DNA of 64,000 nt from Patescibacteria group bacterium (lineage in GTDB: Bacteria > Patescibacteriota > Patescibacteriia > Patescibacteriales > UBA12465): positions 37,883 to 101,882 of the forward strand of contig JBAZJK010000001.1 in assembly GCA_041651355.1 (NCBI GenBank). The letters are read 5' to 3'. The position numbers were made by a program, and so were the translations under genes. Numbering within the stretch: position 1 is the first letter of the stretch; every line of letters begins with the position of its first letter. The notes beneath the pieces are model-generated. The model did no database searches and had not been told where the DNA came from. It was given only the letters and a program-made list of their open reading frames with translations. Of the stretch, positions 1 through 64,000 are shown piece by piece.

Positions 1-778
1 CTAAAACGAGGGCGAAATTAGACTTTTGGGGCAAATTTATTTCCCAGCGCTGATTCTTTTCTCCAAAATAATCATTTTTCCCAAGACTGACAATCATCTC
101 TTTGGGTGATTTACAGATAAATTTAGCGTGCCTGGCCGCACCCTCGGGATAGGCGCGCAAGCTAGCGTAGGGCCCAAAGAGTTCGTCATTCTTAACATTC
201 AGCATATCGACGATCGCCTTGTATTTATCTGGCAGGATAAAAGTGAAGAAGGATTGTTTCTTGAAACTACTAGGAACATTTAGACGAGAAATGAAATCTT
301 TTATCGCTTTAGGGTCCTCTTTAGTGGAACTTAGGATCATTCCTAGGTAGGTAGAGAAATTATAAGAATAAGGTTCAGCTATTTTTCGGAAACAGAAAAC
401 CTGATCGGCGATTTTAGCTCCGCTGGACTCAGCGTTGCAAGTTAGAAGGCTAGTTTTGAGCCCAGCTTTCTGGGCGGCTTTTATCTCCCAGATGGAATCT
501 TTTTCTCCGGAAGCTGAAATAATGATCGCTTCTTTGATAGTTCCTTGCTTTATTAGATGGCGATAAGTTTTGAGTGCATCCTTAAAACTGCCCTCATCTG
601 CCAGGAAGGCGGATTGTCCATGAAATAGCATGCGCCCGGTGTTATAAGCATTTACGCTGCCGACGACGAAGCGAGTCGAGCCTTTTGTTAAACTAAGCCT
701 GGGCGGTTTGTTTTTTTGGAAAAAGTCCAAGCCGGCCAAGACGATATTATCTAGATTGGGGATATTTTTTGAAAGCAT
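1..778 (-). CDS. Hypothetical protein with SIS (sugar-isomerase)-like pattern; its 3' end runs off the window
   Basis: This ORF is absent from the supplied track because it has no stop inside the window. ATG at 778 on the minus strand stays open to position 1 (MLSKNIPNLDNIVLAGLDFFQKNKPP...). The segment AIIISASGEKDSIWEIKAAQKAGLKTSLLTCN resembles the SIS phosphosugar-binding loop/helix pattern. Confidence 0.45.
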   Translation of the reverse strand, partial: MLSKNIPNLDNIVLAGLDFFQKNKPPRLSLTKGSTRFVVGSVNAYNTGRMLFHGQSAFLADEGSFKDALKTYRHLIKQGTIKEAIIISASGEKDSIWEIKAAQKAGLKTSLLTCNAESSGAKIADQVFCFRKIAEPYSYNFSTYLGMILSSTKEDPKAIKDFISRLNVPSSFKKQSFFTFILPDKYKAIVDMLNVKNDELFGPYASLRAYPEGAARHAKFICKSPKEMIVSLGKNDYFGEKNQRWEINLPQKSNFALVL

Positions 779-906
779 AAATTTATTATTTAAACCTCGC
801 CTTTTCATTATAATTTAGATTGATTTTTATTTCAATTTGCGCTAAAGTCAAGTTAGAAAATCAAGTTTTTATTTGTTTTTAATTTACCCTTAAAACCTTT
901 TATTTT

Positions 907-1629
907 ATGTCCGGACACTCAAAATGGGCGACTACTCATCGTCAAAAGGCCATAGTCGACGCTAAGCGCGGCGCGGTTTTTACCAAGATGGCTAATATTA
1001 TCACGATTGCCGCCAGGGAGAGAGGCGGAGACCCGAATGCTAATGCCAGCCTGAGATTAGCGATTGACCGTGCTCGGGCCGCAAATATGCCTAAAGATAA
1101 TATTGAGCGAGCAATTAAACGTGGTACAGGTGAGCTCGGCGGCGCTCAGGTAGAAGAGTTGTATTATGAAGCTTTAGGCCCGGCTGGCGTCCAGTTCGTA
1201 GTCAAATGTTTGACCGATAACCGTAATCGCAGCGCTTCGGCTGTTAGGCATCTTTTTACTAAAGTCGGCGGCGCCTTTGGAGCTGTGCTTTGGAATTTTC
1301 AGCAACTAGGGGTAGTCAGGATCGACCAGGAAGAAATAGCTGGCAAGGGAGTTGATATGGAAAATTTCGAATTAGAGCTCATCGATCAGGGAGCAAGCGA
1401 CCTAATCAAAGAAACAGAAGGTATAAGCATCTATACTGATCCGAAAGATTTACACAAGGTTCGGGAATTTATTGAAAAGAAAGGCTTGAAAGTGGCTAGC
1501 GCTGATTTGGAGTATGTAGCCAAAGAAAAAGTGAGTCTAGACCGTTCAGACCAGGAGAAAATTGATAAGCTAATGGATGAGCTGGAAGATAATGAAGATA
1601 TCAATGACTATTATACTAACTTAGCTTAA
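907..1629 (+). CDS. yebC: YebC/PmpR-family (TACO1-like) DNA-binding regulator
   Basis: The N-terminus MSGHSKWATTHRQKA and the motif NMPKDNIERAIKRG are hallmarks of the YebC family. The 240-aa length is typical. Confidence 0.9.
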   Translation: MSGHSKWATTHRQKAIVDAKRGAVFTKMANIITIAARERGGDPNANASLRLAIDRARAANMPKDNIERAIKRGTGELGGAQVEELYYEALGPAGVQFVVKCLTDNRNRSASAVRHLFTKVGGAFGAVLWNFQQLGVVRIDQEEIAGKGVDMENFELELIDQGASDLIKETEGISIYTDPKDLHKVREFIEKKGLKVASADLEYVAKEKVSLDRSDQEKIDKLMDELEDNEDINDYYTNLA

Positions 1630-1642
1630 GTATCATCTTCTC

Positions 1643-2131
1643 ATGTCTAAGATAATCTTAGGAATAGATCCGGGCATTGCCGATACCGGCTACGGTTTTG
1701 TCAAAGCCGAAGGTTCAAGCCTGACTTGTTTGGCTTACGGTTCGATTAAGACGCCGGCTCATGCCGAATTGGCCGACCGCTTGGCTGAGCTATATAAGGA
1801 TTTGGATAAATTAATAGAGAAGTATAAGCCGCAATTAGCCGCTGTTGAGGAATTATTTTTTAATAAGAACGTAAGGACGGCATTGATAGTCGGTCAGGCT
1901 CGTGGTGTGGCTCTCTTAGCTTTAAGGCATAATCAAGTACCGCTTTTAAGCTTTACGCCTTCACAAGTCAAACAGGCAGTGTCCGCTTATGGACAAGCTT
2001 CTAAATTGCAAGTCCAAAAAATGGTCAAACTGATTTTAAATTTAAAAGAACTGCCCCAGCCAGATGACGCCGCTGATGCTTTGGCGGTGGCAGTCTGCGC
2101 TCTAAACCATCGTTTATGCCTAAAAAATTAA
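1643..2131 (+). CDS. ruvC: Holliday junction resolvase RuvC
   Basis: ILGIDPGIADTGYGFV contains the catalytic Asp, and DAADALAVAVC lies at the C-terminus. The 162-aa length fits, and the yebC-ruvC adjacency is common. Confidence 0.9.
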   Translation: MSKIILGIDPGIADTGYGFVKAEGSSLTCLAYGSIKTPAHAELADRLAELYKDLDKLIEKYKPQLAAVEELFFNKNVRTALIVGQARGVALLALRHNQVPLLSFTPSQVKQAVSAYGQASKLQVQKMVKLILNLKELPQPDDAADALAVAVCALNHRLCLKN

Positions 2132-3591
2132 AAATAATCCATATCAGTTCCGAGGTTGCTCCTTTTTCTAAGACTGGCGGCCTCGCTGATGTGGCACGTA
2201 GTCTGCCCAAAGCCTTACATCGTTTGGGCCATCAAGTCAGGATCATCACTCCTCTCTACGGGCAGATGATCGACAAAAAAAAGAACAAGCTCAAGCTCTT
2301 ATTTGCAAACGTTCCCGTTTTTTTGAACTCAGCCGAATCTATCAAGGTTAACTATTGGCAATCTGAGCTTTTACCGGGCCTGCCTGTCTATTTTATCGAG
2401 AATAAGAAATATTTTTCTAAGCATAAGCGTTTGTATGGTTCTAGCCACGAAAACGCTCGTTTTTTAGTTTTTAATATCGCCGCTTTAAAATTAATCTCTT
2501 TGCTTAAGTTCCCGGCGGATATCGTCCATTGCCACGATTGGCAGACAGGTTTGATCCCTTATTACCTCAAGACTGATTTCCGCTATTCCAAGACCCTGAA
2601 GAATGCCAAGACTATTTTCACCATCCATAACCTTATTTTCCAATTAGGTCATAACTGGTGGGAAATCCCTCCGGAAAAGAAGGATTATGGTCGCACCCGG
2701 ATTCCCCATCTAAGCGATCCCAATCTAGAGAATATTAATTTTGCCAAACGGGCCATCTTGTCGGCCGATATCATTAATACCGTCAGCGAACAGTATCGGG
2801 AAGAAATCATGACTAAAAAATTCGGACAGGATTTGAATCGCATTTTACTAAATCGCCAGAAGCGCCTGTTCGGGATAATCAATGGCATTGATTATAATGC
2901 TTATAACCCTCAGAATGACAAGGCGTTAGTGCGCCGCTATAATCACCAATCCCTGCTTGGCAAGTTTGATAATAAGAGGGCCTTGCAGAAGAAGTTTGGT
3001 TTGCCGCTTAACCCGGAGCTGCCGATTTTTTGCACGACTTCGCGGGTTACTTTCCAGAAAGGTTTCGCCTTGATTCTGAAAATATCACAGCAACTAATGC
3101 GTCTGGATGCCCAATTCATCATTATTGGTGCTGGAGATAAGCATTATTTGAAAGACTTGCAGAAGCTAGCTAAAAAATATCCGAAAAAACTAGTAGTTAT
3201 TCCTTCCCATGAAAAAAATCAAAAGTATGAGACCTTGGTTTACGCTGGTTCTGATTTTTTCTTGTTGCCATCCAACCATGAACCTTGTGGCATCAACCAA
3301 TTGATTGCGATGCGCTATGGCTGTGTGCCGATCGTTCGGGAAATCGGCGGGCTCTATGACACAGTAGAAAATTTTTCTGCTGGTGGCCAGAAAGGGAGCG
3401 GCTTCACCTTCAAGCACGAGGATGAGTTCGCTTTCTACGGCGCTATCATCAGGGCTCTGGAGAATTATAAAAATAAGAAACTCTGGCCCAGCCTAGTAAA
3501 ACGGGTAATGAAGCAATCTAACAGCTGGGAAATACCAGCTAAAAAATATTTAGAGTTATATAAGAAAGTTTTAAAGGCGGACAAAGCCTAA
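2116..3591 (+). CDS. glgA: Glycogen/starch synthase (GT5)
   Basis: KIIHISSEVAPFSKTGGLADV matches the KTGGL motif. Also present are HCHDWQTGLIP and the C-terminal EPCGINQLIAMRYG. The gene overlaps ruvC by 16 nt. Confidence 0.9.
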   Translation: MPKKLKIIHISSEVAPFSKTGGLADVARSLPKALHRLGHQVRIITPLYGQMIDKKKNKLKLLFANVPVFLNSAESIKVNYWQSELLPGLPVYFIENKKYFSKHKRLYGSSHENARFLVFNIAALKLISLLKFPADIVHCHDWQTGLIPYYLKTDFRYSKTLKNAKTIFTIHNLIFQLGHNWWEIPPEKKDYGRTRIPHLSDPNLENINFAKRAILSADIINTVSEQYREEIMTKKFGQDLNRILLNRQKRLFGIINGIDYNAYNPQNDKALVRRYNHQSLLGKFDNKRALQKKFGLPLNPELPIFCTTSRVTFQKGFALILKISQQLMRLDAQFIIIGAGDKHYLKDLQKLAKKYPKKLVVIPSHEKNQKYETLVYAGSDFFLLPSNHEPCGINQLIAMRYGCVPIVREIGGLYDTVENFSAGGQKGSGFTFKHEDEFAFYGAIIRALENYKNKKLWPSLVKRVMKQSNSWEIPAKKYLELYKKVLKADKA

Positions 3592-3595
3592 ATTT

Positions 3596-4759
3596 ATGTT
3601 GTGGCTTAATTTTCTCCATCTATACCAACCAGCTAATCTAGATCCCTATTACATCAAGGAGGCGGCTGATAAGAGCTATCGCCGTTTGGTTAATCTCTTA
3701 GAAGAGCATCCCCGTTTGAAATTTACCATAAATATCAGTGCCTGCCTCTTGGATCGTTTAGCTGATATCGGCTATCAAGACCTGTTGCTCCGTTTGCAAA
3801 AATTAATTTGTCGCGGCCAGATCGAGCTTGTCGGCTCGGCTGCTTATCACGCTTTTCTTCCTCTCTTACCCGACCAAGAGATTATCAAACAGATTAAGGA
3901 GCAAGAACAGATAATAAAAAAGTATTTCGGCCCGGTCAAGTTAAAAGGTTTTTTCTCTCCGGAGATGGCTTATAGCCATAAATTGGGGCGTATCATCAAA
4001 TCTCTTGGATATAAATGGCTGATATTAGACGAGATAGCTTTTAATGGTAAATTAAATGCTAATCTAGATTTTAGTCGCGTTTATTTAGATAAGAATAGCG
4101 GTTTGAAAATTATTTTCCGTGACCGGAAGCTCTCTAATTCCTATGTCCCAGATTCGATTTTAACCCTGCTTAAAGAGGAAAAGAAAAGTATAGCTATCAG
4201 CGCTACCGATGGCGAACTGTATGGCCTGCGCCATGAAGACCCGACGGCCGAGTTAGAGAAATTAGCAAAAGCCAATAATTTGCAGAGCCAAATTATTTCT
4301 GAATTCATCGCGGATTTTCCCGCGAAATCTTTAGTTTCCGTCAATTTGCGTCCCTCGACCTGGGAATCGACCCCGGCCGAACTGCGCTGGCGCCGACCCT
4401 TCTGGCTTTGGCGGGCACCCCAAAACAAGATCCATTCTTATACTTGGCGCTTGGCTGAGCTAGCTATGGATCTTGATGAAAGCTATCAGAAGGATAAGAA
4501 TCATTATTATTGCCGCTGGCATTTGGTTAGAGGTTTGGCTAGCTGTACTTTCTGGTGGGCCAGCGGTCGTAATTTTTCCCATAATTTCGGCCCCTTAGCC
4601 TGGAGTCCGGACGAAGTCGAGCGCGGCCTGAACGACCTGATCCGTTCCGTGCGTTCTCTTCAGGATCCCCGGACTAAAAACGCTAAAATCAAGGCAGAAA
4701 AATTATATATCAAAGCCAAGGGCTTGCTGTGGCGCCGCCACTGGGAGAAATATTTTTAA
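3596..4759 (+). CDS. Glycoside hydrolase family 57 protein (alpha-glucan active)
   Basis: GH57 conserved regions are visible by eye: LHLYQP, GQIELVGSAAYHAFLPLL, SPEMAYS (candidate nucleophile Glu) and TDGELYGLRH. Confidence 0.75.
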   Translation: MLWLNFLHLYQPANLDPYYIKEAADKSYRRLVNLLEEHPRLKFTINISACLLDRLADIGYQDLLLRLQKLICRGQIELVGSAAYHAFLPLLPDQEIIKQIKEQEQIIKKYFGPVKLKGFFSPEMAYSHKLGRIIKSLGYKWLILDEIAFNGKLNANLDFSRVYLDKNSGLKIIFRDRKLSNSYVPDSILTLLKEEKKSIAISATDGELYGLRHEDPTAELEKLAKANNLQSQIISEFIADFPAKSLVSVNLRPSTWESTPAELRWRRPFWLWRAPQNKIHSYTWRLAELAMDLDESYQKDKNHYYCRWHLVRGLASCTFWWASGRNFSHNFGPLAWSPDEVERGLNDLIRSVRSLQDPRTKNAKIKAEKLYIKAKGLLWRRHWEKYF

Positions 4760-4763
4760 ATCT

Positions 4764-5792
4764 ATGAATAAAGGTAATTTATTATTCGATGAGAAATACT
4801 TGAACGATTTATTTATTAAGGAAATTTTGCCGCTTTATCCTGATTTCGTGAGCATAGAAAAGATCGAGGTCAAGCCTTATAAGAAATTGATGTGGGAGAC
4901 CACTTACCATTTAGTAGTTAAATATTTAACTCATTTCATTAATCATGAAGGGGAAGTTGTTAAGGTGCCGATAGTAGCGACAGCCCATAGCAGCGAAGAA
5001 AGGGAAAATGTTTTTTTAACCCTATCTTATTTATGGGAACACCATTTAGCTGATCGGGAAATCAGCTTGCCTCGGCCTTTGTTTTATCATTCGGATTTAA
5101 GAGCAACTTTTTATCGGGCGATCGAAGGGCGGAATCTCTTATATTTTATAAAAGACCAAGCTTGGCCAGAGATCGAAGATGGCGTAATTAAAGCGGCCAG
5201 GCTGTTTGCCAAGCTCCACTCCTTACCTTTGGAGGGAGGCTATCAATTCAATCTCGATAACGCTAGGGTAGCTACGGTTTTGCCAGGAGTAGAGTTTACT
5301 TTGAATGAACTTAAGTCTCGTTTTTCTGGGCGTTATTTTGATTTTATAAAATCAGCTTATGAAGTTATCATCGCCAAAGAAAATAACTTCTTAGACAATA
5401 CTTCTCAGCGTTGGCTAGTCCATGGTGATGCTCACCCCGAGAATCTTATTAAGCTGCCTTCGGGTAAGATCGGCTTAATCGATTTTACTGATTTTTGTCG
5501 GGCTGATTTCGCTCGGGATCTAGGCGCCTTCAGTCAGCAACTTGAATACAAGATTATCACCAAGGCGAAGTATGTGGCTGAGGCGGGAAAAATGAAAGAC
5601 CTTTTTATTAGTGAATATTTTAAGAACTCGCAATTAAAATTAACCCCAGAGATAGCTGAGCGAATAGCCTTGTATTATAATTTTGCCTCCTTGCGCACCA
5701 CTGTTTATTGGTTGTTAAAGCATGATTGCGACCCGAGTCGAGCTGAATTCTTGATAGATAATATCAGGCGAAGCCTAAACTTGAAAGTTTAA
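4764..5792 (+). CDS. APH/ChoK-type phosphotransferase (kinase-like), substrate unknown
   Basis: WLVHGDAHPENLI (catalytic loop HGDxxxxN) followed by GLIDFTDF (DF metal-binding motif). Confidence 0.6.
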   Translation: MNKGNLLFDEKYLNDLFIKEILPLYPDFVSIEKIEVKPYKKLMWETTYHLVVKYLTHFINHEGEVVKVPIVATAHSSEERENVFLTLSYLWEHHLADREISLPRPLFYHSDLRATFYRAIEGRNLLYFIKDQAWPEIEDGVIKAARLFAKLHSLPLEGGYQFNLDNARVATVLPGVEFTLNELKSRFSGRYFDFIKSAYEVIIAKENNFLDNTSQRWLVHGDAHPENLIKLPSGKIGLIDFTDFCRADFARDLGAFSQQLEYKIITKAKYVAEAGKMKDLFISEYFKNSQLKLTPEIAERIALYYNFASLRTTVYWLLKHDCDPSRAEFLIDNIRRSLNLKV

Positions 5793-5795
5793 GTT

Positions 5796-6836
5796 ATGTC
5801 TTTAGATAAGAAAAAAATCAAGATCGCTCACGTCCATGTTTGGGACCAGAAAAATAAAGGAGACGTGGCTATAGTTTTAGCTGTCCAAGAGCTGCTGAGG
5901 AAAAAATTTCCGGCTAGCCGGATTTTAGATTTTCCCGTTGAGACCCTCAAGGAATACGACCAGAAAAAGATTGACCGTATCAACCAAAGCGATGTACTTA
6001 TCTTCGGCGGCGGCGGTTTATTTTATCATTATTTTTTGCCCTATAACCTTAGAGTGATCGCAGCCATCAAGGTGCCGATAATCATTTTCGGTGTCGGCTA
6101 TATCCAGGAAATCGGCGCCTCAGGATTAGACGCTACCAAGCTCCATAGCTTGTTGGCTTTGGCCAAGAAAGCCAAGCTAGTCGGAGTGCGCGATTTTTAT
6201 ACTAAGAATTTTTTGTTAAGAAACAAGATGAGTGCTAGGAAGATAGAGCTGATTGGCGATCCAGCCACTTTGCTGAGCGAACAGGTTCCTATGGTTTCTA
6301 TCCCTAAAGACCGAGTGAAGATAGGTTTGAATTTGAATTATTCTGGTTGGCTTGGTTTTGGTCAGTGGCAGGATGATATTCTCAAGGCTTATCAGGATTT
6401 AGCAAATTATTTTATCAAGGAATATAAAGCCAAGGTTTATTATCTTAAACATCATCCCGGGGAAGATAATATTTATCGCGCTTTAAAGATACCGCGTTTG
6501 GAAGTAATTGACTTATCGCCTCGGGAACAAAAATATGTTTACGGCCAATTAGACCTGGTTGTCGGCATGATGCTCCATGTCGGGGTTATGTCTTTCGGTG
6601 CCTTGACCCCAGAAATAAATGTCGCCTATGATTTGCGTAATTATAGTTTTGCCCGGTTTATCAATTGTCCTGAATTGGTAATCGACCTAGAAAAATTAAA
6701 GCATGGGGAGCTGCTTAAAAGCGCAAAAACAGTCTGGTCCGGGCGTGACGCTTATATCAAGAAATTCGAACGTCGGCGGCGGTTTATCAGAGAACAGCAG
6801 TTAGCGTTTCTAGATAAGATAGCCAGTCTTTTTTAA
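5796..6836 (+). CDS. Polysaccharide pyruvyl transferase-family protein (putative)
   Basis: N-terminal HVWDQKNKGDVAIVLA (NxGD motif), then FGGGGLF and VGVRD motifs typical of the PS_pyruv_trans family. This is a by-eye call. Confidence 0.5.
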   Translation: MSLDKKKIKIAHVHVWDQKNKGDVAIVLAVQELLRKKFPASRILDFPVETLKEYDQKKIDRINQSDVLIFGGGGLFYHYFLPYNLRVIAAIKVPIIIFGVGYIQEIGASGLDATKLHSLLALAKKAKLVGVRDFYTKNFLLRNKMSARKIELIGDPATLLSEQVPMVSIPKDRVKIGLNLNYSGWLGFGQWQDDILKAYQDLANYFIKEYKAKVYYLKHHPGEDNIYRALKIPRLEVIDLSPREQKYVYGQLDLVVGMMLHVGVMSFGALTPEINVAYDLRNYSFARFINCPELVIDLEKLKHGELLKSAKTVWSGRDAYIKKFERRRRFIREQQLAFLDKIASLF

Positions 6837-6842
6837 AAATAT

Positions 6843-7859
6843 ATGCTAGGTAAAGATTTTTCTAAAACTGCCGGTTTCTGGCCGGTATTAGCCGCCCTTT
6901 TGGGTAATTTTTTTGTTGGTATCGCCAAGTTTTTCGGTTTCTTAGTATCAGGTTCCGGCGCCCTCTTCTCTGAGTCCATCCATAGTTTGGCAGATACCGC
7001 TAACCAGTCGCTTCTTATTATCGGCGTTCGCCGCTCGGTGAAACAACCCACAAAGCTTTTTCCTTATGGCTATGGTCGGGAAAGATTTATCTTTGCTCTA
7101 ATCTCGGCTTGCGGCATCTTTTTTATCGGCTGTGGTATAACTGTTTATCATGGCTTGAATTCTTTGATCCATCCTGATTTGGTTCACTTTAAGCCGGTTA
7201 CTCTTTATATCTTGTTTTTAGCCTTATTGATCGAATCCGGCACCCTATGGTTGGCAATCAGAGACATTAGAAAGCATTTCCCTAAAAGCAAATTAAAGAT
7301 TATTTTGAGGGAAGCGGATCCAACCACCTTAGCTGTCGTCTATGAGGACGGCTTGGCCGTCATCGGCGTTTTAGTAGCCTTAGCTAGTATCGTCCTAACT
7401 TATATGACTGGCCAAGTTTATTGGGATGCCATCGGCTCGATTATCATCGGGTTGCTTTTAGGGGTGGCTGCCATCATCCTGATTAATAAGAATCGTCATT
7501 ATCTGATTACCAAGTCTATTCCCAAAGGCCTGGAAGACGAGCTGATTGAGTTGATCGAAAGCGATCCTTTCGTGGAAAAAGTTTCTGATTTTAAATCAGC
7601 CATCTTGGACGTTGATAAGTATCTGATTAAATGCGATATCGAGTTTAACGCCTCAGCCTTGGCAAAAGAACTTTCAGAGCATGGTTTTTTAGAGGACGAG
7701 TATGAAGAGGTTAAGGAAAGCTATCAGAATTTCATGAAATTTTGCGTTGAATATGCTGACCGTGTTCCTAGGATGGTGGGACAGAAAATAGATGGCCTGG
7801 AAAAAAAGATCCGGCAATTAGTGCCTCAGGCTGTTTTTATCGATATTGAAATCAATTGA
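6843..7859 (+). CDS. Cation diffusion facilitator (CDF) metal efflux transporter
   Basis: There are about six hydrophobic segments. HSLADTANQ sits in TM2 (the CDF signature HSLxD), followed by a C-terminal cytoplasmic domain. The gene ends with TGA. Confidence 0.75.
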   Translation: MLGKDFSKTAGFWPVLAALLGNFFVGIAKFFGFLVSGSGALFSESIHSLADTANQSLLIIGVRRSVKQPTKLFPYGYGRERFIFALISACGIFFIGCGITVYHGLNSLIHPDLVHFKPVTLYILFLALLIESGTLWLAIRDIRKHFPKSKLKIILREADPTTLAVVYEDGLAVIGVLVALASIVLTYMTGQVYWDAIGSIIIGLLLGVAAIILINKNRHYLITKSIPKGLEDELIELIESDPFVEKVSDFKSAILDVDKYLIKCDIEFNASALAKELSEHGFLEDEYEEVKESYQNFMKFCVEYADRVPRMVGQKIDGLEKKIRQLVPQAVFIDIEIN

Positions 7860-7910
7860 TTCTTTGGTTTTTTTTTGCAAAATACTCCGCTTTTTTAATA
7901 GAATCGCCTG

Positions 7911-7919
7911 TGTTATACT
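7911..7919 (+). promoter_or_regulatory. Candidate extended -10 promoter element upstream of ftsK
   Basis: The sequence tgtTATACT (TGnTATACT) lies 34 nt upstream of the ftsK ATG. No convincing -35 element is present. Confidence 0.3.
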
Positions 7920-7952
7920 AAATAAAGGTAAAAATATTTTAAGTCTGAATAT

Positions 7953-10487
7953 ATGGGTCGCCACAAAAAAAAGAAAGAAACCAACCCGCTTGATTACGTA
8001 AATCTACCGAATCTTAGCTTAGACGAACGGGCCAAGAAGAGTATCGGCATAGTCTTTATCTTTGTCTTGGGCTTGATCAGCCTTTTGGGCTTATTTGATC
8101 TATCAGGTAAGACTGGGCAATTTTTATCTAGGTATTTAGCCCTTATTTTCGGCTATGGTAAATGGTTGGTACCCTTGGTTTTTATCTTTTGGGGCATACT
8201 CTTAAGCAAGGGAAAAAAATATCATATCCGTTTTAGTGATTATTTAGGGCTTTTTCTATTATTTATCTCCTACCAGACCATTTTCCATTTTTTCATCAAG
8301 CAGGCTAATTGGGAGTTAGCGGCTGACAGCGGGGCAGGCGGAGGATATATCGGTTTTTATCTATCACAATTTTTCGTTTATTTATTCGGTTTTTGGGGTG
8401 GTCTGATCGTCATCTTAGCTTTATTCCTGATTTCCCTGGTCCTCGTCTTTAACACCTCTCTGTCTAAAATCATCGGTCATGAAAGCTGGTTGGCCAACAT
8501 CTTCAAGCCTTTACTTGGTCTAGCGCAGTCCATGTTCAGCCGTTCAGAAGATGAAGGGGAATCTTTAGACCAAGCGCAGCTAGCTTCTATCCAAAATACC
8601 GCCCTTAATTCCTGGCAGCAAAAAGATTTACAGCCTGAGGCCGGGACGGCCGTTGATAGTAACAGTAAATCAGAAGTAGAGCCTGAACCGAGCCTGGCTC
8701 ATCGTGCCCAGCCCAAAGCCCAGGAAAAGATCGTCTGGCCCAAGAGCAAGGTAAAGATAGATTTGCCTTTAGAGTTACTGAATAATAAATTTTCTAAAGC
8801 GATTGGAGGCGATACGGCTGCTAACGCTCTGAAGATAAAAAAGACTTTAGAGAATTTTGGTATCGCGGTCGAGATGGGAGAAATAAAAGTCGGTCCCACA
8901 GTCACCCAATATGCTTTTAAACCGGCGGAGGGTATCAAATTATCCCACATCACCACTTTAAATAATGATCTTAGCTTGGCTTTAGCAGCTCATCCTTTGC
9001 GGATAGAGGCTCCGATTCCCGGTCAGTCCCTAGTAGGCATAGAGGTGCCTAATAAGGCCAAGGCGATCGTCGGCCTGAGAGAAATCTTAGAAGATAACGT
9101 CTTTAAGAATCGGAAGAATAATCTGATGGTAGCCTTAGGTAAAGATGTCGCTGGCACGGCCTGGATGTATGATATTTCTCGGATGCCCCACCTATTAGTG
9201 GCTGGGGCCACCAATTCCGGCAAATCAGTTTGCTTGAATACAATAATCGTTAGTCTCTTATACCAGAATAATCCGGATGATTTGCGCTTTATCATGGTTG
9301 ACCCTAAGCGCGGCGTCGAGCTTAATTTCTACAATGGCATCCCCCATCTTTTAACTCCGGTCATTACGGAAGTTTCCAAAACCATCAATGCTCTGAAGTG
9401 GTGTTTGAATGAGATGGAGAGGCGCTACGATCTTTTAGGCAAAGCGGCTAAGAAGAATATCCAATCATATAATGCTAGTGCCAGTGAGAAATTACCCTAT
9501 ATAATTTTCATTATCGATGAATTAGCGGATTTTATGATGACGGCTGGCAAAGACTTGGAAGCGGCTATCATCCGTTTAGCTCAGATGTCTCGCGCTATTG
9601 GCATCCATTTAATCCTAGCTACCCAAAGACCGAGCGTTAATGTTATCACTGGTTTGATCAAGGCGAATATCCCGACTCGGATTGCTTTTGCCGTCGCTTC
9701 AGCGGTTGATTCTAAGACTATCTTAGACGCTAGCGGAGCTGAGAAACTCTTGGGGCAGGGAGACATGCTCTTTAGCTGTTCAGAATTTGCCAAGCCGAAG
9801 CGGATCCAGGGCGCTTTCTTAAGTGAAGGTGAAATCGTCGAGGTGGTGAATTACATAAAAGAAAAGAGCGGTCCAGCGGAATATTTGGAAGGCGTGACTG
9901 ATCGGCAGAAAGTAGCTGGAGTCGCCGGCGTCGGCTTAGATGGGATCCACGGCGATGAAGATGAGCTGCTTTTGGAAGCGAAGTCTATAATCTTGAAGGC
10001 AGGAAAAGCTTCAACCTCTCTACTGCAAAGACGTCTGAGCATCGGCTATGGTCGGGCGGCTAAGATTCTGGATATGTTAGAAGAAGCTGGAGTCATCGGA
10101 CCGGCCAACGGCTCTAAGCCTAGAGAAATATTGATCAGTGGCTCTGATTTTGTGAGCGCCACGCCTTTACATCATCGATCAGAGACGGATGCCCCAGACA
10201 GCTATCTAGATGAGGACGAGGGCGATGATGGAACCTTAGCTTTTAGCGGCTCAGATGAAGAGGCGGAAGATATAGAAGAGGCCGAAGAGGAATTAGAGTT
10301 AGATTCGCAAGAATTAGATGAAGTAGTGGAGGATGAAGATGAAATTTTAGAGGATATTAAGGAAGATGAGCCCCAAATTGAAGCAGAAGAGCCGCTAGTA
10401 ACGCCCAAAGCACCAAAAATTGAGAAACATGCGAAAAATCTAGATCCCAAAGATGATGATGATGAGGGGATGTACTTTGCTCGGTAG
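7953..10487 (+). CDS. ftsK: DNA translocase FtsK/SpoIIIE with an unusual acidic C-terminal extension
   Basis: The protein has N-terminal TM helices, Walker A GATNSGKS, Walker B FIIDELAD, LILATQRPS, and a gamma winged-helix region (LLQRRLSIGYGRAAKILDMLEEAG). About 115 extra residues rich in D/E follow the gamma domain. Confidence 0.9.
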   Translation: MGRHKKKKETNPLDYVNLPNLSLDERAKKSIGIVFIFVLGLISLLGLFDLSGKTGQFLSRYLALIFGYGKWLVPLVFIFWGILLSKGKKYHIRFSDYLGLFLLFISYQTIFHFFIKQANWELAADSGAGGGYIGFYLSQFFVYLFGFWGGLIVILALFLISLVLVFNTSLSKIIGHESWLANIFKPLLGLAQSMFSRSEDEGESLDQAQLASIQNTALNSWQQKDLQPEAGTAVDSNSKSEVEPEPSLAHRAQPKAQEKIVWPKSKVKIDLPLELLNNKFSKAIGGDTAANALKIKKTLENFGIAVEMGEIKVGPTVTQYAFKPAEGIKLSHITTLNNDLSLALAAHPLRIEAPIPGQSLVGIEVPNKAKAIVGLREILEDNVFKNRKNNLMVALGKDVAGTAWMYDISRMPHLLVAGATNSGKSVCLNTIIVSLLYQNNPDDLRFIMVDPKRGVELNFYNGIPHLLTPVITEVSKTINALKWCLNEMERRYDLLGKAAKKNIQSYNASASEKLPYIIFIIDELADFMMTAGKDLEAAIIRLAQMSRAIGIHLILATQRPSVNVITGLIKANIPTRIAFAVASAVDSKTILDASGAEKLLGQGDMLFSCSEFAKPKRIQGAFLSEGEIVEVVNYIKEKSGPAEYLEGVTDRQKVAGVAGVGLDGIHGDEDELLLEAKSIILKAGKASTSLLQRRLSIGYGRAAKILDMLEEAGVIGPANGSKPREILISGSDFVSATPLHHRSETDAPDSYLDEDEGDDGTLAFSGSDEEAEDIEEAEEELELDSQELDEVVEDEDEILEDIKEDEPQIEAEEPLVTPKAPKIEKHAKNLDPKDDDDEGMYFAR

Positions 10488-10520
10488 ATTTAATTTAATA
10501 TTAGCTATAAATTACTTAAA

Positions 10521-10546
10521 ATCACTGTTGTCGTCAGTGATTTTTA
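10521..10546 (+). terminator. Rho-independent terminator after ftsK
   Basis: Stem atcactg / cagtgat with a 7-nt loop, followed by a T-run. Confidence 0.5.
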
Positions 10547-10553
10547 GTTGATA

Positions 10554-10582
10554 TTGACAAAATTATTAAAATGTAGTATTAT
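10554..10582 (+). promoter_or_regulatory. Sigma70-like promoter for the 10669 gene
   Basis: TTGACA (10554-10559), a 17-nt spacer, then TATTAT (10577-10582). The same TTGACAA...TATTAT architecture occurs at 14190. Confidence 0.4.
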
Positions 10583-10668
10583 ATAAGCATATTTATGGCT
10601 AATATTGTAGCCTTAAATGTTTCTTTGACAATTAAATCATTAATAATAAAAACCAAAAACAGTAAACC

Positions 10669-12675
10669 ATGAAAAATCTTGTAATTGTATTATTTACTTT
10701 GTTGATTTCAGTCAATTTTGGCTTCGGTCAAGTGAATGTCCAGTTCTCTCAAAATAACCAGTTTGAGGCCTGGAACGATTCGGTATTTAACAGCGATGGG
10801 TATTATTGCAATACTAACCTGTTAGCTTACCATGATTTCTCCCTCGCCAATGGCGATAGTATCACTAAGTGGGTGTGGATCTTTGAAGGTGCCACTAATT
10901 ATGACACGTTGGAAATGACCCCAAACAATTATCAGATGCATATCTGGGTGTATTATCCTAATATCCCGGGTAGCTACCAAACCACTTTAACGGTTTATGC
11001 ATTTAATTCCGCTAACGTGGAATATTTTTCTTCAGTGACTGTAACGGTTCATATCGGGCTTGCTAGTATATTTGGTGGCGACTATTATGAAGTTACTCCT
11101 GATGACTCTGTTACTCTTAGTTCCTATTCTTCATCTGGCCCCGGTCATTTTATCTGGTCTAAAGATGGAGTATTCATTCAGGAAAGCTTCAATTCTAACA
11201 GTAGCTACTTGACGGTCAACGAGGTTGGGGAATACATGGTAACCTATATTAACGATCAATCGGGTTGTGAAACTTTCGATTTTAATTATGTTGATTGGGT
11301 TTGGCCTGGGTCAGTTTGCGCCATGTTTGGCACTGACGACAGCCTATCTCTTGGCGGCGGATATTTCTGCAACCAAGCCTCTATCACCTTTTATGACTTG
11401 TCGAGCGTTTACTCGACCGCCCAACTCTATCATTGGACTTGGCGGGTTAAAACAGGCGATGGCAATACGGTTTTACAAGAGATTGTTTTCAACCAGGCTA
11501 ATTATCAGCCTTCGATTACGATCCAGTTCGCTGACAGCACAGCCTACTACCGCGTAGAGTTAGCTGTATCGAGTTACTCTCCTGGTACCTCAACGCTTAA
11601 CGTCGGCTTACACTTAGGATTCTCTGACGTATCCGCTAGCCCTGATGTTACTATCGCCCCTGGCGATTCCGTAACTTTATCTGCCTATACCAATTATGGA
11701 CCGGGGAATTTTCTCTGGTACAAGGATGGTTTTTTAGGTTTTACCAGCAACGCCAATGTTAGCTATTTATCGGTAGCTGATTCGGGAATGTATCTGGTAA
11801 ATTACCATGGTAACGGTTGCGAGTCTTGGGATTCGGTGATGGTTAAGTGGGCCGATCCTATGCCAGCTCCGGTAGCTAGCTTCTCGGTTAATAGCCCAAA
11901 CTATGCTCCGGTGGCCTATTTCTGTAATACGATCCAGGTCTACTGTTACAACCATTCTATTTGCAGTAATATTACCAAATCAGTCTGGGTAATTACTCAG
12001 CAAAACCAGACCAGCTCCATCACTTTAACCGGCCCCAATGCTCTTGATTACATAACCGTGAATCTGATTCCTGGGAATGACCATGTCGACTTGGTTAAAC
12101 TGTTCGTCTATAGTTTTGACGGTAATTATAATGTCGAATTGGTTGATTCAATTGAAACTCAACTAGTAATGGGCTTCTCTGATATCGTAGTATCAGATCC
12201 GGTCGTTGAACTGACAGCCGGTTCAACGGCTAGCCTGCATGCTTATACCACCTTCGGACCGGGGACTTTCATCTGGACAAATCAGAGTGGAGATACCCTG
12301 GCGGTTACAAGTAACGCCATTCAAAGCAACCTGCTTGTTTCCGACACCGGAGTTTATTGGGTAAAGTTCGTTAATGTTTTGGGAAATTGCGAAAATATCG
12401 CTTCTATAAAAGTGATTTATGCCATTACCACCAATTTATCCGAACTGACCCACGCTAACACCCAGGTTTATCCCAACCCGACATTTGAGAGATTCACAGT
12501 GGATAATTTCTCTGGGAAGGTAGAGATTTTTTCTGCCACTGGACAGCTGATTTTCAGCCAGACAGTGTCTGAAAAAACAAGTATCTTATGCCAGGACTGG
12601 AAACCTGGTTTCTATTTCATCCGTCTCAAAACTCTTTCCGGTGAGACCGAAACGGTCAAACTGGTAAAGCAGTAA
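10669..12675 (+). CDS. Secreted repeat protein: signal peptide, 3x (PKD-like + Ig-like) modules, and a T9SS type-A (Por) C-terminal sorting domain
   Basis: The N-terminal signal is MKNLVIVLFTLLISVNFGFGQ. Three repeats have the form S(V/A)TLSxYxxxGPGxF(I/L)WxKDG...S(Y/N)L(T/S/L)V...G(E/M/V)Y(M/L/W)V...G(C)E. The C-terminus is VYPNPTFERFTV...GKVEIFSATGQLIF...KPGFYFIRLKTLSGETETVKLVKQ. Confidence 0.8.
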   Translation: MKNLVIVLFTLLISVNFGFGQVNVQFSQNNQFEAWNDSVFNSDGYYCNTNLLAYHDFSLANGDSITKWVWIFEGATNYDTLEMTPNNYQMHIWVYYPNIPGSYQTTLTVYAFNSANVEYFSSVTVTVHIGLASIFGGDYYEVTPDDSVTLSSYSSSGPGHFIWSKDGVFIQESFNSNSSYLTVNEVGEYMVTYINDQSGCETFDFNYVDWVWPGSVCAMFGTDDSLSLGGGYFCNQASITFYDLSSVYSTAQLYHWTWRVKTGDGNTVLQEIVFNQANYQPSITIQFADSTAYYRVELAVSSYSPGTSTLNVGLHLGFSDVSASPDVTIAPGDSVTLSAYTNYGPGNFLWYKDGFLGFTSNANVSYLSVADSGMYLVNYHGNGCESWDSVMVKWADPMPAPVASFSVNSPNYAPVAYFCNTIQVYCYNHSICSNITKSVWVITQQNQTSSITLTGPNALDYITVNLIPGNDHVDLVKLFVYSFDGNYNVELVDSIETQLVMGFSDIVVSDPVVELTAGSTASLHAYTTFGPGTFIWTNQSGDTLAVTSNAIQSNLLVSDTGVYWVKFVNVLGNCENIASIKVIYAITTNLSELTHANTQVYPNPTFERFTVDNFSGKVEIFSATGQLIFSQTVSEKTSILCQDWKPGFYFIRLKTLSGETETVKLVKQ

Positions 12676-12698
12676 ATAGCACATTGTAAAATGATCAG

Positions 12699-12732
12699 GA
12701 CCCTCGGACTCAAGTTTCGAGGGTCTTTTTTT
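12699..12732 (+). terminator. Rho-independent terminator
   Basis: Stem GACCCTCG (12699-12706) / CGAGGGTC (12718-12725), followed by T7. Confidence 0.7.
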
Positions 12733-12762
12733 ATTATCAGGAATCACTTATAATGGATTTAT

Positions 12763-14181
12763 ATGTTGGCACAGATCAAGAAAATAATTCCGCTCCGCTT
12801 ATTTAAAATTCTCCAACCGCCCTATCATTACCTGATGAATCTAGCGGCGGCTTTAACGTATAGATTTCCTTCCCAGAAATTGATCGTTATCGGCATTACC
12901 GGCACGACTGGCAAAACTTCTACGGTTTATCTGGCTGCTAAAGCCTTAGAAGCCAATGGATATCGGGTTGGCTATAGTTCGACCGCGCAGTTCAGTGACG
13001 GCCGGAAAGAGTGGTTGAATGACAAGAAGATGACAATGGTCGGGCGCTTTTTTACGCAAAGACTATTACGGGAGATGTTAAAAAATTCTTGCCAATACGC
13101 GATTATCGAAACGACCTCGGAAGGCATTAAGCAGTTCCGCCACCGTTTCATTAATTACGACATCCTGTTATTTACTGGCTTATACCCTGAGCACATCGAG
13201 TCCCACGGCAGCTTTGAAAAATATAAAGCAGCTAAGAGTGACTTGTTCAAGCATCTAAAGAATTGCCGGACTAAATATGTTAATGACAAGAAGCTTGTCT
13301 GCCGTCCGAAGAGCGAGCTAAAAAAGCTCGACCTGGAACGTGTTAAAAAAACCATTATCGTTAATGGTGATGATGACCACGCTGCCCATTTCTTGTCTTT
13401 TTGGAGCGAAAATAAGTTTATCTATAGTTCGAGCTTGGCTGATCGGAGCGAAGCGGCAAAATATTTCCGTTTAGATCCCCTAGCTAAAGATTGGCATTTT
13501 TTAGGCTATCATAGCGTGAGGGCCAGTGCTGATGGTACTGAATGCATTATTGACGGGCAGGGCGTCCAACTTTCTCTGCTTGGTGATTTTAACGCTCAGA
13601 ATGCCACCGCTGCCTACGCGGTTACTGTTAGCCAGAATCTAAAGGCTGATTTGAGTCTGCGAGCCCTGGAGAGCGTTAAAAGCCTAGCAGGGAAATTAGA
13701 GAAGATTGATCTCGGTCAAAATTTTTCCGTGATTGTCGATTACGCCTTTGAACCTAGAGCTTTAGAAAAAGTTTATCAGGCTATTTATCTGTTAGAACCC
13801 CAACGCATCATCCATGTTCTAGGTTCAACCGGAGGCGGGCGCGATGTCGCGCGGAGGCCGGAACTGGGCAGGATAGCCGGAGAAAGGGCAGATTGCGTGA
13901 TCGTCACTAACGAGGACCCCTATGACGATAATCCACAATTAATCATTGAGCAGGTAGCTCTAGGCGCGGAAAGAGCTGGGAAAGAACTGGATAAGGATCT
14001 TTTTAAGGTTCTAGATCGCCGTTTGGCCATCAGGCAGGCCCTAAGCCTGGCTCAAGAGGGTGATTTAGTCTTAATCAGCGGCAAAGGCGCCGAACAATAT
14101 ATATGTGTCGCTGGCGGCGAGAAAGTCCCTTGGGATGACCGGAGGGTAGCCAGGGAAGAGTTGACAGCCCTTTGTGGATAA
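12763..14181 (+). CDS. murE: Mur ligase family protein, MurE-like (UDP-MurNAc-L-Ala-D-Glu:diamino-acid ligase)
   Basis: P-loop GITGTTGKTST, then ETTSEGIKQFRH...LFTGLYPEHIESHG, and a C-terminal TNEDPYDDNP (compare MurE DNPR). The N-terminal domain is short. It is not adjacent to other mur genes. Confidence 0.65.
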   Translation: MLAQIKKIIPLRLFKILQPPYHYLMNLAAALTYRFPSQKLIVIGITGTTGKTSTVYLAAKALEANGYRVGYSSTAQFSDGRKEWLNDKKMTMVGRFFTQRLLREMLKNSCQYAIIETTSEGIKQFRHRFINYDILLFTGLYPEHIESHGSFEKYKAAKSDLFKHLKNCRTKYVNDKKLVCRPKSELKKLDLERVKKTIIVNGDDDHAAHFLSFWSENKFIYSSSLADRSEAAKYFRLDPLAKDWHFLGYHSVRASADGTECIIDGQGVQLSLLGDFNAQNATAAYAVTVSQNLKADLSLRALESVKSLAGKLEKIDLGQNFSVIVDYAFEPRALEKVYQAIYLLEPQRIIHVLGSTGGGRDVARRPELGRIAGERADCVIVTNEDPYDDNPQLIIEQVALGAERAGKELDKDLFKVLDRRLAIRQALSLAQEGDLVLISGKGAEQYICVAGGEKVPWDDRRVAREELTALCG

Positions 14182-14189
14182 AATGTGTG

Positions 14190-14218
14190 TTGACAAGCCT
14201 CAAATAATATAATATTAT
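14190..14218 (+). promoter_or_regulatory. Sigma70-like promoter in the long leader upstream of rpoB
   Basis: TTGACA (14190-14195), a 17-nt spacer, then TATTAT (14213-14218), about 260 nt upstream of the rpoB ATG. Confidence 0.35.
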
Positions 14219-14477
14219 TACTTAGACAACTATTATTAAGTAAAAAATGGATAAAGCGGTGATAAAAGCTTAATTTTTTTGTATTATAGCTATTCCGTTT
14301 TTTTTGTTATATTAGTGAAATATTCTTTTTTAAATCTTTATTTTAAAAAAGTGGGCGCCAACAACTCAAATTAACTTAATATCTTTATTTTAACTCAACC
14401 ATCAGGATTGAGATTTTTTGTTTATATAAATTTGTCGGTCTAAAAATTTTAGTCTTGCCAATTTTTAATCTAAATTT

Positions 14478-17400
14478 ATGTCCAAGCTCAAACATGAAGG
14501 CCATAAAACCGAGGCTCGCCGTTTCTTCAAGGATTTTCAAGAAGTCACGGAAATGCCGGAGCTAATCGAGATTCAGAAAGATTCTTATCATTGGTTTTTA
14601 AAGGAAGGCTTGATGGAATTATTCGATGAGATTAATCCGGTGACCGATTTCATCGGTCGTGACTTAGAATTATATTTTGAAGACTATTATCTGGATGAGC
14701 CTAAATTTACCGAAGTGGAAAGCCGGGAAAAAAATATTACCTATGAAGCGCCCCTTAGGGTCAAGACTCGTCTTTTGAATAAGAAGACCGGAGTCGCTAA
14801 TAGCCAGGAGGTTTATTTGGGAGATTTTCCCTTGATGACCGATAAGGGTACTTTCGTTATCAACGGTATCGAGAGAGTGGTTGTCTCACAGTTGATCCGT
14901 TCCGCCGGTGTCATGTTCACGGCTGAATTTGTGAAAGGCAAGAAATGCTATGGTGCTAAGATTATCCCTAACCGCGGCGCCTGGTTAGAAATAGAAACAG
15001 ATTCAAACAAGGTGATTTGGGTAAGGATAGACCGTAAGCGTAAAGTCGCTGTTACTTCATTATTACGCGCTTTTGGTTATGCTGATGATGAGTCGATTCG
15101 CGCTCTATTCAAGGATGTCGATCTAGTAAAAAATAAGGATGAAGAGACATATATCGATGCGACGATTGCTAAAGATGCGGCTAAGGATGAAGCTGAAGGA
15201 TTGCAGGAGGTCTATAAGCGTATTCGTCCAGGAGATTTAGCCTCAGTTGAAAACGCCCGCCAATTGATCTATTCCATGTTTTTCCGCTTTGACCGCTATG
15301 ACTTTGGCCGGGTCGGCCGCTATAAGCTGAACCGTCGTTTCGGTTTGGATTTAGCCAACAAGAAAGAGAACCGCGTTTTACGTAAAGAAGATCTAGTTTT
15401 GATCGTTAAAGAGGTTATCCGTTTAAATATTACTAAAGAACCGGAGGATGATATTGATCATTTAGGTAATCGTCGTGTCCGGGCGATCGGCGGTCTAATC
15501 CAGAATCGTTTCCGCGTCGGTTTAGCCAGAATGGAGCGCATCATCAAGGATCGCATGAGTACTAGCGATATCGCTACCTTATCTCCCGCTAAGTTAATCA
15601 ATGCTCGTCCGGTTATCGGAGTGGTCAAAGAGTTTTTCATGTCTTCCCAATTATCGCAGTTCATGGATCAGACTAACCCTTTAGCCGAGCTCGAACATAA
15701 GCGTCGTCTATCAGCTATGGGTCCAGGCGGCTTAGCCAGGGAAAGGGCTGGTTTCGATGTTCGCGATGTGCATTCTACCCATTATGGCCGTATCTGTCCG
15801 ATCGCTACTCCTGAAGGCCCGAATATCGGCTTAGTCGGCCACTTGGCCAGTTTTGCCCGTTTAAATAGTTATGGATTTTTAGAAGCTCCATACCGCAAAG
15901 TCTTGCACGAGAAAAATGGCAGCCGTCTGAGCGATGAGGTTGTCTATCTCGATGCTTTTGAAGAAGAAAAATATATCACGGCCGATGCTACCATCCCAAC
16001 CGATGAGAATGGCCGCTTTTTAGTGAATAAATATGAGGTTAGAAAATATGGTCAACCTTCAGTCGATGAGGTGAGAAAAATAGATTTAGTCGGCGTAGCC
16101 GCTAATCAGATTATTTCTATCGCCACTAGCTTGATTCCTTTCATGGAACATAACGACGGCCAGCGTTCTTTAATGGGCACGAACATGCAACGTCAGGCTG
16201 TGCCTTTAATCAAAAGCGAGGCTCCGATTGTCGGCACAGGTGTTGAGGCTAGAGCGGCTCGTGATAGTGGCCATGTCGTTATTTCCAAAGAAGATGGTGA
16301 AGTTACTAGGGCGGATTCGGCGGTAATCGAAGTTAGTAACAAGAAGGGACAAACCACTAAATATGTTTTGAATAAATTTTTACGTTCCAACTCTTCCACC
16401 TGTATCAATCAACATCCGATTGTAGAATGCGGCGATAAGGTCAAGGCCGGCCAGGTTTTAAGCGACGGCCCTGCGATTGATAATGGGGAATTGTCTCTGG
16501 GCCGTAATGTTTTAGTTGCTTTCATGACCTGGGAAGGCTTTAACTATGAGGATGCGGTGATTATTTCAGAAAGATTAGTTAAAGAGGATATCTATTCCTC
16601 TATCCATATTGAAAATTATTCGATCGATGTTCGTGATACTAAACTTGGTCCCGAAGTTATCACTAACGATATTCCTAATATCAGTGAGGAAAAACTTAAG
16701 AATTTAGATGAAGACGGTATTATTCGTATCGGTGCTGAAGTGTCATCTGGCGATATCTTGGTTGGAAAGATCACTCCTAAAGGTGAAACCACTTTGTCGG
16801 CTGAAGAGAAATTGTTGCGCGCCATCTTTGGTGAAAAAGCCAAGGATGTTCGTGATTCTTCTTTATATCTAGAACACGGCGAACATGGTAAAGTAGTCGA
16901 TGTAAAAATCTTCTCTCGGGAGGAAGGCGACAAGTTGTCGGCTGGTGTCTTGCAATCCATCCAAGTCTCGGTAGCTAATTTGCGCAAGATCCAAGTGGGC
17001 GATAAGATGTCAGGCCGTCACGGTAACAAGGGTGTTATTTCTAAAGTCGTACCAGCCGAGGATATGCCTTATATGGCTGACGGTACGCCAATCGATATTA
17101 TTTTATCACCTTTAGGTATTATTTCCCGTATGAACCTGGGCCAGTTGTTAGAAACTCATTTAGGTTTTGCGGCCAAAAAGCTTGGCTATCGCGTAGCTAC
17201 TCCAGCCTTAAACGGTATCAGTGAAGATCAGATCAAAGAGGAGCTTAAGAAAGCCGGCTTACCTGAAGATGGTAAAGTCACCTTATATAATGGTAAGACT
17301 GGTGAAGCCTACGATCATAAGATTACGGTTGGTTATAAGTATGTTTTGAAACTGAACCATATGGTCGAAGATAAGATCCATCAGCGCTCTATCGGTCCTT

Positions 17401-17804
17401 ATTCCTTGATTACCCAACAGCCTTTAGGCGGTAAGGCCCAATTCGGAGGTCAGCGTTTCGGAGAAATGGAAGTGTGGGCCCTTGAAGGTTATGGCGCCGC
17501 TCATACTCTGCAGGAGATCTTAACCATTAAGTCTGATGATGTTACTGGCCGTAGTAAAGCCTATGAGTCCATCATTAAGGGTGAAACTATCGAAAAACTC
17601 AATGTCCCGGAATCATTCAATGTCTTAATCAGGGAGCTTAAGGGTTTATGCTTGGATGTTGAATTGCTAGGGGGAAGTCCGATGCCCGAGCCGAGCCGGG
17701 AAGATCTTGAGGCCGATCTCCCAAGAAAGAAAGATGATAAATATGATTATGACAAGCCGGAGATAATCGCGGCTGAAGATAAATCTAGCGATAGCATGGA
17801 TTAA
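14478..17804 (+). CDS. rpoB: DNA-directed RNA polymerase beta subunit
   Basis: Canonical RpoB motifs are present throughout, for example [21 protein letters not shown] and [20 protein letters not shown]. Confidence 0.97.
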
Positions 17805-17831
17805 ATTTAATTGATAATTAAACTCATATAT

Positions 17832-20800
17832 ATGCTTAATCCTATAAAAACCAGCGATTTCGACGCTATCCGGCTCAAATTAGCTTCGCCTGATAATATC
17901 TTGGCTTGGAGCCGGGGCGAAGTTTTACGCCCGGAAACGATTAATTATCGCACTCAAAAACCGGAAAAGGACGGTCTTTTCTGCGAAAAGATTTTCGGAC
18001 CGGTTAAAGACTGGGAGTGTGCTTGCGGTAAATACAAGAAGATTCGTTATAAAGGAATTATCTGTGACAAATGCGGCGTCGAAGTTACTCGGAGCGTCGT
18101 CCGTCGTGAGCGGATGGGGCACATTACCCTGCAGATCCCTTGCTCTCATATTTGGTTTCTACGCGGCTTATCTTCTAAGATCGGGCTTTTGTTAAATCTA
18201 GGAATCCAATCTCTGGAAAAGGTTATTTATTTTGCCAGCTTTATAGTTACCGAGGTGGATGAGAATCTCAAAGAAGCAACCATTGAGCAAATCAAACAGG
18301 AATATAAGTCTAAGCGCAAAAGCATTGAAAATGAATTTAATAACGCTAGCCGTCCTAAAGATAAGGAATTGTCAGCTGGCGATCTCAAGGATTTAACCAG
18401 AGTTAAAGAAGAAAGATTGAAACAGTTAGATGAGGATTTCGCGGCCGCCCAGAAAGAGTTGAAAGAGTTGAAGCCGCTTTTAATCTTATCCGAGAATCAG
18501 TATCAGACCCTTAGTTTGAAATTCGGCCACATCTTTGAAGCAGGTATCGGTGCTGAGGCTATCAGGTATTTATTATCTAAGATAGATTTAGCTAAAAGCA
18601 TCAAGAAAGTAGAAGAAAAGCTGGTAGATGCCATAGAATCAAAGAAGGACAAGCTGACTAAGCGCTTGAAGCTTTTAAAGAGTTTTAATAATAATAACAT
18701 TCGTCCAGAATGGATGATTTTAAATATCTTGCCCGTCGTTCCGCCTGACCTTAGGCCGATGGTAGCTCTAGACGGTGGCCGTTTTGCGGCTTCCGATCTT
18801 AATGATCTTTATCGCCGGGTAATCAACCGTAACAATCGTTTAAAGCAGTTGATAGAACTTAACGCTCCTGAGGTTATTTGCCGCAACGAAAAAAGAATGT
18901 TGCAGGAGGCCGTCGATGCTTTGATTGATAATTCGGCTCGGCATACTAAAACCGTGACCGCTTCTACCGGACAGAAACGCCAGCTAAAATCATTAGCCGA
19001 TGCTTTGAAAGGCAAACAGGGCCGTTTCCGCCAGAATTTATTAGGTAAGCGTGTGGATTATTCTGGACGTTCGGTCATCGTCGTTAATCCGAAATTGAAT
19101 TTAGATCAATGCGGCCTCCCCAAGATAATGGCACTAGAATTATTCAAGCCGTTTATCATTAGTCAGTTGATTAAGCGCGAGATAGTCCATAATGTCCGCA
19201 GTGCTTCCCGCTATATCGAAGCTGGACATGACGAAGTTTTCGATATTTTAGAAGAAACGGTTAAGGAATCTTATGTCCTTTTAAACCGTGCCCCGACTTT
19301 GCATCGTTTAGGTATCCAAGCCTTTAAACCTATCTTAATCGAAGGTAAGGCGATCCAGATCCATCCTTTAGTTTGTACCGCTTTTAATGCCGACTTCGAT
19401 GGCGACCAGATGGCTGTCCATGTCCCTTTGACGATTGAAGCGCGAGCCGAGGCTAAAGATTTAATGTTGTCTTCCCATAATCTATTGAAACCGGCTACCG
19501 GCGATCCAGTGGTAGCGCCAAACCAGGATATCGTTTGGGGTACTTATTATATGACTCTGGAAGACAAGGTTTCAGCTCTTAAGTCTGACAAGGAATTGAA
19601 GAGTTTTTATAGTGAAGATGAAGCCTTATTAGCCTACGAAAGCAACTTTATCGATTTGCATGAGACGATTCGTATTAAGTTCAATCAGGGCGACTTGATT
19701 AGAACTACGGTCGGGCGCATAATTTTTAATTTAATCCTTCCGGAGAAATTACGCTTCATCAATGACGTGGTCGGTAAAGGGAAATTAAAGGATTTGATTA
19801 AAGAGTGCCTACATGTCTATGGCGAGGAGTCGACGGTGCACTTTATTGATAACCTGAAGAATAAAAGTTTTGCCTTCATTACCAAGTCTGGTTTATCTTG
19901 GGGTTTTGGCGACCTGCCTGATCTTAAAGAAAAAGACCTGTTGATCGAGGCGGCTAACCAGAAAGTAGACCTTATCCAAGAACAGTATGAAGAAGGCTTG
20001 CTCACTGAAAGCGAACGCTATGCTAAGGTCATTGAAGAATGGACTAATACTAAGGATAAGATCGCTGATATCTGCAAGCAAGGCCTAAATGATGTTTTGC
20101 CCGTGTTCTCCATGATTGATTCTGGTGCGCGCGGTTCTTGGGCTCAGCCGGTTCAGATTCTAGGTATGAAGGGTTTGGTGACTTCACCTTCCGGCGCGAT
20201 TATCGAATTGCCAGTCAAGGGTAACTTTAAACGCGGTTTCGGTGTGTTGGAATATTTCATTTCGACTCACGGTGTGCGTAAAGGTTTATCTGATACGGCT
20301 TTAAGAACGGCTAATGCCGGTTATCTAACTCGCCGTTTAGTCGATGTTTCTCAAGATGTAATCGTGTCTAGCGAGGATTGTGGCGATAGTGAGGGCTTAT
20401 TATTCAATCGTCAGGAAGCTGAAAAGAATGGTGACGATTTCTTCAAGAAGATTACCGGACGTTATTTGGCTCAGGATCTCTTGGATTCAAAAGGGAAATT
20501 ATTAGCTAAAGCCGGGGATCTTTTAACCGAATCAGTCGTCAAGACTTTTAAAGGTAAAGATTTTTCCGATATCATCATTCGTTCGGTTTTGAGCTGCAAG
20601 CTCCATAAGGGTGTTTGTGCTAAATGTTATGGCTACGACTTAGCTTATAATAAAACCGTGAAGATGGGGGCGACCGTTGGTATTATCGCGGCCCAGTCGA
20701 TCGGAGAACCAGGAACTCAGTTGACGATGAGAACTTTCCATACGGGCGGCGTTGCCGGACAAGATGATATTACCCAGGGTTTGCCGAGAGTTGAAGAAAT

Positions 20801-21776
20801 TTTTGAAGCCCGTCCACCGAAAAAGAAAGCCTTGATGTCGGATGTCGCTGGTAAGGTTAAAGTGGAGTTTGCCCAGAAGATAATTAAAGGTGAGGACGGA
20901 CAGGATATCTTAGTCAACAATCCGCAAGCCAAAGTGTTGAGTATTTATTTTAAAGGCAAGGATTCGGATAAATATTATTTTTCCGAGAAGATTAATGAAG
21001 TTAAGCTGGCTGGCGGGATTACCGGTAAGACCAAGGCGAAGATCGAAGTCAAAGTCTTGGTGCAAGACGGTGATAAGGTTGCCAAAGGTTCGGATCTGTT
21101 CAAGGTCGGAAGCGAATTGGTTAAAGCTAAGGCTGCCGGCGTCGTCGAAGTTAATGATAAGTTCATCAAGATTTCCAAAGAAGTCGATAAGGTTAAGGAG
21201 TTTTCCATTCTCAAAGGTACGATGTTAATGGTTAAGGATGGCGATACAATTGAAAAGGGCCAGCAATTAACTGAAGGCAGCTTAGATTTACGCGAATTGT
21301 ATAAGCTTAAGGGCCGCCTAGAAACCCAGAAATATATTATCAGGGAAATCCAGTACGTTTATTCTTCCCAGGGCCAACCTTTGAATGATAAGCACGTAGA
21401 GATCATTGCTCGTCAGATGTTTTCTCGCTATCTTGTTAAAGATCCGGGCGATTCCGGATTATTGCCAGGTGAGACCGTTGAAGAAGAAGTTTTAAGCGTC
21501 GCCGACAAGAGTGCTGCGACCAAAGTCAAGGCCGAAAGATTACTCTTAGGCATTACTAAGGCTTCTTTAACAACGGATAGCTTCCTATCAGCGGCTTCTT
21601 TCCAAGAGACTTCCCGAGTTTTAATCGAGGCAGCCGTTAATGGCAAAATCGATTATTTGGAAGGACTTAAGGAAAACGTCATCATCGGCTGTCTGATTCC
21701 GGCTGGCACCGGCTATAAAGGTAAGCAGCTACGCGATGATTACGGCCAAGCTAACCCTGAATTATCCGAGAAATAA
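17832..21776 (+). CDS. rpoC: DNA-directed RNA polymerase beta' subunit
   Basis: Zn-finger CACGKYKKIRYKGIICDKCGVEV, catalytic NADFDGDQMAVH, and the trigger-loop region TFHTGGVAG. The track ORF opens at TTG 17811; ATG at 17832 (MLNPIKT...) is the more likely start. Confidence 0.97.
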   Translation: MLNPIKTSDFDAIRLKLASPDNILAWSRGEVLRPETINYRTQKPEKDGLFCEKIFGPVKDWECACGKYKKIRYKGIICDKCGVEVTRSVVRRERMGHITLQIPCSHIWFLRGLSSKIGLLLNLGIQSLEKVIYFASFIVTEVDENLKEATIEQIKQEYKSKRKSIENEFNNASRPKDKELSAGDLKDLTRVKEERLKQLDEDFAAAQKELKELKPLLILSENQYQTLSLKFGHIFEAGIGAEAIRYLLSKIDLAKSIKKVEEKLVDAIESKKDKLTKRLKLLKSFNNNNIRPEWMILNILPVVPPDLRPMVALDGGRFAASDLNDLYRRVINRNNRLKQLIELNAPEVICRNEKRMLQEAVDALIDNSARHTKTVTASTGQKRQLKSLADALKGKQGRFRQNLLGKRVDYSGRSVIVVNPKLNLDQCGLPKIMALELFKPFIISQLIKREIVHNVRSASRYIEAGHDEVFDILEETVKESYVLLNRAPTLHRLGIQAFKPILIEGKAIQIHPLVCTAFNADFDGDQMAVHVPLTIEARAEAKDLMLSSHNLLKPATGDPVVAPNQDIVWGTYYMTLEDKVSALKSDKELKSFYSEDEALLAYESNFIDLHETIRIKFNQGDLIRTTVGRIIFNLILPEKLRFINDVVGKGKLKDLIKECLHVYGEESTVHFIDNLKNKSFAFITKSGLSWGFGDLPDLKEKDLLIEAANQKVDLIQEQYEEGLLTESERYAKVIEEWTNTKDKIADICKQGLNDVLPVFSMIDSGARGSWAQPVQILGMKGLVTSPSGAIIELPVKGNFKRGFGVLEYFISTHGVRKGLSDTALRTANAGYLTRRLVDVSQDVIVSSEDCGDSEGLLFNRQEAEKNGDDFFKKITGRYLAQDLLDSKGKLLAKAGDLLTESVVKTFKGKDFSDIIIRSVLSCKLHKGVCAKCYGYDLAYNKTVKMGATVGIIAAQSIGEPGTQLTMRTFHTGGVAGQDDITQGLPRVEEIFEARPPKKKALMSDVAGKVKVEFAQKIIKGEDGQDILVNNPQAKVLSIYFKGKDSDKYYFSEKINEVKLAGGITGKTKAKIEVKVLVQDGDKVAKGSDLFKVGSELVKAKAAGVVEVNDKFIKISKEVDKVKEFSILKGTMLMVKDGDTIEKGQQLTEGSLDLRELYKLKGRLETQKYIIREIQYVYSSQGQPLNDKHVEIIARQMFSRYLVKDPGDSGLLPGETVEEEVLSVADKSAATKVKAERLLLGITKASLTTDSFLSAASFQETSRVLIEAAVNGKIDYLEGLKENVIIGCLIPAGTGYKGKQLRDDYGQANPELSEK

Positions 21777-21790
21777 TTTTAAATAATTCA

Positions 21791-21817
21791 AAAAGCGCCC
21801 TATTATGGGCGCTTTTT
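21791..21817 (+). terminator. Rho-independent terminator after rpoC
   Basis: aaaaGCGCCC tattat GGGCGCttttt. Confidence 0.75.
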
Positions 21818-21876
21818 ATTATAAGCCTTCAGTCTTTTTAATTTTAGCAAAATAGCTTAAAATATAGACAGAGGCT

Positions 21877-23451
21877 ATGATAGCCAAATTTTTTGCTTTA
21901 GTTCTAAATTTGATTTATTTCTCTATGGGTCGATGGTGGAAAATCATTAAAAATAGCACTTTGTTAAAGATCCGCTTATCTTTAGCTTTTCTCTTAGCTG
22001 TTATCATCTCATTTTTCTTATTGGCTAAAGTCGTTCCTAGCGGCAAAATTGTTTATAGTCGGGACTATTCACGTAGCTTTTTCGGTTTAGGCGGCCAAGG
22101 CTTCTTAAGCCTTTTTAGCCCAGCTGACAGAATTGACGCGATTTCTGGCGCCTATCCCCGTTTTCTGGCCGACCCGATCTATTTTTCTGTTTTTACTCCG
22201 CGGCGTTTTGAGAGGGCGCGCTTAATTATTAAATATCAAGACGCTTTATCTGATAACACCCCGCTTATCGAGGCCGGTGTTTTGAAAGACAAGATGATTT
22301 GGAGTTACCAGATGAAGCCGATAGAAAATAAAATTTTGGATTCATTATCTTGGCCGTCCTTGCGCGATGGATCCTTAGTCTTGTACCAGCGTTCAGAAAA
22401 AGTTAAAGATCTTTCTGTCTTTCAGCAAGATGTCGCGGGCCGAAATGATTTAGCCCTTTATAATTATACTCTGAACAAGCGTTTTTATTTGCCGGATTAT
22501 CAGGCCGGGCAGTCAAGCCGGATAGTAGCTTCGGCTCTGCGGGGGCCTTACCAATTTTATACCTATATTGATAACGAGAGCTTAAATTTTATTTTCTATT
22601 TTCAAGACCTCAACCAAAATTATGATTTAAAAGGTGACGGTATTAATATCGTAGTCAGAGACCAAGCCGGAAAAAATATTTTAAGCCGTGAGATTTCTGA
22701 TGACGGCATTATCGTTGATAGCGGTGATTTAGGCCCCGAGAAAATCAGCTCTTTTATCATAAAAGATTTACCCCGGGGAGTTTATAGGATTGAAGTTAAA
22801 ACTAACGACGATATCCTGACTAAGAAAATAATTAGCACGCAAAGCAAGCTCTCCTTCATTAATAAGGTTTGGCTAGAAGATTCAGATTCAGGCTCGAAAT
22901 CCACGGAGATTTATACTAACGCCGACTATATTAAGGCGACCGCTTTTGGAGCCTCCGGCTTGCAAAACTTATTTTTCCAGGATAAGGCTTATAAGATTGA
23001 TGCTCCTTTTCAGCAGTTTAGTTTCAAGACCAAGAACGGGTCGGGGGCTGGAGCTTACCGGATCAACGCTAAGCCCAAGAATCTTATCTTGGAGAATAAC
23101 GGAGTCTTCGCTTTCAGTCCTGAGGCCTTAGTGATCCCAGATTTCCCTAAAGTTGATGGTAATTGGTCGGATAGTCCAGAAATTAACTATATATTAGCCG
23201 AATATGAACAGCCCCAGAGCTTTGGCGAAGATAAATTGGCAGTCTTAGATTTTGATCTCAGCGATGCTTACCGAGAAAAAGGCAAATATGGTTTTATGAT
23301 ATCCATTCCTGGCCTTTATGCCGATAATCAGAATCGAGCGGCTATTGGCTTGGATCCCGCTTATCTCCAGGTTAAAGAAATCAGAGTAGAGCTGGCTGGC
23401 CAGAGTTTGGGCCAAAAGATTAAAGAATTGTTTAAGCGTTTATATGATTAA
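21877..23451 (+). CDS. Hypothetical membrane-anchored extracytoplasmic protein
   Basis: One N-terminal hydrophobic anchor (LSLAFLLAVIISFFLLAKV) precedes a ~470-aa beta-rich region. I recognise no family. An alternative start is M17 at 21925. Confidence 0.5.
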   Translation: MIAKFFALVLNLIYFSMGRWWKIIKNSTLLKIRLSLAFLLAVIISFFLLAKVVPSGKIVYSRDYSRSFFGLGGQGFLSLFSPADRIDAISGAYPRFLADPIYFSVFTPRRFERARLIIKYQDALSDNTPLIEAGVLKDKMIWSYQMKPIENKILDSLSWPSLRDGSLVLYQRSEKVKDLSVFQQDVAGRNDLALYNYTLNKRFYLPDYQAGQSSRIVASALRGPYQFYTYIDNESLNFIFYFQDLNQNYDLKGDGINIVVRDQAGKNILSREISDDGIIVDSGDLGPEKISSFIIKDLPRGVYRIEVKTNDDILTKKIISTQSKLSFINKVWLEDSDSGSKSTEIYTNADYIKATAFGASGLQNLFFQDKAYKIDAPFQQFSFKTKNGSGAGAYRINAKPKNLILENNGVFAFSPEALVIPDFPKVDGNWSDSPEINYILAEYEQPQSFGEDKLAVLDFDLSDAYREKGKYGFMISIPGLYADNQNRAAIGLDPAYLQVKEIRVELAGQSLGQKIKELFKRLYD

Positions 23452-23674
23452 TCGGTTAAGGATTTTACAGGGGGTTAATCATCCTTGGTGGCCAGTAGTC
23501 GCTCGGGAATTATTTTATTTTTTCTTTTTCACTTGGGTGATTTTAAATCTGATGGAAATTATTTTTTCTAAGATCGTCTTGGTTTATTTTAATTTAAATT
23601 ATTTATTTTTAGTCGCGGTTATTTTCGGCTTAGCTAGCTTAGTCCAGCCCAGAGCAGAAAAGAATAATCCTTAA
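23444..23674 (+). CDS. Small hypothetical membrane protein (two predicted TM helices)
   Basis: The 8-nt overlap with the preceding gene (ATGATTAA) suggests translational coupling. The hydrophobic segments are FYFFFFTWVILNLMEIIF and YLFLVAVIFGLASLV. Confidence 0.35.
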   Translation: MINRLRILQGVNHPWWPVVARELFYFFFFTWVILNLMEIIFSKIVLVYFNLNYLFLVAVIFGLASLVQPRAEKNNP

Positions 23675-23685
23675 TCTATTATAAT

Positions 23686-25758
23686 ATGTCTTTATCTAAT
23701 TTTTTAAAGCCCTCAGCAATTGTTTTGGTCGGCGCGTCTTCTCACCCTGCTAAGATCGGGCACCAGATTTTGAAAAATATCATTAACTCCGGTTTTTCAG
23801 GCAAGATTTATCCGGTAAACTTAAAAGGTGGAAGATTGTTGGGCTGGAAGGTCTATCAGAGTCTAGAAAAACTGCCGTCATTAAAGAAAGTGGGGGCCTT
23901 GGTGGTGATAGCCATTCCCGCTCCCTTAGTTCTGCCTGAGGTCGAGCGGGCCGGCCGCCTGGGCTTCAAGAATCTAGTGATTATTAGCGCCGGTTTCAGG
24001 GAAAGCGGTGCTGAGGGTGTAAATAGGGAAAACCAGCTTAGAGATTTGGCCCAAAAGTTCCATTTGAATATCTTAGGACCGAATTGTTTAGGATTTATAA
24101 ATAATCGCTTACCTTTGAATCTGTCCTTTGCCCAAGCCCTGCCCGCGAGCTCGGGTCAGTCAACCGGCTTAGCCTTCTTATCTCAGTCTGGCGCTTTAGG
24201 TAGCGCCTTGCTTGACTGGTGCCGCGCCAAAAATCTGAATTTCGAACTCTTCATCAGCTTAGGTAACCAAACAGTTCTTTCGGATAATGATTTTTTAGAG
24301 CTCATTTTAAATGATAAGTCGATCAAGGCGGTCTATCTATATTTAGAAGAGATTACCGCCGGGTCAAAATTCATTTCTTTAGTATCGCGCTTGTCTAAGC
24401 GCAAGCCGGTATTTGTATTGTTATCTGGCTTAACTGAACAGGGGGCACAGGCGGCCAAATCTCATACTGGTTCTCTATTGGGCTCATCCTCTTTGGCAAA
24501 GCTGGCCCTAAAAAGAAGTGGCGCAGTCATCTTGGAAAATTTGAGCGCCCTATTCAACAGTTTAGAGTTTTGGTCGTCTCAAAAATGGTCCGGTGATTCG
24601 CCGGCAGACCTTTTTATTGTTTCTAATGCCGGCGGTCCGGCGGTTTTAAGCGCGGATGCCGCTGCTCAGCTGGGCTTAACTTTATCACCCCTGTCTCCTG
24701 GTTTAGCTAAAGAAATGAAAAGGCGCTTACCAATGCTCGATAATTACAACAATCCTTTAGATATTTTAGGCGACGCCGATCCTCAGCGCTATGAGCTGGC
24801 TCTTAAGACTATTTTTGCCAAGCAGGCGAAAGCTCAAGTTTTAGTTTTATTAACTGCCCAGACCATGACTGACCCGATGTCAGTGGCCAAGGTGATGGTT
24901 AAAACAGCCAAAGCCTACCCAAAACAAAGTCTCGCGGCTAGCTTTATCGGGGGTGCCGCCGTCCAAGCCGCTAAAGACTATTTAAGCAAGAACAACATTG
25001 CGGTCTTTGCCAGTCCGGAGGAATTTTTAGGTGCTTATCAAAAATTATTTAACTATATTAAGGGCCGGGCAAGCCTCCAAATTTATGTAGCACCTAAGTC
25101 TTTAAGCAAAAAACCTATTTTAGCCCCTGCCGGCTTTTATGATTATATCGGTTCTTTAGAATTGTTACGTTCTTACGGAATCAAGGTAATAAAAACTATA
25201 AAATATGCAGATTGGCGGCCAGGAGTCCTTAAGTTCCCCGTAGTGCTGAAGGCCGTCGGTCCGGACTTCGTCCATAAAAGTGAAAGCCGCGCGGTCATCC
25301 TTAATCTTCCTGATGATCAAGCGCTTAAGGCGGCGGTTCGGCGTTTAAACCTGTCTTTCAAGAGACAGTTACGCTCCCCGCTTAATTATTTCGTAGTCCA
25401 AGAGAGTGGCCAGGGGCGCCAAGAGATGATATTAGGCTTCAAGCGAGACAAGGTCTTCGGTCCAGTCTTAATGTTTGGCCAGGGGGGTATTTATACTGAA
25501 GTTTTTAAAGATATCGTTTTTAGCTTGCCAGGCTTTGATCAGAAGCAGGCTTTAGAACTGATTAAGCAGTTAAAGATTTACCCGGTATTAAATGGAGCCA
25601 GAGGACAGAAAGCTTATGACCTTAAAGCTTTGATCCAAGCTATTTTAGATTTGAGCCGCTTAGCACTGGAACATCCAGAAATAAAAGAGCTAGATATCAA
25701 CCCCTTGTTTTTAAAGGATAAGGGCGCCCTAGCCGTTGATGTCCGTATTATTATTTAA
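23686..25758 (+). CDS. Acetyl-CoA synthetase (ADP-forming), fused alpha/beta (acetate--CoA ligase, NDP-forming)
   Basis: An N-terminal CoA-binding domain (PSAIVLVGASSHPAKIGHQILKNI), a succinyl-CoA-synthetase-like ligase domain (LGPNCLGF, SQSGALG, HTGSL) and a C-terminal ATP-grasp domain. Confidence 0.8.
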   Translation: MSLSNFLKPSAIVLVGASSHPAKIGHQILKNIINSGFSGKIYPVNLKGGRLLGWKVYQSLEKLPSLKKVGALVVIAIPAPLVLPEVERAGRLGFKNLVIISAGFRESGAEGVNRENQLRDLAQKFHLNILGPNCLGFINNRLPLNLSFAQALPASSGQSTGLAFLSQSGALGSALLDWCRAKNLNFELFISLGNQTVLSDNDFLELILNDKSIKAVYLYLEEITAGSKFISLVSRLSKRKPVFVLLSGLTEQGAQAAKSHTGSLLGSSSLAKLALKRSGAVILENLSALFNSLEFWSSQKWSGDSPADLFIVSNAGGPAVLSADAAAQLGLTLSPLSPGLAKEMKRRLPMLDNYNNPLDILGDADPQRYELALKTIFAKQAKAQVLVLLTAQTMTDPMSVAKVMVKTAKAYPKQSLAASFIGGAAVQAAKDYLSKNNIAVFASPEEFLGAYQKLFNYIKGRASLQIYVAPKSLSKKPILAPAGFYDYIGSLELLRSYGIKVIKTIKYADWRPGVLKFPVVLKAVGPDFVHKSESRAVILNLPDDQALKAAVRRLNLSFKRQLRSPLNYFVVQESGQGRQEMILGFKRDKVFGPVLMFGQGGIYTEVFKDIVFSLPGFDQKQALELIKQLKIYPVLNGARGQKAYDLKALIQAILDLSRLALEHPEIKELDINPLFLKDKGALAVDVRIII

Positions 25759-25759
25759 T

Positions 25760-26485
25760 ATGTATCAAGGCCAAAAAATCATCGTGGTTCTGCCGGCTTA
25801 TAATGCCGCCAAGACGCTGACCCAGACGGTTAATGATCTGCCGTCTTTAGTGGACCAGGTTATCCTAGTTGATGATTTTAGCCATGATGAAACCGTTAAG
25901 ATTGCTCAAGACTTAGGCTTAAGTATTGTTCGCCATGCTAATAATAAAGGCTATGGAGCTAACCAGAAAAGTTGTTACCAGGCGGCGCTGGAGCAGGGTG
26001 GTGATATTATTGTCATGATTCATCCCGATTATCAGTATGACCCTAAATTAGTTAAATATTTTGCTGAGTTTATCGGTGATGGTTATTTTGATGTGATGCT
26101 CGGCACTAGGATCCGGTCGCGCCGTGAAGCCCTGGCTGGCGGCATGCCTTTATATAAATATTTATTTAATCGTTTCTTGACCATTATTGAAAATTTAGTC
26201 AGCGGTTTAAACCTTTCAGAATGGCACACCGGCATGCGGGCCTACAAGAGAGAAGTTTTAGAAAAGATTGCTTGGTCGAAAAATTCCAACGATTTCGTAT
26301 TTGACTCCCAGATACTTTTTCAGATCGCTGCTCAACATTATCGGATCGGGGAAATCCCGGTACCGGTTAGATATTTTCCCGAAGCTTCATCGATTAATTT
26401 TAGACGTAGTTGCCGCTACGGCCTAGGCACCCTGGCGGTTGTATTGAGTTACTTGATTAATAAAGACCGGTGGCGCGGTCATTAG
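25760..26485 (+). CDS. GT2 glycosyltransferase, polyprenol-phosphate sugar synthase-like (DPM1/GtrB type)
   Basis: KIIVVLPAYNAAKTL, VILVDDFSHDET, NKGYGANQK and IHPDYQYDP. The track ORF opens at TTG 25736, inside the previous gene; ATG 25760 sits 2 nt after that gene's stop. Confidence 0.8.
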   Translation: MYQGQKIIVVLPAYNAAKTLTQTVNDLPSLVDQVILVDDFSHDETVKIAQDLGLSIVRHANNKGYGANQKSCYQAALEQGGDIIVMIHPDYQYDPKLVKYFAEFIGDGYFDVMLGTRIRSRREALAGGMPLYKYLFNRFLTIIENLVSGLNLSEWHTGMRAYKREVLEKIAWSKNSNDFVFDSQILFQIAAQHYRIGEIPVPVRYFPEASSINFRRSCRYGLGTLAVVLSYLINKDRWRGH

Positions 26486-26490
26486 CATAT

Positions 26491-28194
26491 ATGAAATTTA
26501 ATTTTTTGAACAAGCTAGAAAACAACGTTAATCCTGGTTCTTTTTGGTTACGCCGCTGGCGGCCCTTTGCGCTTTTTTTGCTTTTAGCCCTGCTAGTTTA
26601 CGGCCAAACCCTATTTTTTGATTTTTCTTATCTAGATGATAATAGTTTGATAATCGATAACGCCCTTATCCTTGATCAAGCCAGCCTGCCCGACCTCTTT
26701 TCTTATGACGTTTTTTTCTCTAACGAAAGATTTTACTATCGCCCGATAATGTCCTTATCTTTATGGGTCGATTTTAAGATAATGGAAGCTTTACCCTTTT
26801 GGTATCATCTTACTAATGTTTTATTGCATGTATTAGCTGCCAGTCTGCTTTTCGTCTTTTTGCAGAAACTAAATATTAGGCGTGTCTTAGCTTGGTGGGC
26901 TTCAGTCATATTTTTAGTTCATCCAGCTTTGGCTGCCGCCGTCGCTTGGGTCCCGGGTCGTAATGATTCTCTTTTAGCGGTTTTTGTGTTAGCCAGCTTT
27001 ATCGCTTTAGATAGGTTCTGGCGCAACGCTAGCTGGAGCGCTTGGATCTGGCACGCGATCTTTCTGATTTTAGCCTTGTTCACTAAAGAGAGCGCCGTAT
27101 TCCTGCCCATTCTCATGTCAATGTATTTGGTTTATTTTGCAGATTTGAAATTAAGGAATATCTGGCGTCGGAATGAAAACTTTTTATCCGAAGATAGCGA
27201 GAAGCCAGCCCTTATTTCTGCTTCTAATCTCGAAACTCAAATTAATCCTTCAGCTAAAAAAATAATTGTTCTCGTCTGTACTTGGCTGACGGCTTTAGTT
27301 GTCTGGTATCTGCCCCGTAGCATTGTTTTAGAAGGCGCAAGTCTAGGATTCAAGCCTTTGGCCTGGTCGTTTTTTACCAACCTGCCTGGGCTTTTCCTTT
27401 ATCTAGGTAAGATAGTTTTCCCTTTGAACCTATCAACCTTTCCGACAGTAATTGATTCGCCTTGGTGGCCAGGTTTGTTCATTTTAATCTTGGCGGTAGT
27501 GATATTTTTCCGTTGGTCGCCTCAGGCCCGTCGCCCTTACCTGATTTTTGGTTTAAGCTGGGGATTTTTATTTATAGCTCCGTCTCTGCTTAATCCTAAC
27601 TATAGCCGCGATTTGCCCTTTGCCTTTTTAGAGCATCGTTTGTACCTGCCTTTCATCGGGGCTCTAATAGTCTTATTAGAACTTGATTTTGTCAAAGCTT
27701 TGAACTTCAAGAGGGCTGGGGTTAAGATCGGATTAGCCCTTTTGCTTTTAGTTTTTATCTTGCTCACCCTTGATCATAGCCGTAATTATCGCGATCGCTT
27801 CGCTTTCTGGTCGAGCGCCGCGACCGCGGCCCCCCACTCCGCTTTTGTCCGGTCTAACCTAGGGGCGATGTATTATTTGTCCGATGATCTTTTCAATGCC
27901 GGTAAGCAGTATCAAAAAGCTTTAGCTCTGAATTACAAAGAGCCGATGACTCATAATAATCTGGGGCTGGTTTATTTAGATCAAAAAAAATACCCTGAAG
28001 CTGAAAAAGAGTTCAATCTAGAATTGGCCTACAATCCCAATTATGATAAAGCTTTGTTTAATCTGGGGCGCTTATATTATTTGCAGAAGCGCTATCTGGA
28101 GGCCGCCTATTATTGGCAAGCAACTCTCGTGATTAACCCCAGCTATTATCAGGCCTATCAGTATTTACTTTTAGTAAGGGATAAAATAGAATAG
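26491..28194 (+). CDS. GT-C-type membrane glycosyltransferase, TMTC/PMT_2-like, with C-terminal TPR repeats
   Basis: The polytopic N-terminal region carries YYRPIMSLSLW, YHLTNVLLHVLAA and VHPALAAAVAWVPGRNDSL (the TMTC/DUF1736-like pattern). Three or more TPR repeats lie at the C-terminus (NLGLVYLDQKKYPEAEKEF...). ATG 26491 is preferred over GTG 26470. Confidence 0.65.
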   Translation: MKFNFLNKLENNVNPGSFWLRRWRPFALFLLLALLVYGQTLFFDFSYLDDNSLIIDNALILDQASLPDLFSYDVFFSNERFYYRPIMSLSLWVDFKIMEALPFWYHLTNVLLHVLAASLLFVFLQKLNIRRVLAWWASVIFLVHPALAAAVAWVPGRNDSLLAVFVLASFIALDRFWRNASWSAWIWHAIFLILALFTKESAVFLPILMSMYLVYFADLKLRNIWRRNENFLSEDSEKPALISASNLETQINPSAKKIIVLVCTWLTALVVWYLPRSIVLEGASLGFKPLAWSFFTNLPGLFLYLGKIVFPLNLSTFPTVIDSPWWPGLFILILAVVIFFRWSPQARRPYLIFGLSWGFLFIAPSLLNPNYSRDLPFAFLEHRLYLPFIGALIVLLELDFVKALNFKRAGVKIGLALLLLVFILLTLDHSRNYRDRFAFWSSAATAAPHSAFVRSNLGAMYYLSDDLFNAGKQYQKALALNYKEPMTHNNLGLVYLDQKKYPEAEKEFNLELAYNPNYDKALFNLGRLYYLQKRYLEAAYYWQATLVINPSYYQAYQYLLLVRDKIE

Positions 28195-28215
28195 AAGTTT
28201 GGAGGTCCCATATTT

Positions 28216-29859
28216 ATGTTTAAAAAAATTTTCCGCCAACAAATAAATAGCGTGACCGTCGCCGCGGCTTTAGTGGCCTTGTCATCTTTAGCTTCCCGCG
28301 CCTTGGGCGTTTTGCGTGACCGAATCTTGGCAGGGCGCTTTGGTGCCGGGCTTGATTTGGATATTTATTATGCCGCTTTCAGGATTCCTGACTTGATTTT
28401 TAATCTCTTAGTCCTGGGCGCTTTGTCAGCCGGCTTCATTCCGATCTTTTCCAGCTTAATCAAAGACATGAAATGTGATCGCCGGGTATGCTATAGTGAC
28501 TCTCCTAACCGTGAAGCCTGGTATTTAGCCGCTAACGTGTTAAATATTTTAAGTCTAGGTTTGATAATCCTTTCTTTAGCGGGCGTTATTCTGGCCCCGC
28601 AGATTATCAGCCTGATTACTCCTGGTTTTAGCCTTGAGGCTAAAGCAAAAACGGTGGAACTAACTAGGTTGATGTTTTTGTCGCCTATCTTTTTAGGGAT
28701 TTCTGGAGTCTTGGGCGGAATTTTGCAATCATTCAAACGTTTTTTCTTATATTCCTTGGCTCCGATATTATACAATCTGGGGATTATTTTCGGGGCCCTA
28801 TATTTATCCGAAGATTTTGGGATGCTAGGCTTAGCTTGGGGGGTAGTGATCGGCGCTGCTCTGCATATGCTCGTTCAGATGCCCACTGTTTTCGGTTTAG
28901 GCTTCCGTTATCATTGGCGCTTTGACTTTAAGGATTTTAAAACCAGGCAGATTGGCCGGATGATGGTGCCCCGGACCTTGAGTTTGGCTATTTCCCAGAT
29001 TAATCTGGTAGTGACGACAATCATTGCCTCCAGCTTGGCTAGCGGGTCGTTGTCGGTTTTTAATTTTGCTAATAATTTACAGTCTTTCCCCATCGGTATC
29101 TTCGGCATTTCTTACGCTGTCGCAGCCTTTCCTGCGCTGGCAGCCGCTGCTTCCGACCGGGAAAAGCTAAAGCAGAATTTTTCTTTGCCTTTTCGGCAGA
29201 TATTATTTTTCATTATCCCGGCTACCGTTTTCTTGATTACATTAAGAGCCCAGATTATCAGAGTGGTGTTAGGAACGGGTGAATTTGACTGGCGAGCCAC
29301 CGTTTTGACTATGGATTGTTTAGCAGCCTTCGCTTTAAGTCTGTTCGCTCAAGCGACCATCCCGCTTTTAGTGAGAGTTTTTTATGCCCGACATAATTCC
29401 AAAACGCCTTTTTATCTCGGTCTAGTTACGGTGATAATTAATATTGTGCTGGCTTGGTATTTAGCACCGATCTGGGGCGTCACCGGCTTAGTTTTAGCTT
29501 TCTCTGTCGCTAATATCATCAATTTTATCCTCCTAGGCGTTTGGCTTTATAGTGAAGTCGGGGATTTGGATATCAGGAAGATCTTGGGGTCCTCCCTTAA
29601 ATTCTGTGTCGCCGCTATCTTGGGTGGCACAGTTTTGCAATTAGCGAAGTTAGCGGTTTGGCCCTTTATCGATATGACCAGGTTCTCAGGCGTCTTTATC
29701 CAGCTCTCGGTTTCTCTGGGTTTAGGCCTTTTGGTTTATCTGATGACTTGTTATTTCTTGCGCAGTGAGGAATTATTCGGCCTTTTAGCTTCCCTGAAAA
29801 ACCGTTGGCCTTTCCGCAAGGTAGAGGTTGAAGACCAGGGAGAGGCCCGAGGCGTCTAA
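28216..29859 (+). CDS. murJ: Lipid II flippase MurJ (MviN)
   Basis: SRALGVLRDRILAGRFGAGLDLDIYYAAFRIPDLIFNLL is the classic MurJ N-terminus, and the protein has about 14 TM segments. Confidence 0.9.
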   Translation: MFKKIFRQQINSVTVAAALVALSSLASRALGVLRDRILAGRFGAGLDLDIYYAAFRIPDLIFNLLVLGALSAGFIPIFSSLIKDMKCDRRVCYSDSPNREAWYLAANVLNILSLGLIILSLAGVILAPQIISLITPGFSLEAKAKTVELTRLMFLSPIFLGISGVLGGILQSFKRFFLYSLAPILYNLGIIFGALYLSEDFGMLGLAWGVVIGAALHMLVQMPTVFGLGFRYHWRFDFKDFKTRQIGRMMVPRTLSLAISQINLVVTTIIASSLASGSLSVFNFANNLQSFPIGIFGISYAVAAFPALAAAASDREKLKQNFSLPFRQILFFIIPATVFLITLRAQIIRVVLGTGEFDWRATVLTMDCLAAFALSLFAQATIPLLVRVFYARHNSKTPFYLGLVTVIINIVLAWYLAPIWGVTGLVLAFSVANIINFILLGVWLYSEVGDLDIRKILGSSLKFCVAAILGGTVLQLAKLAVWPFIDMTRFSGVFIQLSVSLGLGLLVYLMTCYFLRSEELFGLLASLKNRWPFRKVEVEDQGEARGV

Positions 29860-29939
29860 TTGACCAAAATAGTTAAATAATTTAAGATAAAGGTAGGCCT
29901 TAAGCGATATTTAAATGTCGCTTTATTTATATTAAAAAC

Positions 29940-31763
29940 ATGTCAGATTTAAGTAAAATTAGGAATTTTTGCATTATTGCGCATATTGATCATGGGAAGT
30001 CGACTTTGGCTGACCGGATGTTGGAAATTACCAATACGGTCGAGAAGAGAAAGATGAAAGATCAGCTTTTAGACGGGATGGATATTGAAAGGGAGCGTGG
30101 AATTACTATTAAGTTACAGCCGGTCACCATGGAATATCAGGGCTATAAACTCAACTTGATAGATACCCCCGGTCACGTTGATTTCTCTTATGAAGTGTCC
30201 CGGTCTTTAGCGGCGGTGGAAACGGCGGTTTTGCTAGTGGATTGCACTCAGGGCATCCAAGCCCAGACTCTGGCCAATTTATATCTAGCTTTAGAACAGA
30301 ACCTGACCATCATTCCGGTAGTTAATAAGATTGATTTACCGGCAGCGGATGTAGATAAGACGAAGCATGAAATTATCAAGCTGCTTGGGTGTCGGGAAGA
30401 AGAGATAATTTGCAGCTCTGGCAAGACAGGCGTCGGGGTGACTGATATCTTGGAGGCGGTGATTAAACATGGGCCTCAGCCTGCACTTAATGAATCTGAT
30501 AATGATTCCCGCTATCCTCGGGCGCTCATCTTCGATTCTAAATATGATGAATATAAAGGTGTGGTCGCTTACGTCCGGGTGTTTAACGGGGAACTAAAAA
30601 AAGGCGATAAGCTGAGACTTTTGGCGACGGCGGCAGAAAGTGAAATTCTTGATGTTGGCATCTTCCGGCCCGACTATTTTTCTACCGGCACTCTGCAGGC
30701 CGGCGATATCGGTTATGTGATTACCGGTTTCAAACAAGTAGCTGAATGCCGGGTAGGGGACACTTTAACTGCTAATATCGGCACCAGCTTTAACGCCCAG
30801 GTTAAGCCGCTATCTGGCTATAAGGATGTAAAGCCCATGGTGTTTGCCGGAATATTTCCTAAAGAAGGTAATGATTTTAAGGAACTCAGGGAAGCGATGG
30901 AAAAGCTTAAATTAAACGATGCCGCTTTAGCCTATGAGCCTGAACGTTCTGATGCTTTAGGCTTTGGTTTCCGTTGCGGCTTCTTAGGGCTTTTGCATTT
31001 AGAGGTTTTTCAGGAAAGATTGCGCCGGGAATATAATTTAGATCTGATTGTGACTATCCCCAGCGTTGCCTATCGTGTTTTCAAAACTGATGGCGAAGAA
31101 CTGATTATCCGGACTCCTCAGCGTTTGCCTGATCCTAGCATGATTGGCCATATTGAAGAGCCTTGGGTCCTTTTGGATATTGTGACTCCTAAATCTTATC
31201 TAGGTAATATCATCAAATTAACCCAGGAGAAAAGAGGGGTATATAAAAATACGGAGTATCTATCAGATGAGGGTGAAAATAGCCGGGTTCTCCTGCATTA
31301 CGAGATCCCGATGGCCGCAATCCTGACTGACTTCTACGACAAGATTAAGAGCGTGTCTGCCGGCTACGCCTCGATAAATTATGAGTATTTAGATTATCGG
31401 GAAGCTGACGTGGTCAAGATGGATATTTTAGTGGCGGAAGACATTATCGAATCGCTAGCCACTATAGTTTATCGCGACCAAGCGTTCAGAGAGGGTAAGG
31501 AGATCGTCCAGATTTTAAAAGACACTTTGCCCAAACAGATGTTCGTGGTAAAATTACAAGCAGCGATTGGCGGTAAGGTCATCGCGGCCGAACGTTTGTC
31601 AGCGATGCGCAAAGATGTGACCGCTAAGCTCTATGGCGGCGATGTTAGTCGGAAACGCAAGCTTCTAGAAAAGCAGAAGAAGGGTAAGAAAAAAATGATG
31701 GCTGCCGGCAAGGGTAGCGTCGATATACCGCCAGATACTTTTGTTAAGATTTTAAAACGATAA
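29940..31763 (+). CDS. lepA: Elongation factor 4 (LepA)
   Basis: IRNFCIIAHIDHGKSTLADR, DTPGHVDF, NKIDLP, and the C-terminal LepA-specific region. Confidence 0.97.
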   Translation: MSDLSKIRNFCIIAHIDHGKSTLADRMLEITNTVEKRKMKDQLLDGMDIERERGITIKLQPVTMEYQGYKLNLIDTPGHVDFSYEVSRSLAAVETAVLLVDCTQGIQAQTLANLYLALEQNLTIIPVVNKIDLPAADVDKTKHEIIKLLGCREEEIICSSGKTGVGVTDILEAVIKHGPQPALNESDNDSRYPRALIFDSKYDEYKGVVAYVRVFNGELKKGDKLRLLATAAESEILDVGIFRPDYFSTGTLQAGDIGYVITGFKQVAECRVGDTLTANIGTSFNAQVKPLSGYKDVKPMVFAGIFPKEGNDFKELREAMEKLKLNDAALAYEPERSDALGFGFRCGFLGLLHLEVFQERLRREYNLDLIVTIPSVAYRVFKTDGEELIIRTPQRLPDPSMIGHIEEPWVLLDIVTPKSYLGNIIKLTQEKRGVYKNTEYLSDEGENSRVLLHYEIPMAAILTDFYDKIKSVSAGYASINYEYLDYREADVVKMDILVAEDIIESLATIVYRDQAFREGKEIVQILKDTLPKQMFVVKLQAAIGGKVIAAERLSAMRKDVTAKLYGGDVSRKRKLLEKQKKGKKKMMAAGKGSVDIPPDTFVKILKR

Positions 31764-31770
31764 TCAATTT

Positions 31771-31869
31771 ATGAAACGCAAAAAGATCGTCAAAGCGATT
31801 TGGGTAGTTATCTCGGTCATGGTAGTCTTATCAATGATTACCTGGACCCTAGGGATCGGCCTCTTATAA
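31771..31869 (+). CDS. Possible 32-aa hydrophobic micro-protein (MKRKKIVKAIWVVISVMVVLSMITWTLGIGLL)
   Basis: Not in the ORF track because it is too short. It has an ATG start, a basic N-terminus followed by one TM-like helix, and it exactly fills the lepA-recJ gap. No other support. Confidence 0.25.
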   Translation: MKRKKIVKAIWVVISVMVVLSMITWTLGIGLL

Positions 31870-31880
31870 AATAAAGCCCT

Positions 31881-33716
31881 ATGAAGCAATGGCAGTTAGC
31901 GCCACTCGCGCCGTCTGAATTTATCCAGGCCAACCCCGGCGTTAATCCCTTATTATTGCAGCTCCTGTATAATCGGGGCCTAAAAACCGAAGCCAGCCTC
32001 CGGTCTTTTTTAGATAAGCGTCTTGACGCTGATAAGGTTCTGAAACTCAGTGGCAATGATGGTCTAAGCGCTGACGACTTATTATTTTACGATCCCTTCC
32101 TATTCAAAGACATGGCGGCTGTTGTCGACCTGATTATTTCCCATATCAAATCAGGCCATAAGATCCTAGTCTATGGCGATTATGACGCTGATGGTGTCAC
32201 CTCCACCGTAATATTATTGGAAACCCTGAAGATCTTGAAAGCTGAGGTAGATATTTATTTGCCCGATCGGGTCAGTGAAGGCTATGGCTTAAATAAAGCG
32301 GCTATTGAAGTCGCAGCTGAGCAGGGAAACAGATTGATTATCACGGTTGATAACGGTATCCGCAATTTCGCTGAAGTCGCCTATGCTAAGAGCTTAGGCT
32401 TAGAAGTGGTTATCACTGATCATCACATTTTGCCCGAGAATCCTGAGGAAGTTCCAGATTGTCTAATAATTAACCCTTCGGATCCGCGTAACAACTATCC
32501 CTGGCCTTTGTTGGCCGGAGTGGGCACAGCTTTCAAGCTGATAACCGCCTTGCTCCATAAGGCAAACTTACCCTTGAATCAGAAGCGGCTAATCTTGGAA
32601 AAAAGCCTTGATTTGGTAGCGATCGGTACGATTGCTGACTTAGTCAGCCTTTTGGGCGAGAATCGCCTGTTGGTGCAAAAAGGCTTAGAGGTTCTAAATC
32701 GCGGCCAGCGCTTAGGCTTAAATGAACTTATTAAAGTTTCTAAAATAAATGGTGGCAAAAAAATCGAAGCTTGGAATGTTGGTTGGCAGATCGGTCCTCG
32801 CCTTAACGCCGCTAGCCGTATCGGCCATGCCAACAGCGCCTTTTCTTTACTCACCACCAATGATCCCGAAGAGGCTAGGATGCTAGCCCAAGAGCTTAGT
32901 CAGCGGAATTCTAGTCGCCAGCAGATTACCGAAGAAATTATTTCCCAGGTAGATAGCCAGGTTGATAAGGAGAATATTCCTTCTTTGATTATTGGCGTTT
33001 CCGGAGACGATCAGAATTGGAATGAAGGCGTCATCGGCTTAGTAGCTGGCCGGATTTGCGAAAAGTATTATCGCCCCTGTTTGATTATAACCAGGATTAT
33101 CGAAGAGGCCTCTCTTGATCCGGAGAGCGGGCGCTTGGTCGCTAAGAAAGTTAGTTTCAAAGGTTCTGGTCGCTCGATTGAAGAACTTAACCTGATTGCC
33201 GCTATTGAAGATAGCGCTGAGTTTTTAGATAAATATGGCGGCCATCCCATGGCTTGCGGTTTTTCCATTGCTAGCCAAGAGAATCTAAATGGATTCATTA
33301 AGAAAATAAGCCAGGCGGCCGATGTTAAGCTGGCTGGCCAGGAACTTCAGCCTAAAGTCAAAGTCGAAGCTGAATTGAAGATGGATGAACTCAGTCTTGA
33401 TTTAGCTGAAGAACTGAGCCAATTAGCCCCCTATGGCCAGAATAATCCTCAACCTAAGCTCTTGTCTCGGCAGCTGCGCCTGGATGATATCATGACCATG
33501 GGCTTTGAGAACCAGCACATCAAATTTAGGGTGTCTTCCGGACGGAGTAGCGCCTGGGCTCTAGCCTTTGGTGCGGCGGGGGAATATAAAGATTTTCAGG
33601 TGGGCGACCTGGTTGATTTAGTCTATTATTTAGAGATCAATGATTTTAACGGCCGCCGGGAAGTACAGCTCAAGATTGTTGATATGAAATTGGCAGATAG
33701 GGGCGGCGATAAGTAA
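31881..33716 (+). CDS. recJ: Single-stranded-DNA-specific exonuclease RecJ
   Basis: DHH motifs: VYGDYDADGVTS, ITVDNG, VITDHH, plus the DHHA1 motif GGHPMACGF. Confidence 0.9.
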   Translation: MKQWQLAPLAPSEFIQANPGVNPLLLQLLYNRGLKTEASLRSFLDKRLDADKVLKLSGNDGLSADDLLFYDPFLFKDMAAVVDLIISHIKSGHKILVYGDYDADGVTSTVILLETLKILKAEVDIYLPDRVSEGYGLNKAAIEVAAEQGNRLIITVDNGIRNFAEVAYAKSLGLEVVITDHHILPENPEEVPDCLIINPSDPRNNYPWPLLAGVGTAFKLITALLHKANLPLNQKRLILEKSLDLVAIGTIADLVSLLGENRLLVQKGLEVLNRGQRLGLNELIKVSKINGGKKIEAWNVGWQIGPRLNAASRIGHANSAFSLLTTNDPEEARMLAQELSQRNSSRQQITEEIISQVDSQVDKENIPSLIIGVSGDDQNWNEGVIGLVAGRICEKYYRPCLIITRIIEEASLDPESGRLVAKKVSFKGSGRSIEELNLIAAIEDSAEFLDKYGGHPMACGFSIASQENLNGFIKKISQAADVKLAGQELQPKVKVEAELKMDELSLDLAEELSQLAPYGQNNPQPKLLSRQLRLDDIMTMGFENQHIKFRVSSGRSSAWALAFGAAGEYKDFQVGDLVDLVYYLEINDFNGRREVQLKIVDMKLADRGGDK

Positions 33717-33725
33717 TATAATTAT

Positions 33726-34127
33726 ATGAAATTATTCATCTACACTGATGGTGGCGCCCGTGGCAATCCTGGTCCGGCGGGCATCGGAGCCGTGATTTAC
33801 GATGAAGACAAAAAAGTCATAGCCGAGGTGTCGGAATATTTGGGGGTAGCAACTAATAATCAGGCGGAGTATAAAGCCGTGATTGCCGCCTTAAAGAAAG
33901 CCAAAGAGATGGGTGGCACAGAGCTATCTTTTTATTTAGATAGCGAGTTAGCTGTGAAGCAGCTAAACCGGGAGTATAAAGTAAAAAACAAAGACTTGGC
34001 GCCTTTGTTTTTAGAGGTATATAATTTAAGCTTAAGTTTTAAGAAAGTCTCTTTTTCTCATATCCGCCGCGAGTTCAATCAGGTGGCAGATAGATTGGCT
34101 AATGAGGCGATGGATAGGGGAAATTAA
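33726..34127 (+). CDS. rnhA: Ribonuclease HI
   Basis: TDGGARGNPGPAGIGAVI, NNQAEYKAVIAAL and NQVADRLAN cover the DEDD catalytic residues. Confidence 0.85.
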   Translation: MKLFIYTDGGARGNPGPAGIGAVIYDEDKKVIAEVSEYLGVATNNQAEYKAVIAALKKAKEMGGTELSFYLDSELAVKQLNREYKVKNKDLAPLFLEVYNLSLSFKKVSFSHIRREFNQVADRLANEAMDRGN

Positions 34128-35284
34128 TATCTTTTAGTATATAATCTGCCATCAGAATGACTGTTGGCATATTTTTTTACTGTTTCAAAACTCATTGAGC
34201 TACTAACACAGTTGCCTGGTTCTTTTCCTGAACCTCCGTGGCAGTCCCCGAATAATCCTTTGCCCATATAGATAATAACATGCCCACTGCCTTTTTTATT
34301 ATTTTTTGGTGCCCAACCAACCATATCTCCTGGTTTGAGGCTTTCTAGCTTTTGGTCCCAAACTTGTTGGTCTTTAAATATGTCAGCGCTTCGGCCACCG
34401 GTATCTCGACCAGTGGCACATTTAAAAACAAAGGAAGAAAAGCTGGAACAATCTAAGTAAACGAAATTTCCTGGCGCTGATTGTCCTCGCAATTTCTGGC
34501 TGTAAGTAACTTTACCTTTTGCCTTTTTTACAATCTGCTCCACTGAATCCTGATTACAGTTTACACCCAACACAGAGGCTATACCGGTTACATCAAGTGA
34601 TATTCCTGGCGACTCGTTATCGCCTTCAAGCTCTATTTCCTCTATGTATCCCAGAGACAGGGCTTTGAATTTTGTCAGGTCAGGATTGATCTGGTAGAGG
34701 ATTACATAAGAACAGAGAAGAAGCACCAAGCCGCTAATACTGCCGATGATTAGTTCTTTGGATTGGGTAATTTTGGAAGCGTCGCCACCAGAAACCAGCC
34801 AGATTATACCCCCAATCATCAAAACTATGACGGCTGCAATGCCGGCGATGCCGACGGCGTATTTATAAACACCCCCGATATATTCACCTATCCAATTAAC
34901 CTTGCAGACCGGAGGCGTGCCGGTACATTTGGCTTCGGAGAAATTAGCCATGCCCGGTATTTTTATGGCTAATTCCGGGATTTTGAATTTAGGCTGTTCT
35001 GCTTCTGGCGCCGTCGCATTATTTGTTAGTTGGCCATTGGTAAGAGAAAAATTTCCGATATCACAGCAACATTCTGCTTTTATTAATCCGCATGAACCTT
35101 TGCCGGTGCAAGCGCCAAGGCCGCCAACAGTTCCTCCTAAACTATAGCAAAAATCAGCTGTTGTTTTATGTATTGAGAGATCATTGCATTGCCAGCTACA
35201 GGTTGCAGCTGAAGCAACACTAGATAGGGATAAGCCCAATATGCAGAAAAATAGTATCATTATTGTCTTTTTACCATTTTTCAT
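34124..35284 (-). CDS. Exported Cys-rich protein with a VirB2/TrbC-pilin-like two-helix membrane module fused to a C-terminal NlpC/P60 peptidoglycan endopeptidase domain
   Basis: Four parts are visible: a signal peptide (ILFFCILGLSLSSVASA), a Cys-rich N-domain (CSWQC...ECCCD), a hydrophobic hairpin (AVGIAGIAAVIVLMIGGIIWLVSGGDASK...GSISGLVLLLCSYVILYQINPDL), and NlpC/P60 motifs YLDCSSFSSFVF (catalytic Cys) and GHVIIYMG (His). The start overlaps the porB stop by 4 nt. Confidence 0.65.
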   Translation of the reverse strand: MKNGKKTIMILFFCILGLSLSSVASAATCSWQCNDLSIHKTTADFCYSLGGTVGGLGACTGKGSCGLIKAECCCDIGNFSLTNGQLTNNATAPEAEQPKFKIPELAIKIPGMANFSEAKCTGTPPVCKVNWIGEYIGGVYKYAVGIAGIAAVIVLMIGGIIWLVSGGDASKITQSKELIIGSISGLVLLLCSYVILYQINPDLTKFKALSLGYIEEIELEGDNESPGISLDVTGIASVLGVNCNQDSVEQIVKKAKGKVTYSQKLRGQSAPGNFVYLDCSSFSSFVFKCATGRDTGGRSADIFKDQQVWDQKLESLKPGDMVGWAPKNNKKGSGHVIIYMGKGLFGDCHGGSGKEPGNCVSSSMSFETVKKYANSHSDGRLYTKRY

Positions 35285-36153
35285 ATTTTGTATTTCCTGA
35301 TATTCTCATCCGCTAGGCTTTGGATATATTTTATATCATCCGGTTTTAAATGTTTAAATCTTCCTTGGGCTTTTAAATATTCTTCTACGGGAATAGGCTT
35401 AGATTCTTTCTTGATGCTAGAAGAGCTTAATTTCCCCTCCGTATACTCTAGTAAAGGATAGAGGGCGGTCTGAACGGCTAGTTTACCCATTTTGACTGCC
35501 TCATCATTGTTTATCTTCCAACCGGGCATACAAGGAGAAAGAATCTGGATATAGCTCGGGCCTTGGATGGCCAGGGCTTTTTTAATTTTGTTAGTAATAT
35601 CATCGGGAAAGCCAGCCGTGCTTTGGGCTACATAATTTAGACCATGAGCCAAGGCAACCGCGAGCATGTCTTTTTTTCTTTGCGCTGAACCGATGGATTT
35701 TAGACCATCAGGAGTGGTGGTAGTGCTAGCTCCATAGGGAGTGGCTCCGGAAGCCTGGATGCCGGTGTTGGAATAGGCTTCGGTATCATAACAAATGTAT
35801 AGGATATTTTCTCCTCTTTCCCACATACCGCTGATTAAGCCGAAGCCAATATCAAAAGTGCCGCCATCACCAGCTTGTACGACTACTTTTGTTTTATTAT
35901 CTCCCTTCTTATTCAAAGCGGCCAAGATGCCGGAAGCGACCGAAGCAGCATTCTCGAATAAAGAGTGAATCCAGGGTAGGCCCCAGGCGCTTTGCGGATA
36001 TGAGGTTGTAGTTACTTCAAGACAACCAGTAGCATTGGCGATAATAACATCTTTATTTAAAGCTCTCATGACCGCCTGAGCGGCGACCATCTGGCCGCAA
36101 CCCGCGCAGGCATTATGGCCAGGCGAGAGGAAGGAATTATTTTTATTTAACAT
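35281..36153 (-). CDS. porB: Pyruvate:ferredoxin (2-oxoacid) oxidoreductase, beta (TPP-binding) subunit
   Basis: CAGCGQ, GDGGTFDIGFG (TPP/Mg motif) and SPCMPGW. Confidence 0.9.
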   Translation of the reverse strand: MLNKNNSFLSPGHNACAGCGQMVAAQAVMRALNKDVIIANATGCLEVTTTSYPQSAWGLPWIHSLFENAASVASGILAALNKKGDNKTKVVVQAGDGGTFDIGFGLISGMWERGENILYICYDTEAYSNTGIQASGATPYGASTTTTPDGLKSIGSAQRKKDMLAVALAHGLNYVAQSTAGFPDDITNKIKKALAIQGPSYIQILSPCMPGWKINNDEAVKMGKLAVQTALYPLLEYTEGKLSSSSIKKESKPIPVEEYLKAQGRFKHLKPDDIKYIQSLADENIRKYKI

Positions 36154-36174
36154 ATATCTCTGTCCCCTAGTTTT

Positions 36175-37287
36175 TTATTGGCAAATATTTGGTCCATTTA
36201 ATTTAAGCTTACAGTCGCCATGACTTTCAGAACCGCATTTACAAGTGAGGTTATTATCAGAATTACAGCATTGGTAGTTTTCCCAGTTTGCGCTGCCACA
36301 CTCAGAACCAAAAAGTTTGCAACGTTGACAGGTTTTATTTAGGCAATAACCCGCGATATTTCTGAATAAGATTTGTTCGCCGTTAACATTTGCAAACTCA
36401 TCAAAAGCACAAGAAGATTCATCTGCTAGCTGAGCGCAAGCCTCAGCCGCGCTGACAATAGTTTCTGGTGGTTCCGGTTGGGCGGCCGCAGTTTCAGCTT
36501 CGGCGCATTTATAAGCGCTGTTTTCTGGTACTTTAACGTATTGAGTTCCGCAGGCAATGCAGTCGCCACCGTGAGGTGCACCAGTATTCCCCGAGCCCAT
36601 TGAACTCCCCATATAGGTTGCCCATTTGCAATAGACGTATGAATAATCTGCTGGAGACTGCTGGCAACAACAAATCTGTTGTCCGGGAACTTCAGCTTTT
36701 TTAACCGAACATTTAGCTAGGCCAGCCTCTATTTTATTCATGCATTTATTATCTTTCCAGGCACACATAGCTATCGCGTTACAGGTTGAAGAGGCCACGG
36801 CGTCTTCGCATGATACGGCCGAATCTATGTTAAGGTTCTTTTCTTTAATCTGGGTGACATTTTGTATCTTGAATTTAAGAAGATCGGGATTAATCGTATT
36901 AAGTAGTATCCAAGAGCAGAGCAGTAAGGCCAGGCCAGTGATGCTGCCACCTATCAGGTCTTTGGCTTGCCCGACTTTACCGGGGTTGCCTCCGGATGTC
37001 AGCCAAATGATGCCGGCAATCATCAAGACGATTACCGCTACGATACCGACAATCGCTAAAGCATAGTTATAAAAAGCGGCCACATATTCTCCTATGTACA
37101 CAGTGCTACTTGTAGTCATGGATCTTGGCGCGTCATTTTGGAAATTGGAGCCAGGGATGCTAATAGAGGTTTTGAGTTCTATCGGATCGGCTGCGCTTGC
37201 TGGGTTGGGAGAAATTAATAAATTAAAGGTTCCTATAATTACAGTAAATAGAACCAAAAGAAAAACAATTGTTGTTTTTTTCTTCAT
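36175..37287 (-). CDS. Exported protein with a VirB2/TrbC-pilin-like two-helix module and a large Cys-rich C-terminal ectodomain
   Basis: A signal/anchor is followed by the module YIGEYVAAFYNYALAIVGIVAVIVLMIAGIIWLTSGGNPGK...GSITGLALLLCSWILLNTINPDLLKF, which is paralogous to the module in the 34124..35284 product. About 230 aa with many Cys residues follow (ICCCQQ, CIACG, CQRCKLFGSECG, CKCGSESHGDC). Confidence 0.55.
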   Translation of the reverse strand: MKKKTTIVFLLVLFTVIIGTFNLLISPNPASAADPIELKTSISIPGSNFQNDAPRSMTTSSTVYIGEYVAAFYNYALAIVGIVAVIVLMIAGIIWLTSGGNPGKVGQAKDLIGGSITGLALLLCSWILLNTINPDLLKFKIQNVTQIKEKNLNIDSAVSCEDAVASSTCNAIAMCAWKDNKCMNKIEAGLAKCSVKKAEVPGQQICCCQQSPADYSYVYCKWATYMGSSMGSGNTGAPHGGDCIACGTQYVKVPENSAYKCAEAETAAAQPEPPETIVSAAEACAQLADESSCAFDEFANVNGEQILFRNIAGYCLNKTCQRCKLFGSECGSANWENYQCCNSDNNLTCKCGSESHGDCKLKLNGPNICQ

Positions 37288-37298
37288 ATATTAAATAA

Positions 37299-38465
37299 TT
37301 ATCCCCAAAACTTCACTTCCTTTGCTTTCTTTTTGGAAAACTTAACTATGTCTTTAATAATCTTCTGAGTGACATCACGGCCGCCGAGGCCGACAATATG
37401 GTTAGTGATGTTTAGCTTATGCGTTCCTAACCCAGCCTTGATATCGCTATACAAAGGCCCCATTTCCCCTAAGCTAATCGCTTTTTCTATGACAGCTAAA
37501 TTTTTGGCTTTAGCTAGGATCTTATTTATTTCCTCTTTCGGGAAGGGCCGGTAGCTTTTTATTTTTAATAATCCGACATTTTTCTCTTTTTTAATGGCTT
37601 CTTGGATGGTGCCGGTAACTGAACCCATGGCGGCAATTACCAGATCGGGGGCGTTGGGGCCGTAGTATTCAACTAAGCCATTGTCAATTTGCGGTTTGAG
37701 AGCGCTTAATTCTTTTCTTTGGCTAAGCTTTTTGTATAAAACATACTCCTGTTTTATTATACTTTGGCTAGCTAGCAAATCCTGATGCAGTTTCTGTCTG
37801 GTCTCTTGGTAATATTCTGGCGTAAAGAAGGCGCCTAGGGTGATAGGTAATCTAGGATCAAGGTAGCTGCCCAGGGTAGGGTTGTAGTCTGGCAGATATC
37901 TTCTGATTAGTTTGCTATCGGGAATGATGACATTCTCATAAGAATGGGTGATGATAAAGCCATCGACATTAACCATCACTGGCAGGTTCAGTTTTTCTGC
38001 CAGCTTATAGGCGATGACGTGAAGATCGACTGCTTCTTGGTGGTTAGCGGCAAAGAGAAGGATCCAGCCGGCGTCGCGGATAGCCATAACGTCGCTTTGG
38101 TCATTAAAGATATTAATCGGAGCGGAAACGGCGCGGTTGGCACAGGTCATAACTATCGGCAAACGCAGGCCGGCAATATTAAAAACCACCTCAGTCATTA
38201 GCAACAGGCCCTGGGAGCTAGTCGCGCTATAGACGCGGCTACCGGTAGCACTAGCCCCGAGGATAATCGAGGCGGCTGCAAATTCACTTTCAGCTCGGAC
38301 ATATTCATAATTAGCCTGTCCTTCAGCTTTATATTTAGCCAACGTTTCTACGATATGGGTCTGGGGTGTAATCGGATAGGCAGAAATTACGCTTGGTTCC
38401 AAATTTTTTATCGTCTGAGCGATGGCTTGCGAGCCTTCGAGTAATTGAGTTTTGTTTAGAGACAT
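37299..38465 (-). CDS. porA: Pyruvate:ferredoxin oxidoreductase, alpha subunit
   Basis: MSLNKTQLLEGSQAIAQ...AYPITPQT...EFAAASIILGASATGSRVYSATSSQGL. The track ORF extends to 38633, overlapping porD in another frame; the internal ATG at 38465 gives the canonical N-terminus. Confidence 0.9.
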   Translation of the reverse strand: MSLNKTQLLEGSQAIAQTIKNLEPSVISAYPITPQTHIVETLAKYKAEGQANYEYVRAESEFAAASIILGASATGSRVYSATSSQGLLLMTEVVFNIAGLRLPIVMTCANRAVSAPINIFNDQSDVMAIRDAGWILLFAANHQEAVDLHVIAYKLAEKLNLPVMVNVDGFIITHSYENVIIPDSKLIRRYLPDYNPTLGSYLDPRLPITLGAFFTPEYYQETRQKLHQDLLASQSIIKQEYVLYKKLSQRKELSALKPQIDNGLVEYYGPNAPDLVIAAMGSVTGTIQEAIKKEKNVGLLKIKSYRPFPKEEINKILAKAKNLAVIEKAISLGEMGPLYSDIKAGLGTHKLNITNHIVGLGGRDVTQKIIKDIVKFSKKKAKEVKFWG

Positions 38466-38469
38466 AATT

Positions 38470-38751
38470 TTAATAGTCTTTTTCCATACTGATAGCCTTG
38501 ACCGGGCATTCAGCCGCGCAGAGGGCACAGCCTTTACAATAATCGTAATCAGTAATCGGGATGTTCTTATCGTTTCTTTTAACCATTGTGATACAAGCTT
38601 CAGGGCAGACCTTAGAACACAAAGAACAGCCAATACATTTCTTGTAATCCGTCTGCGGCCGAAAACTGCGCCAGGGGCCGGTTTTATTATCCAGGGATGA
38701 ATTCGCTTTGACGGCGGGAATTTTGTTTATTTTTTTGGTTTTGGTCTTCAT
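38470..38751 (-). CDS. porD: Pyruvate:ferredoxin oxidoreductase, delta (2x[4Fe-4S] ferredoxin) subunit
   Basis: CIGCSLCSKVCP and CKGCALCAAECP. Confidence 0.9.
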   Translation of the reverse strand: MKTKTKKINKIPAVKANSSLDNKTGPWRSFRPQTDYKKCIGCSLCSKVCPEACITMVKRNDKNIPITDYDYCKGCALCAAECPVKAISMEKDY

Positions 38752-39320
38752 ATGGAAAAAGCTTTAAGGGCGGCTTGGATATTCTGGCTGACAACTGCCT
38801 GGCCTTTGCCGCTGAATTTATTTTCCATAGCTTTTTTGATCGAGGCTAGGCTAATCAGCTGGCTATAGCGAGCCAAGGCTCCTAACAGGGGAGCGTTAGC
38901 CAGATTTTTCTTGAATATTTCTATAGCGATAGCGGTGGCCGGAGTGATAAATATGTTTTTTTCCGTAATCAACCCTTTGTTTTTGCTAGATTTTTTAATA
39001 ATTTGGTATATTTCTTTAGCGCTTAGGGAGCTGTTAACTATTATTTTAGTATTTTTCTTAGCTCCAACTAGAACGTCTACGCTGTTAAGCAGGCTGTCAT
39101 CTTGGATAATCAGGATATCCGGTTCGTAAATCTGTTCCCGATTGTTTATCGGTTTATCATCCAGGCGGACGAAGGATTGGATAGGGGCGCCACTCCTTTC
39201 TACACCGAAAAGAGGGAAGGCTTGGGCATAGCGTCCTTCATTAAAAGCGGCTAAAGCAATCAGCTCGGCCGCCGTGACTACGCCCTGGCCGCCGCGGCCA
39301 TGGATGCGGATTTGGATCAT
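38748..39320 (-). CDS. porG: Pyruvate:ferredoxin oxidoreductase, gamma subunit
   Basis: IRIHGRGGQGVVTAAELIALAA. The 190-aa length fits, and there is a 4-nt overlap with porD. Confidence 0.9.
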   Translation of the reverse strand: MIQIRIHGRGGQGVVTAAELIALAAFNEGRYAQAFPLFGVERSGAPIQSFVRLDDKPINNREQIYEPDILIIQDDSLLNSVDVLVGAKKNTKIIVNSSLSAKEIYQIIKKSSKNKGLITEKNIFITPATAIAIEIFKKNLANAPLLGALARYSQLISLASIKKAMENKFSGKGQAVVSQNIQAALKAFSI

Positions 39321-39325
39321 AATTT

Positions 39326-40075
39326 TTACTGGTTTAGATATTTTTCTATTAAGGCGTTAAACTGTTCTTTTTCCATATGTCCGGTGACGCGATGGCGGCC
39401 GATGAACCAAGTCGGTGTTTTTTCTACTCCCAAAGCCTCACCATCTTCCAGATTAGCCCGGATATTGTCTAAATAGGCTTTGTCGTTGAGACAAGCGCTA
39501 AAATCGTCAGTGTTAAGTTTGAGGTCTAGGGCTAGGGACCTGAGATTGATGTCTAAATCGGCTTCGCTAGCCTTGAGACTGTCTTGGTTGGCAAATAGAG
39601 CGTCATGCATCTCCCAAAATTTTCCTTGGGCGCCAGCACACCAGGCTGCTTGCGATAAATCGATCGATTTTTCGCTGATGACCGGGAAATCGCGGAAGAT
39701 AATCTTGACTTGGTCCTTATATTTTTCTCCGGCTTGCCTGATTACTTCTGATAGTTGTTTGCAATAAGGGCAAGCGAAGTCAGAGAATTCAACAATAATC
39801 AGCTTAGGGCTTCCGGCACCTAAGTAATAATTATTTGCGCCATATAAGGTGGCCTCGGCTTGTTTTTGTAAGATTAAATTCTGGCTGTCAGCTCTTTCTT
39901 GGTTGATTCGTTTAGCTTCGTTTATGACATACCAAAAAGACAGGGCCGCAATTATCATAATCAACGCCAAAATCCCGATTAGTACCTTTCCCCAGGGTTT
40001 TTTATACCAAGGCCTCAGGGTTTTTTGGTGGCGAGATTTCATCTCCGCCAGCTTGATTCTATCTTCTAAGCTCAT
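39326..40075 (-). CDS. Membrane-anchored DsbA-family thiol:disulfide oxidoreductase
   Basis: An N-terminal TM helix (VLIGILALIMIIAALSFWYVI) and a thioredoxin-fold CxxC active site (FSDFACPYCKQ). The gene ends 5 nt upstream of porG. Confidence 0.8.
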   Translation of the reverse strand: MSLEDRIKLAEMKSRHQKTLRPWYKKPWGKVLIGILALIMIIAALSFWYVINEAKRINQERADSQNLILQKQAEATLYGANNYYLGAGSPKLIIVEFSDFACPYCKQLSEVIRQAGEKYKDQVKIIFRDFPVISEKSIDLSQAAWCAGAQGKFWEMHDALFANQDSLKASEADLDINLRSLALDLKLNTDDFSACLNDKAYLDNIRANLEDGEALGVEKTPTWFIGRHRVTGHMEKEQFNALIEKYLNQ

Positions 40076-40142
40076 TGAAAAATAAGTTAAGATTAACTAT
40101 ACTTTTATTATAACATAAAGCCTGAAAAAAGTAATGAAATAT

Positions 40143-40910
40143 ATGAAGATAATCTCCTGGAATGTGAATGGTATTAGGGCGATAGCTAAGAAAGGCTTGT
40201 CCGACTTTTTGCAAGCGGCCCAGCCAGATATTATTGGCTTGCAGGAGACGAAAATTTCTGACGCCAAGAAGGCAGAACATGATTTCGGCTTTAAGAATTA
40301 TCAGGAATATTGGTTCGGAGCGGAAAGGCCTGGCTACAGCGGCACGGCTTTGCTGGTCAAGAAGGGGGTAAAGGTCTTATCGTACAAAAGCGGCTTCGGT
40401 CAGAAGGAGTTTGATCGTGAAGGGCGAGTCCAGATTTTAGAGCTCGATAAATTATATCTGTTGAACGTTTATTTTCCCAACGCCAATGCCGAGTTGAGTC
40501 GCTTGCCTTATAAGTTAAATTTTAATGCTTCGCTTTTATCATATCTAAGGCGTTTATCTAAGAAGAAGCCGGTCTTGGTGATGGGTGATTTTAATGTCGC
40601 TCATCAGGAGATAGATTTGGCGCGGCCTCAGGCTAATATCGGCAGCGCTGGCTTCACCCCGGAGGAACGCCGCAGTTTTCATAAATTCTTAGAAAAGGAT
40701 TTCATAGATTCTTTCCGTCATCTTTACCCTGATAAGATCCAGTATTCTTGGTGGAGTTTCCGGGCGGCCGCCCGGGAGCGTAACGTTGGTTGGCGGATTG
40801 ACTATATCATCATATCCGCTAAACTAAAAAAACACCTGAAACAAGCCTTTATTTTGGATAAGGTGACTGGTTCCGACCACGCACCGGTTGGTGTAGAATT
40901 AGAGTTTTAA
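40143..40910 (+). CDS. xth: Exodeoxyribonuclease III (AP endonuclease)
   Basis: MKIISWNVNGIRA, LQETK, GDFNVAH and SDHAPV. The upstream in-frame ATG at 40134 is an alternative start. Confidence 0.9.
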   Translation: MKIISWNVNGIRAIAKKGLSDFLQAAQPDIIGLQETKISDAKKAEHDFGFKNYQEYWFGAERPGYSGTALLVKKGVKVLSYKSGFGQKEFDREGRVQILELDKLYLLNVYFPNANAELSRLPYKLNFNASLLSYLRRLSKKKPVLVMGDFNVAHQEIDLARPQANIGSAGFTPEERRSFHKFLEKDFIDSFRHLYPDKIQYSWWSFRAAARERNVGWRIDYIIISAKLKKHLKQAFILDKVTGSDHAPVGVELEF

Positions 40911-40928
40911 AAATTACAATTTTTTTGT

Positions 40929-43358
40929 ATGTATAACCATCAAGAACTTGAAAAAAAATGGCAAAGGATCTGGCAGGAGCAAGATCTGTATCATACTGAT
41001 GATAAGCGCCAGAAGCCTAAATATTACGTTTTAGACATGTTTCCCTATCCTTCGGGGCTTGGTTTGCATGTCGGCCACCCCAAGGGTTATATCGCGACCG
41101 ATGTCTTGGCGCGCCTCAAGATGATGCAGGGTTTCAACGTCCTTCATCCTATGGGTTTTGATGCTTTCGGCTTGCCGGCGGAGAATTATGCCCTGAAGAA
41201 TAAGGTTCACCCTAGGGTCTCTACCGCCCAGAATGTCGCTAATTACAAGAAACAACTAGAAATTATCGGCTTAGCCTATGATTGGCAGAGAGAAATAAAT
41301 ACCACCGATCCAGAATACTATAAATGGACCCAATGGATGTTTATCAAGATGTGGGAAAAGGGTTTGGCCTATGAATCATATGAACCGATAAATTGGTGCC
41401 CCTCCTGCCAGACTGGTTTAGCCAATGAAGATTTAGAAAATGGCCATTGCGAACGTTGCGGCAGTCTGGTCGAACAAAAGCCTTTACGACAGTGGGTCTT
41501 GAAAATTACTAATTACGCGGAAAGATTATTGAATGATTTGGATAAACTGCCCGATTGGGAAGAAGCGACTAAAGACATGCAGCGGAATTGGATTGGACGG
41601 AGCGAAGGAGTTGAGGTTAGTTTTCTAATCAAAAACAGCCCAGAGCAGATCAATGTTTTTACCACTAGAGTAGATACGATTTTCGGTTGTACCTATCTCG
41701 TCTTGGCGCCGGAGAATCCTTTGGTAGAGCGCTTATCTTCGCAGATAAATAATCTAGACGCAGTCCGCGCCTATGTTAACGAGATTAAGAATAAAAGCGT
41801 TTTAGAGAGAACGGATTTAAATAAAGATAAGACGGGGGTCCTGTTAAATGGTATTAAAGCCATTAATCCTTTTAATCAGGAAGAACTAGATGTTTTCATA
41901 GCCGATTACGTTTTAAACGCTTATGGCACTGGCGCAGTGATGGCGGTGCCGGCTCACGATGAACGTGATTTTGCCTTTGCTCAGAAGTATCAGCTTAAAA
42001 TCAAGACGGTGGTCGTACCGGAAGACACTTTGATCCCCAGAGTCCATGAGGCCTATACTTCAGATGGCTTGTTGACCGACTCAGGGGAATTTTCTCGTCT
42101 CAAGTCAGAAGCGGCTCGTGCTAAGATGCTTAGATGGTTAAAGAATAGAAAGCTGGGCAACAAGAAGATTAATTATAAATTAAAAGATTGGGTCTTCTCC
42201 CGTCAACGCTATTGGGGTGAACCGATCCCTATGATCCATTGTCCGGCCTGTGGTGTGGTACCCGTGCCTCTTAATCAGTTGCCAGTCGTTTTACCGGAGG
42301 TGGAATCATATGAACCGAGCGGTACTGGAGAATCGCCTCTAGCCAAGATAGATTCCTGGGTTAATGTCGCTTGTCCAAAGTGCGGCGGCGCGGCCAAGAG
42401 GGAAACTAATACCATGCCGCAATGGGCCGGATCGTCTTGGTACTATTTGCGATATATCGATCCCAAGAACAAAGAAGAATTTGTGAATCGTCGCCAAGAA
42501 AAATATTTTTCTCCGGTTGATTTCTATGTTGGCGGCGCTGAACACGCTACCCGTCATCTAATATATGCTCGTTTTTGGCATAAATTCCTTTATGATCTCA
42601 AGCTAGTTAAATATCCTGAGCCTTTCCTAAAATTAAAGCACGTCGGCTTGATTTTGGGAGCTGATGGGCAGAAGATGTCGAAGCGCTGGAATAATGTGGT
42701 TAATCCCGATCAAGCGGTGGCTGATTTTGGAGCCGACGCCCTAAGAGTTTATGAGATGTTTATGGGCCCTTTCGAGCAAGTCGGAGTTTGGAATAACCAG
42801 GGCTTGGTTGGCGCGAGGAAATTTTTAGAGAGGGTAAGCCAATTGTATGAAGATAATCTACCAATCAAACCAGATGGCAGTATTCTTGGTAGATTACATA
42901 AGACTATTAAGAAAGTAGGCGCGGATATAGCTGACTTTAAATTCAATACCGCTATTTCCAGCTTGATGATTCTGGTCAATGAAATTTCTGATTTTAAATC
43001 TAAGGAAAAGGCTTGGCCTTTATCTCAAGAAGATTGGTGTAAATTCATAGCGCTTCTTGCGCCCTTCGCGCCGCATCTTTGCGAGGAACTATGGTCGCAG
43101 CAAGGGAAGACTGACAGCATCTTCCGGTCTGTTTGGCCTAAATTCAATAAAAAACTGATCAAGGACGAAATAATTTCTTTGGTCGTGCAGGTTAACGGTA
43201 AATTAAGGGCGACCTTGAAGGTGGTCTCAGATATTTCTGAATCGGAAGCTAAGGAGGCCGCCTTAGCTGATGATGGCGTGAAAAAGTGGCTAGAGGGAAA
43301 AGAGATTATTAGGGTCATTTTCGTGAAAGGGAAGCTCTTGAACATTGTTGTTAAATAA
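40929..43358 (+). CDS. leuS: Leucyl-tRNA synthetase
   Basis: PYPSGLGLHVGHP (HIGH region), KMSKRW (KMSKS), and CP1 editing-domain motifs. Confidence 0.97.
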   Translation: MYNHQELEKKWQRIWQEQDLYHTDDKRQKPKYYVLDMFPYPSGLGLHVGHPKGYIATDVLARLKMMQGFNVLHPMGFDAFGLPAENYALKNKVHPRVSTAQNVANYKKQLEIIGLAYDWQREINTTDPEYYKWTQWMFIKMWEKGLAYESYEPINWCPSCQTGLANEDLENGHCERCGSLVEQKPLRQWVLKITNYAERLLNDLDKLPDWEEATKDMQRNWIGRSEGVEVSFLIKNSPEQINVFTTRVDTIFGCTYLVLAPENPLVERLSSQINNLDAVRAYVNEIKNKSVLERTDLNKDKTGVLLNGIKAINPFNQEELDVFIADYVLNAYGTGAVMAVPAHDERDFAFAQKYQLKIKTVVVPEDTLIPRVHEAYTSDGLLTDSGEFSRLKSEAARAKMLRWLKNRKLGNKKINYKLKDWVFSRQRYWGEPIPMIHCPACGVVPVPLNQLPVVLPEVESYEPSGTGESPLAKIDSWVNVACPKCGGAAKRETNTMPQWAGSSWYYLRYIDPKNKEEFVNRRQEKYFSPVDFYVGGAEHATRHLIYARFWHKFLYDLKLVKYPEPFLKLKHVGLILGADGQKMSKRWNNVVNPDQAVADFGADALRVYEMFMGPFEQVGVWNNQGLVGARKFLERVSQLYEDNLPIKPDGSILGRLHKTIKKVGADIADFKFNTAISSLMILVNEISDFKSKEKAWPLSQEDWCKFIALLAPFAPHLCEELWSQQGKTDSIFRSVWPKFNKKLIKDEIISLVVQVNGKLRATLKVVSDISESEAKEAALADDGVKKWLEGKEIIRVIFVKGKLLNIVVK

Positions 43359-43370
43359 TCCTCTAAATAC

Positions 43371-43392
43371 AAAAAATCCCCCAATCGGGGGA
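43371..43392 (-). terminator. Hairpin terminator, strong on the minus strand and possibly bidirectional for leuS
   Basis: Read on the minus strand: TCCCCC gatt GGGGGA followed by TTTTTT. On the plus strand the same hairpin is followed only by cttt. Confidence 0.5.
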
Positions 43393-43425
43393 CTTTCGTG
43401 GTTTGCAAGTAGCAACTTTTAATCT

Positions 43426-43532
43426 AACCGAAGTTTAGCTAAGACAATATTACATTATTTATTGGTAAAAGTCAATCCATTAGTGGACCCGCGGGGAATC
43501 GAACCCCGAAACCAAATTGCTAAACTTCGGTT
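43426..43532. repeat. 14-nt perfect inverted repeat (aaccgaagtttagc at 43426-43439; gctaaacttcggtt at 43519-43532)
   Basis: Read directly from the sequence. The right arm is the anticodon-arm region of the tRNA-like gene. The left arm lies in the spacer between that gene and the terminator. Confidence 0.85.
43447..43475 (-). promoter_or_regulatory. Candidate minus-strand sigma70-like promoter
   Basis: On the minus strand: TTGACT (43475-43470), a 17-nt spacer, then TAATAT (43452-43447). It would drive a ~70-nt transcript ending at the 43371-43392 terminator. Confidence 0.3.
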
Positions 43533-43552
43533 TGTAGCCACTTACCGGGCCC
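43484..43552 (-). tRNA. Non-canonical tRNA-like gene (69 nt, CCA not encoded); candidate anticodon UAG (Leu) with a degenerate D-arm and no long variable arm
   Basis: The minus-strand read is GGGCCCG GTAAGTGGCTAC AAAC CGAAG TTTAGCA ATTTG GTTT CGGGG TTCGATT CCCCG CGGGTCC A. It has a 7-bp acceptor stem (one G-U), a perfect T-arm with a TTCGATT loop, and discriminator A. The anticodon stem has 4 pairs plus one G.A mismatch. I cannot draw a 4-bp D-stem. Confidence 0.45.
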
Positions 43553-43614
43553 AGGCCATCAGTCTAGCACTTGGGGCCTAAATTATTTCTAAATTTTTAT
43601 TAGCATCTTTAATC

Positions 43615-44457
43615 ATGGATATTTCTGCTAAGACAAAAGAGCTCTGCCGTTTATATCAGATAAAGCCCAGTCGTTCTAAGGGGCAAAATTTTTTAATTAA
43701 CGAAGCGGTTTATGAAGAAATAATCCGGAGTGCTGATTTGAAAAAAACCGACGAGATTCTAGAAGTCGGTCCGGGTTTGGGTTTCTTGACGGCGCGTTTA
43801 GCCGCTAAATCTAAAAAAGTAAGTGCCGTCGAGTTGGATGATAAATTAGCTTCTTTCTTGCAGGCAGGCTTGTCTGCTCAAGAAGTTAAGAATGTCCAAG
43901 TTATCAATACAGATATTTTACAGTTCGATGAAGCGCAGTTAGGCCAGCCTTATAAGATTGTGGCCAACCTGCCTTATAATATTTCCTCCTTTTTTTTAAG
44001 GAAATTCCTCAGTACTGATTTCCGTCCAGAACTCATGGTTCTTCTGCTACAGAAAGAAGTTGCCGAAAGAATCGTCGCCTGGCCAGGCAAGATGAGCCTT
44101 TTGGCTGTGTCGGTACAGTATTACGCCCAAGCGGAGATTATAAAGATTGTGCCGCCTGGAGATTTTTGGCCGGCACCGCAAGTAGAAAGTGCGATTATCA
44201 AAATCAAGCCCAATCCAGACGGCTTGAAATATAAGAACCGGGCGCAAGTTGACGCTTTTTTCCGCTTAGTGAAGATGGGTTTTAGCGCCAAGCGAAAAAT
44301 GCTTAAAAATAACTTGGCCGCCGGCCTAAAACTTGAGGCTAAAAATCTAGAAGAGGTTCTTGTGTTTAAAGGATTTAATCCTAAGGCCAGGGCGGAGGAT
44401 TTGAGCGTCGCCGATTGGCAGAAATTATTTGCGGCTTTAGCGCCTTTTATGTTATAA
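43615..44457 (+). CDS. rsmA: 16S rRNA (adenine1518/1519-N6)-dimethyltransferase
   Basis: SKGQNFL, the SAM-binding motif EVGPGLGFLT, and NLPYNISS. Confidence 0.9.
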   Translation: MDISAKTKELCRLYQIKPSRSKGQNFLINEAVYEEIIRSADLKKTDEILEVGPGLGFLTARLAAKSKKVSAVELDDKLASFLQAGLSAQEVKNVQVINTDILQFDEAQLGQPYKIVANLPYNISSFFLRKFLSTDFRPELMVLLLQKEVAERIVAWPGKMSLLAVSVQYYAQAEIIKIVPPGDFWPAPQVESAIIKIKPNPDGLKYKNRAQVDAFFRLVKMGFSAKRKMLKNNLAAGLKLEAKNLEEVLVFKGFNPKARAEDLSVADWQKLFAALAPFML

Positions 44458-44458
44458 T

Positions 44459-44492
44459 AAGCCTAGATTAATCTTTAGGCTTTCATTTTTTT
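44459..44492 (+). terminator. Rho-independent terminator after rsmA
   Basis: Stem AAGCCTA / TAGGCTT with a 10-nt loop, followed by tcattttttt. Confidence 0.55.
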
Positions 44493-44530
44493 AAGGGAAA
44501 TCTGCGAAGCCAATTTTTATATATTTTTTT

Positions 44531-45169
44531 ATGTTGGCCAGTAGTCAATCCGATAAAAATATTTCCCAGACCGCTAATGATTCTAAGGCTCTTCCGCCGC
44601 AACAACGCTGGGCCGTTATTTTGTTATCAGCCCTTGGCTTGTCAGTCATAATATTTTGGGCTTGGCAGTTTAAATCGCGGGTTAGCGGTCCCTTCCAGAT
44701 ACCCGAGAATAAGGATAAATATGCGGCTATCGCCAGTTCTACTGATTTGACTAAAGATACGGATGGCGATGGCCTAACCGATTATGAAGAAAGCTCTGTT
44801 TACGAGACCTCTCCTTATTTAGCTGATTCCGATAGCGATAATATAAATGATGGCCAAGAGATAAAGCAGGGAACTAATCCAAATTGCCCAACTGGGCAGA
44901 CCTGCGGCCTAGAAGCGATTGCGCCTCCTTCAGCCAGCTCTTCTAATATCTTGGGTGAAACGACCGCCTCGGAAACCGATGTGACTTTAGAAGAAAAATT
45001 AGTTAACGGCGATATCAGTCCGGCTGAGTTGCGCCAGCTCCTCTTAGATAATGGTGCCGACCAAGCATCTTTAAGCCAGATAAGCGACCAAGATTTGTTG
45101 CAATTCTATCAAGAAACCCTTCAATCTCAGATGAACGCTAGTTCGTCTCTGCCCGCGTTATCACAATAA
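44531..45169 (+). CDS. Membrane-anchored protein with thrombospondin type-3-like Ca-binding repeats
   Basis: One TM helix (WAVILLSALGLSVIIFWAW) followed by DTDGDGLTDYEE...DSDSDNINDGQE. It ends 15 nt before the giant ORF. Confidence 0.5.
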   Translation: MLASSQSDKNISQTANDSKALPPQQRWAVILLSALGLSVIIFWAWQFKSRVSGPFQIPENKDKYAAIASSTDLTKDTDGDGLTDYEESSVYETSPYLADSDSDNINDGQEIKQGTNPNCPTGQTCGLEAIAPPSASSSNILGETTASETDVTLEEKLVNGDISPAELRQLLLDNGADQASLSQISDQDLLQFYQETLQSQMNASSSLPALSQ

Positions 45170-45184
45170 AATCTTTATAAAAAC

Positions 45185-48100
45185 ATGTCTCAAGATTTTA
45201 AAAGTCAGCCGAAAAATCCAAATCGTCAGGCTTTTTTTAGTTTTAGAAAAAAGATTGTCAGCGCCATATTCCTCTTAGCCTTCGGTGCCTTGGTTTTTGG
45301 CGTTCAGAATGTCAGGGCGCAACTAGTCACTACCGACCCTGGGTCTACAGCCGCGACGGTTGTCCAAACGAGTAAGGATATAATGAAAACAGTAAAGGAT
45401 ACTTGGTGGAATAAAATGGTAAAAATTTTGACCAGAGCCGGCTCGAAGGCTTTTAATGTAACTTTAAGAAGGGCTCTTAATAAAGTTGCCTATGATTATG
45501 CCACTGCTTTAGGTTCTGGAGATTGGGGGCAACAACCTTTATTCCAAGCCAGGAATTGGGGTGATTATTTTTCTGATATTGGAGATGAAGCCGCTGGTGA
45601 ATTCATTGAAGGCTTCGCCAATGATTTTAGTGAAGAGAACGCTAAACTAACCAAAGAACTTAACACCCAAGAAGTTAATGCTCATAATGATAGGGCTAAT
45701 TGTCTTAAGGCCTGCGAAGAATCAGCAGGCAGCGGAGCTTTGATGGGGGGAGATTACAGCCAACTTTTAGCTCAGTGCCAATCAGGCTGTATGTCTGCAT
45801 ATGATGCCACCATGGGGCCAATCAAAGAGAAAGAAAAAAGCTTGGGACAAAATAATCGCCCAATCGCTACCTGCCAACCGTCCTCGATTGATGTCAAACT
45901 GAAGATCGCTTTAGGTTTAGCTCAGGTTAACCGTCCCGCCGCCCCCAACTGTTCGGCTACAGAAATGATTAATAATTGGGGTAAGTTAGCTGATAACTAT
46001 CCTGATAAGTTAAAAAGTTTCAGTAGTCCAGACTATTTAGCTAAAACTTTGCCCAACATCTTTAATCCGGTTTCTAATGATTTAGGCATCGCCTTGACTC
46101 TGAGAAGTGATTTGTTGAGCAAGCAGGCTGAAAAAGATGCAAACGCTAAATTACAAGCCTCTATCGGTCAAGGTTATACGGATAAGCGCAATATCGCTGG
46201 CAATTTAATCAGTATTCCTAACAAGTCACGCATGGATACCGAAGCTTCTGGGCAGATGTATGCCGAAAATTTTGGCCAGTATACTGGCGACGCTTTCATT
46301 GATGCGGCCAATATTTTTATCAACCAAGCCGCTTTGACAGCTTGGAATAAATTGATGGCTTCTTTAGCTGAAAAGGCTAAAAAAGGCAATGATAAAGATA
46401 AAGATGACCCTTGTGCATCAAACCTCAACTCTGAAGCTTGTTTATTCTGTACTAAAAATCCCAATGATCCAAGCTGTCGAAAAACTACCAAGGTAGCTGG
46501 ATGCAACCCTCTCACCGACCCAAGTTGTGCTCCGGTCAGCTATGCCGAAGGCAATGTCCAGGAAGCGGCCTCGGTTTTAATCAAGCCTAGCTTTACCACT
46601 CAGGCTGATTATGATATTTTGCCCAGTTTGAGCACTTGTGTCGATCCGAATAACCCTGGTCCGACCGAGTGCGTTATTGATGAGCGCTTCTTGCAGGCGG
46701 TAACGGAGAAAAAGACTGTGGCTGAAGCCATAAAAGATAATTTTTTGAATAAAACCTGGCTCTTAAGCGGTAACAGCAAGGACTATAACAGTTATAATAT
46801 TAGGAACATCAGTATTTTAAGAAAATATAGAATTTTACCGGTCGGCTGGGAGGAAGCAGCTAACAAGATTGCTAAATTAAATAAGAAAGCCAGTTTAATG
46901 GATTTGGTTTCTTGCTTTAACCCTAATGATGAATATAACGAATTTGGCAGCCAGTTCGATGTCCGCGACCAAGCTTGGTGTGAAGGTTTAGTTGATCCTA
47001 ACTGGGTTTTGAAAGCACCTTTGAATTATTGTCGTAAACAAGGATCCGGCGGTCAGATTAGGGATTTACAGATCGTTCCTGGGCAATCAGGCCAGGGAGC
47101 TATTTCTGATCTGCCCAGTTCTCTGATTGTCAGCCGGGCGGACGAATATTGTGCCGATGAACAGTCATGCATCAAAGAAAAGGCCGATGGCAGCTGTGAG
47201 GCCTATGGCTATTGTAATACAGAAAAACGGACCTGGTCTTTCGGCCAAGATGCTTGCGAACCTATCTATAATACTTGCCAGACTTTTACCAAGGCTAACG
47301 GATCTTCGGTCTCTTATCTAAAAAACACCTTGGATTATGGTACCTGTAATGCTGATAATGCTGGTTGCCAAGCCTATTCTTGGTTTGGTTCATATAACTC
47401 AAGCAACGGACAAGTAGCTTGGGATATCGCTAAGCAGATTTACTTAAATGATAAGGCCGGCGTATGTTCGGCTAATGAAGAGGGCTGTACGGCTCTATAT
47501 CGGGTAAAACCGAGTTGGGGTTCTAATTTAATCATGAATGCTAATTTTGATAATGACCAAATTGGTGATACTTCTGATGATTTGGCGCAATGTACTACCT
47601 TGGGATCTCATTTAAATGATTGGTATTTTAGGAGCATGAGCTCTTCAGCTAATAATTGCAACGCCGAGATTTTTGACGCTTCAGGCTTGTCAGTTAATGG
47701 CAAGGCCCTTAAGCTTTCAGCCCAGTCTGGAGATATCGGTATCTATTCCGGAGATAATCATTCTTTACTGCCCGATGATTTTTCTTTCTTGAGCGGGCAA
47801 TCATATACATTTAGCGCTGATGTCTATCTCGTTTCTAGCAGCGGCGTCAGTCTCTGGATTGGGGATGATGCAGCTATTCCTAGCAATGCCGCTTCCACCA
47901 GCCAAAAAGGCTCTTGGCAACACCTTAGTTTCACCCGGAGCGCTCTGGATAATATTAATGATCCGGAGTTCGCGGTCAGGGGTGAAGCGGAATCCGGTTC
48001 GGTGGAATTTTATATCAAGAATCTTAAGTTCGAATTAAGTGATTTTGATACCGGCTACAGGTTGTATGGCGCCTATAAAGTCTATGAAAAAGTTTTGCCT

Positions 48101-51100
48101 CCATACCTTGAAGCCGCTTGTTATGTAAATGCCGGCTCGGGCGTTAGTGATTATACTTTAAAGCCGAATGCTCCTAGTATTTGTTCTACTTTTGCCCGTA
48201 AGTGTAATAAGAATGAAGCTGGTTGCGAACTTTATTCCTCTTTGGATAATTTCGCTATCCCGGCCCAGACCGTTCCTGCTGATTATTGCCCCGGCGAATG
48301 TTTAGGCTATGATACCTATGTTTCCAAGCAAAGTTATTTTAATTCACCAGCGGCGGAAAATCTTATTCCTAGAACAGCTCGTACTTGTACAGCTGCTAGC
48401 GTCGGTTGCAGCGAATTTACCAATTTAGACGAAACGGCTCGGGGAGGAGAGAATAAAGAGTATTATTCTTTCTTGAAGCAATGTATCAAACCGGATCCTA
48501 ATGCTTGCGGTGATTTCTATGTTTGGCAGAATGGCAATGAGAGCGGCTATCAACTCCAGGCGTTAAGCTTAAAGATCGATACGGCCGACCAAGATCCTTA
48601 TACGGTTGAAGATGATAGTGCTGCTTGTAGTGAAACAGTCTATAATTCTTTACCCGGTGATCCGAATTATAATCCAGATTGCCGCCAATTCTACAATAAG
48701 GCCGGTAATGTTTCATATCATTTAATCTCTAAGACGGTCAGTTGTTCGGATGAATGTAAAACTTTCCGCATGTCGGAAAAGAACATCGATGCTACTATTG
48801 TAAACCAGGCGGCTTGTAATGCTAGTAACCAGAGTTGGGATGCGGTTAATAACGTTTGTTATTCCTGCTTGAGCGGCGGCCAATGGGACGCCGGCCAGCA
48901 GGCCTGTCTGTATAAAGCTATTCCGAGCGAAGGGACTAAGTGCAGCGCTCAAGAAAACGGTTGCCGTGAATTCAACGGTAATCGCGGCAACAATTTACGT
49001 CTAATCCAGACCTATGATTTCGAAAATGGCATTTCTCCTTGGGAAACCGATGACGCTACCGCTACTTCCAGTCCGGACTCGAATAATAAAGACGGCAGTT
49101 CGATTAAGATCGATCCGAGCGGCATGGGAGGAATCAAGACTACTCTCGGCTATATTATAAATAGCCAAGCTTCTTATGTCATTAAATTTTTAGCCAAAGC
49201 GGAAAATACCACCAAGATGAGAATTTCCTTATCTAATAATGATGGCGGAGTCAGCGTCTTTGGTCCGGCTAATCCCGATAGCTTAGAGCTTAAGGGCGAT
49301 AACAGTTGGCACAGCTATCAAATCAATCTTAATGTCTTAAACCACGAAGTCAGCAGTGAAGAGTACTTGCTCTTAGAGGTGGACAATATTGTTAAGCTCG
49401 ATAATGTTGTCTTACAGGAAATTAGTGATAAGTATTATCTAATCGCGCGTTCCAGCGCTATTCCGGATATCTGCTATTATGACATGTTGGATAAATTTCA
49501 AGGCGCTGATTATAATCTGGGTTGTTCCGCTTATGCTGATCGTAACGGTGTCCAGCATAATTTGCATCAATTCAGTCGCCTGTGCCAAGATTCGGCCGTC
49601 GGTTGTGAAATGATGATTAATACCTATAATTACAGCCCCTATAACAGTCGGCTCTTCAATGATCTTAACGACAATAAAGTCTGTGATAGTAATGAGCCTG
49701 ATTGCGTCAAGGTTAAGCAGGATGGCATCGTTTACGCCGTTTTCGATAAGAGCAAGCAATGTAATAGCGCCGACCAAGGCTGTTCGTTGTTTGGCCAAGC
49801 CCAGAAACAAGGCGTGACTTGGTATTTTAACAATGTCTATAAGAAAAATAATCCTGACAGTTACGATCAGTCCCTCTGCCGCAGCGGCGATGTCGGCTGC
49901 GCTAAGTGGAGTGATGATAATGGCGGCGAAAGCTACTTTAAAGATCCCGGCCTTAATGCCTGTGTCTATCGCAATGCCGCTAGCGGCAGCGGTAAAGATT
50001 GGTTCCGCATTCCAGTCAAGCGTTGCGACCTTAATGACGATGGCCAGATCAAGAATGTTAGCGGCGCCAATGAGTCTGCCGGCAGTCTGTGTTTTAGTGA
50101 TACTGATTGCAGTGATGGTCACAAGTGTTTAGTGGACAATAATGATTACAGTTGCAGTTCTTCTTATCTAAAGACCATCGGCTACGGCGGGGTTAATAAC
50201 CGCATCCCTACTCCTGATGGATCGGCTGGTTTATGCGAGGCCACAGCTTCTGGCTGTACAGAGTATATTGACCCGGTTAGTAAATTTTCTAGCAATTTAG
50301 TGATCAATCCTAACTTCGAAGATACTAATGGCGACGGCAAGATAGGGGACGGTTGGACTACTTATACATATGGCTCCGAGATTTTCTATAAACAGAGAAT
50401 TTCTATCCAAGCTGGCCGCCTGTATAAATTCTATTTCTCCAATCCGGTAAACAATTTTGCTATCAATTTCAAATGTGATGAAGATTTCCGGGCTCTAGGA
50501 CCTGATAACCAATTCAGCGGACCGCAAAAGAGCTCAAAGGTCTTGGCTAACAGCCCGCTCCTATTCTTATCCCCAATCAATAATACTTGCGAGATAAGGG
50601 AGGGTAAGGCTGATAGAAGTTTTGAACTTAAAGAAGCGATTGTCAGTTATCAAAAACAGAATGAAGTTGACCAGAAAAGCTGTAATGGAATAGTTAATTT
50701 TGAAAATGGTTGTGTTTTATTCAACGAAAGGAGCCAATCTGGGTCCAAGCCTTCAAGCCTTTTGGGCGCGTGGGATGCCGGAGCTAGCCGGGATAAGAAT
50801 TCGCCTGCTGCTTGCGGGACAACCACGGTTTCTAACGTTAGCCAGTCTTGTGAAGATACTTGCTATCCTCTAGCCGATATATCCTTTAATACCTGTAATA
50901 CTAATAAACTGATTAAGGTCAGACCTGACCGAACTTGCGGCGCCTGGTTAGATTGCAGCTCCTATGCTATCGATCCGGAAACCAAGGAAAAGACTTGCTA
51001 TGCCGTCAGCCAATGCGATCGCTTGGATGATAAGAAGGAGTGCGCTAGTTTCGTTAAGGCGGCGGCTACTTCCACTTCTATCCATAGTTTCAGTTTTGGC

Positions 51101-53626
51101 AGTGACAAGAATTCGACTGGTTATTCCTTGTTAGATAAATACTATCTGCCTAACATGAAGGAGGTTGGCAGTGATATTGGCTGGCATGTCGACTTTGAAA
51201 GCAAAGCAACGCCATTGTCGTGCCGTAAGCTTAACACCTCTAACACCTTCGGGACCTGCGTCTTTGATAAAAATATTAATACCGACAGTATCGTGAGCGA
51301 ACCAGAGAACGCCCCGACCGATTACCCGGCTCATGGCACCGGCTATCTTAAGGTTTTAAGTTTCTATCAGATTTCTCCCATGCCCGGGGCTAGCTGTATC
51401 CCCGTAGTCAAAGGTCAAGATTATTATCTAAACTATTTAGTTAATACTAAAAATTCTGGCATCAAGGCGAAGATTATCATCGGAAAATGCAGCGATAATA
51501 CTCCTGGCGGTAGTCTGACCTCTTATTTAGCTGAAGCTCCTGATGGTTGGGAAAGAAAGGTTAATAAGATTAGTATTCCTAGTAACTTTAATAGTGATGG
51601 CATCAGGATTTTCTTGACCTCTGATGCCTTGGATGGCTCGGCGCCAGATTACAAGGAGAATTACGTTTATTTTGATGATTTAAATATCGAACCGGTTTTG
51701 AAGGTTGGTTCGGGCGCGAACGATTATATCGCCAAAGAGTGCCGCCTGTATCCCAGTAATGACAGTTTGACTTGTCTGAGTCGGGGAGAAAATGTCATTA
51801 GCGACGGGCTTTATGGCTATTGTCTGGAACATGATAAGAATAATAAGAACGTCTGCCTGCTGTGGTATCCTTTGGATAGTATTAGCGCCGGAGTGAATCG
51901 CAACAACAAGATCAGCGGCTATAAAGGAACTTTCCCCTTAAATTATTGCACGGAAATGAATGGTAATTTCAATCTATTAGAAAACAGAAAGACGGTCTTT
52001 ATGGGGTGTTTTACTCATAATACCGGGGATAATTGGAACCGTTGTTATCTTAATTCTCCCGCCGGCGGGACTCTCCATGCGATAACCAGTGGCTCAACTG
52101 CTGCCAAAGAAGTGGGCGATTTTTCCTGGGCTTGTAACGTGGGTAATACTGGTAGCGATGCTTCTAGTATCTTCTATAATCAGGACAGCGATATCGCCAG
52201 CCTATGCGGTAATAACGATTACTGGATCTTTAAGCGTCAGATAGGTGGTAAGGCCGCTACTTTCTGCGTCCCGACTTTTTATAACGGCTGGCCCTCATCA
52301 ACGATTACTACGGACTATCCTTATGTTGGCCAAGAAAACGTAGTGGCGGAAAAACCAACATCCCAAGAATTTTCTTGTAACTCGGGAACAGATTCCTTTT
52401 CTATGAGCGAAGGTTGGTGGCCCTATAACGGCATGAATAATAAGGGAAATGTGGATGAATCAAAAAATATAGAGAACCCGATCAGGGTTTGGGATAATAT
52501 AGCTAAGCCGAGAGATCCGCGCGATCTTAAGTTCGCCCCTTTGAGTAATAATGACAAGGAAAGTAACTATGACTTAGTCTGTAATAAGTTTACCCAGTTG
52601 GTAGATTTGAATGGCTATAATATGTCCTGGGTCGACCGTTTGAGCAAAAATTCCGCTTATCCTACTTCGACGCCAGATTTTTTCAAGTACGGTGCCAATA
52701 CCTATAAGAATGCGCCATACAATTTGATCGGCTATGGTCGGAATCGGGAATCCATTCCTTTCGGGGCCGCTATCTTGCCGGCGAATGTAGATATTTTCGG
52801 TTTAACAGCGATTAAGTTCCGCGATCAATATTCAGAGAAGAACCAAGAGGACATCTTAGCCGGACGACCCTATGGTTGCGTGGGTTCTGGTTGTAGCAAC
52901 ATCGGCTCTTGTAGTCTAAACCCCAACGTGTTCTGTCTCTTAGCCCAAGAACAGGATGGGAAGGGTTATCTGGCCAGCCGATCCTGTTATGGCGGCGCTT
53001 ATGGTAAATGCGAGCCGATTTGGCAGAAGCCTTTACAGGTTAGTGGTGTGGGGACGGTCCAGAAAGATTATGAAAATATCTTAAAAACCCTGTTTATCAA
53101 GAGTTATGCCGCCTATGATTTAAGTGGTGGGACCTATAATTATGGCAGCTATAACTTCAATCATTCGCAAATGGCGCCGAGCGCTGATCGTATTCCTTTG
53201 TGTCCTAGTACTACTGGCCGCCCAGCCGATAATAGCGACTCTTTCTGTGCCGTCACGCCCGTCATCGAGAATGCGATGATATCTTCCAATAGCAATCCGG
53301 TCAGCGTTCCGTCTTCCGGCGTAGTCAACATTGCCAGCGCCGGCGTGTATCGCTTGGATTTCAATACTACGATTGATAAGGAACAGCAACCCCTACGGGA
53401 TATTTATATCGATTGGGATGACGGTAATATCCAGGTGATTAATAATCAGGATAGTCGTCCGAGTCCAGCTAGCCCGCATCGGATTTATCACTATTATTCC
53501 ACGACCGGCAACAAGACCTTGAAGTTGGCAGTTTATGACAATTGGGGAATATATATAAATGCCTTTGCTCAACCAATCAAAGTGGAAGAAGTTTCTAATT
53601 CAACCCTTTTGAATATAGTGGAATAA
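45185..53626 (+). CDS. Giant (2813 aa) Cys-rich surface protein: N-terminal anchor/signal, four jelly-roll/CBM-like modules, recurrent C-x5-G-C motifs, and a PKD-like C-terminal domain
   Basis: This is an uninterrupted 8.4-kb ORF. The N-terminal hydrophobic segment is IVSAIFLLAFGALVFGV. Modules begin at LIMNANFDND, YDFENGISPWETDD, VINPNFEDTNGDG and VDFESKATP. The C-terminus is IDWDDGN...HRIYHYYSTTGNKTLKLAVYDNWG. Confidence 0.7.
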   Translation: MSQDFKSQPKNPNRQAFFSFRKKIVSAIFLLAFGALVFGVQNVRAQLVTTDPGSTAATVVQTSKDIMKTVKDTWWNKMVKILTRAGSKAFNVTLRRALNKVAYDYATALGSGDWGQQPLFQARNWGDYFSDIGDEAAGEFIEGFANDFSEENAKLTKELNTQEVNAHNDRANCLKACEESAGSGALMGGDYSQLLAQCQSGCMSAYDATMGPIKEKEKSLGQNNRPIATCQPSSIDVKLKIALGLAQVNRPAAPNCSATEMINNWGKLADNYPDKLKSFSSPDYLAKTLPNIFNPVSNDLGIALTLRSDLLSKQAEKDANAKLQASIGQGYTDKRNIAGNLISIPNKSRMDTEASGQMYAENFGQYTGDAFIDAANIFINQAALTAWNKLMASLAEKAKKGNDKDKDDPCASNLNSEACLFCTKNPNDPSCRKTTKVAGCNPLTDPSCAPVSYAEGNVQEAASVLIKPSFTTQADYDILPSLSTCVDPNNPGPTECVIDERFLQAVTEKKTVAEAIKDNFLNKTWLLSGNSKDYNSYNIRNISILRKYRILPVGWEEAANKIAKLNKKASLMDLVSCFNPNDEYNEFGSQFDVRDQAWCEGLVDPNWVLKAPLNYCRKQGSGGQIRDLQIVPGQSGQGAISDLPSSLIVSRADEYCADEQSCIKEKADGSCEAYGYCNTEKRTWSFGQDACEPIYNTCQTFTKANGSSVSYLKNTLDYGTCNADNAGCQAYSWFGSYNSSNGQVAWDIAKQIYLNDKAGVCSANEEGCTALYRVKPSWGSNLIMNANFDNDQIGDTSDDLAQCTTLGSHLNDWYFRSMSSSANNCNAEIFDASGLSVNGKALKLSAQSGDIGIYSGDNHSLLPDDFSFLSGQSYTFSADVYLVSSSGVSLWIGDDAAIPSNAASTSQKGSWQHLSFTRSALDNINDPEFAVRGEAESGSVEFYIKNLKFELSDFDTGYRLYGAYKVYEKVLPPYLEAACYVNAGSGVSDYTLKPNAPSICSTFARKCNKNEAGCELYSSLDNFAIPAQTVPADYCPGECLGYDTYVSKQSYFNSPAAENLIPRTARTCTAASVGCSEFTNLDETARGGENKEYYSFLKQCIKPDPNACGDFYVWQNGNESGYQLQALSLKIDTADQDPYTVEDDSAACSETVYNSLPGDPNYNPDCRQFYNKAGNVSYHLISKTVSCSDECKTFRMSEKNIDATIVNQAACNASNQSWDAVNNVCYSCLSGGQWDAGQQACLYKAIPSEGTKCSAQENGCREFNGNRGNNLRLIQTYDFENGISPWETDDATATSSPDSNNKDGSSIKIDPSGMGGIKTTLGYIINSQASYVIKFLAKAENTTKMRISLSNNDGGVSVFGPANPDSLELKGDNSWHSYQINLNVLNHEVSSEEYLLLEVDNIVKLDNVVLQEISDKYYLIARSSAIPDICYYDMLDKFQGADYNLGCSAYADRNGVQHNLHQFSRLCQDSAVGCEMMINTYNYSPYNSRLFNDLNDNKVCDSNEPDCVKVKQDGIVYAVFDKSKQCNSADQGCSLFGQAQKQGVTWYFNNVYKKNNPDSYDQSLCRSGDVGCAKWSDDNGGESYFKDPGLNACVYRNAASGSGKDWFRIPVKRCDLNDDGQIKNVSGANESAGSLCFSDTDCSDGHKCLVDNNDYSCSSSYLKTIGYGGVNNRIPTPDGSAGLCEATASGCTEYIDPVSKFSSNLVINPNFEDTNGDGKIGDGWTTYTYGSEIFYKQRISIQAGRLYKFYFSNPVNNFAINFKCDEDFRALGPDNQFSGPQKSSKVLANSPLLFLSPINNTCEIREGKADRSFELKEAIVSYQKQNEVDQKSCNGIVNFENGCVLFNERSQSGSKPSSLLGAWDAGASRDKNSPAACGTTTVSNVSQSCEDTCYPLADISFNTCNTNKLIKVRPDRTCGAWLDCSSYAIDPETKEKTCYAVSQCDRLDDKKECASFVKAAATSTSIHSFSFGSDKNSTGYSLLDKYYLPNMKEVGSDIGWHVDFESKATPLSCRKLNTSNTFGTCVFDKNINTDSIVSEPENAPTDYPAHGTGYLKVLSFYQISPMPGASCIPVVKGQDYYLNYLVNTKNSGIKAKIIIGKCSDNTPGGSLTSYLAEAPDGWERKVNKISIPSNFNSDGIRIFLTSDALDGSAPDYKENYVYFDDLNIEPVLKVGSGANDYIAKECRLYPSNDSLTCLSRGENVISDGLYGYCLEHDKNNKNVCLLWYPLDSISAGVNRNNKISGYKGTFPLNYCTEMNGNFNLLENRKTVFMGCFTHNTGDNWNRCYLNSPAGGTLHAITSGSTAAKEVGDFSWACNVGNTGSDASSIFYNQDSDIASLCGNNDYWIFKRQIGGKAATFCVPTFYNGWPSSTITTDYPYVGQENVVAEKPTSQEFSCNSGTDSFSMSEGWWPYNGMNNKGNVDESKNIENPIRVWDNIAKPRDPRDLKFAPLSNNDKESNYDLVCNKFTQLVDLNGYNMSWVDRLSKNSAYPTSTPDFFKYGANTYKNAPYNLIGYGRNRESIPFGAAILPANVDIFGLTAIKFRDQYSEKNQEDILAGRPYGCVGSGCSNIGSCSLNPNVFCLLAQEQDGKGYLASRSCYGGAYGKCEPIWQKPLQVSGVGTVQKDYENILKTLFIKSYAAYDLSGGTYNYGSYNFNHSQMAPSADRIPLCPSTTGRPADNSDSFCAVTPVIENAMISSNSNPVSVPSSGVVNIASAGVYRLDFNTTIDKEQQPLRDIYIDWDDGNIQVINNQDSRPSPASPHRIYHYYSTTGNKTLKLAVYDNWGIYINAFAQPIKVEEVSNSTLLNIVE

Positions 53627-53651
53627 GAAATAGAAAGTTATATTTTTCAGT

Positions 53652-53677
53652 AAACGCCCCAAAATTGGGGCGTTTTT
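53652..53677 (+). terminator. Rho-independent terminator after the giant gene
   Basis: aaaCGCCCC aaaatt GGGGCGttttt. Confidence 0.75.
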
Positions 53678-53731
53678 GTCTTTACAAAGGCTTTTTTTGC
53701 CTGTATGATGGTCTTATAAATATTTAAACAT

Positions 53732-55039
53732 ATGTCCAATCATCCAAGAGTTTTAATAAAAGACTTAAGCCAAAATTTCGAGAAAACTGTATGCATCAAG
53801 GGTTTTGTTGATAGCCTGCGCGATCAAAAGAAATTCGTTTTTTTAATCCTAAGAGATGGAAACGGCCAGGCACAGATTTTCTGCGATAAAGATGGTAAAT
53901 TTGATGAAATATTAGAAAAAATTACTCCAGAATCAACTTTGGAAATAACGGGAAAAGTTGTTAAAAATGAGTCGGTTAAGCTTAATGGCCTAGAGTTGAT
54001 TCCGGAAGAGATAAAGATTCTGAGTTTAGCGGCCACTCCTTTGCCGATCGATGCCGCTACTAACCTGAACGATCGTCTGGATTGGCGTTTTTTAGACTTG
54101 CGTCGAGCTGAGAACCTCTTAATTTTTAAACTCCAAACTTTGGCTGAAAAAGCGATGCGTGATTTTTGGCAGGAAAGAGGCTTTATTGAAATCCATTCCC
54201 CCAAGTTGATGGGAGCGGCTAGCGAATCAGGCGCTGAATTATTTGAAGTAAAATATTTTGACGGCAAAGCCTATTTGGCCCAGAGTCCCCAGTTCTATAA
54301 ACAAATGGCAATGGCAGCTGGGTTTGATAAGGTATTTGAAATCGGTCCGGTCTTTAGGGCTAACCCCTCCTTCACCTCCCGCCATGATACGGAATTCACT
54401 AGCATTGACGTGGAAATCGCCTGGATAGATTCGGTAGAAGACGTTATGAAACTGGAGGAGGAATGGCTAAATTATATTTTTTCTCGGATAAAGGAAGGGC
54501 TAGGGGAAGAGATCAAAGCCTTATTTAATATTGATATCGAAGTGCCCAGTTTGCCTTTCCCAAGATTAAAGATGAAGGAAGCTAGAGAAATAGTCACTAA
54601 GTCCGGACATAAGATCGGTCCTGACTACGAGGGGGAACTAGACCCTGAAGGTGAAAAGATTGTAGCCGAACACGTCAAGAAAGAATTAAACCACGATTTT
54701 GTTTTTGTGACCGATTATCCAGCAGCTATCCGGGCTTTCTATCATATGCGGGACGAGGATAATAAGACGACTTTAAGTTTCGACTTACTTTATAAAGGTT
54801 TAGAGGTGACTACGGGAGCGCAAAGGGAACATCGCTTAGATGTTCTAACCAGGCAAGCCGAGGAAAAGGGAATTTCTCCGGCTGCCGTCCAATTCTATCT
54901 TGATTTCTTCAAGTTCGGCATGCCACCGCACGGCGGTTTCGGTTTCGGTTTGACTAGACTGATAATGTTAATGCTTAACCTAAAGAACGTCCGGGAGGTC
55001 ACTTATATTTATCGCGGTCCTAACCGTTTATTTCCTTGA
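53732..55039 (+). CDS. aspS: Aspartyl-tRNA synthetase, archaeal/eukaryal type (short, ~435 aa)
   Basis: An N-terminal OB fold, LAQSPQFYKQ, motif 2 FRANPSFTSRHDTEFTSIDVE and motif 3 PPHGGFGFGLTRL. It lacks the bacterial-type insertion domain and ends with TGA. Confidence 0.85.
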   Translation: MSNHPRVLIKDLSQNFEKTVCIKGFVDSLRDQKKFVFLILRDGNGQAQIFCDKDGKFDEILEKITPESTLEITGKVVKNESVKLNGLELIPEEIKILSLAATPLPIDAATNLNDRLDWRFLDLRRAENLLIFKLQTLAEKAMRDFWQERGFIEIHSPKLMGAASESGAELFEVKYFDGKAYLAQSPQFYKQMAMAAGFDKVFEIGPVFRANPSFTSRHDTEFTSIDVEIAWIDSVEDVMKLEEEWLNYIFSRIKEGLGEEIKALFNIDIEVPSLPFPRLKMKEAREIVTKSGHKIGPDYEGELDPEGEKIVAEHVKKELNHDFVFVTDYPAAIRAFYHMRDEDNKTTLSFDLLYKGLEVTTGAQREHRLDVLTRQAEEKGISPAAVQFYLDFFKFGMPPHGGFGFGLTRLIMLMLNLKNVREVTYIYRGPNRLFP

Positions 55040-55063
55040 TCATATTAAGTCAGTAGTATTTAT

Positions 55064-55096
55064 AAAAGAGGCTATAAGCAGCCTCTTTTATTTTTG
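55064..55096 (+). terminator. Rho-independent terminator after aspS
   Basis: Stem aagaggct / agcctctt with a 6-nt loop, followed by ttatttttg. Confidence 0.6.
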
Positions 55097-55204
55097 CCTT
55101 TTCTTGTGATTTATTGTAAAATAAAGACAAGAATGGCCTGTTAAAATCTCTTTGCCTGTTGTATAATTAGCTTGTATTCAAGCTATTAGTATTTTTCCAG
55201 GCCT

Positions 55205-55852
55205 ATGTCCATTGACGAACAACTTTTAGCCGCTTCTAACGAGTCGGAATCCGCTGGTCAGCAAGATACATCTAGCGATCCAGGCGCTTTTCGTGAAGAT
55301 AAAAGAAATTCAACTCCTAACGGACCAGATGGTAACACGGGTGATAGCGGCCAGAGTTTTAGGATGGCTAAGCAAGCCGCTAAGAACCAGGCGAAAGATC
55401 AGGATGAGTCCAGTGGCCTTAAAGGGGCAGCCATGGATAAGGCAACCGCTCCTGCTAGAAAAGCGACTGGTTCTTGCTTGAAACAAGCTTGGTTGAACGC
55501 TCCGGAAACCTTTGGCTGTACTCTGGCCTGGGTTAATATCCATGTTTTTTTGCGCCAGGTATTGGGTAAGAAATTATTCGGCCCCTTGGGCTCAGAATGG
55601 TTGCCTGGGGAAACGCCGTTTGCGGGAGCTGATAAAACCGGGGCGAGTAAAAGCTTAGAAAAAGGGATGCAATTAGGGGAGGGGTGCTTGTTGGTAATAC
55701 TTGATCTTGGCTGCCTAATAATACTCATAGTGACGATCGGAGGCATAGCCGCTGTCCTTTATCTTTTAACCCACCCGGGAGAGGTTATAGGTGCAGTTCT
55801 AAATGCGGTTTGGGATCAGGTTACTTCTTGGGTGTCCGGTATATTTTCATAG
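55205..55852 (+). CDS. Hypothetical protein with a disordered polar N-terminal half and a C-terminal TM helix; first gene of the T4SS-like cluster
   Basis: An ORF with a low-complexity N-terminus and the hydrophobic segment CLLVILDLGCLIILIVTIGGIAAVLYLL. I recognise no family. Confidence 0.4.
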   Translation: MSIDEQLLAASNESESAGQQDTSSDPGAFREDKRNSTPNGPDGNTGDSGQSFRMAKQAAKNQAKDQDESSGLKGAAMDKATAPARKATGSCLKQAWLNAPETFGCTLAWVNIHVFLRQVLGKKLFGPLGSEWLPGETPFAGADKTGASKSLEKGMQLGEGCLLVILDLGCLIILIVTIGGIAAVLYLLTHPGEVIGAVLNAVWDQVTSWVSGIFS

Positions 55853-55864
55853 TTTCAAAACCAA

Positions 55865-58426
55865 ATGCGTGGGAAAATAAAATTTAACAAAAAGTATTTC
55901 TTTTTAACCCTGCTTCTAGTGGTAAGCAGTTTTTTTGTAGCTTCAAATGCTTGGGCACAAATATCTTTCGGTGAACTGATCACCCAACTCATTGGCTGGG
56001 TGGCCCAGGTAATAGTTAGCGCCTTGGGTTTGATATTAATTTTGTTGATGAGAGTTTTGATTTATATCGCCCAATATAATGATTTTATTGGTTCTCAAGC
56101 AGTATCTAATGGCTGGATTATAGTCAGGGATCTGTGCAATATGTTTTTTGTGGTAATATTGCTGGCCATATCATTTGCCACTATTTTACATATTGAACAA
56201 TACAGTTACAAGAAATGGTTGCCGAAGTTAGTAATGATGGCGATTTTAATAAATTTTTCTAAAACGATTTGCGGACTTATTATTGATTTCGGCCAAGTTA
56301 TCATGTTGACCTTTGTCAATGCTTTCAAGGATATTGGCGGCGGTAATTTGGCTGATATGTTAGGGATTACAGAGTGGCTCAAGATTAAAGAGAGTGGAGA
56401 TGAAAATGCGGTAAGCAATTGGAATGTTATCGGCGCTTATATTTTAGCAGTCATATATGTTTTTATTGCTGTCGGCGTGATTGCTACCATGATTGCGATG
56501 TTGATCATGCGGATTATGATGTTGTGGGTCTATGTCGTCTTATCTCCGGCCGCTTATCTTTTAGCCTCTTTTCCTGGCGGACAAAAATATTCCTCCCAAT
56601 GGTGGAGCGAATTTACTAAAAACGTTATTATCGGTCCGGTGTTGGCCTTTTTTATTTGGTTATCGTTTGTGACTGTTGTCCCTGGTTCTACGGGTGCGAC
56701 TATTTTAAGTATGGAGAACGTGCCGTCTCAAGAGGCCGCTAATTTAGGAGAATCTCAAGCGGTCGGTGCCGGTACCGCCGATTTCATGGTTAAATTCATC
56801 ATTTCGATTGCAATGTTGATTGGTGGTCTCAAGATATCTCAAGAAATTGGCGGGGCGGCTGGCAGTATTGCCGGGAAAGGAATGAATAATATACAGAAAT
56901 ATGGCTTAGGAACCGCCGCGGCCGTTACCGGCTATCGTTACGCAGCGGGCGTGATGCAGAATTATCAAAGTATCCGTAAATCTAGGCGTGAAGAAAAATA
57001 TGCCTCCGCCGGAAAGAGCTTGGTCAGCGCGGTCGATACAACTAAAGCCGCGGCCGGCGCTCCAGTTAAAGGAGCGGCTAAAGTAGTTGGCGGCTGGGGC
57101 AAAAAAGCGAAAACTTGGACGGCAGCGAAAATGAACAATGAAACGGTTAGTGATTATAAGGAGAGAAAAGAACAGGAAACTAAGAAGAAAAGAGAAGAGA
57201 AGGCTAACAAGAAATATGACAAGGCAGCCAAAAGAGAAGCCTATAACTCTGGTAAATATACTGATAAAAGCGGCAAAGAGTACGATCTTGATACTAGTAC
57301 TAATACCTATAAAGATAAGGCTGGCAATGAAGCTAAGGATACCAGTGGCAAGGTTGTTAAAAAAATGTCTGATACAACGGCTAATTATTATAATAGCGTT
57401 GAAGACAGCATGACAAAATCAAGGGCTTTTAGGAACCAGATTCAGGAAGAAAGAGCGGGTAAGAAACAGAAGATATTAGAAGACGCTGGCACCTCAAGTA
57501 CCGACCTGAAGAGGGTAATGAATGATTCCAGCGCTAGTAGTGATAAGCGTTTAGCCGCTGCGATCAGCTTAGCTGTTAAGGAGGGCTTTAAGACTAAAGA
57601 TCATACCAAGGGTCGTCAAGAAGTGTCTAACGCCAAGGCAGTTATCGGAGATAACAAGGTCTTGTTAAAGAAATTTAATGACACCGTTAATAAGAAATTC
57701 GCTCACTTGAATTATAATTTAGATAATGCTGACGGAACGATAAATGTAGATGAAAAAGAAAGATTTAAGCAGGCGATGGATAATGGTTTGTTTGATGGCT
57801 ATAGTCAGGATAGTACAGCTTATAGCGAGAATGTTCTAAAAACATTAGAGGAGTATTCGGGCATAGATTTCCCTGAAAAAATTAGCAAGGTGGCGGGAAA
57901 TAGCAAACAAGCCAGAGATACTATCGGCGACAGCATGGCTAAATTAAAGGATCAAGATTTAGCTAGTGGAGGGACAATGATTAACGCCGATGGAGACCTG
58001 AATAAATACGCGAAGTTGACGGCTAGAATTAGTGGAAATGTTGAAGCAGCTTTTAGTCAGACTAGTACGTCTGGTGTTAAGACATTTAATAAAGATGCTG
58101 CTACTAAATATTTCACCGACGCTAAAGCTAGTTGGATGAATAGCTTTGATGCCAGTCAATTAAAAATAAAAACCGACGCCTCTGGTGCAACCAATGCTGC
58201 TTTCGTGAAAGATTTACAAGAAGCCATAGCTAACGGAATCCAGGTTAACACCTTAGTTTCGATGCAAAGAGCTGACCAATCTCCTGATTTAATCAGAAGA
58301 ATATTAGGAATTGTTGAACAAGAAGCATTTAAAGCATCCGCTTCGCCTGAATTAATGAAAAAATATGATGATATTGATGATAACAATGTGTTAAAAAATA
58401 TCCCTCGCACAACCCCGCCCGTTTAA
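55865..58426 (+). CDS. Polytopic membrane protein, VirB6/TrbL-like (putative T4SS channel component), with a long Lys-rich C-terminal domain
   Basis: A signal peptide plus at least 6 TM segments within the first ~330 aa (for example WVAQVIVSALGLILILLM, MFFVVILLAISFATIL, VIGAYILAVIYVFIAVGVIATMIAMLIM), then about 500 hydrophilic residues. The call rests on architecture and context only. Confidence 0.45.
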   Translation: MRGKIKFNKKYFFLTLLLVVSSFFVASNAWAQISFGELITQLIGWVAQVIVSALGLILILLMRVLIYIAQYNDFIGSQAVSNGWIIVRDLCNMFFVVILLAISFATILHIEQYSYKKWLPKLVMMAILINFSKTICGLIIDFGQVIMLTFVNAFKDIGGGNLADMLGITEWLKIKESGDENAVSNWNVIGAYILAVIYVFIAVGVIATMIAMLIMRIMMLWVYVVLSPAAYLLASFPGGQKYSSQWWSEFTKNVIIGPVLAFFIWLSFVTVVPGSTGATILSMENVPSQEAANLGESQAVGAGTADFMVKFIISIAMLIGGLKISQEIGGAAGSIAGKGMNNIQKYGLGTAAAVTGYRYAAGVMQNYQSIRKSRREEKYASAGKSLVSAVDTTKAAAGAPVKGAAKVVGGWGKKAKTWTAAKMNNETVSDYKERKEQETKKKREEKANKKYDKAAKREAYNSGKYTDKSGKEYDLDTSTNTYKDKAGNEAKDTSGKVVKKMSDTTANYYNSVEDSMTKSRAFRNQIQEERAGKKQKILEDAGTSSTDLKRVMNDSSASSDKRLAAAISLAVKEGFKTKDHTKGRQEVSNAKAVIGDNKVLLKKFNDTVNKKFAHLNYNLDNADGTINVDEKERFKQAMDNGLFDGYSQDSTAYSENVLKTLEEYSGIDFPEKISKVAGNSKQARDTIGDSMAKLKDQDLASGGTMINADGDLNKYAKLTARISGNVEAAFSQTSTSGVKTFNKDAATKYFTDAKASWMNSFDASQLKIKTDASGATNAAFVKDLQEAIANGIQVNTLVSMQRADQSPDLIRRILGIVEQEAFKASASPELMKKYDDIDDNNVLKNIPRTTPPV

Positions 58427-58436
58427 TTGATTATTT

Positions 58437-59630
58437 ATGGATTATATTAATGAAATAAAAAAATTACCTCAAGAAATCCAAGATATTTTAATATCCCCTT
58501 TTGGTGCAAAAATAAATAGGGAAATGATTAATAAGTATAACTTAGATAAAAAGTCGGCCGGCGTGATAGTGGATATAGTTAATGACATCTATTTAAAGAA
58601 ACTCAACCTAGTAAACCTGAAGGAAAAGATTATCAATATTATCAGTTTGCCACCAGACCGGGTCCAGTCATTGTGCCTCGATTTAGCCGGCCTAAAACTA
58701 CTAATTGCCGATGATTATTTTAAGGGGATAGTTAAAGATTTTATCTTAGCTAATCGCGGAGATTTGGCTACTTACCAAGCAAAAGCTCAAGAGTGGAAAG
58801 AGGCTATCAAACGTGAACAGGAAATTTATATCAGCGAGACGGCAGAGCCAAAATATGAGTCGAAATTAGTTAATCTCAACGATGACGAAGAAGACCCAGC
58901 TTTAATCAATCAAGAAAAAATAGACGCCGTATCTTTATTCAAAGAGGATGTGATTAATGCTTTAAAATTGGGGCCGGACAGTTCAGAGATGACCGCAATC
59001 TATAACGAATTTTTGATAGATCTGATCAAAGACGATGAAAATTTTAGAAAATCTTTAGAGACGTCCCTTTATAATAACCAAGAGTTGGTAGTCCCAGAAA
59101 AGATTATTGTGAACGGAAGCGAAGTTAAAGCCTCGGTGGCTAATTGGATAAAAGATTTTATCAGTCAAAATGGTAGCGAGATGTTTAATAACGTTGTCTT
59201 GGTAAAATATCTATCCGATAATCCTAATGTAAAAAAATTAAAAGATGCGGACAGGGAAATAGTAAAAAAGGTATTGAAACTATATCGTAATTTAGTATTT
59301 TTCCCCGATAGCATGGAGAATGTCCCCCTAGAAGAATGGGAAATATTTCCAGTTGATCAAACTCAAGCGCTTGCAACAATCGGTCCTAGAAAAGGAGGCA
59401 AGATACTTAATGTCTTAGATGAAAATAACCAGGAAGCGGTAGAAGCTAAAATAGCTGAGCCAGAAATTGATAATCAAGTTAGCCAGTCCATAGATCCCGC
59501 TCCCGTACAAAAAGAACCCAGCGAGTTGGATCAGTTGGAGAGTTTATTACAAAAATACTCCCCCGGCAGTTTTGAATACAAGACTATCCAGCAGGAGATC
59601 AAGCGTTTGAAGAGATTGGGGCAAAAATAA
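58437..59630 (+). CDS. Hypothetical protein (N-terminal domain paralogous to the 59779 product)
   Basis: A 397-aa ORF. The N-terminus is MDYINEIKKLPQEIQDILISPFGAKINREMINKYNLD... Confidence 0.5.
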   Translation: MDYINEIKKLPQEIQDILISPFGAKINREMINKYNLDKKSAGVIVDIVNDIYLKKLNLVNLKEKIINIISLPPDRVQSLCLDLAGLKLLIADDYFKGIVKDFILANRGDLATYQAKAQEWKEAIKREQEIYISETAEPKYESKLVNLNDDEEDPALINQEKIDAVSLFKEDVINALKLGPDSSEMTAIYNEFLIDLIKDDENFRKSLETSLYNNQELVVPEKIIVNGSEVKASVANWIKDFISQNGSEMFNNVVLVKYLSDNPNVKKLKDADREIVKKVLKLYRNLVFFPDSMENVPLEEWEIFPVDQTQALATIGPRKGGKILNVLDENNQEAVEAKIAEPEIDNQVSQSIDPAPVQKEPSELDQLESLLQKYSPGSFEYKTIQQEIKRLKRLGQK

Positions 59631-59654
59631 TTAGCAGCTTAATATCATTTAGAA

Positions 59655-59679
59655 ACGAGACCACGAGGTCTCGTTTTTT
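59655..59679 (+). terminator. Rho-independent terminator inside the T4SS-like cluster
   Basis: ACGAGACC acga GGTCTCGT followed by ttttt. Confidence 0.75.
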
Positions 59680-59778
59680 GCTAAACTTTAGCTTCTTCGT
59701 AAAGAGCTAGGCTCTCTTTCCTCTTTTTGGCAAAATGTGCTAAAATAAAACCAGAATAAATTATTTTTTGCCGGTTTC

Positions 59779-61101
59779 ATGTTCGATTATTTGCAAAAAT
59801 TTAACGCCCTGCCTAAGGATTTGCGCGATAAGATTTCTTCCCCTGCCGTTATGGCCGCGATTTCCGCTTTAGAAAGCAAATATGGGGTTGATTTGGCTAT
59901 GACCGTGATGCGGGTGATGATAAAAACCCTTAGTTTGGAGAATTTGCCTTTCCATCTAGCTAGTGAATTCGGCCTTAATCAAACCCAGGCAGAAAGCTTG
60001 AACCGTGATCTTAAAGACCAGGTTTTTTTAGTTGTTGCTACCTATTTAGGCCTCAATTCAGATTCATCAGCTCTTGATTTAAACCAAAACTTAGAGCGGA
60101 TCGTTAAAGAGTCAGGAATCAGGTTCACGAGTACCGATGCTTTGGCTCGCTTCAAACAAATCCTTAACACTTATCTGCGTGGTGTCAGAACCAAGATTGA
60201 TACTCGTAATTCTTTAGCCAAGAGCGTTGTCTCTGGCGGCCTTAATTTGGACACTTTTACCATTGATAAGGTTTTTAAGATTTGCGACGAGCTAACCAAA
60301 GCCTTGCCGGCTCCGGAAATCGTCAAGCCGTCTGCCTCGCCAGCTTTAGATAGGTTGATCGTGGCTGATGCCGTTAAGGATAAAACAGCCATCACCCATG
60401 AATCAGAATATAATCTTAAAGACCTGGCCGCTAAAGGAAAATTAAAACCGTTAGGCAATTTGGATACTAGTCACGAGCTTCCTTCAGGGGAAATGAAAGA
60501 CCTGCCGGCTCCGCCTAGTATTGATGCCGAAGCCGCCGCGATTGCCGATTTAGCTTCAGCTAAGATCACTGAAGCCTTATCCAAGATCAACCCGGTGCCT
60601 AGCACTCCATCTCCGGAACTTGCTCCTAAGGTAGAGGCTCCAGCTCCGGCAGCCACGCTGAGACAGGAAGCAGCCCCGAAACCATTAGTTAAGTCGCCCC
60701 TGCCGGCGGCGGCTAATTTGCGCCCGGCGGCTGATCCCTCCCGGCCCAAAGTCGCCGATATCCGACCGATGCCCAAGATCATGGGTCCGATTGAAGAATT
60801 ACAATTTTTGGATCTAGTTAATTTCCGTCGCTTGGGCGTGAATCCCAGTGATATCACTAGCAAGATTTATACCAAGATCAGATTGCTGGAAAAGACTGGC
60901 TATGACCAGATGATTCAAGGGGTAGTGGCTTGGCGGAAGGGTATTATTAATCGTGTCTATTTGAAGATGTGCCAAGAGGCTTTCGCTAAAGGAATGCCAC
61001 TTAAGGAGATTATTGCCAAGCGGCAGTCCGAAAACCGTGAATATTTGACTTGGGATGAAATCAACGCGATCGTCGACCTTAATAAAAAGCTCATGTTCTA
61101 A
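59779..61101 (+). CDS. Hypothetical protein with a Pro/Ala-rich linker (N-terminal domain paralogous to the 58437 product)
   Basis: A 440-aa ORF. The N-terminus is MFDYLQKFNALPKDLRDKISSPAVMAAISALESKYGVD..., with a central region of the form PAPPSIDAEAAA...APAPAATLRQEAAPKP. Confidence 0.5.
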   Translation: MFDYLQKFNALPKDLRDKISSPAVMAAISALESKYGVDLAMTVMRVMIKTLSLENLPFHLASEFGLNQTQAESLNRDLKDQVFLVVATYLGLNSDSSALDLNQNLERIVKESGIRFTSTDALARFKQILNTYLRGVRTKIDTRNSLAKSVVSGGLNLDTFTIDKVFKICDELTKALPAPEIVKPSASPALDRLIVADAVKDKTAITHESEYNLKDLAAKGKLKPLGNLDTSHELPSGEMKDLPAPPSIDAEAAAIADLASAKITEALSKINPVPSTPSPELAPKVEAPAPAATLRQEAAPKPLVKSPLPAAANLRPAADPSRPKVADIRPMPKIMGPIEELQFLDLVNFRRLGVNPSDITSKIYTKIRLLEKTGYDQMIQGVVAWRKGIINRVYLKMCQEAFAKGMPLKEIIAKRQSENREYLTWDEINAIVDLNKKLMF

Positions 61102-61104
61102 TAT

Positions 61105-61575
61105 ATGCAGCAATTTACCGTTCCTCAATTCATTGACGTGGAAAGCAAGATTATCGGTCCAATCACTACCCGGCAATTTTTAATCTTTCTGGCCACCGCG
61201 GCTTTAATCGGAATCTTCTATAAATTATTCGATTTTGCCCTTTTCTTGGCAACCGGTCTGCCAGTCCTAGGTTTGGCTATCCTTTTTGCCTTCGTGAAGG
61301 TTAATGGCCAGCCTTTCCATCTTTTTGTTTTAAGCTTGGTAAAGACCTTGCGGCGGCCCAACACGAGGATTTGGAATAAGCAGACGACCGTTCAAGAGGT
61401 TCCAGAATTCACCCCGATCATCAAGAATGAATACCAGGCTCAATTCAAGCCGGCCTTTAAGAGCTCTCATTTAGCCGATTTATCTTTAGTGGTAGACACC
61501 CAGGGCAGATATAAAGGGCAAGAAAATGCGCCTAATCAAAGCTTGGCCGAGAAAAAAGATTTTAATAATAATTAA
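61105..61575 (+). CDS. PrgI-family (VirB3-like) small membrane protein
   Basis: The N-terminus FTVPQFIDVESKIIGPITTRQFLIFLATAALIG is followed by a second TM helix (FLATGLPVLGLAILFAFV). This matches my recollection of the PrgI family signature. Confidence 0.7.
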   Translation: MQQFTVPQFIDVESKIIGPITTRQFLIFLATAALIGIFYKLFDFALFLATGLPVLGLAILFAFVKVNGQPFHLFVLSLVKTLRRPNTRIWNKQTTVQEVPEFTPIIKNEYQAQFKPAFKSSHLADLSLVVDTQGRYKGQENAPNQSLAEKKDFNNN

Positions 61576-61584
61576 GTTTAAAAT

Positions 61585-62259
61585 ATGGCTGATAAGGCAG
61601 CTAGTAAAATTAGCGCTTCCACCCAAGATTTCCTAGATATCGCTGAAATAAAGGAGAACACCGTGGTGATGAAAGATGGCACCTTGCGGGCGGTCTTATT
61701 GGCGTCCAGCATCAATTTTGCTTTAAAAAGCGAAGATGAACAGAATGCGGTAGTTGATTCCTATATCCGTTTCCTGAATAACCTATCTTTTACCCTGCAA
61801 ATCGTCATTCAATCACGCGAGTTAGACATTGATAATTATCTTGAGTATCTCAGAACCAAAGAGAAGGAGCAGACTAACAAGCTGCTCAAGCTCCAAACCG
61901 GGGAATACATCGAATATATCAAGGAATTAACTTCTTTGGGCAAGATCATGAATAAGCGTTTTTACATTATCGTCCCCTATAACGCCTTGTCTGATAAGAA
62001 GAAGAATTTTATGGCCCAGTTAGGCGAAGCCTTGAAGCCAGCTACTTCCATCAAATTAAAGGAGAAGACTTTCTTGCGCTATCAGGAGATGCTTAATCGG
62101 CGGATAGATAGCGTGGCCGGCGGTTTAGAGGCCATGGGTATTAATGTGATTAGATTAGATACTCAGAGTCTGATTGAATTATATTACCGCACTTATAACC
62201 CGGAGACCGCTAAGAACCAAGCTTTGGGCGAAATCGACAAGATGCGCGTCGAGTCTTAA
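61585..62259 (+). CDS. Stand-alone protein resembling the N-terminal domain of Gram-positive-type VirB4 ATPases
   Basis: STQDFLDIAEIKENTVVMKDGTLRAVLLASSINFALKSEDEQNAVVDSYIRFLNNLSFTLQIVIQS resembles the N-terminal pattern I recall from Tn916 Orf16/TraE-type proteins (..DINYQLA..D..AIF..fLN.fd..i..Q). It has no Walker motifs. Confidence 0.4.
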   Translation: MADKAASKISASTQDFLDIAEIKENTVVMKDGTLRAVLLASSINFALKSEDEQNAVVDSYIRFLNNLSFTLQIVIQSRELDIDNYLEYLRTKEKEQTNKLLKLQTGEYIEYIKELTSLGKIMNKRFYIIVPYNALSDKKKNFMAQLGEALKPATSIKLKEKTFLRYQEMLNRRIDSVAGGLEAMGINVIRLDTQSLIELYYRTYNPETAKNQALGEIDKMRVES

Positions 62260-62277
62260 TTAATCCAAGGGAAAATT

Positions 62278-64000
62278 ATGATAAATTTCAAAAAATCAGA
62301 TTCTCCAAATAACCGCTTGACCCTAAATAGTAGTTTAGGTGCTCGGCCGGATAGTCCGGCGCCAGTGGAAGCTAACCCGGAGCTAACGCGGGAGATTATT
62401 GAGGAGGAAAAAGCTTTCCGGCGAGGGGTTATTTCTGTCCGGGACATCATTTCTCCGGCGAGCATGAAAGTCGAGCCGACGCTTTTGCGTTTAGGAGACA
62501 AATTCGTCCGGACGATCTTTATCATCAATTATCCTCGTTATATCAGTGTCGGTTGGTTCGCTCCGGTCATTAATCTTAATTTGACCTTCGATATCTCCAT
62601 GTTTTTCTATCCTGTTTCCAGCGCAATTATTCTGAAACAGCTGAAGAACAAAGTCGGTATCTTAGAGGCACAGATTGCTGGCGATGCCGAGAAGGGCGCT
62701 GCTCGTGATCCTTTGCGGGAAACTGCCTTGCGCGATATTGAATCCTTGCGCGACGCCTTGACCCAGGGAACGGAAAAGTTTTTCCAATTCGCCCTGTATG
62801 TTACTTTATATAGCGATAGTACGGAGGAATTAGATCGTATGTCCGATCAGGTTGAAGATATTTTCGGTTCACGACTAGTTTTCTCCCGGCGAGTTTATTT
62901 CCAAGCCGAACAGGGCTTTAATTCTACTTTACCCTTGGGAAACGACGAGATGTCCATTACTTTTAACATGAACTCTTCGCCGGTCGCTTCATCTTTCCCC
63001 TTCATTTCTAGCGAGCTAACCAGCGATCGCGGCATCTTGTATGGTATCAATCGCCACAATAACAGCTTGATTCTATTCGACCGTTTTAGCCTACAGAACG
63101 CTAATTCAGTCGTTTTTGCCACCTCGGGTGCCGGCAAGAGCTATGCTATCAAATTGGAAGTTCTCCGTTCTTTGATGCTCGGAACCGACATCATTATCAT
63201 CGATCCTGAACATGAGTATAAATATCTATCTGAAGCGGTCGGCGGCACCTATATCAACATTTCGCTGTCTTCGGAGAATAAGATCAATCCTTTTGATTTG
63301 CCACGCTCGATCGGAGCTGAATCAAAGCCGAAAGATATCATCCGGAGCGCTGTCATAACCCTAAAAGGTTTGGTTAGACTTATGATCGGCAACCTTAGCT
63401 ATGATGAAGATTCTATCGTTGACCGCGCTTTGCTGGAAACCTATGCCAAGAAAGATATTACGCCAGATTCAGATTTATCTAAGATTGAACCGCCGGTAAT
63501 GTCGGATTTCGAACAGGTTTTAGAGGGCATGGAAGGTGGCGCTGATTTAGCCTTACGCCTCAAGAAATATACCGAAGGTACTTTTTCCGGCTTGTTGAAT
63601 AATTTTACTAACGTCGAGATGAATAATCAATTGGTCTGTTTCTCGGTGCGTGATTTGGAAGATGAGCTCCGGCCTCTGGCTATATATACGATTATCAATT
63701 ATATCTGGAATATTGTCCGTAGCGAGACTAAGAAGCGCATCTTGGTAATTGATGAGGCTTGGTGGATGATGCAGCATGAAGATAGCGCTAAGTTCGTCTT
63801 CGCCTTAGTCAAGCGTTGCCGCAAATATTATTTGGGCGTGACCACGATTACTCAGGACGTTAATGACTTCTTAACCTCGCCCTATGGCCAAGCCATCGTG
63901 ACCAACTCTTCTTTGCAGATTCTGCTCAAACAATCGCCGGCCGCCATCGACCTAGTCAAGAAAACTTTCATCCTGACGGAAGGCGAGAAATATCTGCTAC
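62278..64000 (+). CDS. virB4: Type IV secretion VirB4/TraE/PrgJ-family ATPase; its 3' end runs off the window
   Basis: Not in the ORF track because it has no stop in the window. ATG 62278 stays open to 64000. Walker A is VVFATSGAGKSYAIK and Walker B is ILVIDEAWWMM, followed by TTITQDVNDF. Confidence 0.85.
   Translation, partial: MINFKKSDSPNNRLTLNSSLGARPDSPAPVEANPELTREIIEEEKAFRRGVISVRDIISPASMKVEPTLLRLGDKFVRTIFIINYPRYISVGWFAPVINLNLTFDISMFFYPVSSAIILKQLKNKVGILEAQIAGDAEKGAARDPLRETALRDIESLRDALTQGTEKFFQFALYVTLYSDSTEELDRMSDQVEDIFGSRLVFSRRVYFQAEQGFNSTLPLGNDEMSITFNMNSSPVASSFPFISSELTSDRGILYGINRHNNSLILFDRFSLQNANSVVFATSGAGKSYAIKLEVLRSLMLGTDIIIIDPEHEYKYLSEAVGGTYINISLSSENKINPFDLPRSIGAESKPKDIIRSAVITLKGLVRLMIGNLSYDEDSIVDRALLETYAKKDITPDSDLSKIEPPVMSDFEQVLEGMEGGADLALRLKKYTEGTFSGLLNNFTNVEMNNQLVCFSVRDLEDELRPLAIYTIINYIWNIVRSETKKRILVIDEAWWMMQHEDSAKFVFALVKRCRKYYLGVTTITQDVNDFLTSPYGQAIVTNSSLQILLKQSPAAIDLVKKTFILTEGEKYLL

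Follow-up and report, generated by a model that had tools for sequence, protein, structure and literature searches.

Head-bearing pilin-module proteins, a por/dsbA unit and a giant cysteine-rich protein near a relaxase-less type IV secretion cluster in Patescibacteria

Gene content of the locus

We analyzed a 64,000-nucleotide stretch of DNA (the window), accepting family calls at or above the Pfam curated thresholds. The host chromosome is of the Falkowbacteria type (NCBI phylum Candidatus Falkowiibacteriota), and its GTDB class is probably ABY1. All genes listed by a first-pass annotation are present in the window. GC content is largely uniform, dipping mildly to 0.37 at 58–60 kb, inside a tight type IV secretion system (T4SS) cluster at 55.2–64 kb that encodes VirB4, PrgI/VirB3, a TrsD-like protein, and an 853-aa polytopic "VirB6-like" protein (Table 1).

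Table 1. Features of the window, with the evidence for each
Feature	Position	Strand	Evidence or remark
Terminator-like hairpin after last gene of dsbA-por-pilin unit	33984..34012	-	12-pair stem, T-rich tail
386-aa exported pilin-module protein	34124..35284	-	PF18895 34.2 bits (cutoff 26.6); PF00877 25.6 bits (cutoff 23)
porB, TPP-binding beta subunit of pyruvate/2-oxoacid:ferredoxin oxidoreductase, between the pilin genes	35281..36153	-	PF02775
370-aa exported pilin-module protein	36175..37287	-	PF18895 35.1 bits (cutoff 26.6)
porA, alpha subunit	37299..38465	-	POR_N, PFOR_II; called as 388 aa on source contig
porD, 2x[4Fe-4S] ferredoxin-like delta subunit	38470..38751	-	Fer4 families
porG, gamma subunit	38748..39320	-	PF01558 135 bits
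Membrane-anchored DsbA/MdbA-like thiol-disulfide oxidoreductase, first in unit	39326..40075	-	Thioredoxin_4 94.5 bits, DSBA 63.8 bits
212-aa TM-anchored protein, two thrombospondin-type-3 Ca-binding repeats	44531..45169	+	PF18884 (TSP3_bac) 30.9 bits
Giant exported 2,813-aa protein, 104 Cys	45185..53626	+	Helical N-terminal domain, CBM_4_9-like modules
Terminator-like hairpin after giant gene	53652..53675	+	10-pair stem, 6 GC pairs, T tail
aspS, housekeeping	53732..55039	+	tRNA-synt_2 274 bits; between giant gene and T4SS cluster
215-aa protein (p215), first gene of T4SS cluster	55205..55852	+	Low-complexity N-terminus, C-terminal TM region at 154-199
853-aa polytopic membrane protein, candidate "extended"-type VirB6	55865..58426	+	Position, TM segments, TM-domain conservation
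397-aa soluble protein, cluster component	58437..59630	+	55% identical in L092
440-aa soluble protein, Pro/Ala-rich middle, cluster component	59779..61101	+	64% identical in L092
PrgI family (VirB3-like) membrane protein	61105..61575	+	PF12666 34.6 bits (cutoff 27); 81% identical in L092
TrsD/TraC-like protein	61585..62259	+	NF041427 E 5.5e-7, NF045975 E 1.7e-11; PF26593 on record
VirB4 ATPase	62278..64000 (cut by window end)	+	P-loop_TraG 98.5 bits, AAA_10

Pilin-module proteins

Two proteins encoded at 34.1–37.3 kb carry the T4SS_pilin domain (PF18895), in agreement with their first-pass description as VirB2-like and Cys-rich, and theirs are the only VirB2-like pilin-module genes within 72 kb. 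The 386-aa protein (named "NlpC/P60 family protein" by NCBI) comprises a signal peptide, a Cys-rich N-terminal head, a VirB2-like two-helix module, and a C-terminal NlpC/P60 peptidoglycan hydrolase. Its head holds eight cysteines, including a CCC motif, and two more lie just before TM1, giving 10 in the N-terminal exported part; the C-terminal domain has four besides the catalytic one. The hydrolase, also expected from the earlier reading, retains its catalytic motifs (DCSSF, Cys279; GHVIIY, His335). The 370-aa protein (NCBI "pilin") has a signal peptide (ASA|AD), the module at approximately residues 40–140, and a C-terminal 230-aa head with 24 cysteines. Cysteine counts of the exported parts are even and thus fit paired disulfides, and both hairpin ends are predicted to lie outside the membrane. 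The two structure models obtained in this analysis have low confidence (pLDDT 61.5), and neither yielded a meaningful fold match; for the 370-aa protein, AlphaFold2 places a helix-loop-helix at residues 62–96 and 101–131 (pLDDT 74–87).

The two modules share 58% identity (E 5e-31). That of the 370-aa protein is 50–75% identical in relatives, and its head falls from 41–64% identity in the three closest loci to 15–21% in five more distant ones. Across comparisons, modules are 42–90% identical, whereas heads, once the nearest relatives of the window are set aside (L005, plus L006/L008 for the C-terminal head), are 15–31% identical, which quantifies the variability of the disulfide-rich heads proposed previously. 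Hairpin residues W94, G99, K108, N132, and P133 are nearly invariant, and the hairpin keeps a short basic loop, as is usual for VirB2-type pilins. At orthologous positions, VanY/M15 or Peptidase_C39_2 stands in place of the NlpC/P60 domain, or the domain is missing. Cys-rich extensions occur in each of the 39 homologues of the pilin protein, several of which carry NlpC/P60, SLT, Amidase_2, Glucosaminidase or C39_2 domains, or a dockerin. The pilin hairpin of ~100 aa forms a conserved stalk for hypervariable Cys-rich heads, and the peptidoglycan hydrolase of the 386-aa protein has been replaced non-homologously between lineages. In a mobile element (L010), a close pilin-module homologue (65% identity) has TrwB/VirD4-like ATPase genes as neighbors, tying the family to T4SS-type machinery.

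The dsbA-por-pilin unit

Both pilin genes belong to the unit dsbA-porG-porD-porA-pilin-porB-pilin (34.1–40.1 kb), whose gaps range from −4 to 21 bp, porB overlapping the downstream pilin gene by 4 bp. This seven-gene order, in which neighboring genes overlap or stand apart by a few bases, is invariant in 9/9 related loci examined; dsbA comes first in eight, the ninth (L007) being cut off inside porA, and porB is 81–92% identical in relatives. A longer version of the porA ORF, with a TTG start and extending to 38633, is unlikely to be used. The hairpin after the last gene is the only minus-strand terminator-like site between 33.9 and 40.1 kb, with none inside the unit, so the suggested co-transcription of an exported-thiol oxidase with the pilins fits this operon-like arrangement. 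The DsbA/MdbA-like protein has an N-terminal TM segment at 26–54, CPYC at 102, and TPTW at 220, which we infer to be the cis-Pro site; no DsbB or VKOR partner was found in the window. As to the idea that expression is tied to fermentative metabolism, the pilin genes do sit in the por unit, but coupling to PFOR is read from gene order only. Similarly, the putative "O-glycosylation pair" at 25.8–28.2 kb is present as a GT2 enzyme and a TPR protein, but nothing ties it to the pilins, and a PMT_2 match occurs only in orthologues of the TPR protein.

The giant protein and its neighbor with putative Ca-binding repeats

The TSP3 gene (motifs DTDGDG and DSDSDN in its product) ends 15 bp upstream of the giant gene and precedes it in seven related loci, with a toxin-antitoxin pair between them in L096. 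The giant protein has a conserved helical N-terminal domain of ~400 aa and a highly variable C-terminal 500 aa. Against its counterpart in the relative L092, 87/98 cysteines are conserved compared with 58% identity at non-Cys positions, and identity drops from 84% at residues 301–400 to 20–45% after residue 2300. Its description as "multi-CBM" reduces to one CBM_4_9 match above threshold (residues 1273–1354) and a second below it (E 1.2e-3, around residues 780–933). A VirB5-like reading was tested and rejected. The family comprises at least 591 clusters at 50% identity, nearly all of 2,400–3,200 aa, and is unannotated, all named members being "hypothetical protein".

In each of the three lineages that allow the comparison, the giant gene sits between ksgA and the T4SS cluster, and the order giant-aspS-T4SS recurs in L092. 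In L096, where the giant protein is 26% identical, ksgA-TSP3-giant is followed by ~8 kb of unrelated genes and tRNAs and then the VirB6-like gene. The reported neighborhood of giant protein, Ca-binding partner, and T4SS cluster is thus upheld, the place between ksgA and the cluster being kept even at that divergence. The housekeeping gene aspS, which has the same position in L092, is not part of the system. Strong terminator-like hairpins flank it (the second at 55062-55091) and are followed by promoter-like sites, the first of these at 53681-53709. Transcription of aspS thus seems to be separate from that of the giant gene on one side and of the T4SS cluster on the other.

The T4SS cluster

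The cluster core consists of p215, the VirB6-like protein, two soluble proteins, PrgI/VirB3, TrsD, and VirB4, and is akin to the monoderm MPF_FATA class. VirB4 (634 aa on the source contig, where its gene is complete) has Walker A (GAGKS) and Walker B (VIDEAW) and shares 94% identity with its counterpart in L092, the only relative for which this comparison was made. The 67.9-kb contig that bears locus L005 also carries a PrgI orthologue. The TrsD-like protein, missed by the first-pass annotation, is homologous to the N-terminal part of VirB4 and 94% identical in L092. The 853-aa protein has multiple predicted TM segments in residues 1–325 and a long hydrophilic C-terminal half; its TM domain shares ~85% identity with that of L092 and 43% with that of the distant L096, while the tail diverges. 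It had no match in Pfam, NCBIfam, PDB sequences or plasmid entries, and is a candidate VirB6 by position, predicted TM segments with hydrophilic tail, and TM-domain conservation. Of the "motor and channel" assigned earlier, VirB4 and PrgI therefore pass Pfam thresholds, but VirB6 is called by position and TM pattern. Profile searches gave no family match for p215 (its L092 orthologue, in the same place, is 46% identical) or for the 397-aa and 440-aa proteins; the N-terminal 95 aa of the former soluble protein are weakly similar to the product of the latter, next gene (24% identity, E 3e-4).

On the source contig, the 8 kb past the window hold a 203-aa TM protein directly after virB4, then radA, recG, and a serine recombinase. 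Neither the window nor these 8 kb contain a relaxase or coupling protein, consistent with the earlier remark that conjugation-specific genes are absent, and the T4SS looks non-conjugative. Because no other pilin gene was found in or near the cluster, the two at 34.1–37.3 kb are the only candidates. They lie outside the cluster, as the label "dispersed" implied, yet 17 and 19 genes from virB4, within the ±20 CDS by which a 2025 survey defines "near virB4". According to that survey, most Patescibacteria genomes with PF18895-type pilins also have VirB4, and the pilin is near virB4 in more than half of them.

Interpretation

We interpret the region as this lineage's own version of the Patescibacteria-clade T4SS, with head-bearing pilins, a por/dsbA unit, and a giant/TSP3 pair (probability roughly 0.55). 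The first-pass claim that such a system had not been characterized is wrong: the relaxase-less, monoderm-type T4SS with VirB2-like pilin arrays has been described throughout Patescibacteria (PMC12102498) and reviewed (PMC12857230), and it is essential in Southlakia epibionticum by Tn-seq (PMC10633639). A CPR-enriched MdbA-like oxidase has also been proposed to fold pilins (bioRxiv 10.1101/335083). Three features seem undescribed in the literature compared: fast-evolving Cys-rich pilin heads with a swappable hydrolase, pilin genes inside a pyruvate-oxidoreductase operon, and a giant-protein family near the T4SS cluster.

Functional linkage among the parts (PFOR coupling, giant protein, glycosylation pair) is suggested by synteny only. 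In relatives whose LeuRS is 61–91% identical to the window's, synteny extends over the entire 40-kb block and takes in its housekeeping genes; conserved order is therefore by itself no proof of selection and may reflect inertia. This leaves some room, at rather low odds, for an ordinary Patescibacteria T4SS whose por/dsbA/pilin unit and giant/TSP3 pair merely share a streamlined, origin-proximal region, with no common function. Equally syntenic xth, leuS, ksgA, aspS, rnhA, recJ, lepA, and murJ are interleaved, terminator- and promoter-like sites part the giant gene, aspS, and T4SS cluster, and the spacer in L096 points the same way. However, PF18895 is a T4SS pilin family with the surveyed co-presence and proximity to VirB4, the same family sits beside T4CP-like genes in L010, and the cluster has no other pilin candidates.

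Wall hydrolases of monoderm T4SS are TM-anchored (PrgK, TraG). The PF18895 hairpin could be a mere two-pass anchor displaying wall enzymes and Cys-rich binding domains, independent of the T4SS and forming no fibre (for the domain make-up of monoderm VirB1, see PMC12102498). Such a role would suit proteins that carry enzymes and are 3–5 times longer than the module (71 positions in the Pfam profile; ~100 aa here), the location of their genes outside the cluster, and the non-homologous hydrolase swapping, which shows selection for a tethered wall enzyme. We nevertheless consider it unlikely: conservation of the hairpin goes well beyond what a generic anchor requires, its basic loop is kept, and family members occur with T4CP-like genes.

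We are similarly doubtful of a DNA-uptake machine resembling the Helicobacter ComB system, in which the T4SS would import DNA or nucleotides from a partner cell contacted by heads and giant protein, with RadA and RecG processing incoming strands. A PNAS perspective names T4SS as a candidate nucleotide-acquisition route, comF, recG, and radA are typical virB4 neighbors in ABY1 (2025 survey), and the missing relaxase and coupling protein would fit; but radA and recG are housekeeping genes whose adjacency may be incidental, and no gene of the ComEC or ComEA type occurs in the 72 kb examined. A conjugative or integrative element, whether active or decaying, is highly improbable, despite the homology of VirB4, PrgI, and TrsD to monoderm conjugation genes and a serine recombinase overlapping a tRNA-Ser gene 6 kb beyond virB4, given the lack of relaxase or T4CP, the mostly even GC content, the same chromosomal context in relatives, the high VirB4 identity in L092, the vertical inheritance of the Patescibacteria VirB4 clade within classes, and the position of the recombinase beyond radA and recG.

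Under our preferred reading of a lineage-specific T4SS, pilin-module proteins would be exported by Sec, their Cys-rich heads oxidized by the co-encoded membrane-anchored DsbA/MdbA-like enzyme, and the hairpins held in the membrane as a pilin pool, which the VirB4/VirB3/VirB6 machine would polymerize or dock at the channel. By our own geometric estimate, a VirB2-type filament would become crowded if each subunit bore domains of 100–230 aa, so the proteins may never polymerize. With radA and recG adjoining virB4, nucleic acid is a candidate substrate. Variable heads would be turned toward the partner cell, and local opening of the wall would fall to the tethered hydrolase, in a VirB1-like role. 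TSP3 and the giant Cys-rich protein would form a separately transcribed, Ca-dependent adhesin-type pair kept beside the machine, with its conserved N-terminus proximal and its variable C-terminus distal.

Gene content and the T4SS core

We read the window ORF by ORF and scanned it with Pfam and NCBIfam profiles, which recovered the genes listed in the first-pass annotation as real, together with a TrsD-like gene that it had missed. The window is a chromosomal segment of an 881,714-bp contig (NCBI locus tags WC441_00395-00435). An Rfam scan of the window returned no RNA family.

Table. Features of the locus in order of window coordinates.
Feature	Coordinates	Strand	Remarks
GT5 starch/glycogen synthase and GH57 enzyme	2116-4759	+	adjoining genes
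668-aa secreted protein	10669-12675	+	internal repeats; between ftsK and a Mur ligase gene
ADP-forming acetyl-CoA synthetase	23686-25758	+	8 kb from the PFOR unit
GT2 glycosyltransferase, multi-TM TPR protein, MurJ	25736-29859	+	
PF18895 + NlpC/P60 protein	34124-35284	-	386 aa; last gene of the seven-gene unit
porB		-	between the two pilin genes
PF18895 'T4SS_pilin' protein	36175-37287	-	370 aa
porG, porD, porA		-	between dsbA and the 370-aa pilin gene
DsbA/MdbA-like oxidoreductase	39326-40075	-	TM-anchored; CPYC motif; first gene of the unit
xth, leuS, ksgA		+	5' of the TSP3 gene
TSP3-repeat protein	44531-45169	+	212 aa
Giant protein	45185-53626	+	2,813 aa; 104 Cys
aspS		+	3' of the giant gene
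p215	55205-55852	+	start of the T4SS cluster, 3' of aspS
VirB6-like protein	55865-58426	+	853 aa; polytopic
p397	58437-59630	+	
p440	59779-61101	+	
PrgI, TrsD-like, VirB4		+	end of the T4SS cluster, in this order

VirB4 is truncated by the window end and measures 634 aa at full length on the source contig; its Walker motifs (GAGKS, VIDEAW) are intact, and profile searches matched it to P-loop_TraG (98.5 bits) and AAA_10. PrgI/VirB3 (PF12666, 34.6 bits) adjoins TrsD and virB4 with gaps of 9 and 18 bp. The TrsD-like gene matches NF041427 at E 5.5e-7, under NCBIfam's own cutoff, and has PF26593 on record. Topology and position of the VirB6-like protein fit VirB6/PrgH, and its TM domain is kept to 43% identity in a distant relative, but the label itself found no profile, PDB-sequence or plasmid backing: the domain had no match in Pfam or NCBIfam at relaxed E-values, among PDB sequences or in plasmids (tblastn). 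A metagenome scan with the same protein returned a single locus. Of the cluster's unassigned proteins p215, p397 and p440 (215, 397 and 440 aa), the latter two are soluble. Their N-terminal ~95 aa are weakly similar (24% identity, E 3e-4), and on this sequence evidence the two may be diverged paralogues.

On the source contig, virB4 is followed by a 203-aa protein, radA, recG and a serine recombinase gene. The 203-aa protein (a TM segment and a globular domain) lies where a VirB8/PrgL-like bitopic protein would fit, and it matches no family. The serine recombinase ORF (569 aa; 18405-20114, minus strand, of locus L003, outside the window) overlaps at its 3' end a tRNA-Ser gene (18435-18522, plus strand) ~6 kb past virB4; the pair may mark the edge of an integrated element, across radA and recG from the T4SS.

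Chromosomal T4SSs of this kind are known. A 2025 survey found VirB4 in 2,417 of 3,035 Patescibacteria genomes, as a clade nested in the monoderm MPF_FATA class and accompanied by PrgI, TrsD, VirB6 and PF18895-type VirB2-like pilins, with relaxases almost absent; radA, recG and comF are typical virB4 neighbours in ABY1 and KsgA is a frequent one, while VirB1 homologues are usually not near virB4 (PMC12102498). Both the radA/recG and the KsgA patterns are present at our locus. Epibiotic growth of Southlakia epibionticum requires the T4SS and with it the pilin array (PMC10633639; reviewed in PMC12857230), and the function of the T4SS has been called 'completely unknown' (PMC11665869). The novelty claimed for the T4SS core in the first-pass annotation therefore falls to these earlier descriptions (PMC12102498, PMC10633639, PMC12857230). 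Its wider proposal of a disulfide-dependent surface appendage and host-interaction system is supported in part, as a lineage-specific variant of a known system and not as a new kind.

We rejected a conjugative element as an explanation of the cluster because neither a relaxase nor a coupling protein (T4CP) was found among ORFs ≥ 110 aa in the 64-kb window or in the next 8 kb, and because the chromosomal context is conserved.

In the 668-aa secreted protein we found a C-terminal sorting domain of the T9SS type (Por_Secre_tail, 41.9 bits) together with a weak Ig_7 match, an odd finding in a presumably monoderm genome with no T9SS in view. The GT2-TPR-MurJ trio, kept in most relatives and with TPR-protein orthologues that match PMT_2, looks like envelope-glycan or wall synthesis, and nothing ties it to the pilins.

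A conserved seven-gene unit joins pilin modules, an oxidase and PFOR

Seven minus-strand genes follow one another at spacings of -4 to 21 bp. We compared the context of this unit in nine loci (L005, L006, L007, L008, L009, L011, L093, L094 and L095), among which L007 and L008 are different contigs encoding an identical pilin protein and L009 comes from a Candidatus Falkowbacteria MAG. The order dsbA-porG-porD-porA-pilin-porB-pilin recurs in 9/9 loci with gaps or overlaps of a few bases, as far as each contig reaches: L007 ends inside porA, with the upstream genes out of view. The flanks recur as well. Consensus matches to terminator-like sites on the unit's own strand occur nowhere inside it and once directly after its last gene, consistent with co-transcription of the seven genes. 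The interleaving of pilin and PFOR genes may reflect inherited order rather than functional coupling, because the whole 40-kb block is syntenic in relatives.

Identity to the window is 91, 68, 61 and 65% for LeuRS, where measured, and 81-92% for PorB. The ~100-aa PF18895 hairpins (modules) of the pilin proteins are 42-90% identical, and the Cys-rich extensions (heads) fall to 15-31% beyond the closest relatives (L005, and for the C-terminal head also L006 and L008). At the C-terminus of the second pilin gene's product lies an NlpC/P60 domain in the window and in L005, VanY/M15 in L006, L008 and L095 and, judged by motif, probably also in L011 and L093, and Peptidase_C39_2 in L094; in L009 the domain is absent. 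Replacement by non-homologous domains at one fixed site speaks for selection of a wall hydrolase tethered to a pilin.

The oxidoreductase is DsbA/MdbA-like (Thioredoxin_4, 94.5 bits; DSBA, 63.8 bits), with a TM segment at residues 26-54, the CPYC motif and TPTW, the presumed cis-Pro loop. No DsbB/VKOR re-oxidising partner was found among the window ORFs; one may be encoded elsewhere in the 882-kb genome. A 2018 study proposed that an MdbA-like oxidase enriched in CPR bacteria folds the pilins of these bacteria and is partnered by VKOR (10.1101/335083).

On the metabolic side, PFOR and the ADP-forming acetyl-CoA synthetase, which also flanks the block in L094, would form a fermentation module from pyruvate through acetyl-CoA to acetate and ATP. 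The mechanical porA ORF (37299-38633, minus strand) includes 56 extra codons from a TTG start and overlaps porD; gene callers and orthologues favour the ATG at 38465 (388 aa). Elsewhere in the window, the side-by-side GT5 and GH57 genes suggest glycogen-type storage metabolism in a small genome.

Pilin modules carry variable Cys-rich heads

The two pilin-module proteins score 34.2 and 35.1 bits against PF18895 (curated cutoff 26.6). Behind a signal peptide, each forms a hairpin of two helices joined by a short polar loop, and hydropathy puts both ends of the hairpin outside the membrane; AlphaFold2 places the helices at residues 62-96 and 101-131 (pLDDT 74-87). Whole-model confidence is low, and a fold search of the model against the PDB gave nothing at E ≤ 0.001. 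The modules share 58% identity, and outside them the two proteins are dissimilar. A mature filament-packing pilin has ~70-120 aa, whereas these proteins reach 370 and 386 aa because of additional domains of 100-230 aa; they are thus atypical as pilins, although each includes a pilin module.

The exported extensions are Cys-rich and hold even numbers of cysteines: the C-terminal head of the 370-aa protein has 24, the exported N-terminus of the 386-aa protein has 10, and both carry a CCC motif. A short Cys module ending in CCC occupies residues 29-74 of the 386-aa and 160-208 of the 370-aa protein and recurs in several homologues; ECCCD, ICCCQ, VCCCN and YGCCCGD are examples of the triplet in heads. 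From its sequence, this module may represent an uncatalogued small domain, rich in disulfides, that has been shuffled from one side of the hairpin to the other, N- or C-terminal. The NlpC/P60 domain (25.6 bits, cutoff 23; catalytic Cys279 and His335) is C-terminal to TM2 and therefore outside the membrane.

A search of 5.8 billion proteins yielded 39 homologues, all with Cys-rich extensions (8-38 Cys) N- and/or C-terminal to the module. Several bear wall-active domains (NlpC/P60, Amidase_2, SLT, Glucosaminidase or Peptidase_C39_2), PF18896 is also present, and one has a dockerin. In their alignment the module is strongly conserved and the heads are unalignable between subclades.

Within the window and its flanks, a local module HMM found no pilin-module gene beyond these two, and none in the T4SS cluster. 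The pilin genes lie at -17 and -19 CDS from virB4, the hydrolase-bearing one 27 kb away, and thus count as 'near virB4' by the ±20-CDS criterion of PMC12102498. An independent link of the family to T4SS-type machinery comes from a mobile element (L010), where a homologue adjoins two TrwB/VirD4-like ATPase genes. This locus (1-20978; homologue P0011, with an N-terminal Cys-rich head) also has a serine recombinase, three tyrosine recombinases, ArdC and RadC nearby. Adjoining the mobile-element-like region is a KAP-NTPase/QatB/QueC/TatD set resembling a Qat defence system; the MAG is labelled Bacteroidota.

The giant protein belongs to a large family

An exhaustive HMMER search with residues 1-450 of the giant protein, clustered at the 50% identity level, found at least 591 clusters at E ≤ 1e-3, of which 310 remain at E ≤ 1e-10; nearly all the hits are N-termini of proteins of 2,400-3,200 aa. 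HMMER was needed, as a word-indexed search with the N-terminus, from a single sequence and then a profile, returned one fragment only. Members with names are 'hypothetical protein', and the named ones, including the most distant inspected, come from Candidatus Falkowbacteria.

Between the giant and its orthologue in the related locus L092, 87 of 98 Cys are conserved, against 58% identity at non-Cys positions; identity peaks towards the N-terminus (84% at 301-400) and drops to its minimum, 20-45%, over the final 500 residues. By sequence, a surface protein anchored at its base and variable at its distal end would be expected to show this pattern. The description of the giant as a multi-CBM protein amounts to one CBM_4_9 match above threshold (33.9 bits in the whole protein, residues 1273-1354) and a second match below it (19.6 bits, E 1.2e-3).

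A sub-threshold DUF4141 match raised the idea that giant residues 30-71 form a VirB5/TrbJ/TraI-like tip domain, DUF4141 being the mark of a Bacteroides conjugative-transposon protein whose gene lies beside traJ and near traG. We rejected this reading because the match (23.7-25.5 bits, cutoff 30) is confined to the window protein and its closest orthologue (2/5 and 1/25 family members), NCBIfam and PDB-sequence searches for VirB5-like support were negative, and the AlphaFold2 model of the N-terminus (all-helical, pLDDT 61.5) has no significant fold match and resembles only generic helical bundles.

The giant gene and the T4SS cluster are old neighbours

In all related loci long enough to show it, the TSP3 gene lies 5' of the giant gene. 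L092 has the window's order, giant-aspS-p215-VirB6-like-p397-p440-PrgI-TrsD-VirB4, with identities of 46% for p215, 56% for the giant and 94% for TrsD and VirB4. In the distant relative L096 (giant 26%, KsgA 45% identical) the order is ksgA-TSP3-giant, with a toxin-antitoxin pair between the last two, followed by ~8 kb of unrelated genes and tRNAs and then a VirB6-like gene (TM domain 43%). A PrgI orthologue lies on the contig of L005. From this gene order, the neighbourhood of giant and T4SS genes is old within the lineage. The evidence for linkage is positional only. Between the giant gene, aspS and the T4SS cluster stand strong hairpins of terminator-like form and sites that resemble promoters. 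A contig scan anchored on AspRS yielded 80 unrelated genomes (best 61% identity), and in none do T4SS genes lie near aspS. The inserted pair in L096 (9278-9986) is of the nucleotidyltransferase/HEPN type; further downstream, this locus has a HigB toxin gene next to an HTH (antitoxin-like) gene.

Comparison with known systems

The closest counterpart is the Patescibacteria T4SS (Southlakia epibionticum SEML1_0006-0019; PMC12102498, PMC10633639), which shares VirB4, PrgI/VirB3, TrsD, PF18895 pilins, a polytopic protein that in the window is a candidate VirB6, a chromosomal location without a relaxase or coupling protein nearby and, as in ABY1, radA and recG neighbours. The window differs in that its pilin genes lie outside the cluster, inside a por operon with dsbA, its pilins are 370-386 aa with Cys-rich heads and one fused hydrolase, and a giant Cys-rich protein flanks the cluster. 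In the papers that we consulted on Patescibacteria, these two included, we found no mention of the por/dsbA embedding, head-bearing pilin modules, hydrolase fusion or swapping, or the flanking giant and its family.

MPF_FATA conjugative systems (pCF10 Prg/Pcf, pGO1 Trs, Tn916/CTn2) likewise have PrgI, TrsD and VirB4, no outer-membrane core and a membrane-anchored NlpC/P60-type wall hydrolase (CD419/Orf14), whereas the window has no relaxase, T4CP or PrgB-type adhesin and does have VirB2-like modules, which MPF_FATA lacks. Diderm VirB2/TrbC pilins and the Mycoplasma ICE pilin-like protein (NF045849) share the signal peptide, two hydrophobic helices, short basic loop and outside ends; here the hairpin bears appended 100-230-aa domains, and its filament formation or cyclisation is putative. 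VirB1, PrgK and TraG(pIP501) are also membrane-tethered peptidoglycan hydrolases genetically associated with T4SS components, but in the window a pilin module serves as the tether, the catalytic domain differs from lineage to lineage (NlpC/P60, VanY/M15, C39_2) and the gene lies 19 CDS from virB4.

MdbA/DsbA pilin folding in Actinomyces and Corynebacterium, and as proposed for CPR (10.1101/335083), likewise pairs a TM-anchored thioredoxin-fold CxxC oxidase with exported Cys-rich surface proteins in monoderms; the window oxidase is instead co-operonic with T4SS-type pilins (not sortase-type or type IV) and PFOR, with no VKOR/DsbB nearby. Bartonella and Anaplasma VirB2 arrays also comprise multiple divergent pilin paralogues, suggesting exposed-surface variation, whereas the variation seen here is in appended Cys-rich domains and between lineages, not by tandem amplification in one genome.

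Proposed mechanism and implications

We propose that the pilin-module proteins would be exported by Sec and their heads then oxidised by the DsbA/MdbA-like enzyme. The hairpins would form a membrane pool that the VirB4/VirB3/VirB6 machine polymerises or docks at the channel, while the tethered hydrolase would open the wall locally in a VirB1-like role and the heads, with the giant/TSP3 pair, would contact the partner cell. A more far-reaching reading is that in Falkowbacteria-type Patescibacteria the hairpin would be a T4SS-dependent display scaffold of a monoderm T4SS pilus, presenting variable heads knotted by disulfides, along with interchangeable wall hydrolases, either on the pilus or at its base, with supply hard-wired to fermentative metabolism through PFOR-operon embedding and a dedicated oxidase, and the giant family would be a dedicated Ca-dependent host-recognition adhesin. 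We consider this far-reaching reading less likely than not, at a probability of about one in five.

A minor-pilin, base or anchor role for the head-bearing proteins is as plausible as a homopolymeric fibre, because a 25-kDa head on every subunit would, by our geometric estimate, crowd a VirB2-type filament. With radA and recG beside virB4, DNA import, as in the ComB system, is also a possible function. Should synteny be all that connects these genes, the locus would simply add another example of a known system.

The role of an essential, relaxase-less T4SS in Patescibacteria is an acknowledged open question (PMC11665869, PMC12857230), and the locus suggests parts for its contact end: pilin modules with hypervariable Cys-rich heads, a pilin-tethered hydrolase with an exchangeable catalytic domain, a co-operonic oxidase, and giant Cys-rich proteins of a large, unannotated family that stay near the cluster. 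Testable targets follow in head-host binding, hydrolase specificity and oxidase dependence, and the combination of conserved stalk and variable head offers a signature by which the sequences of uncultivated lineages could be surveyed for determinants of host range.
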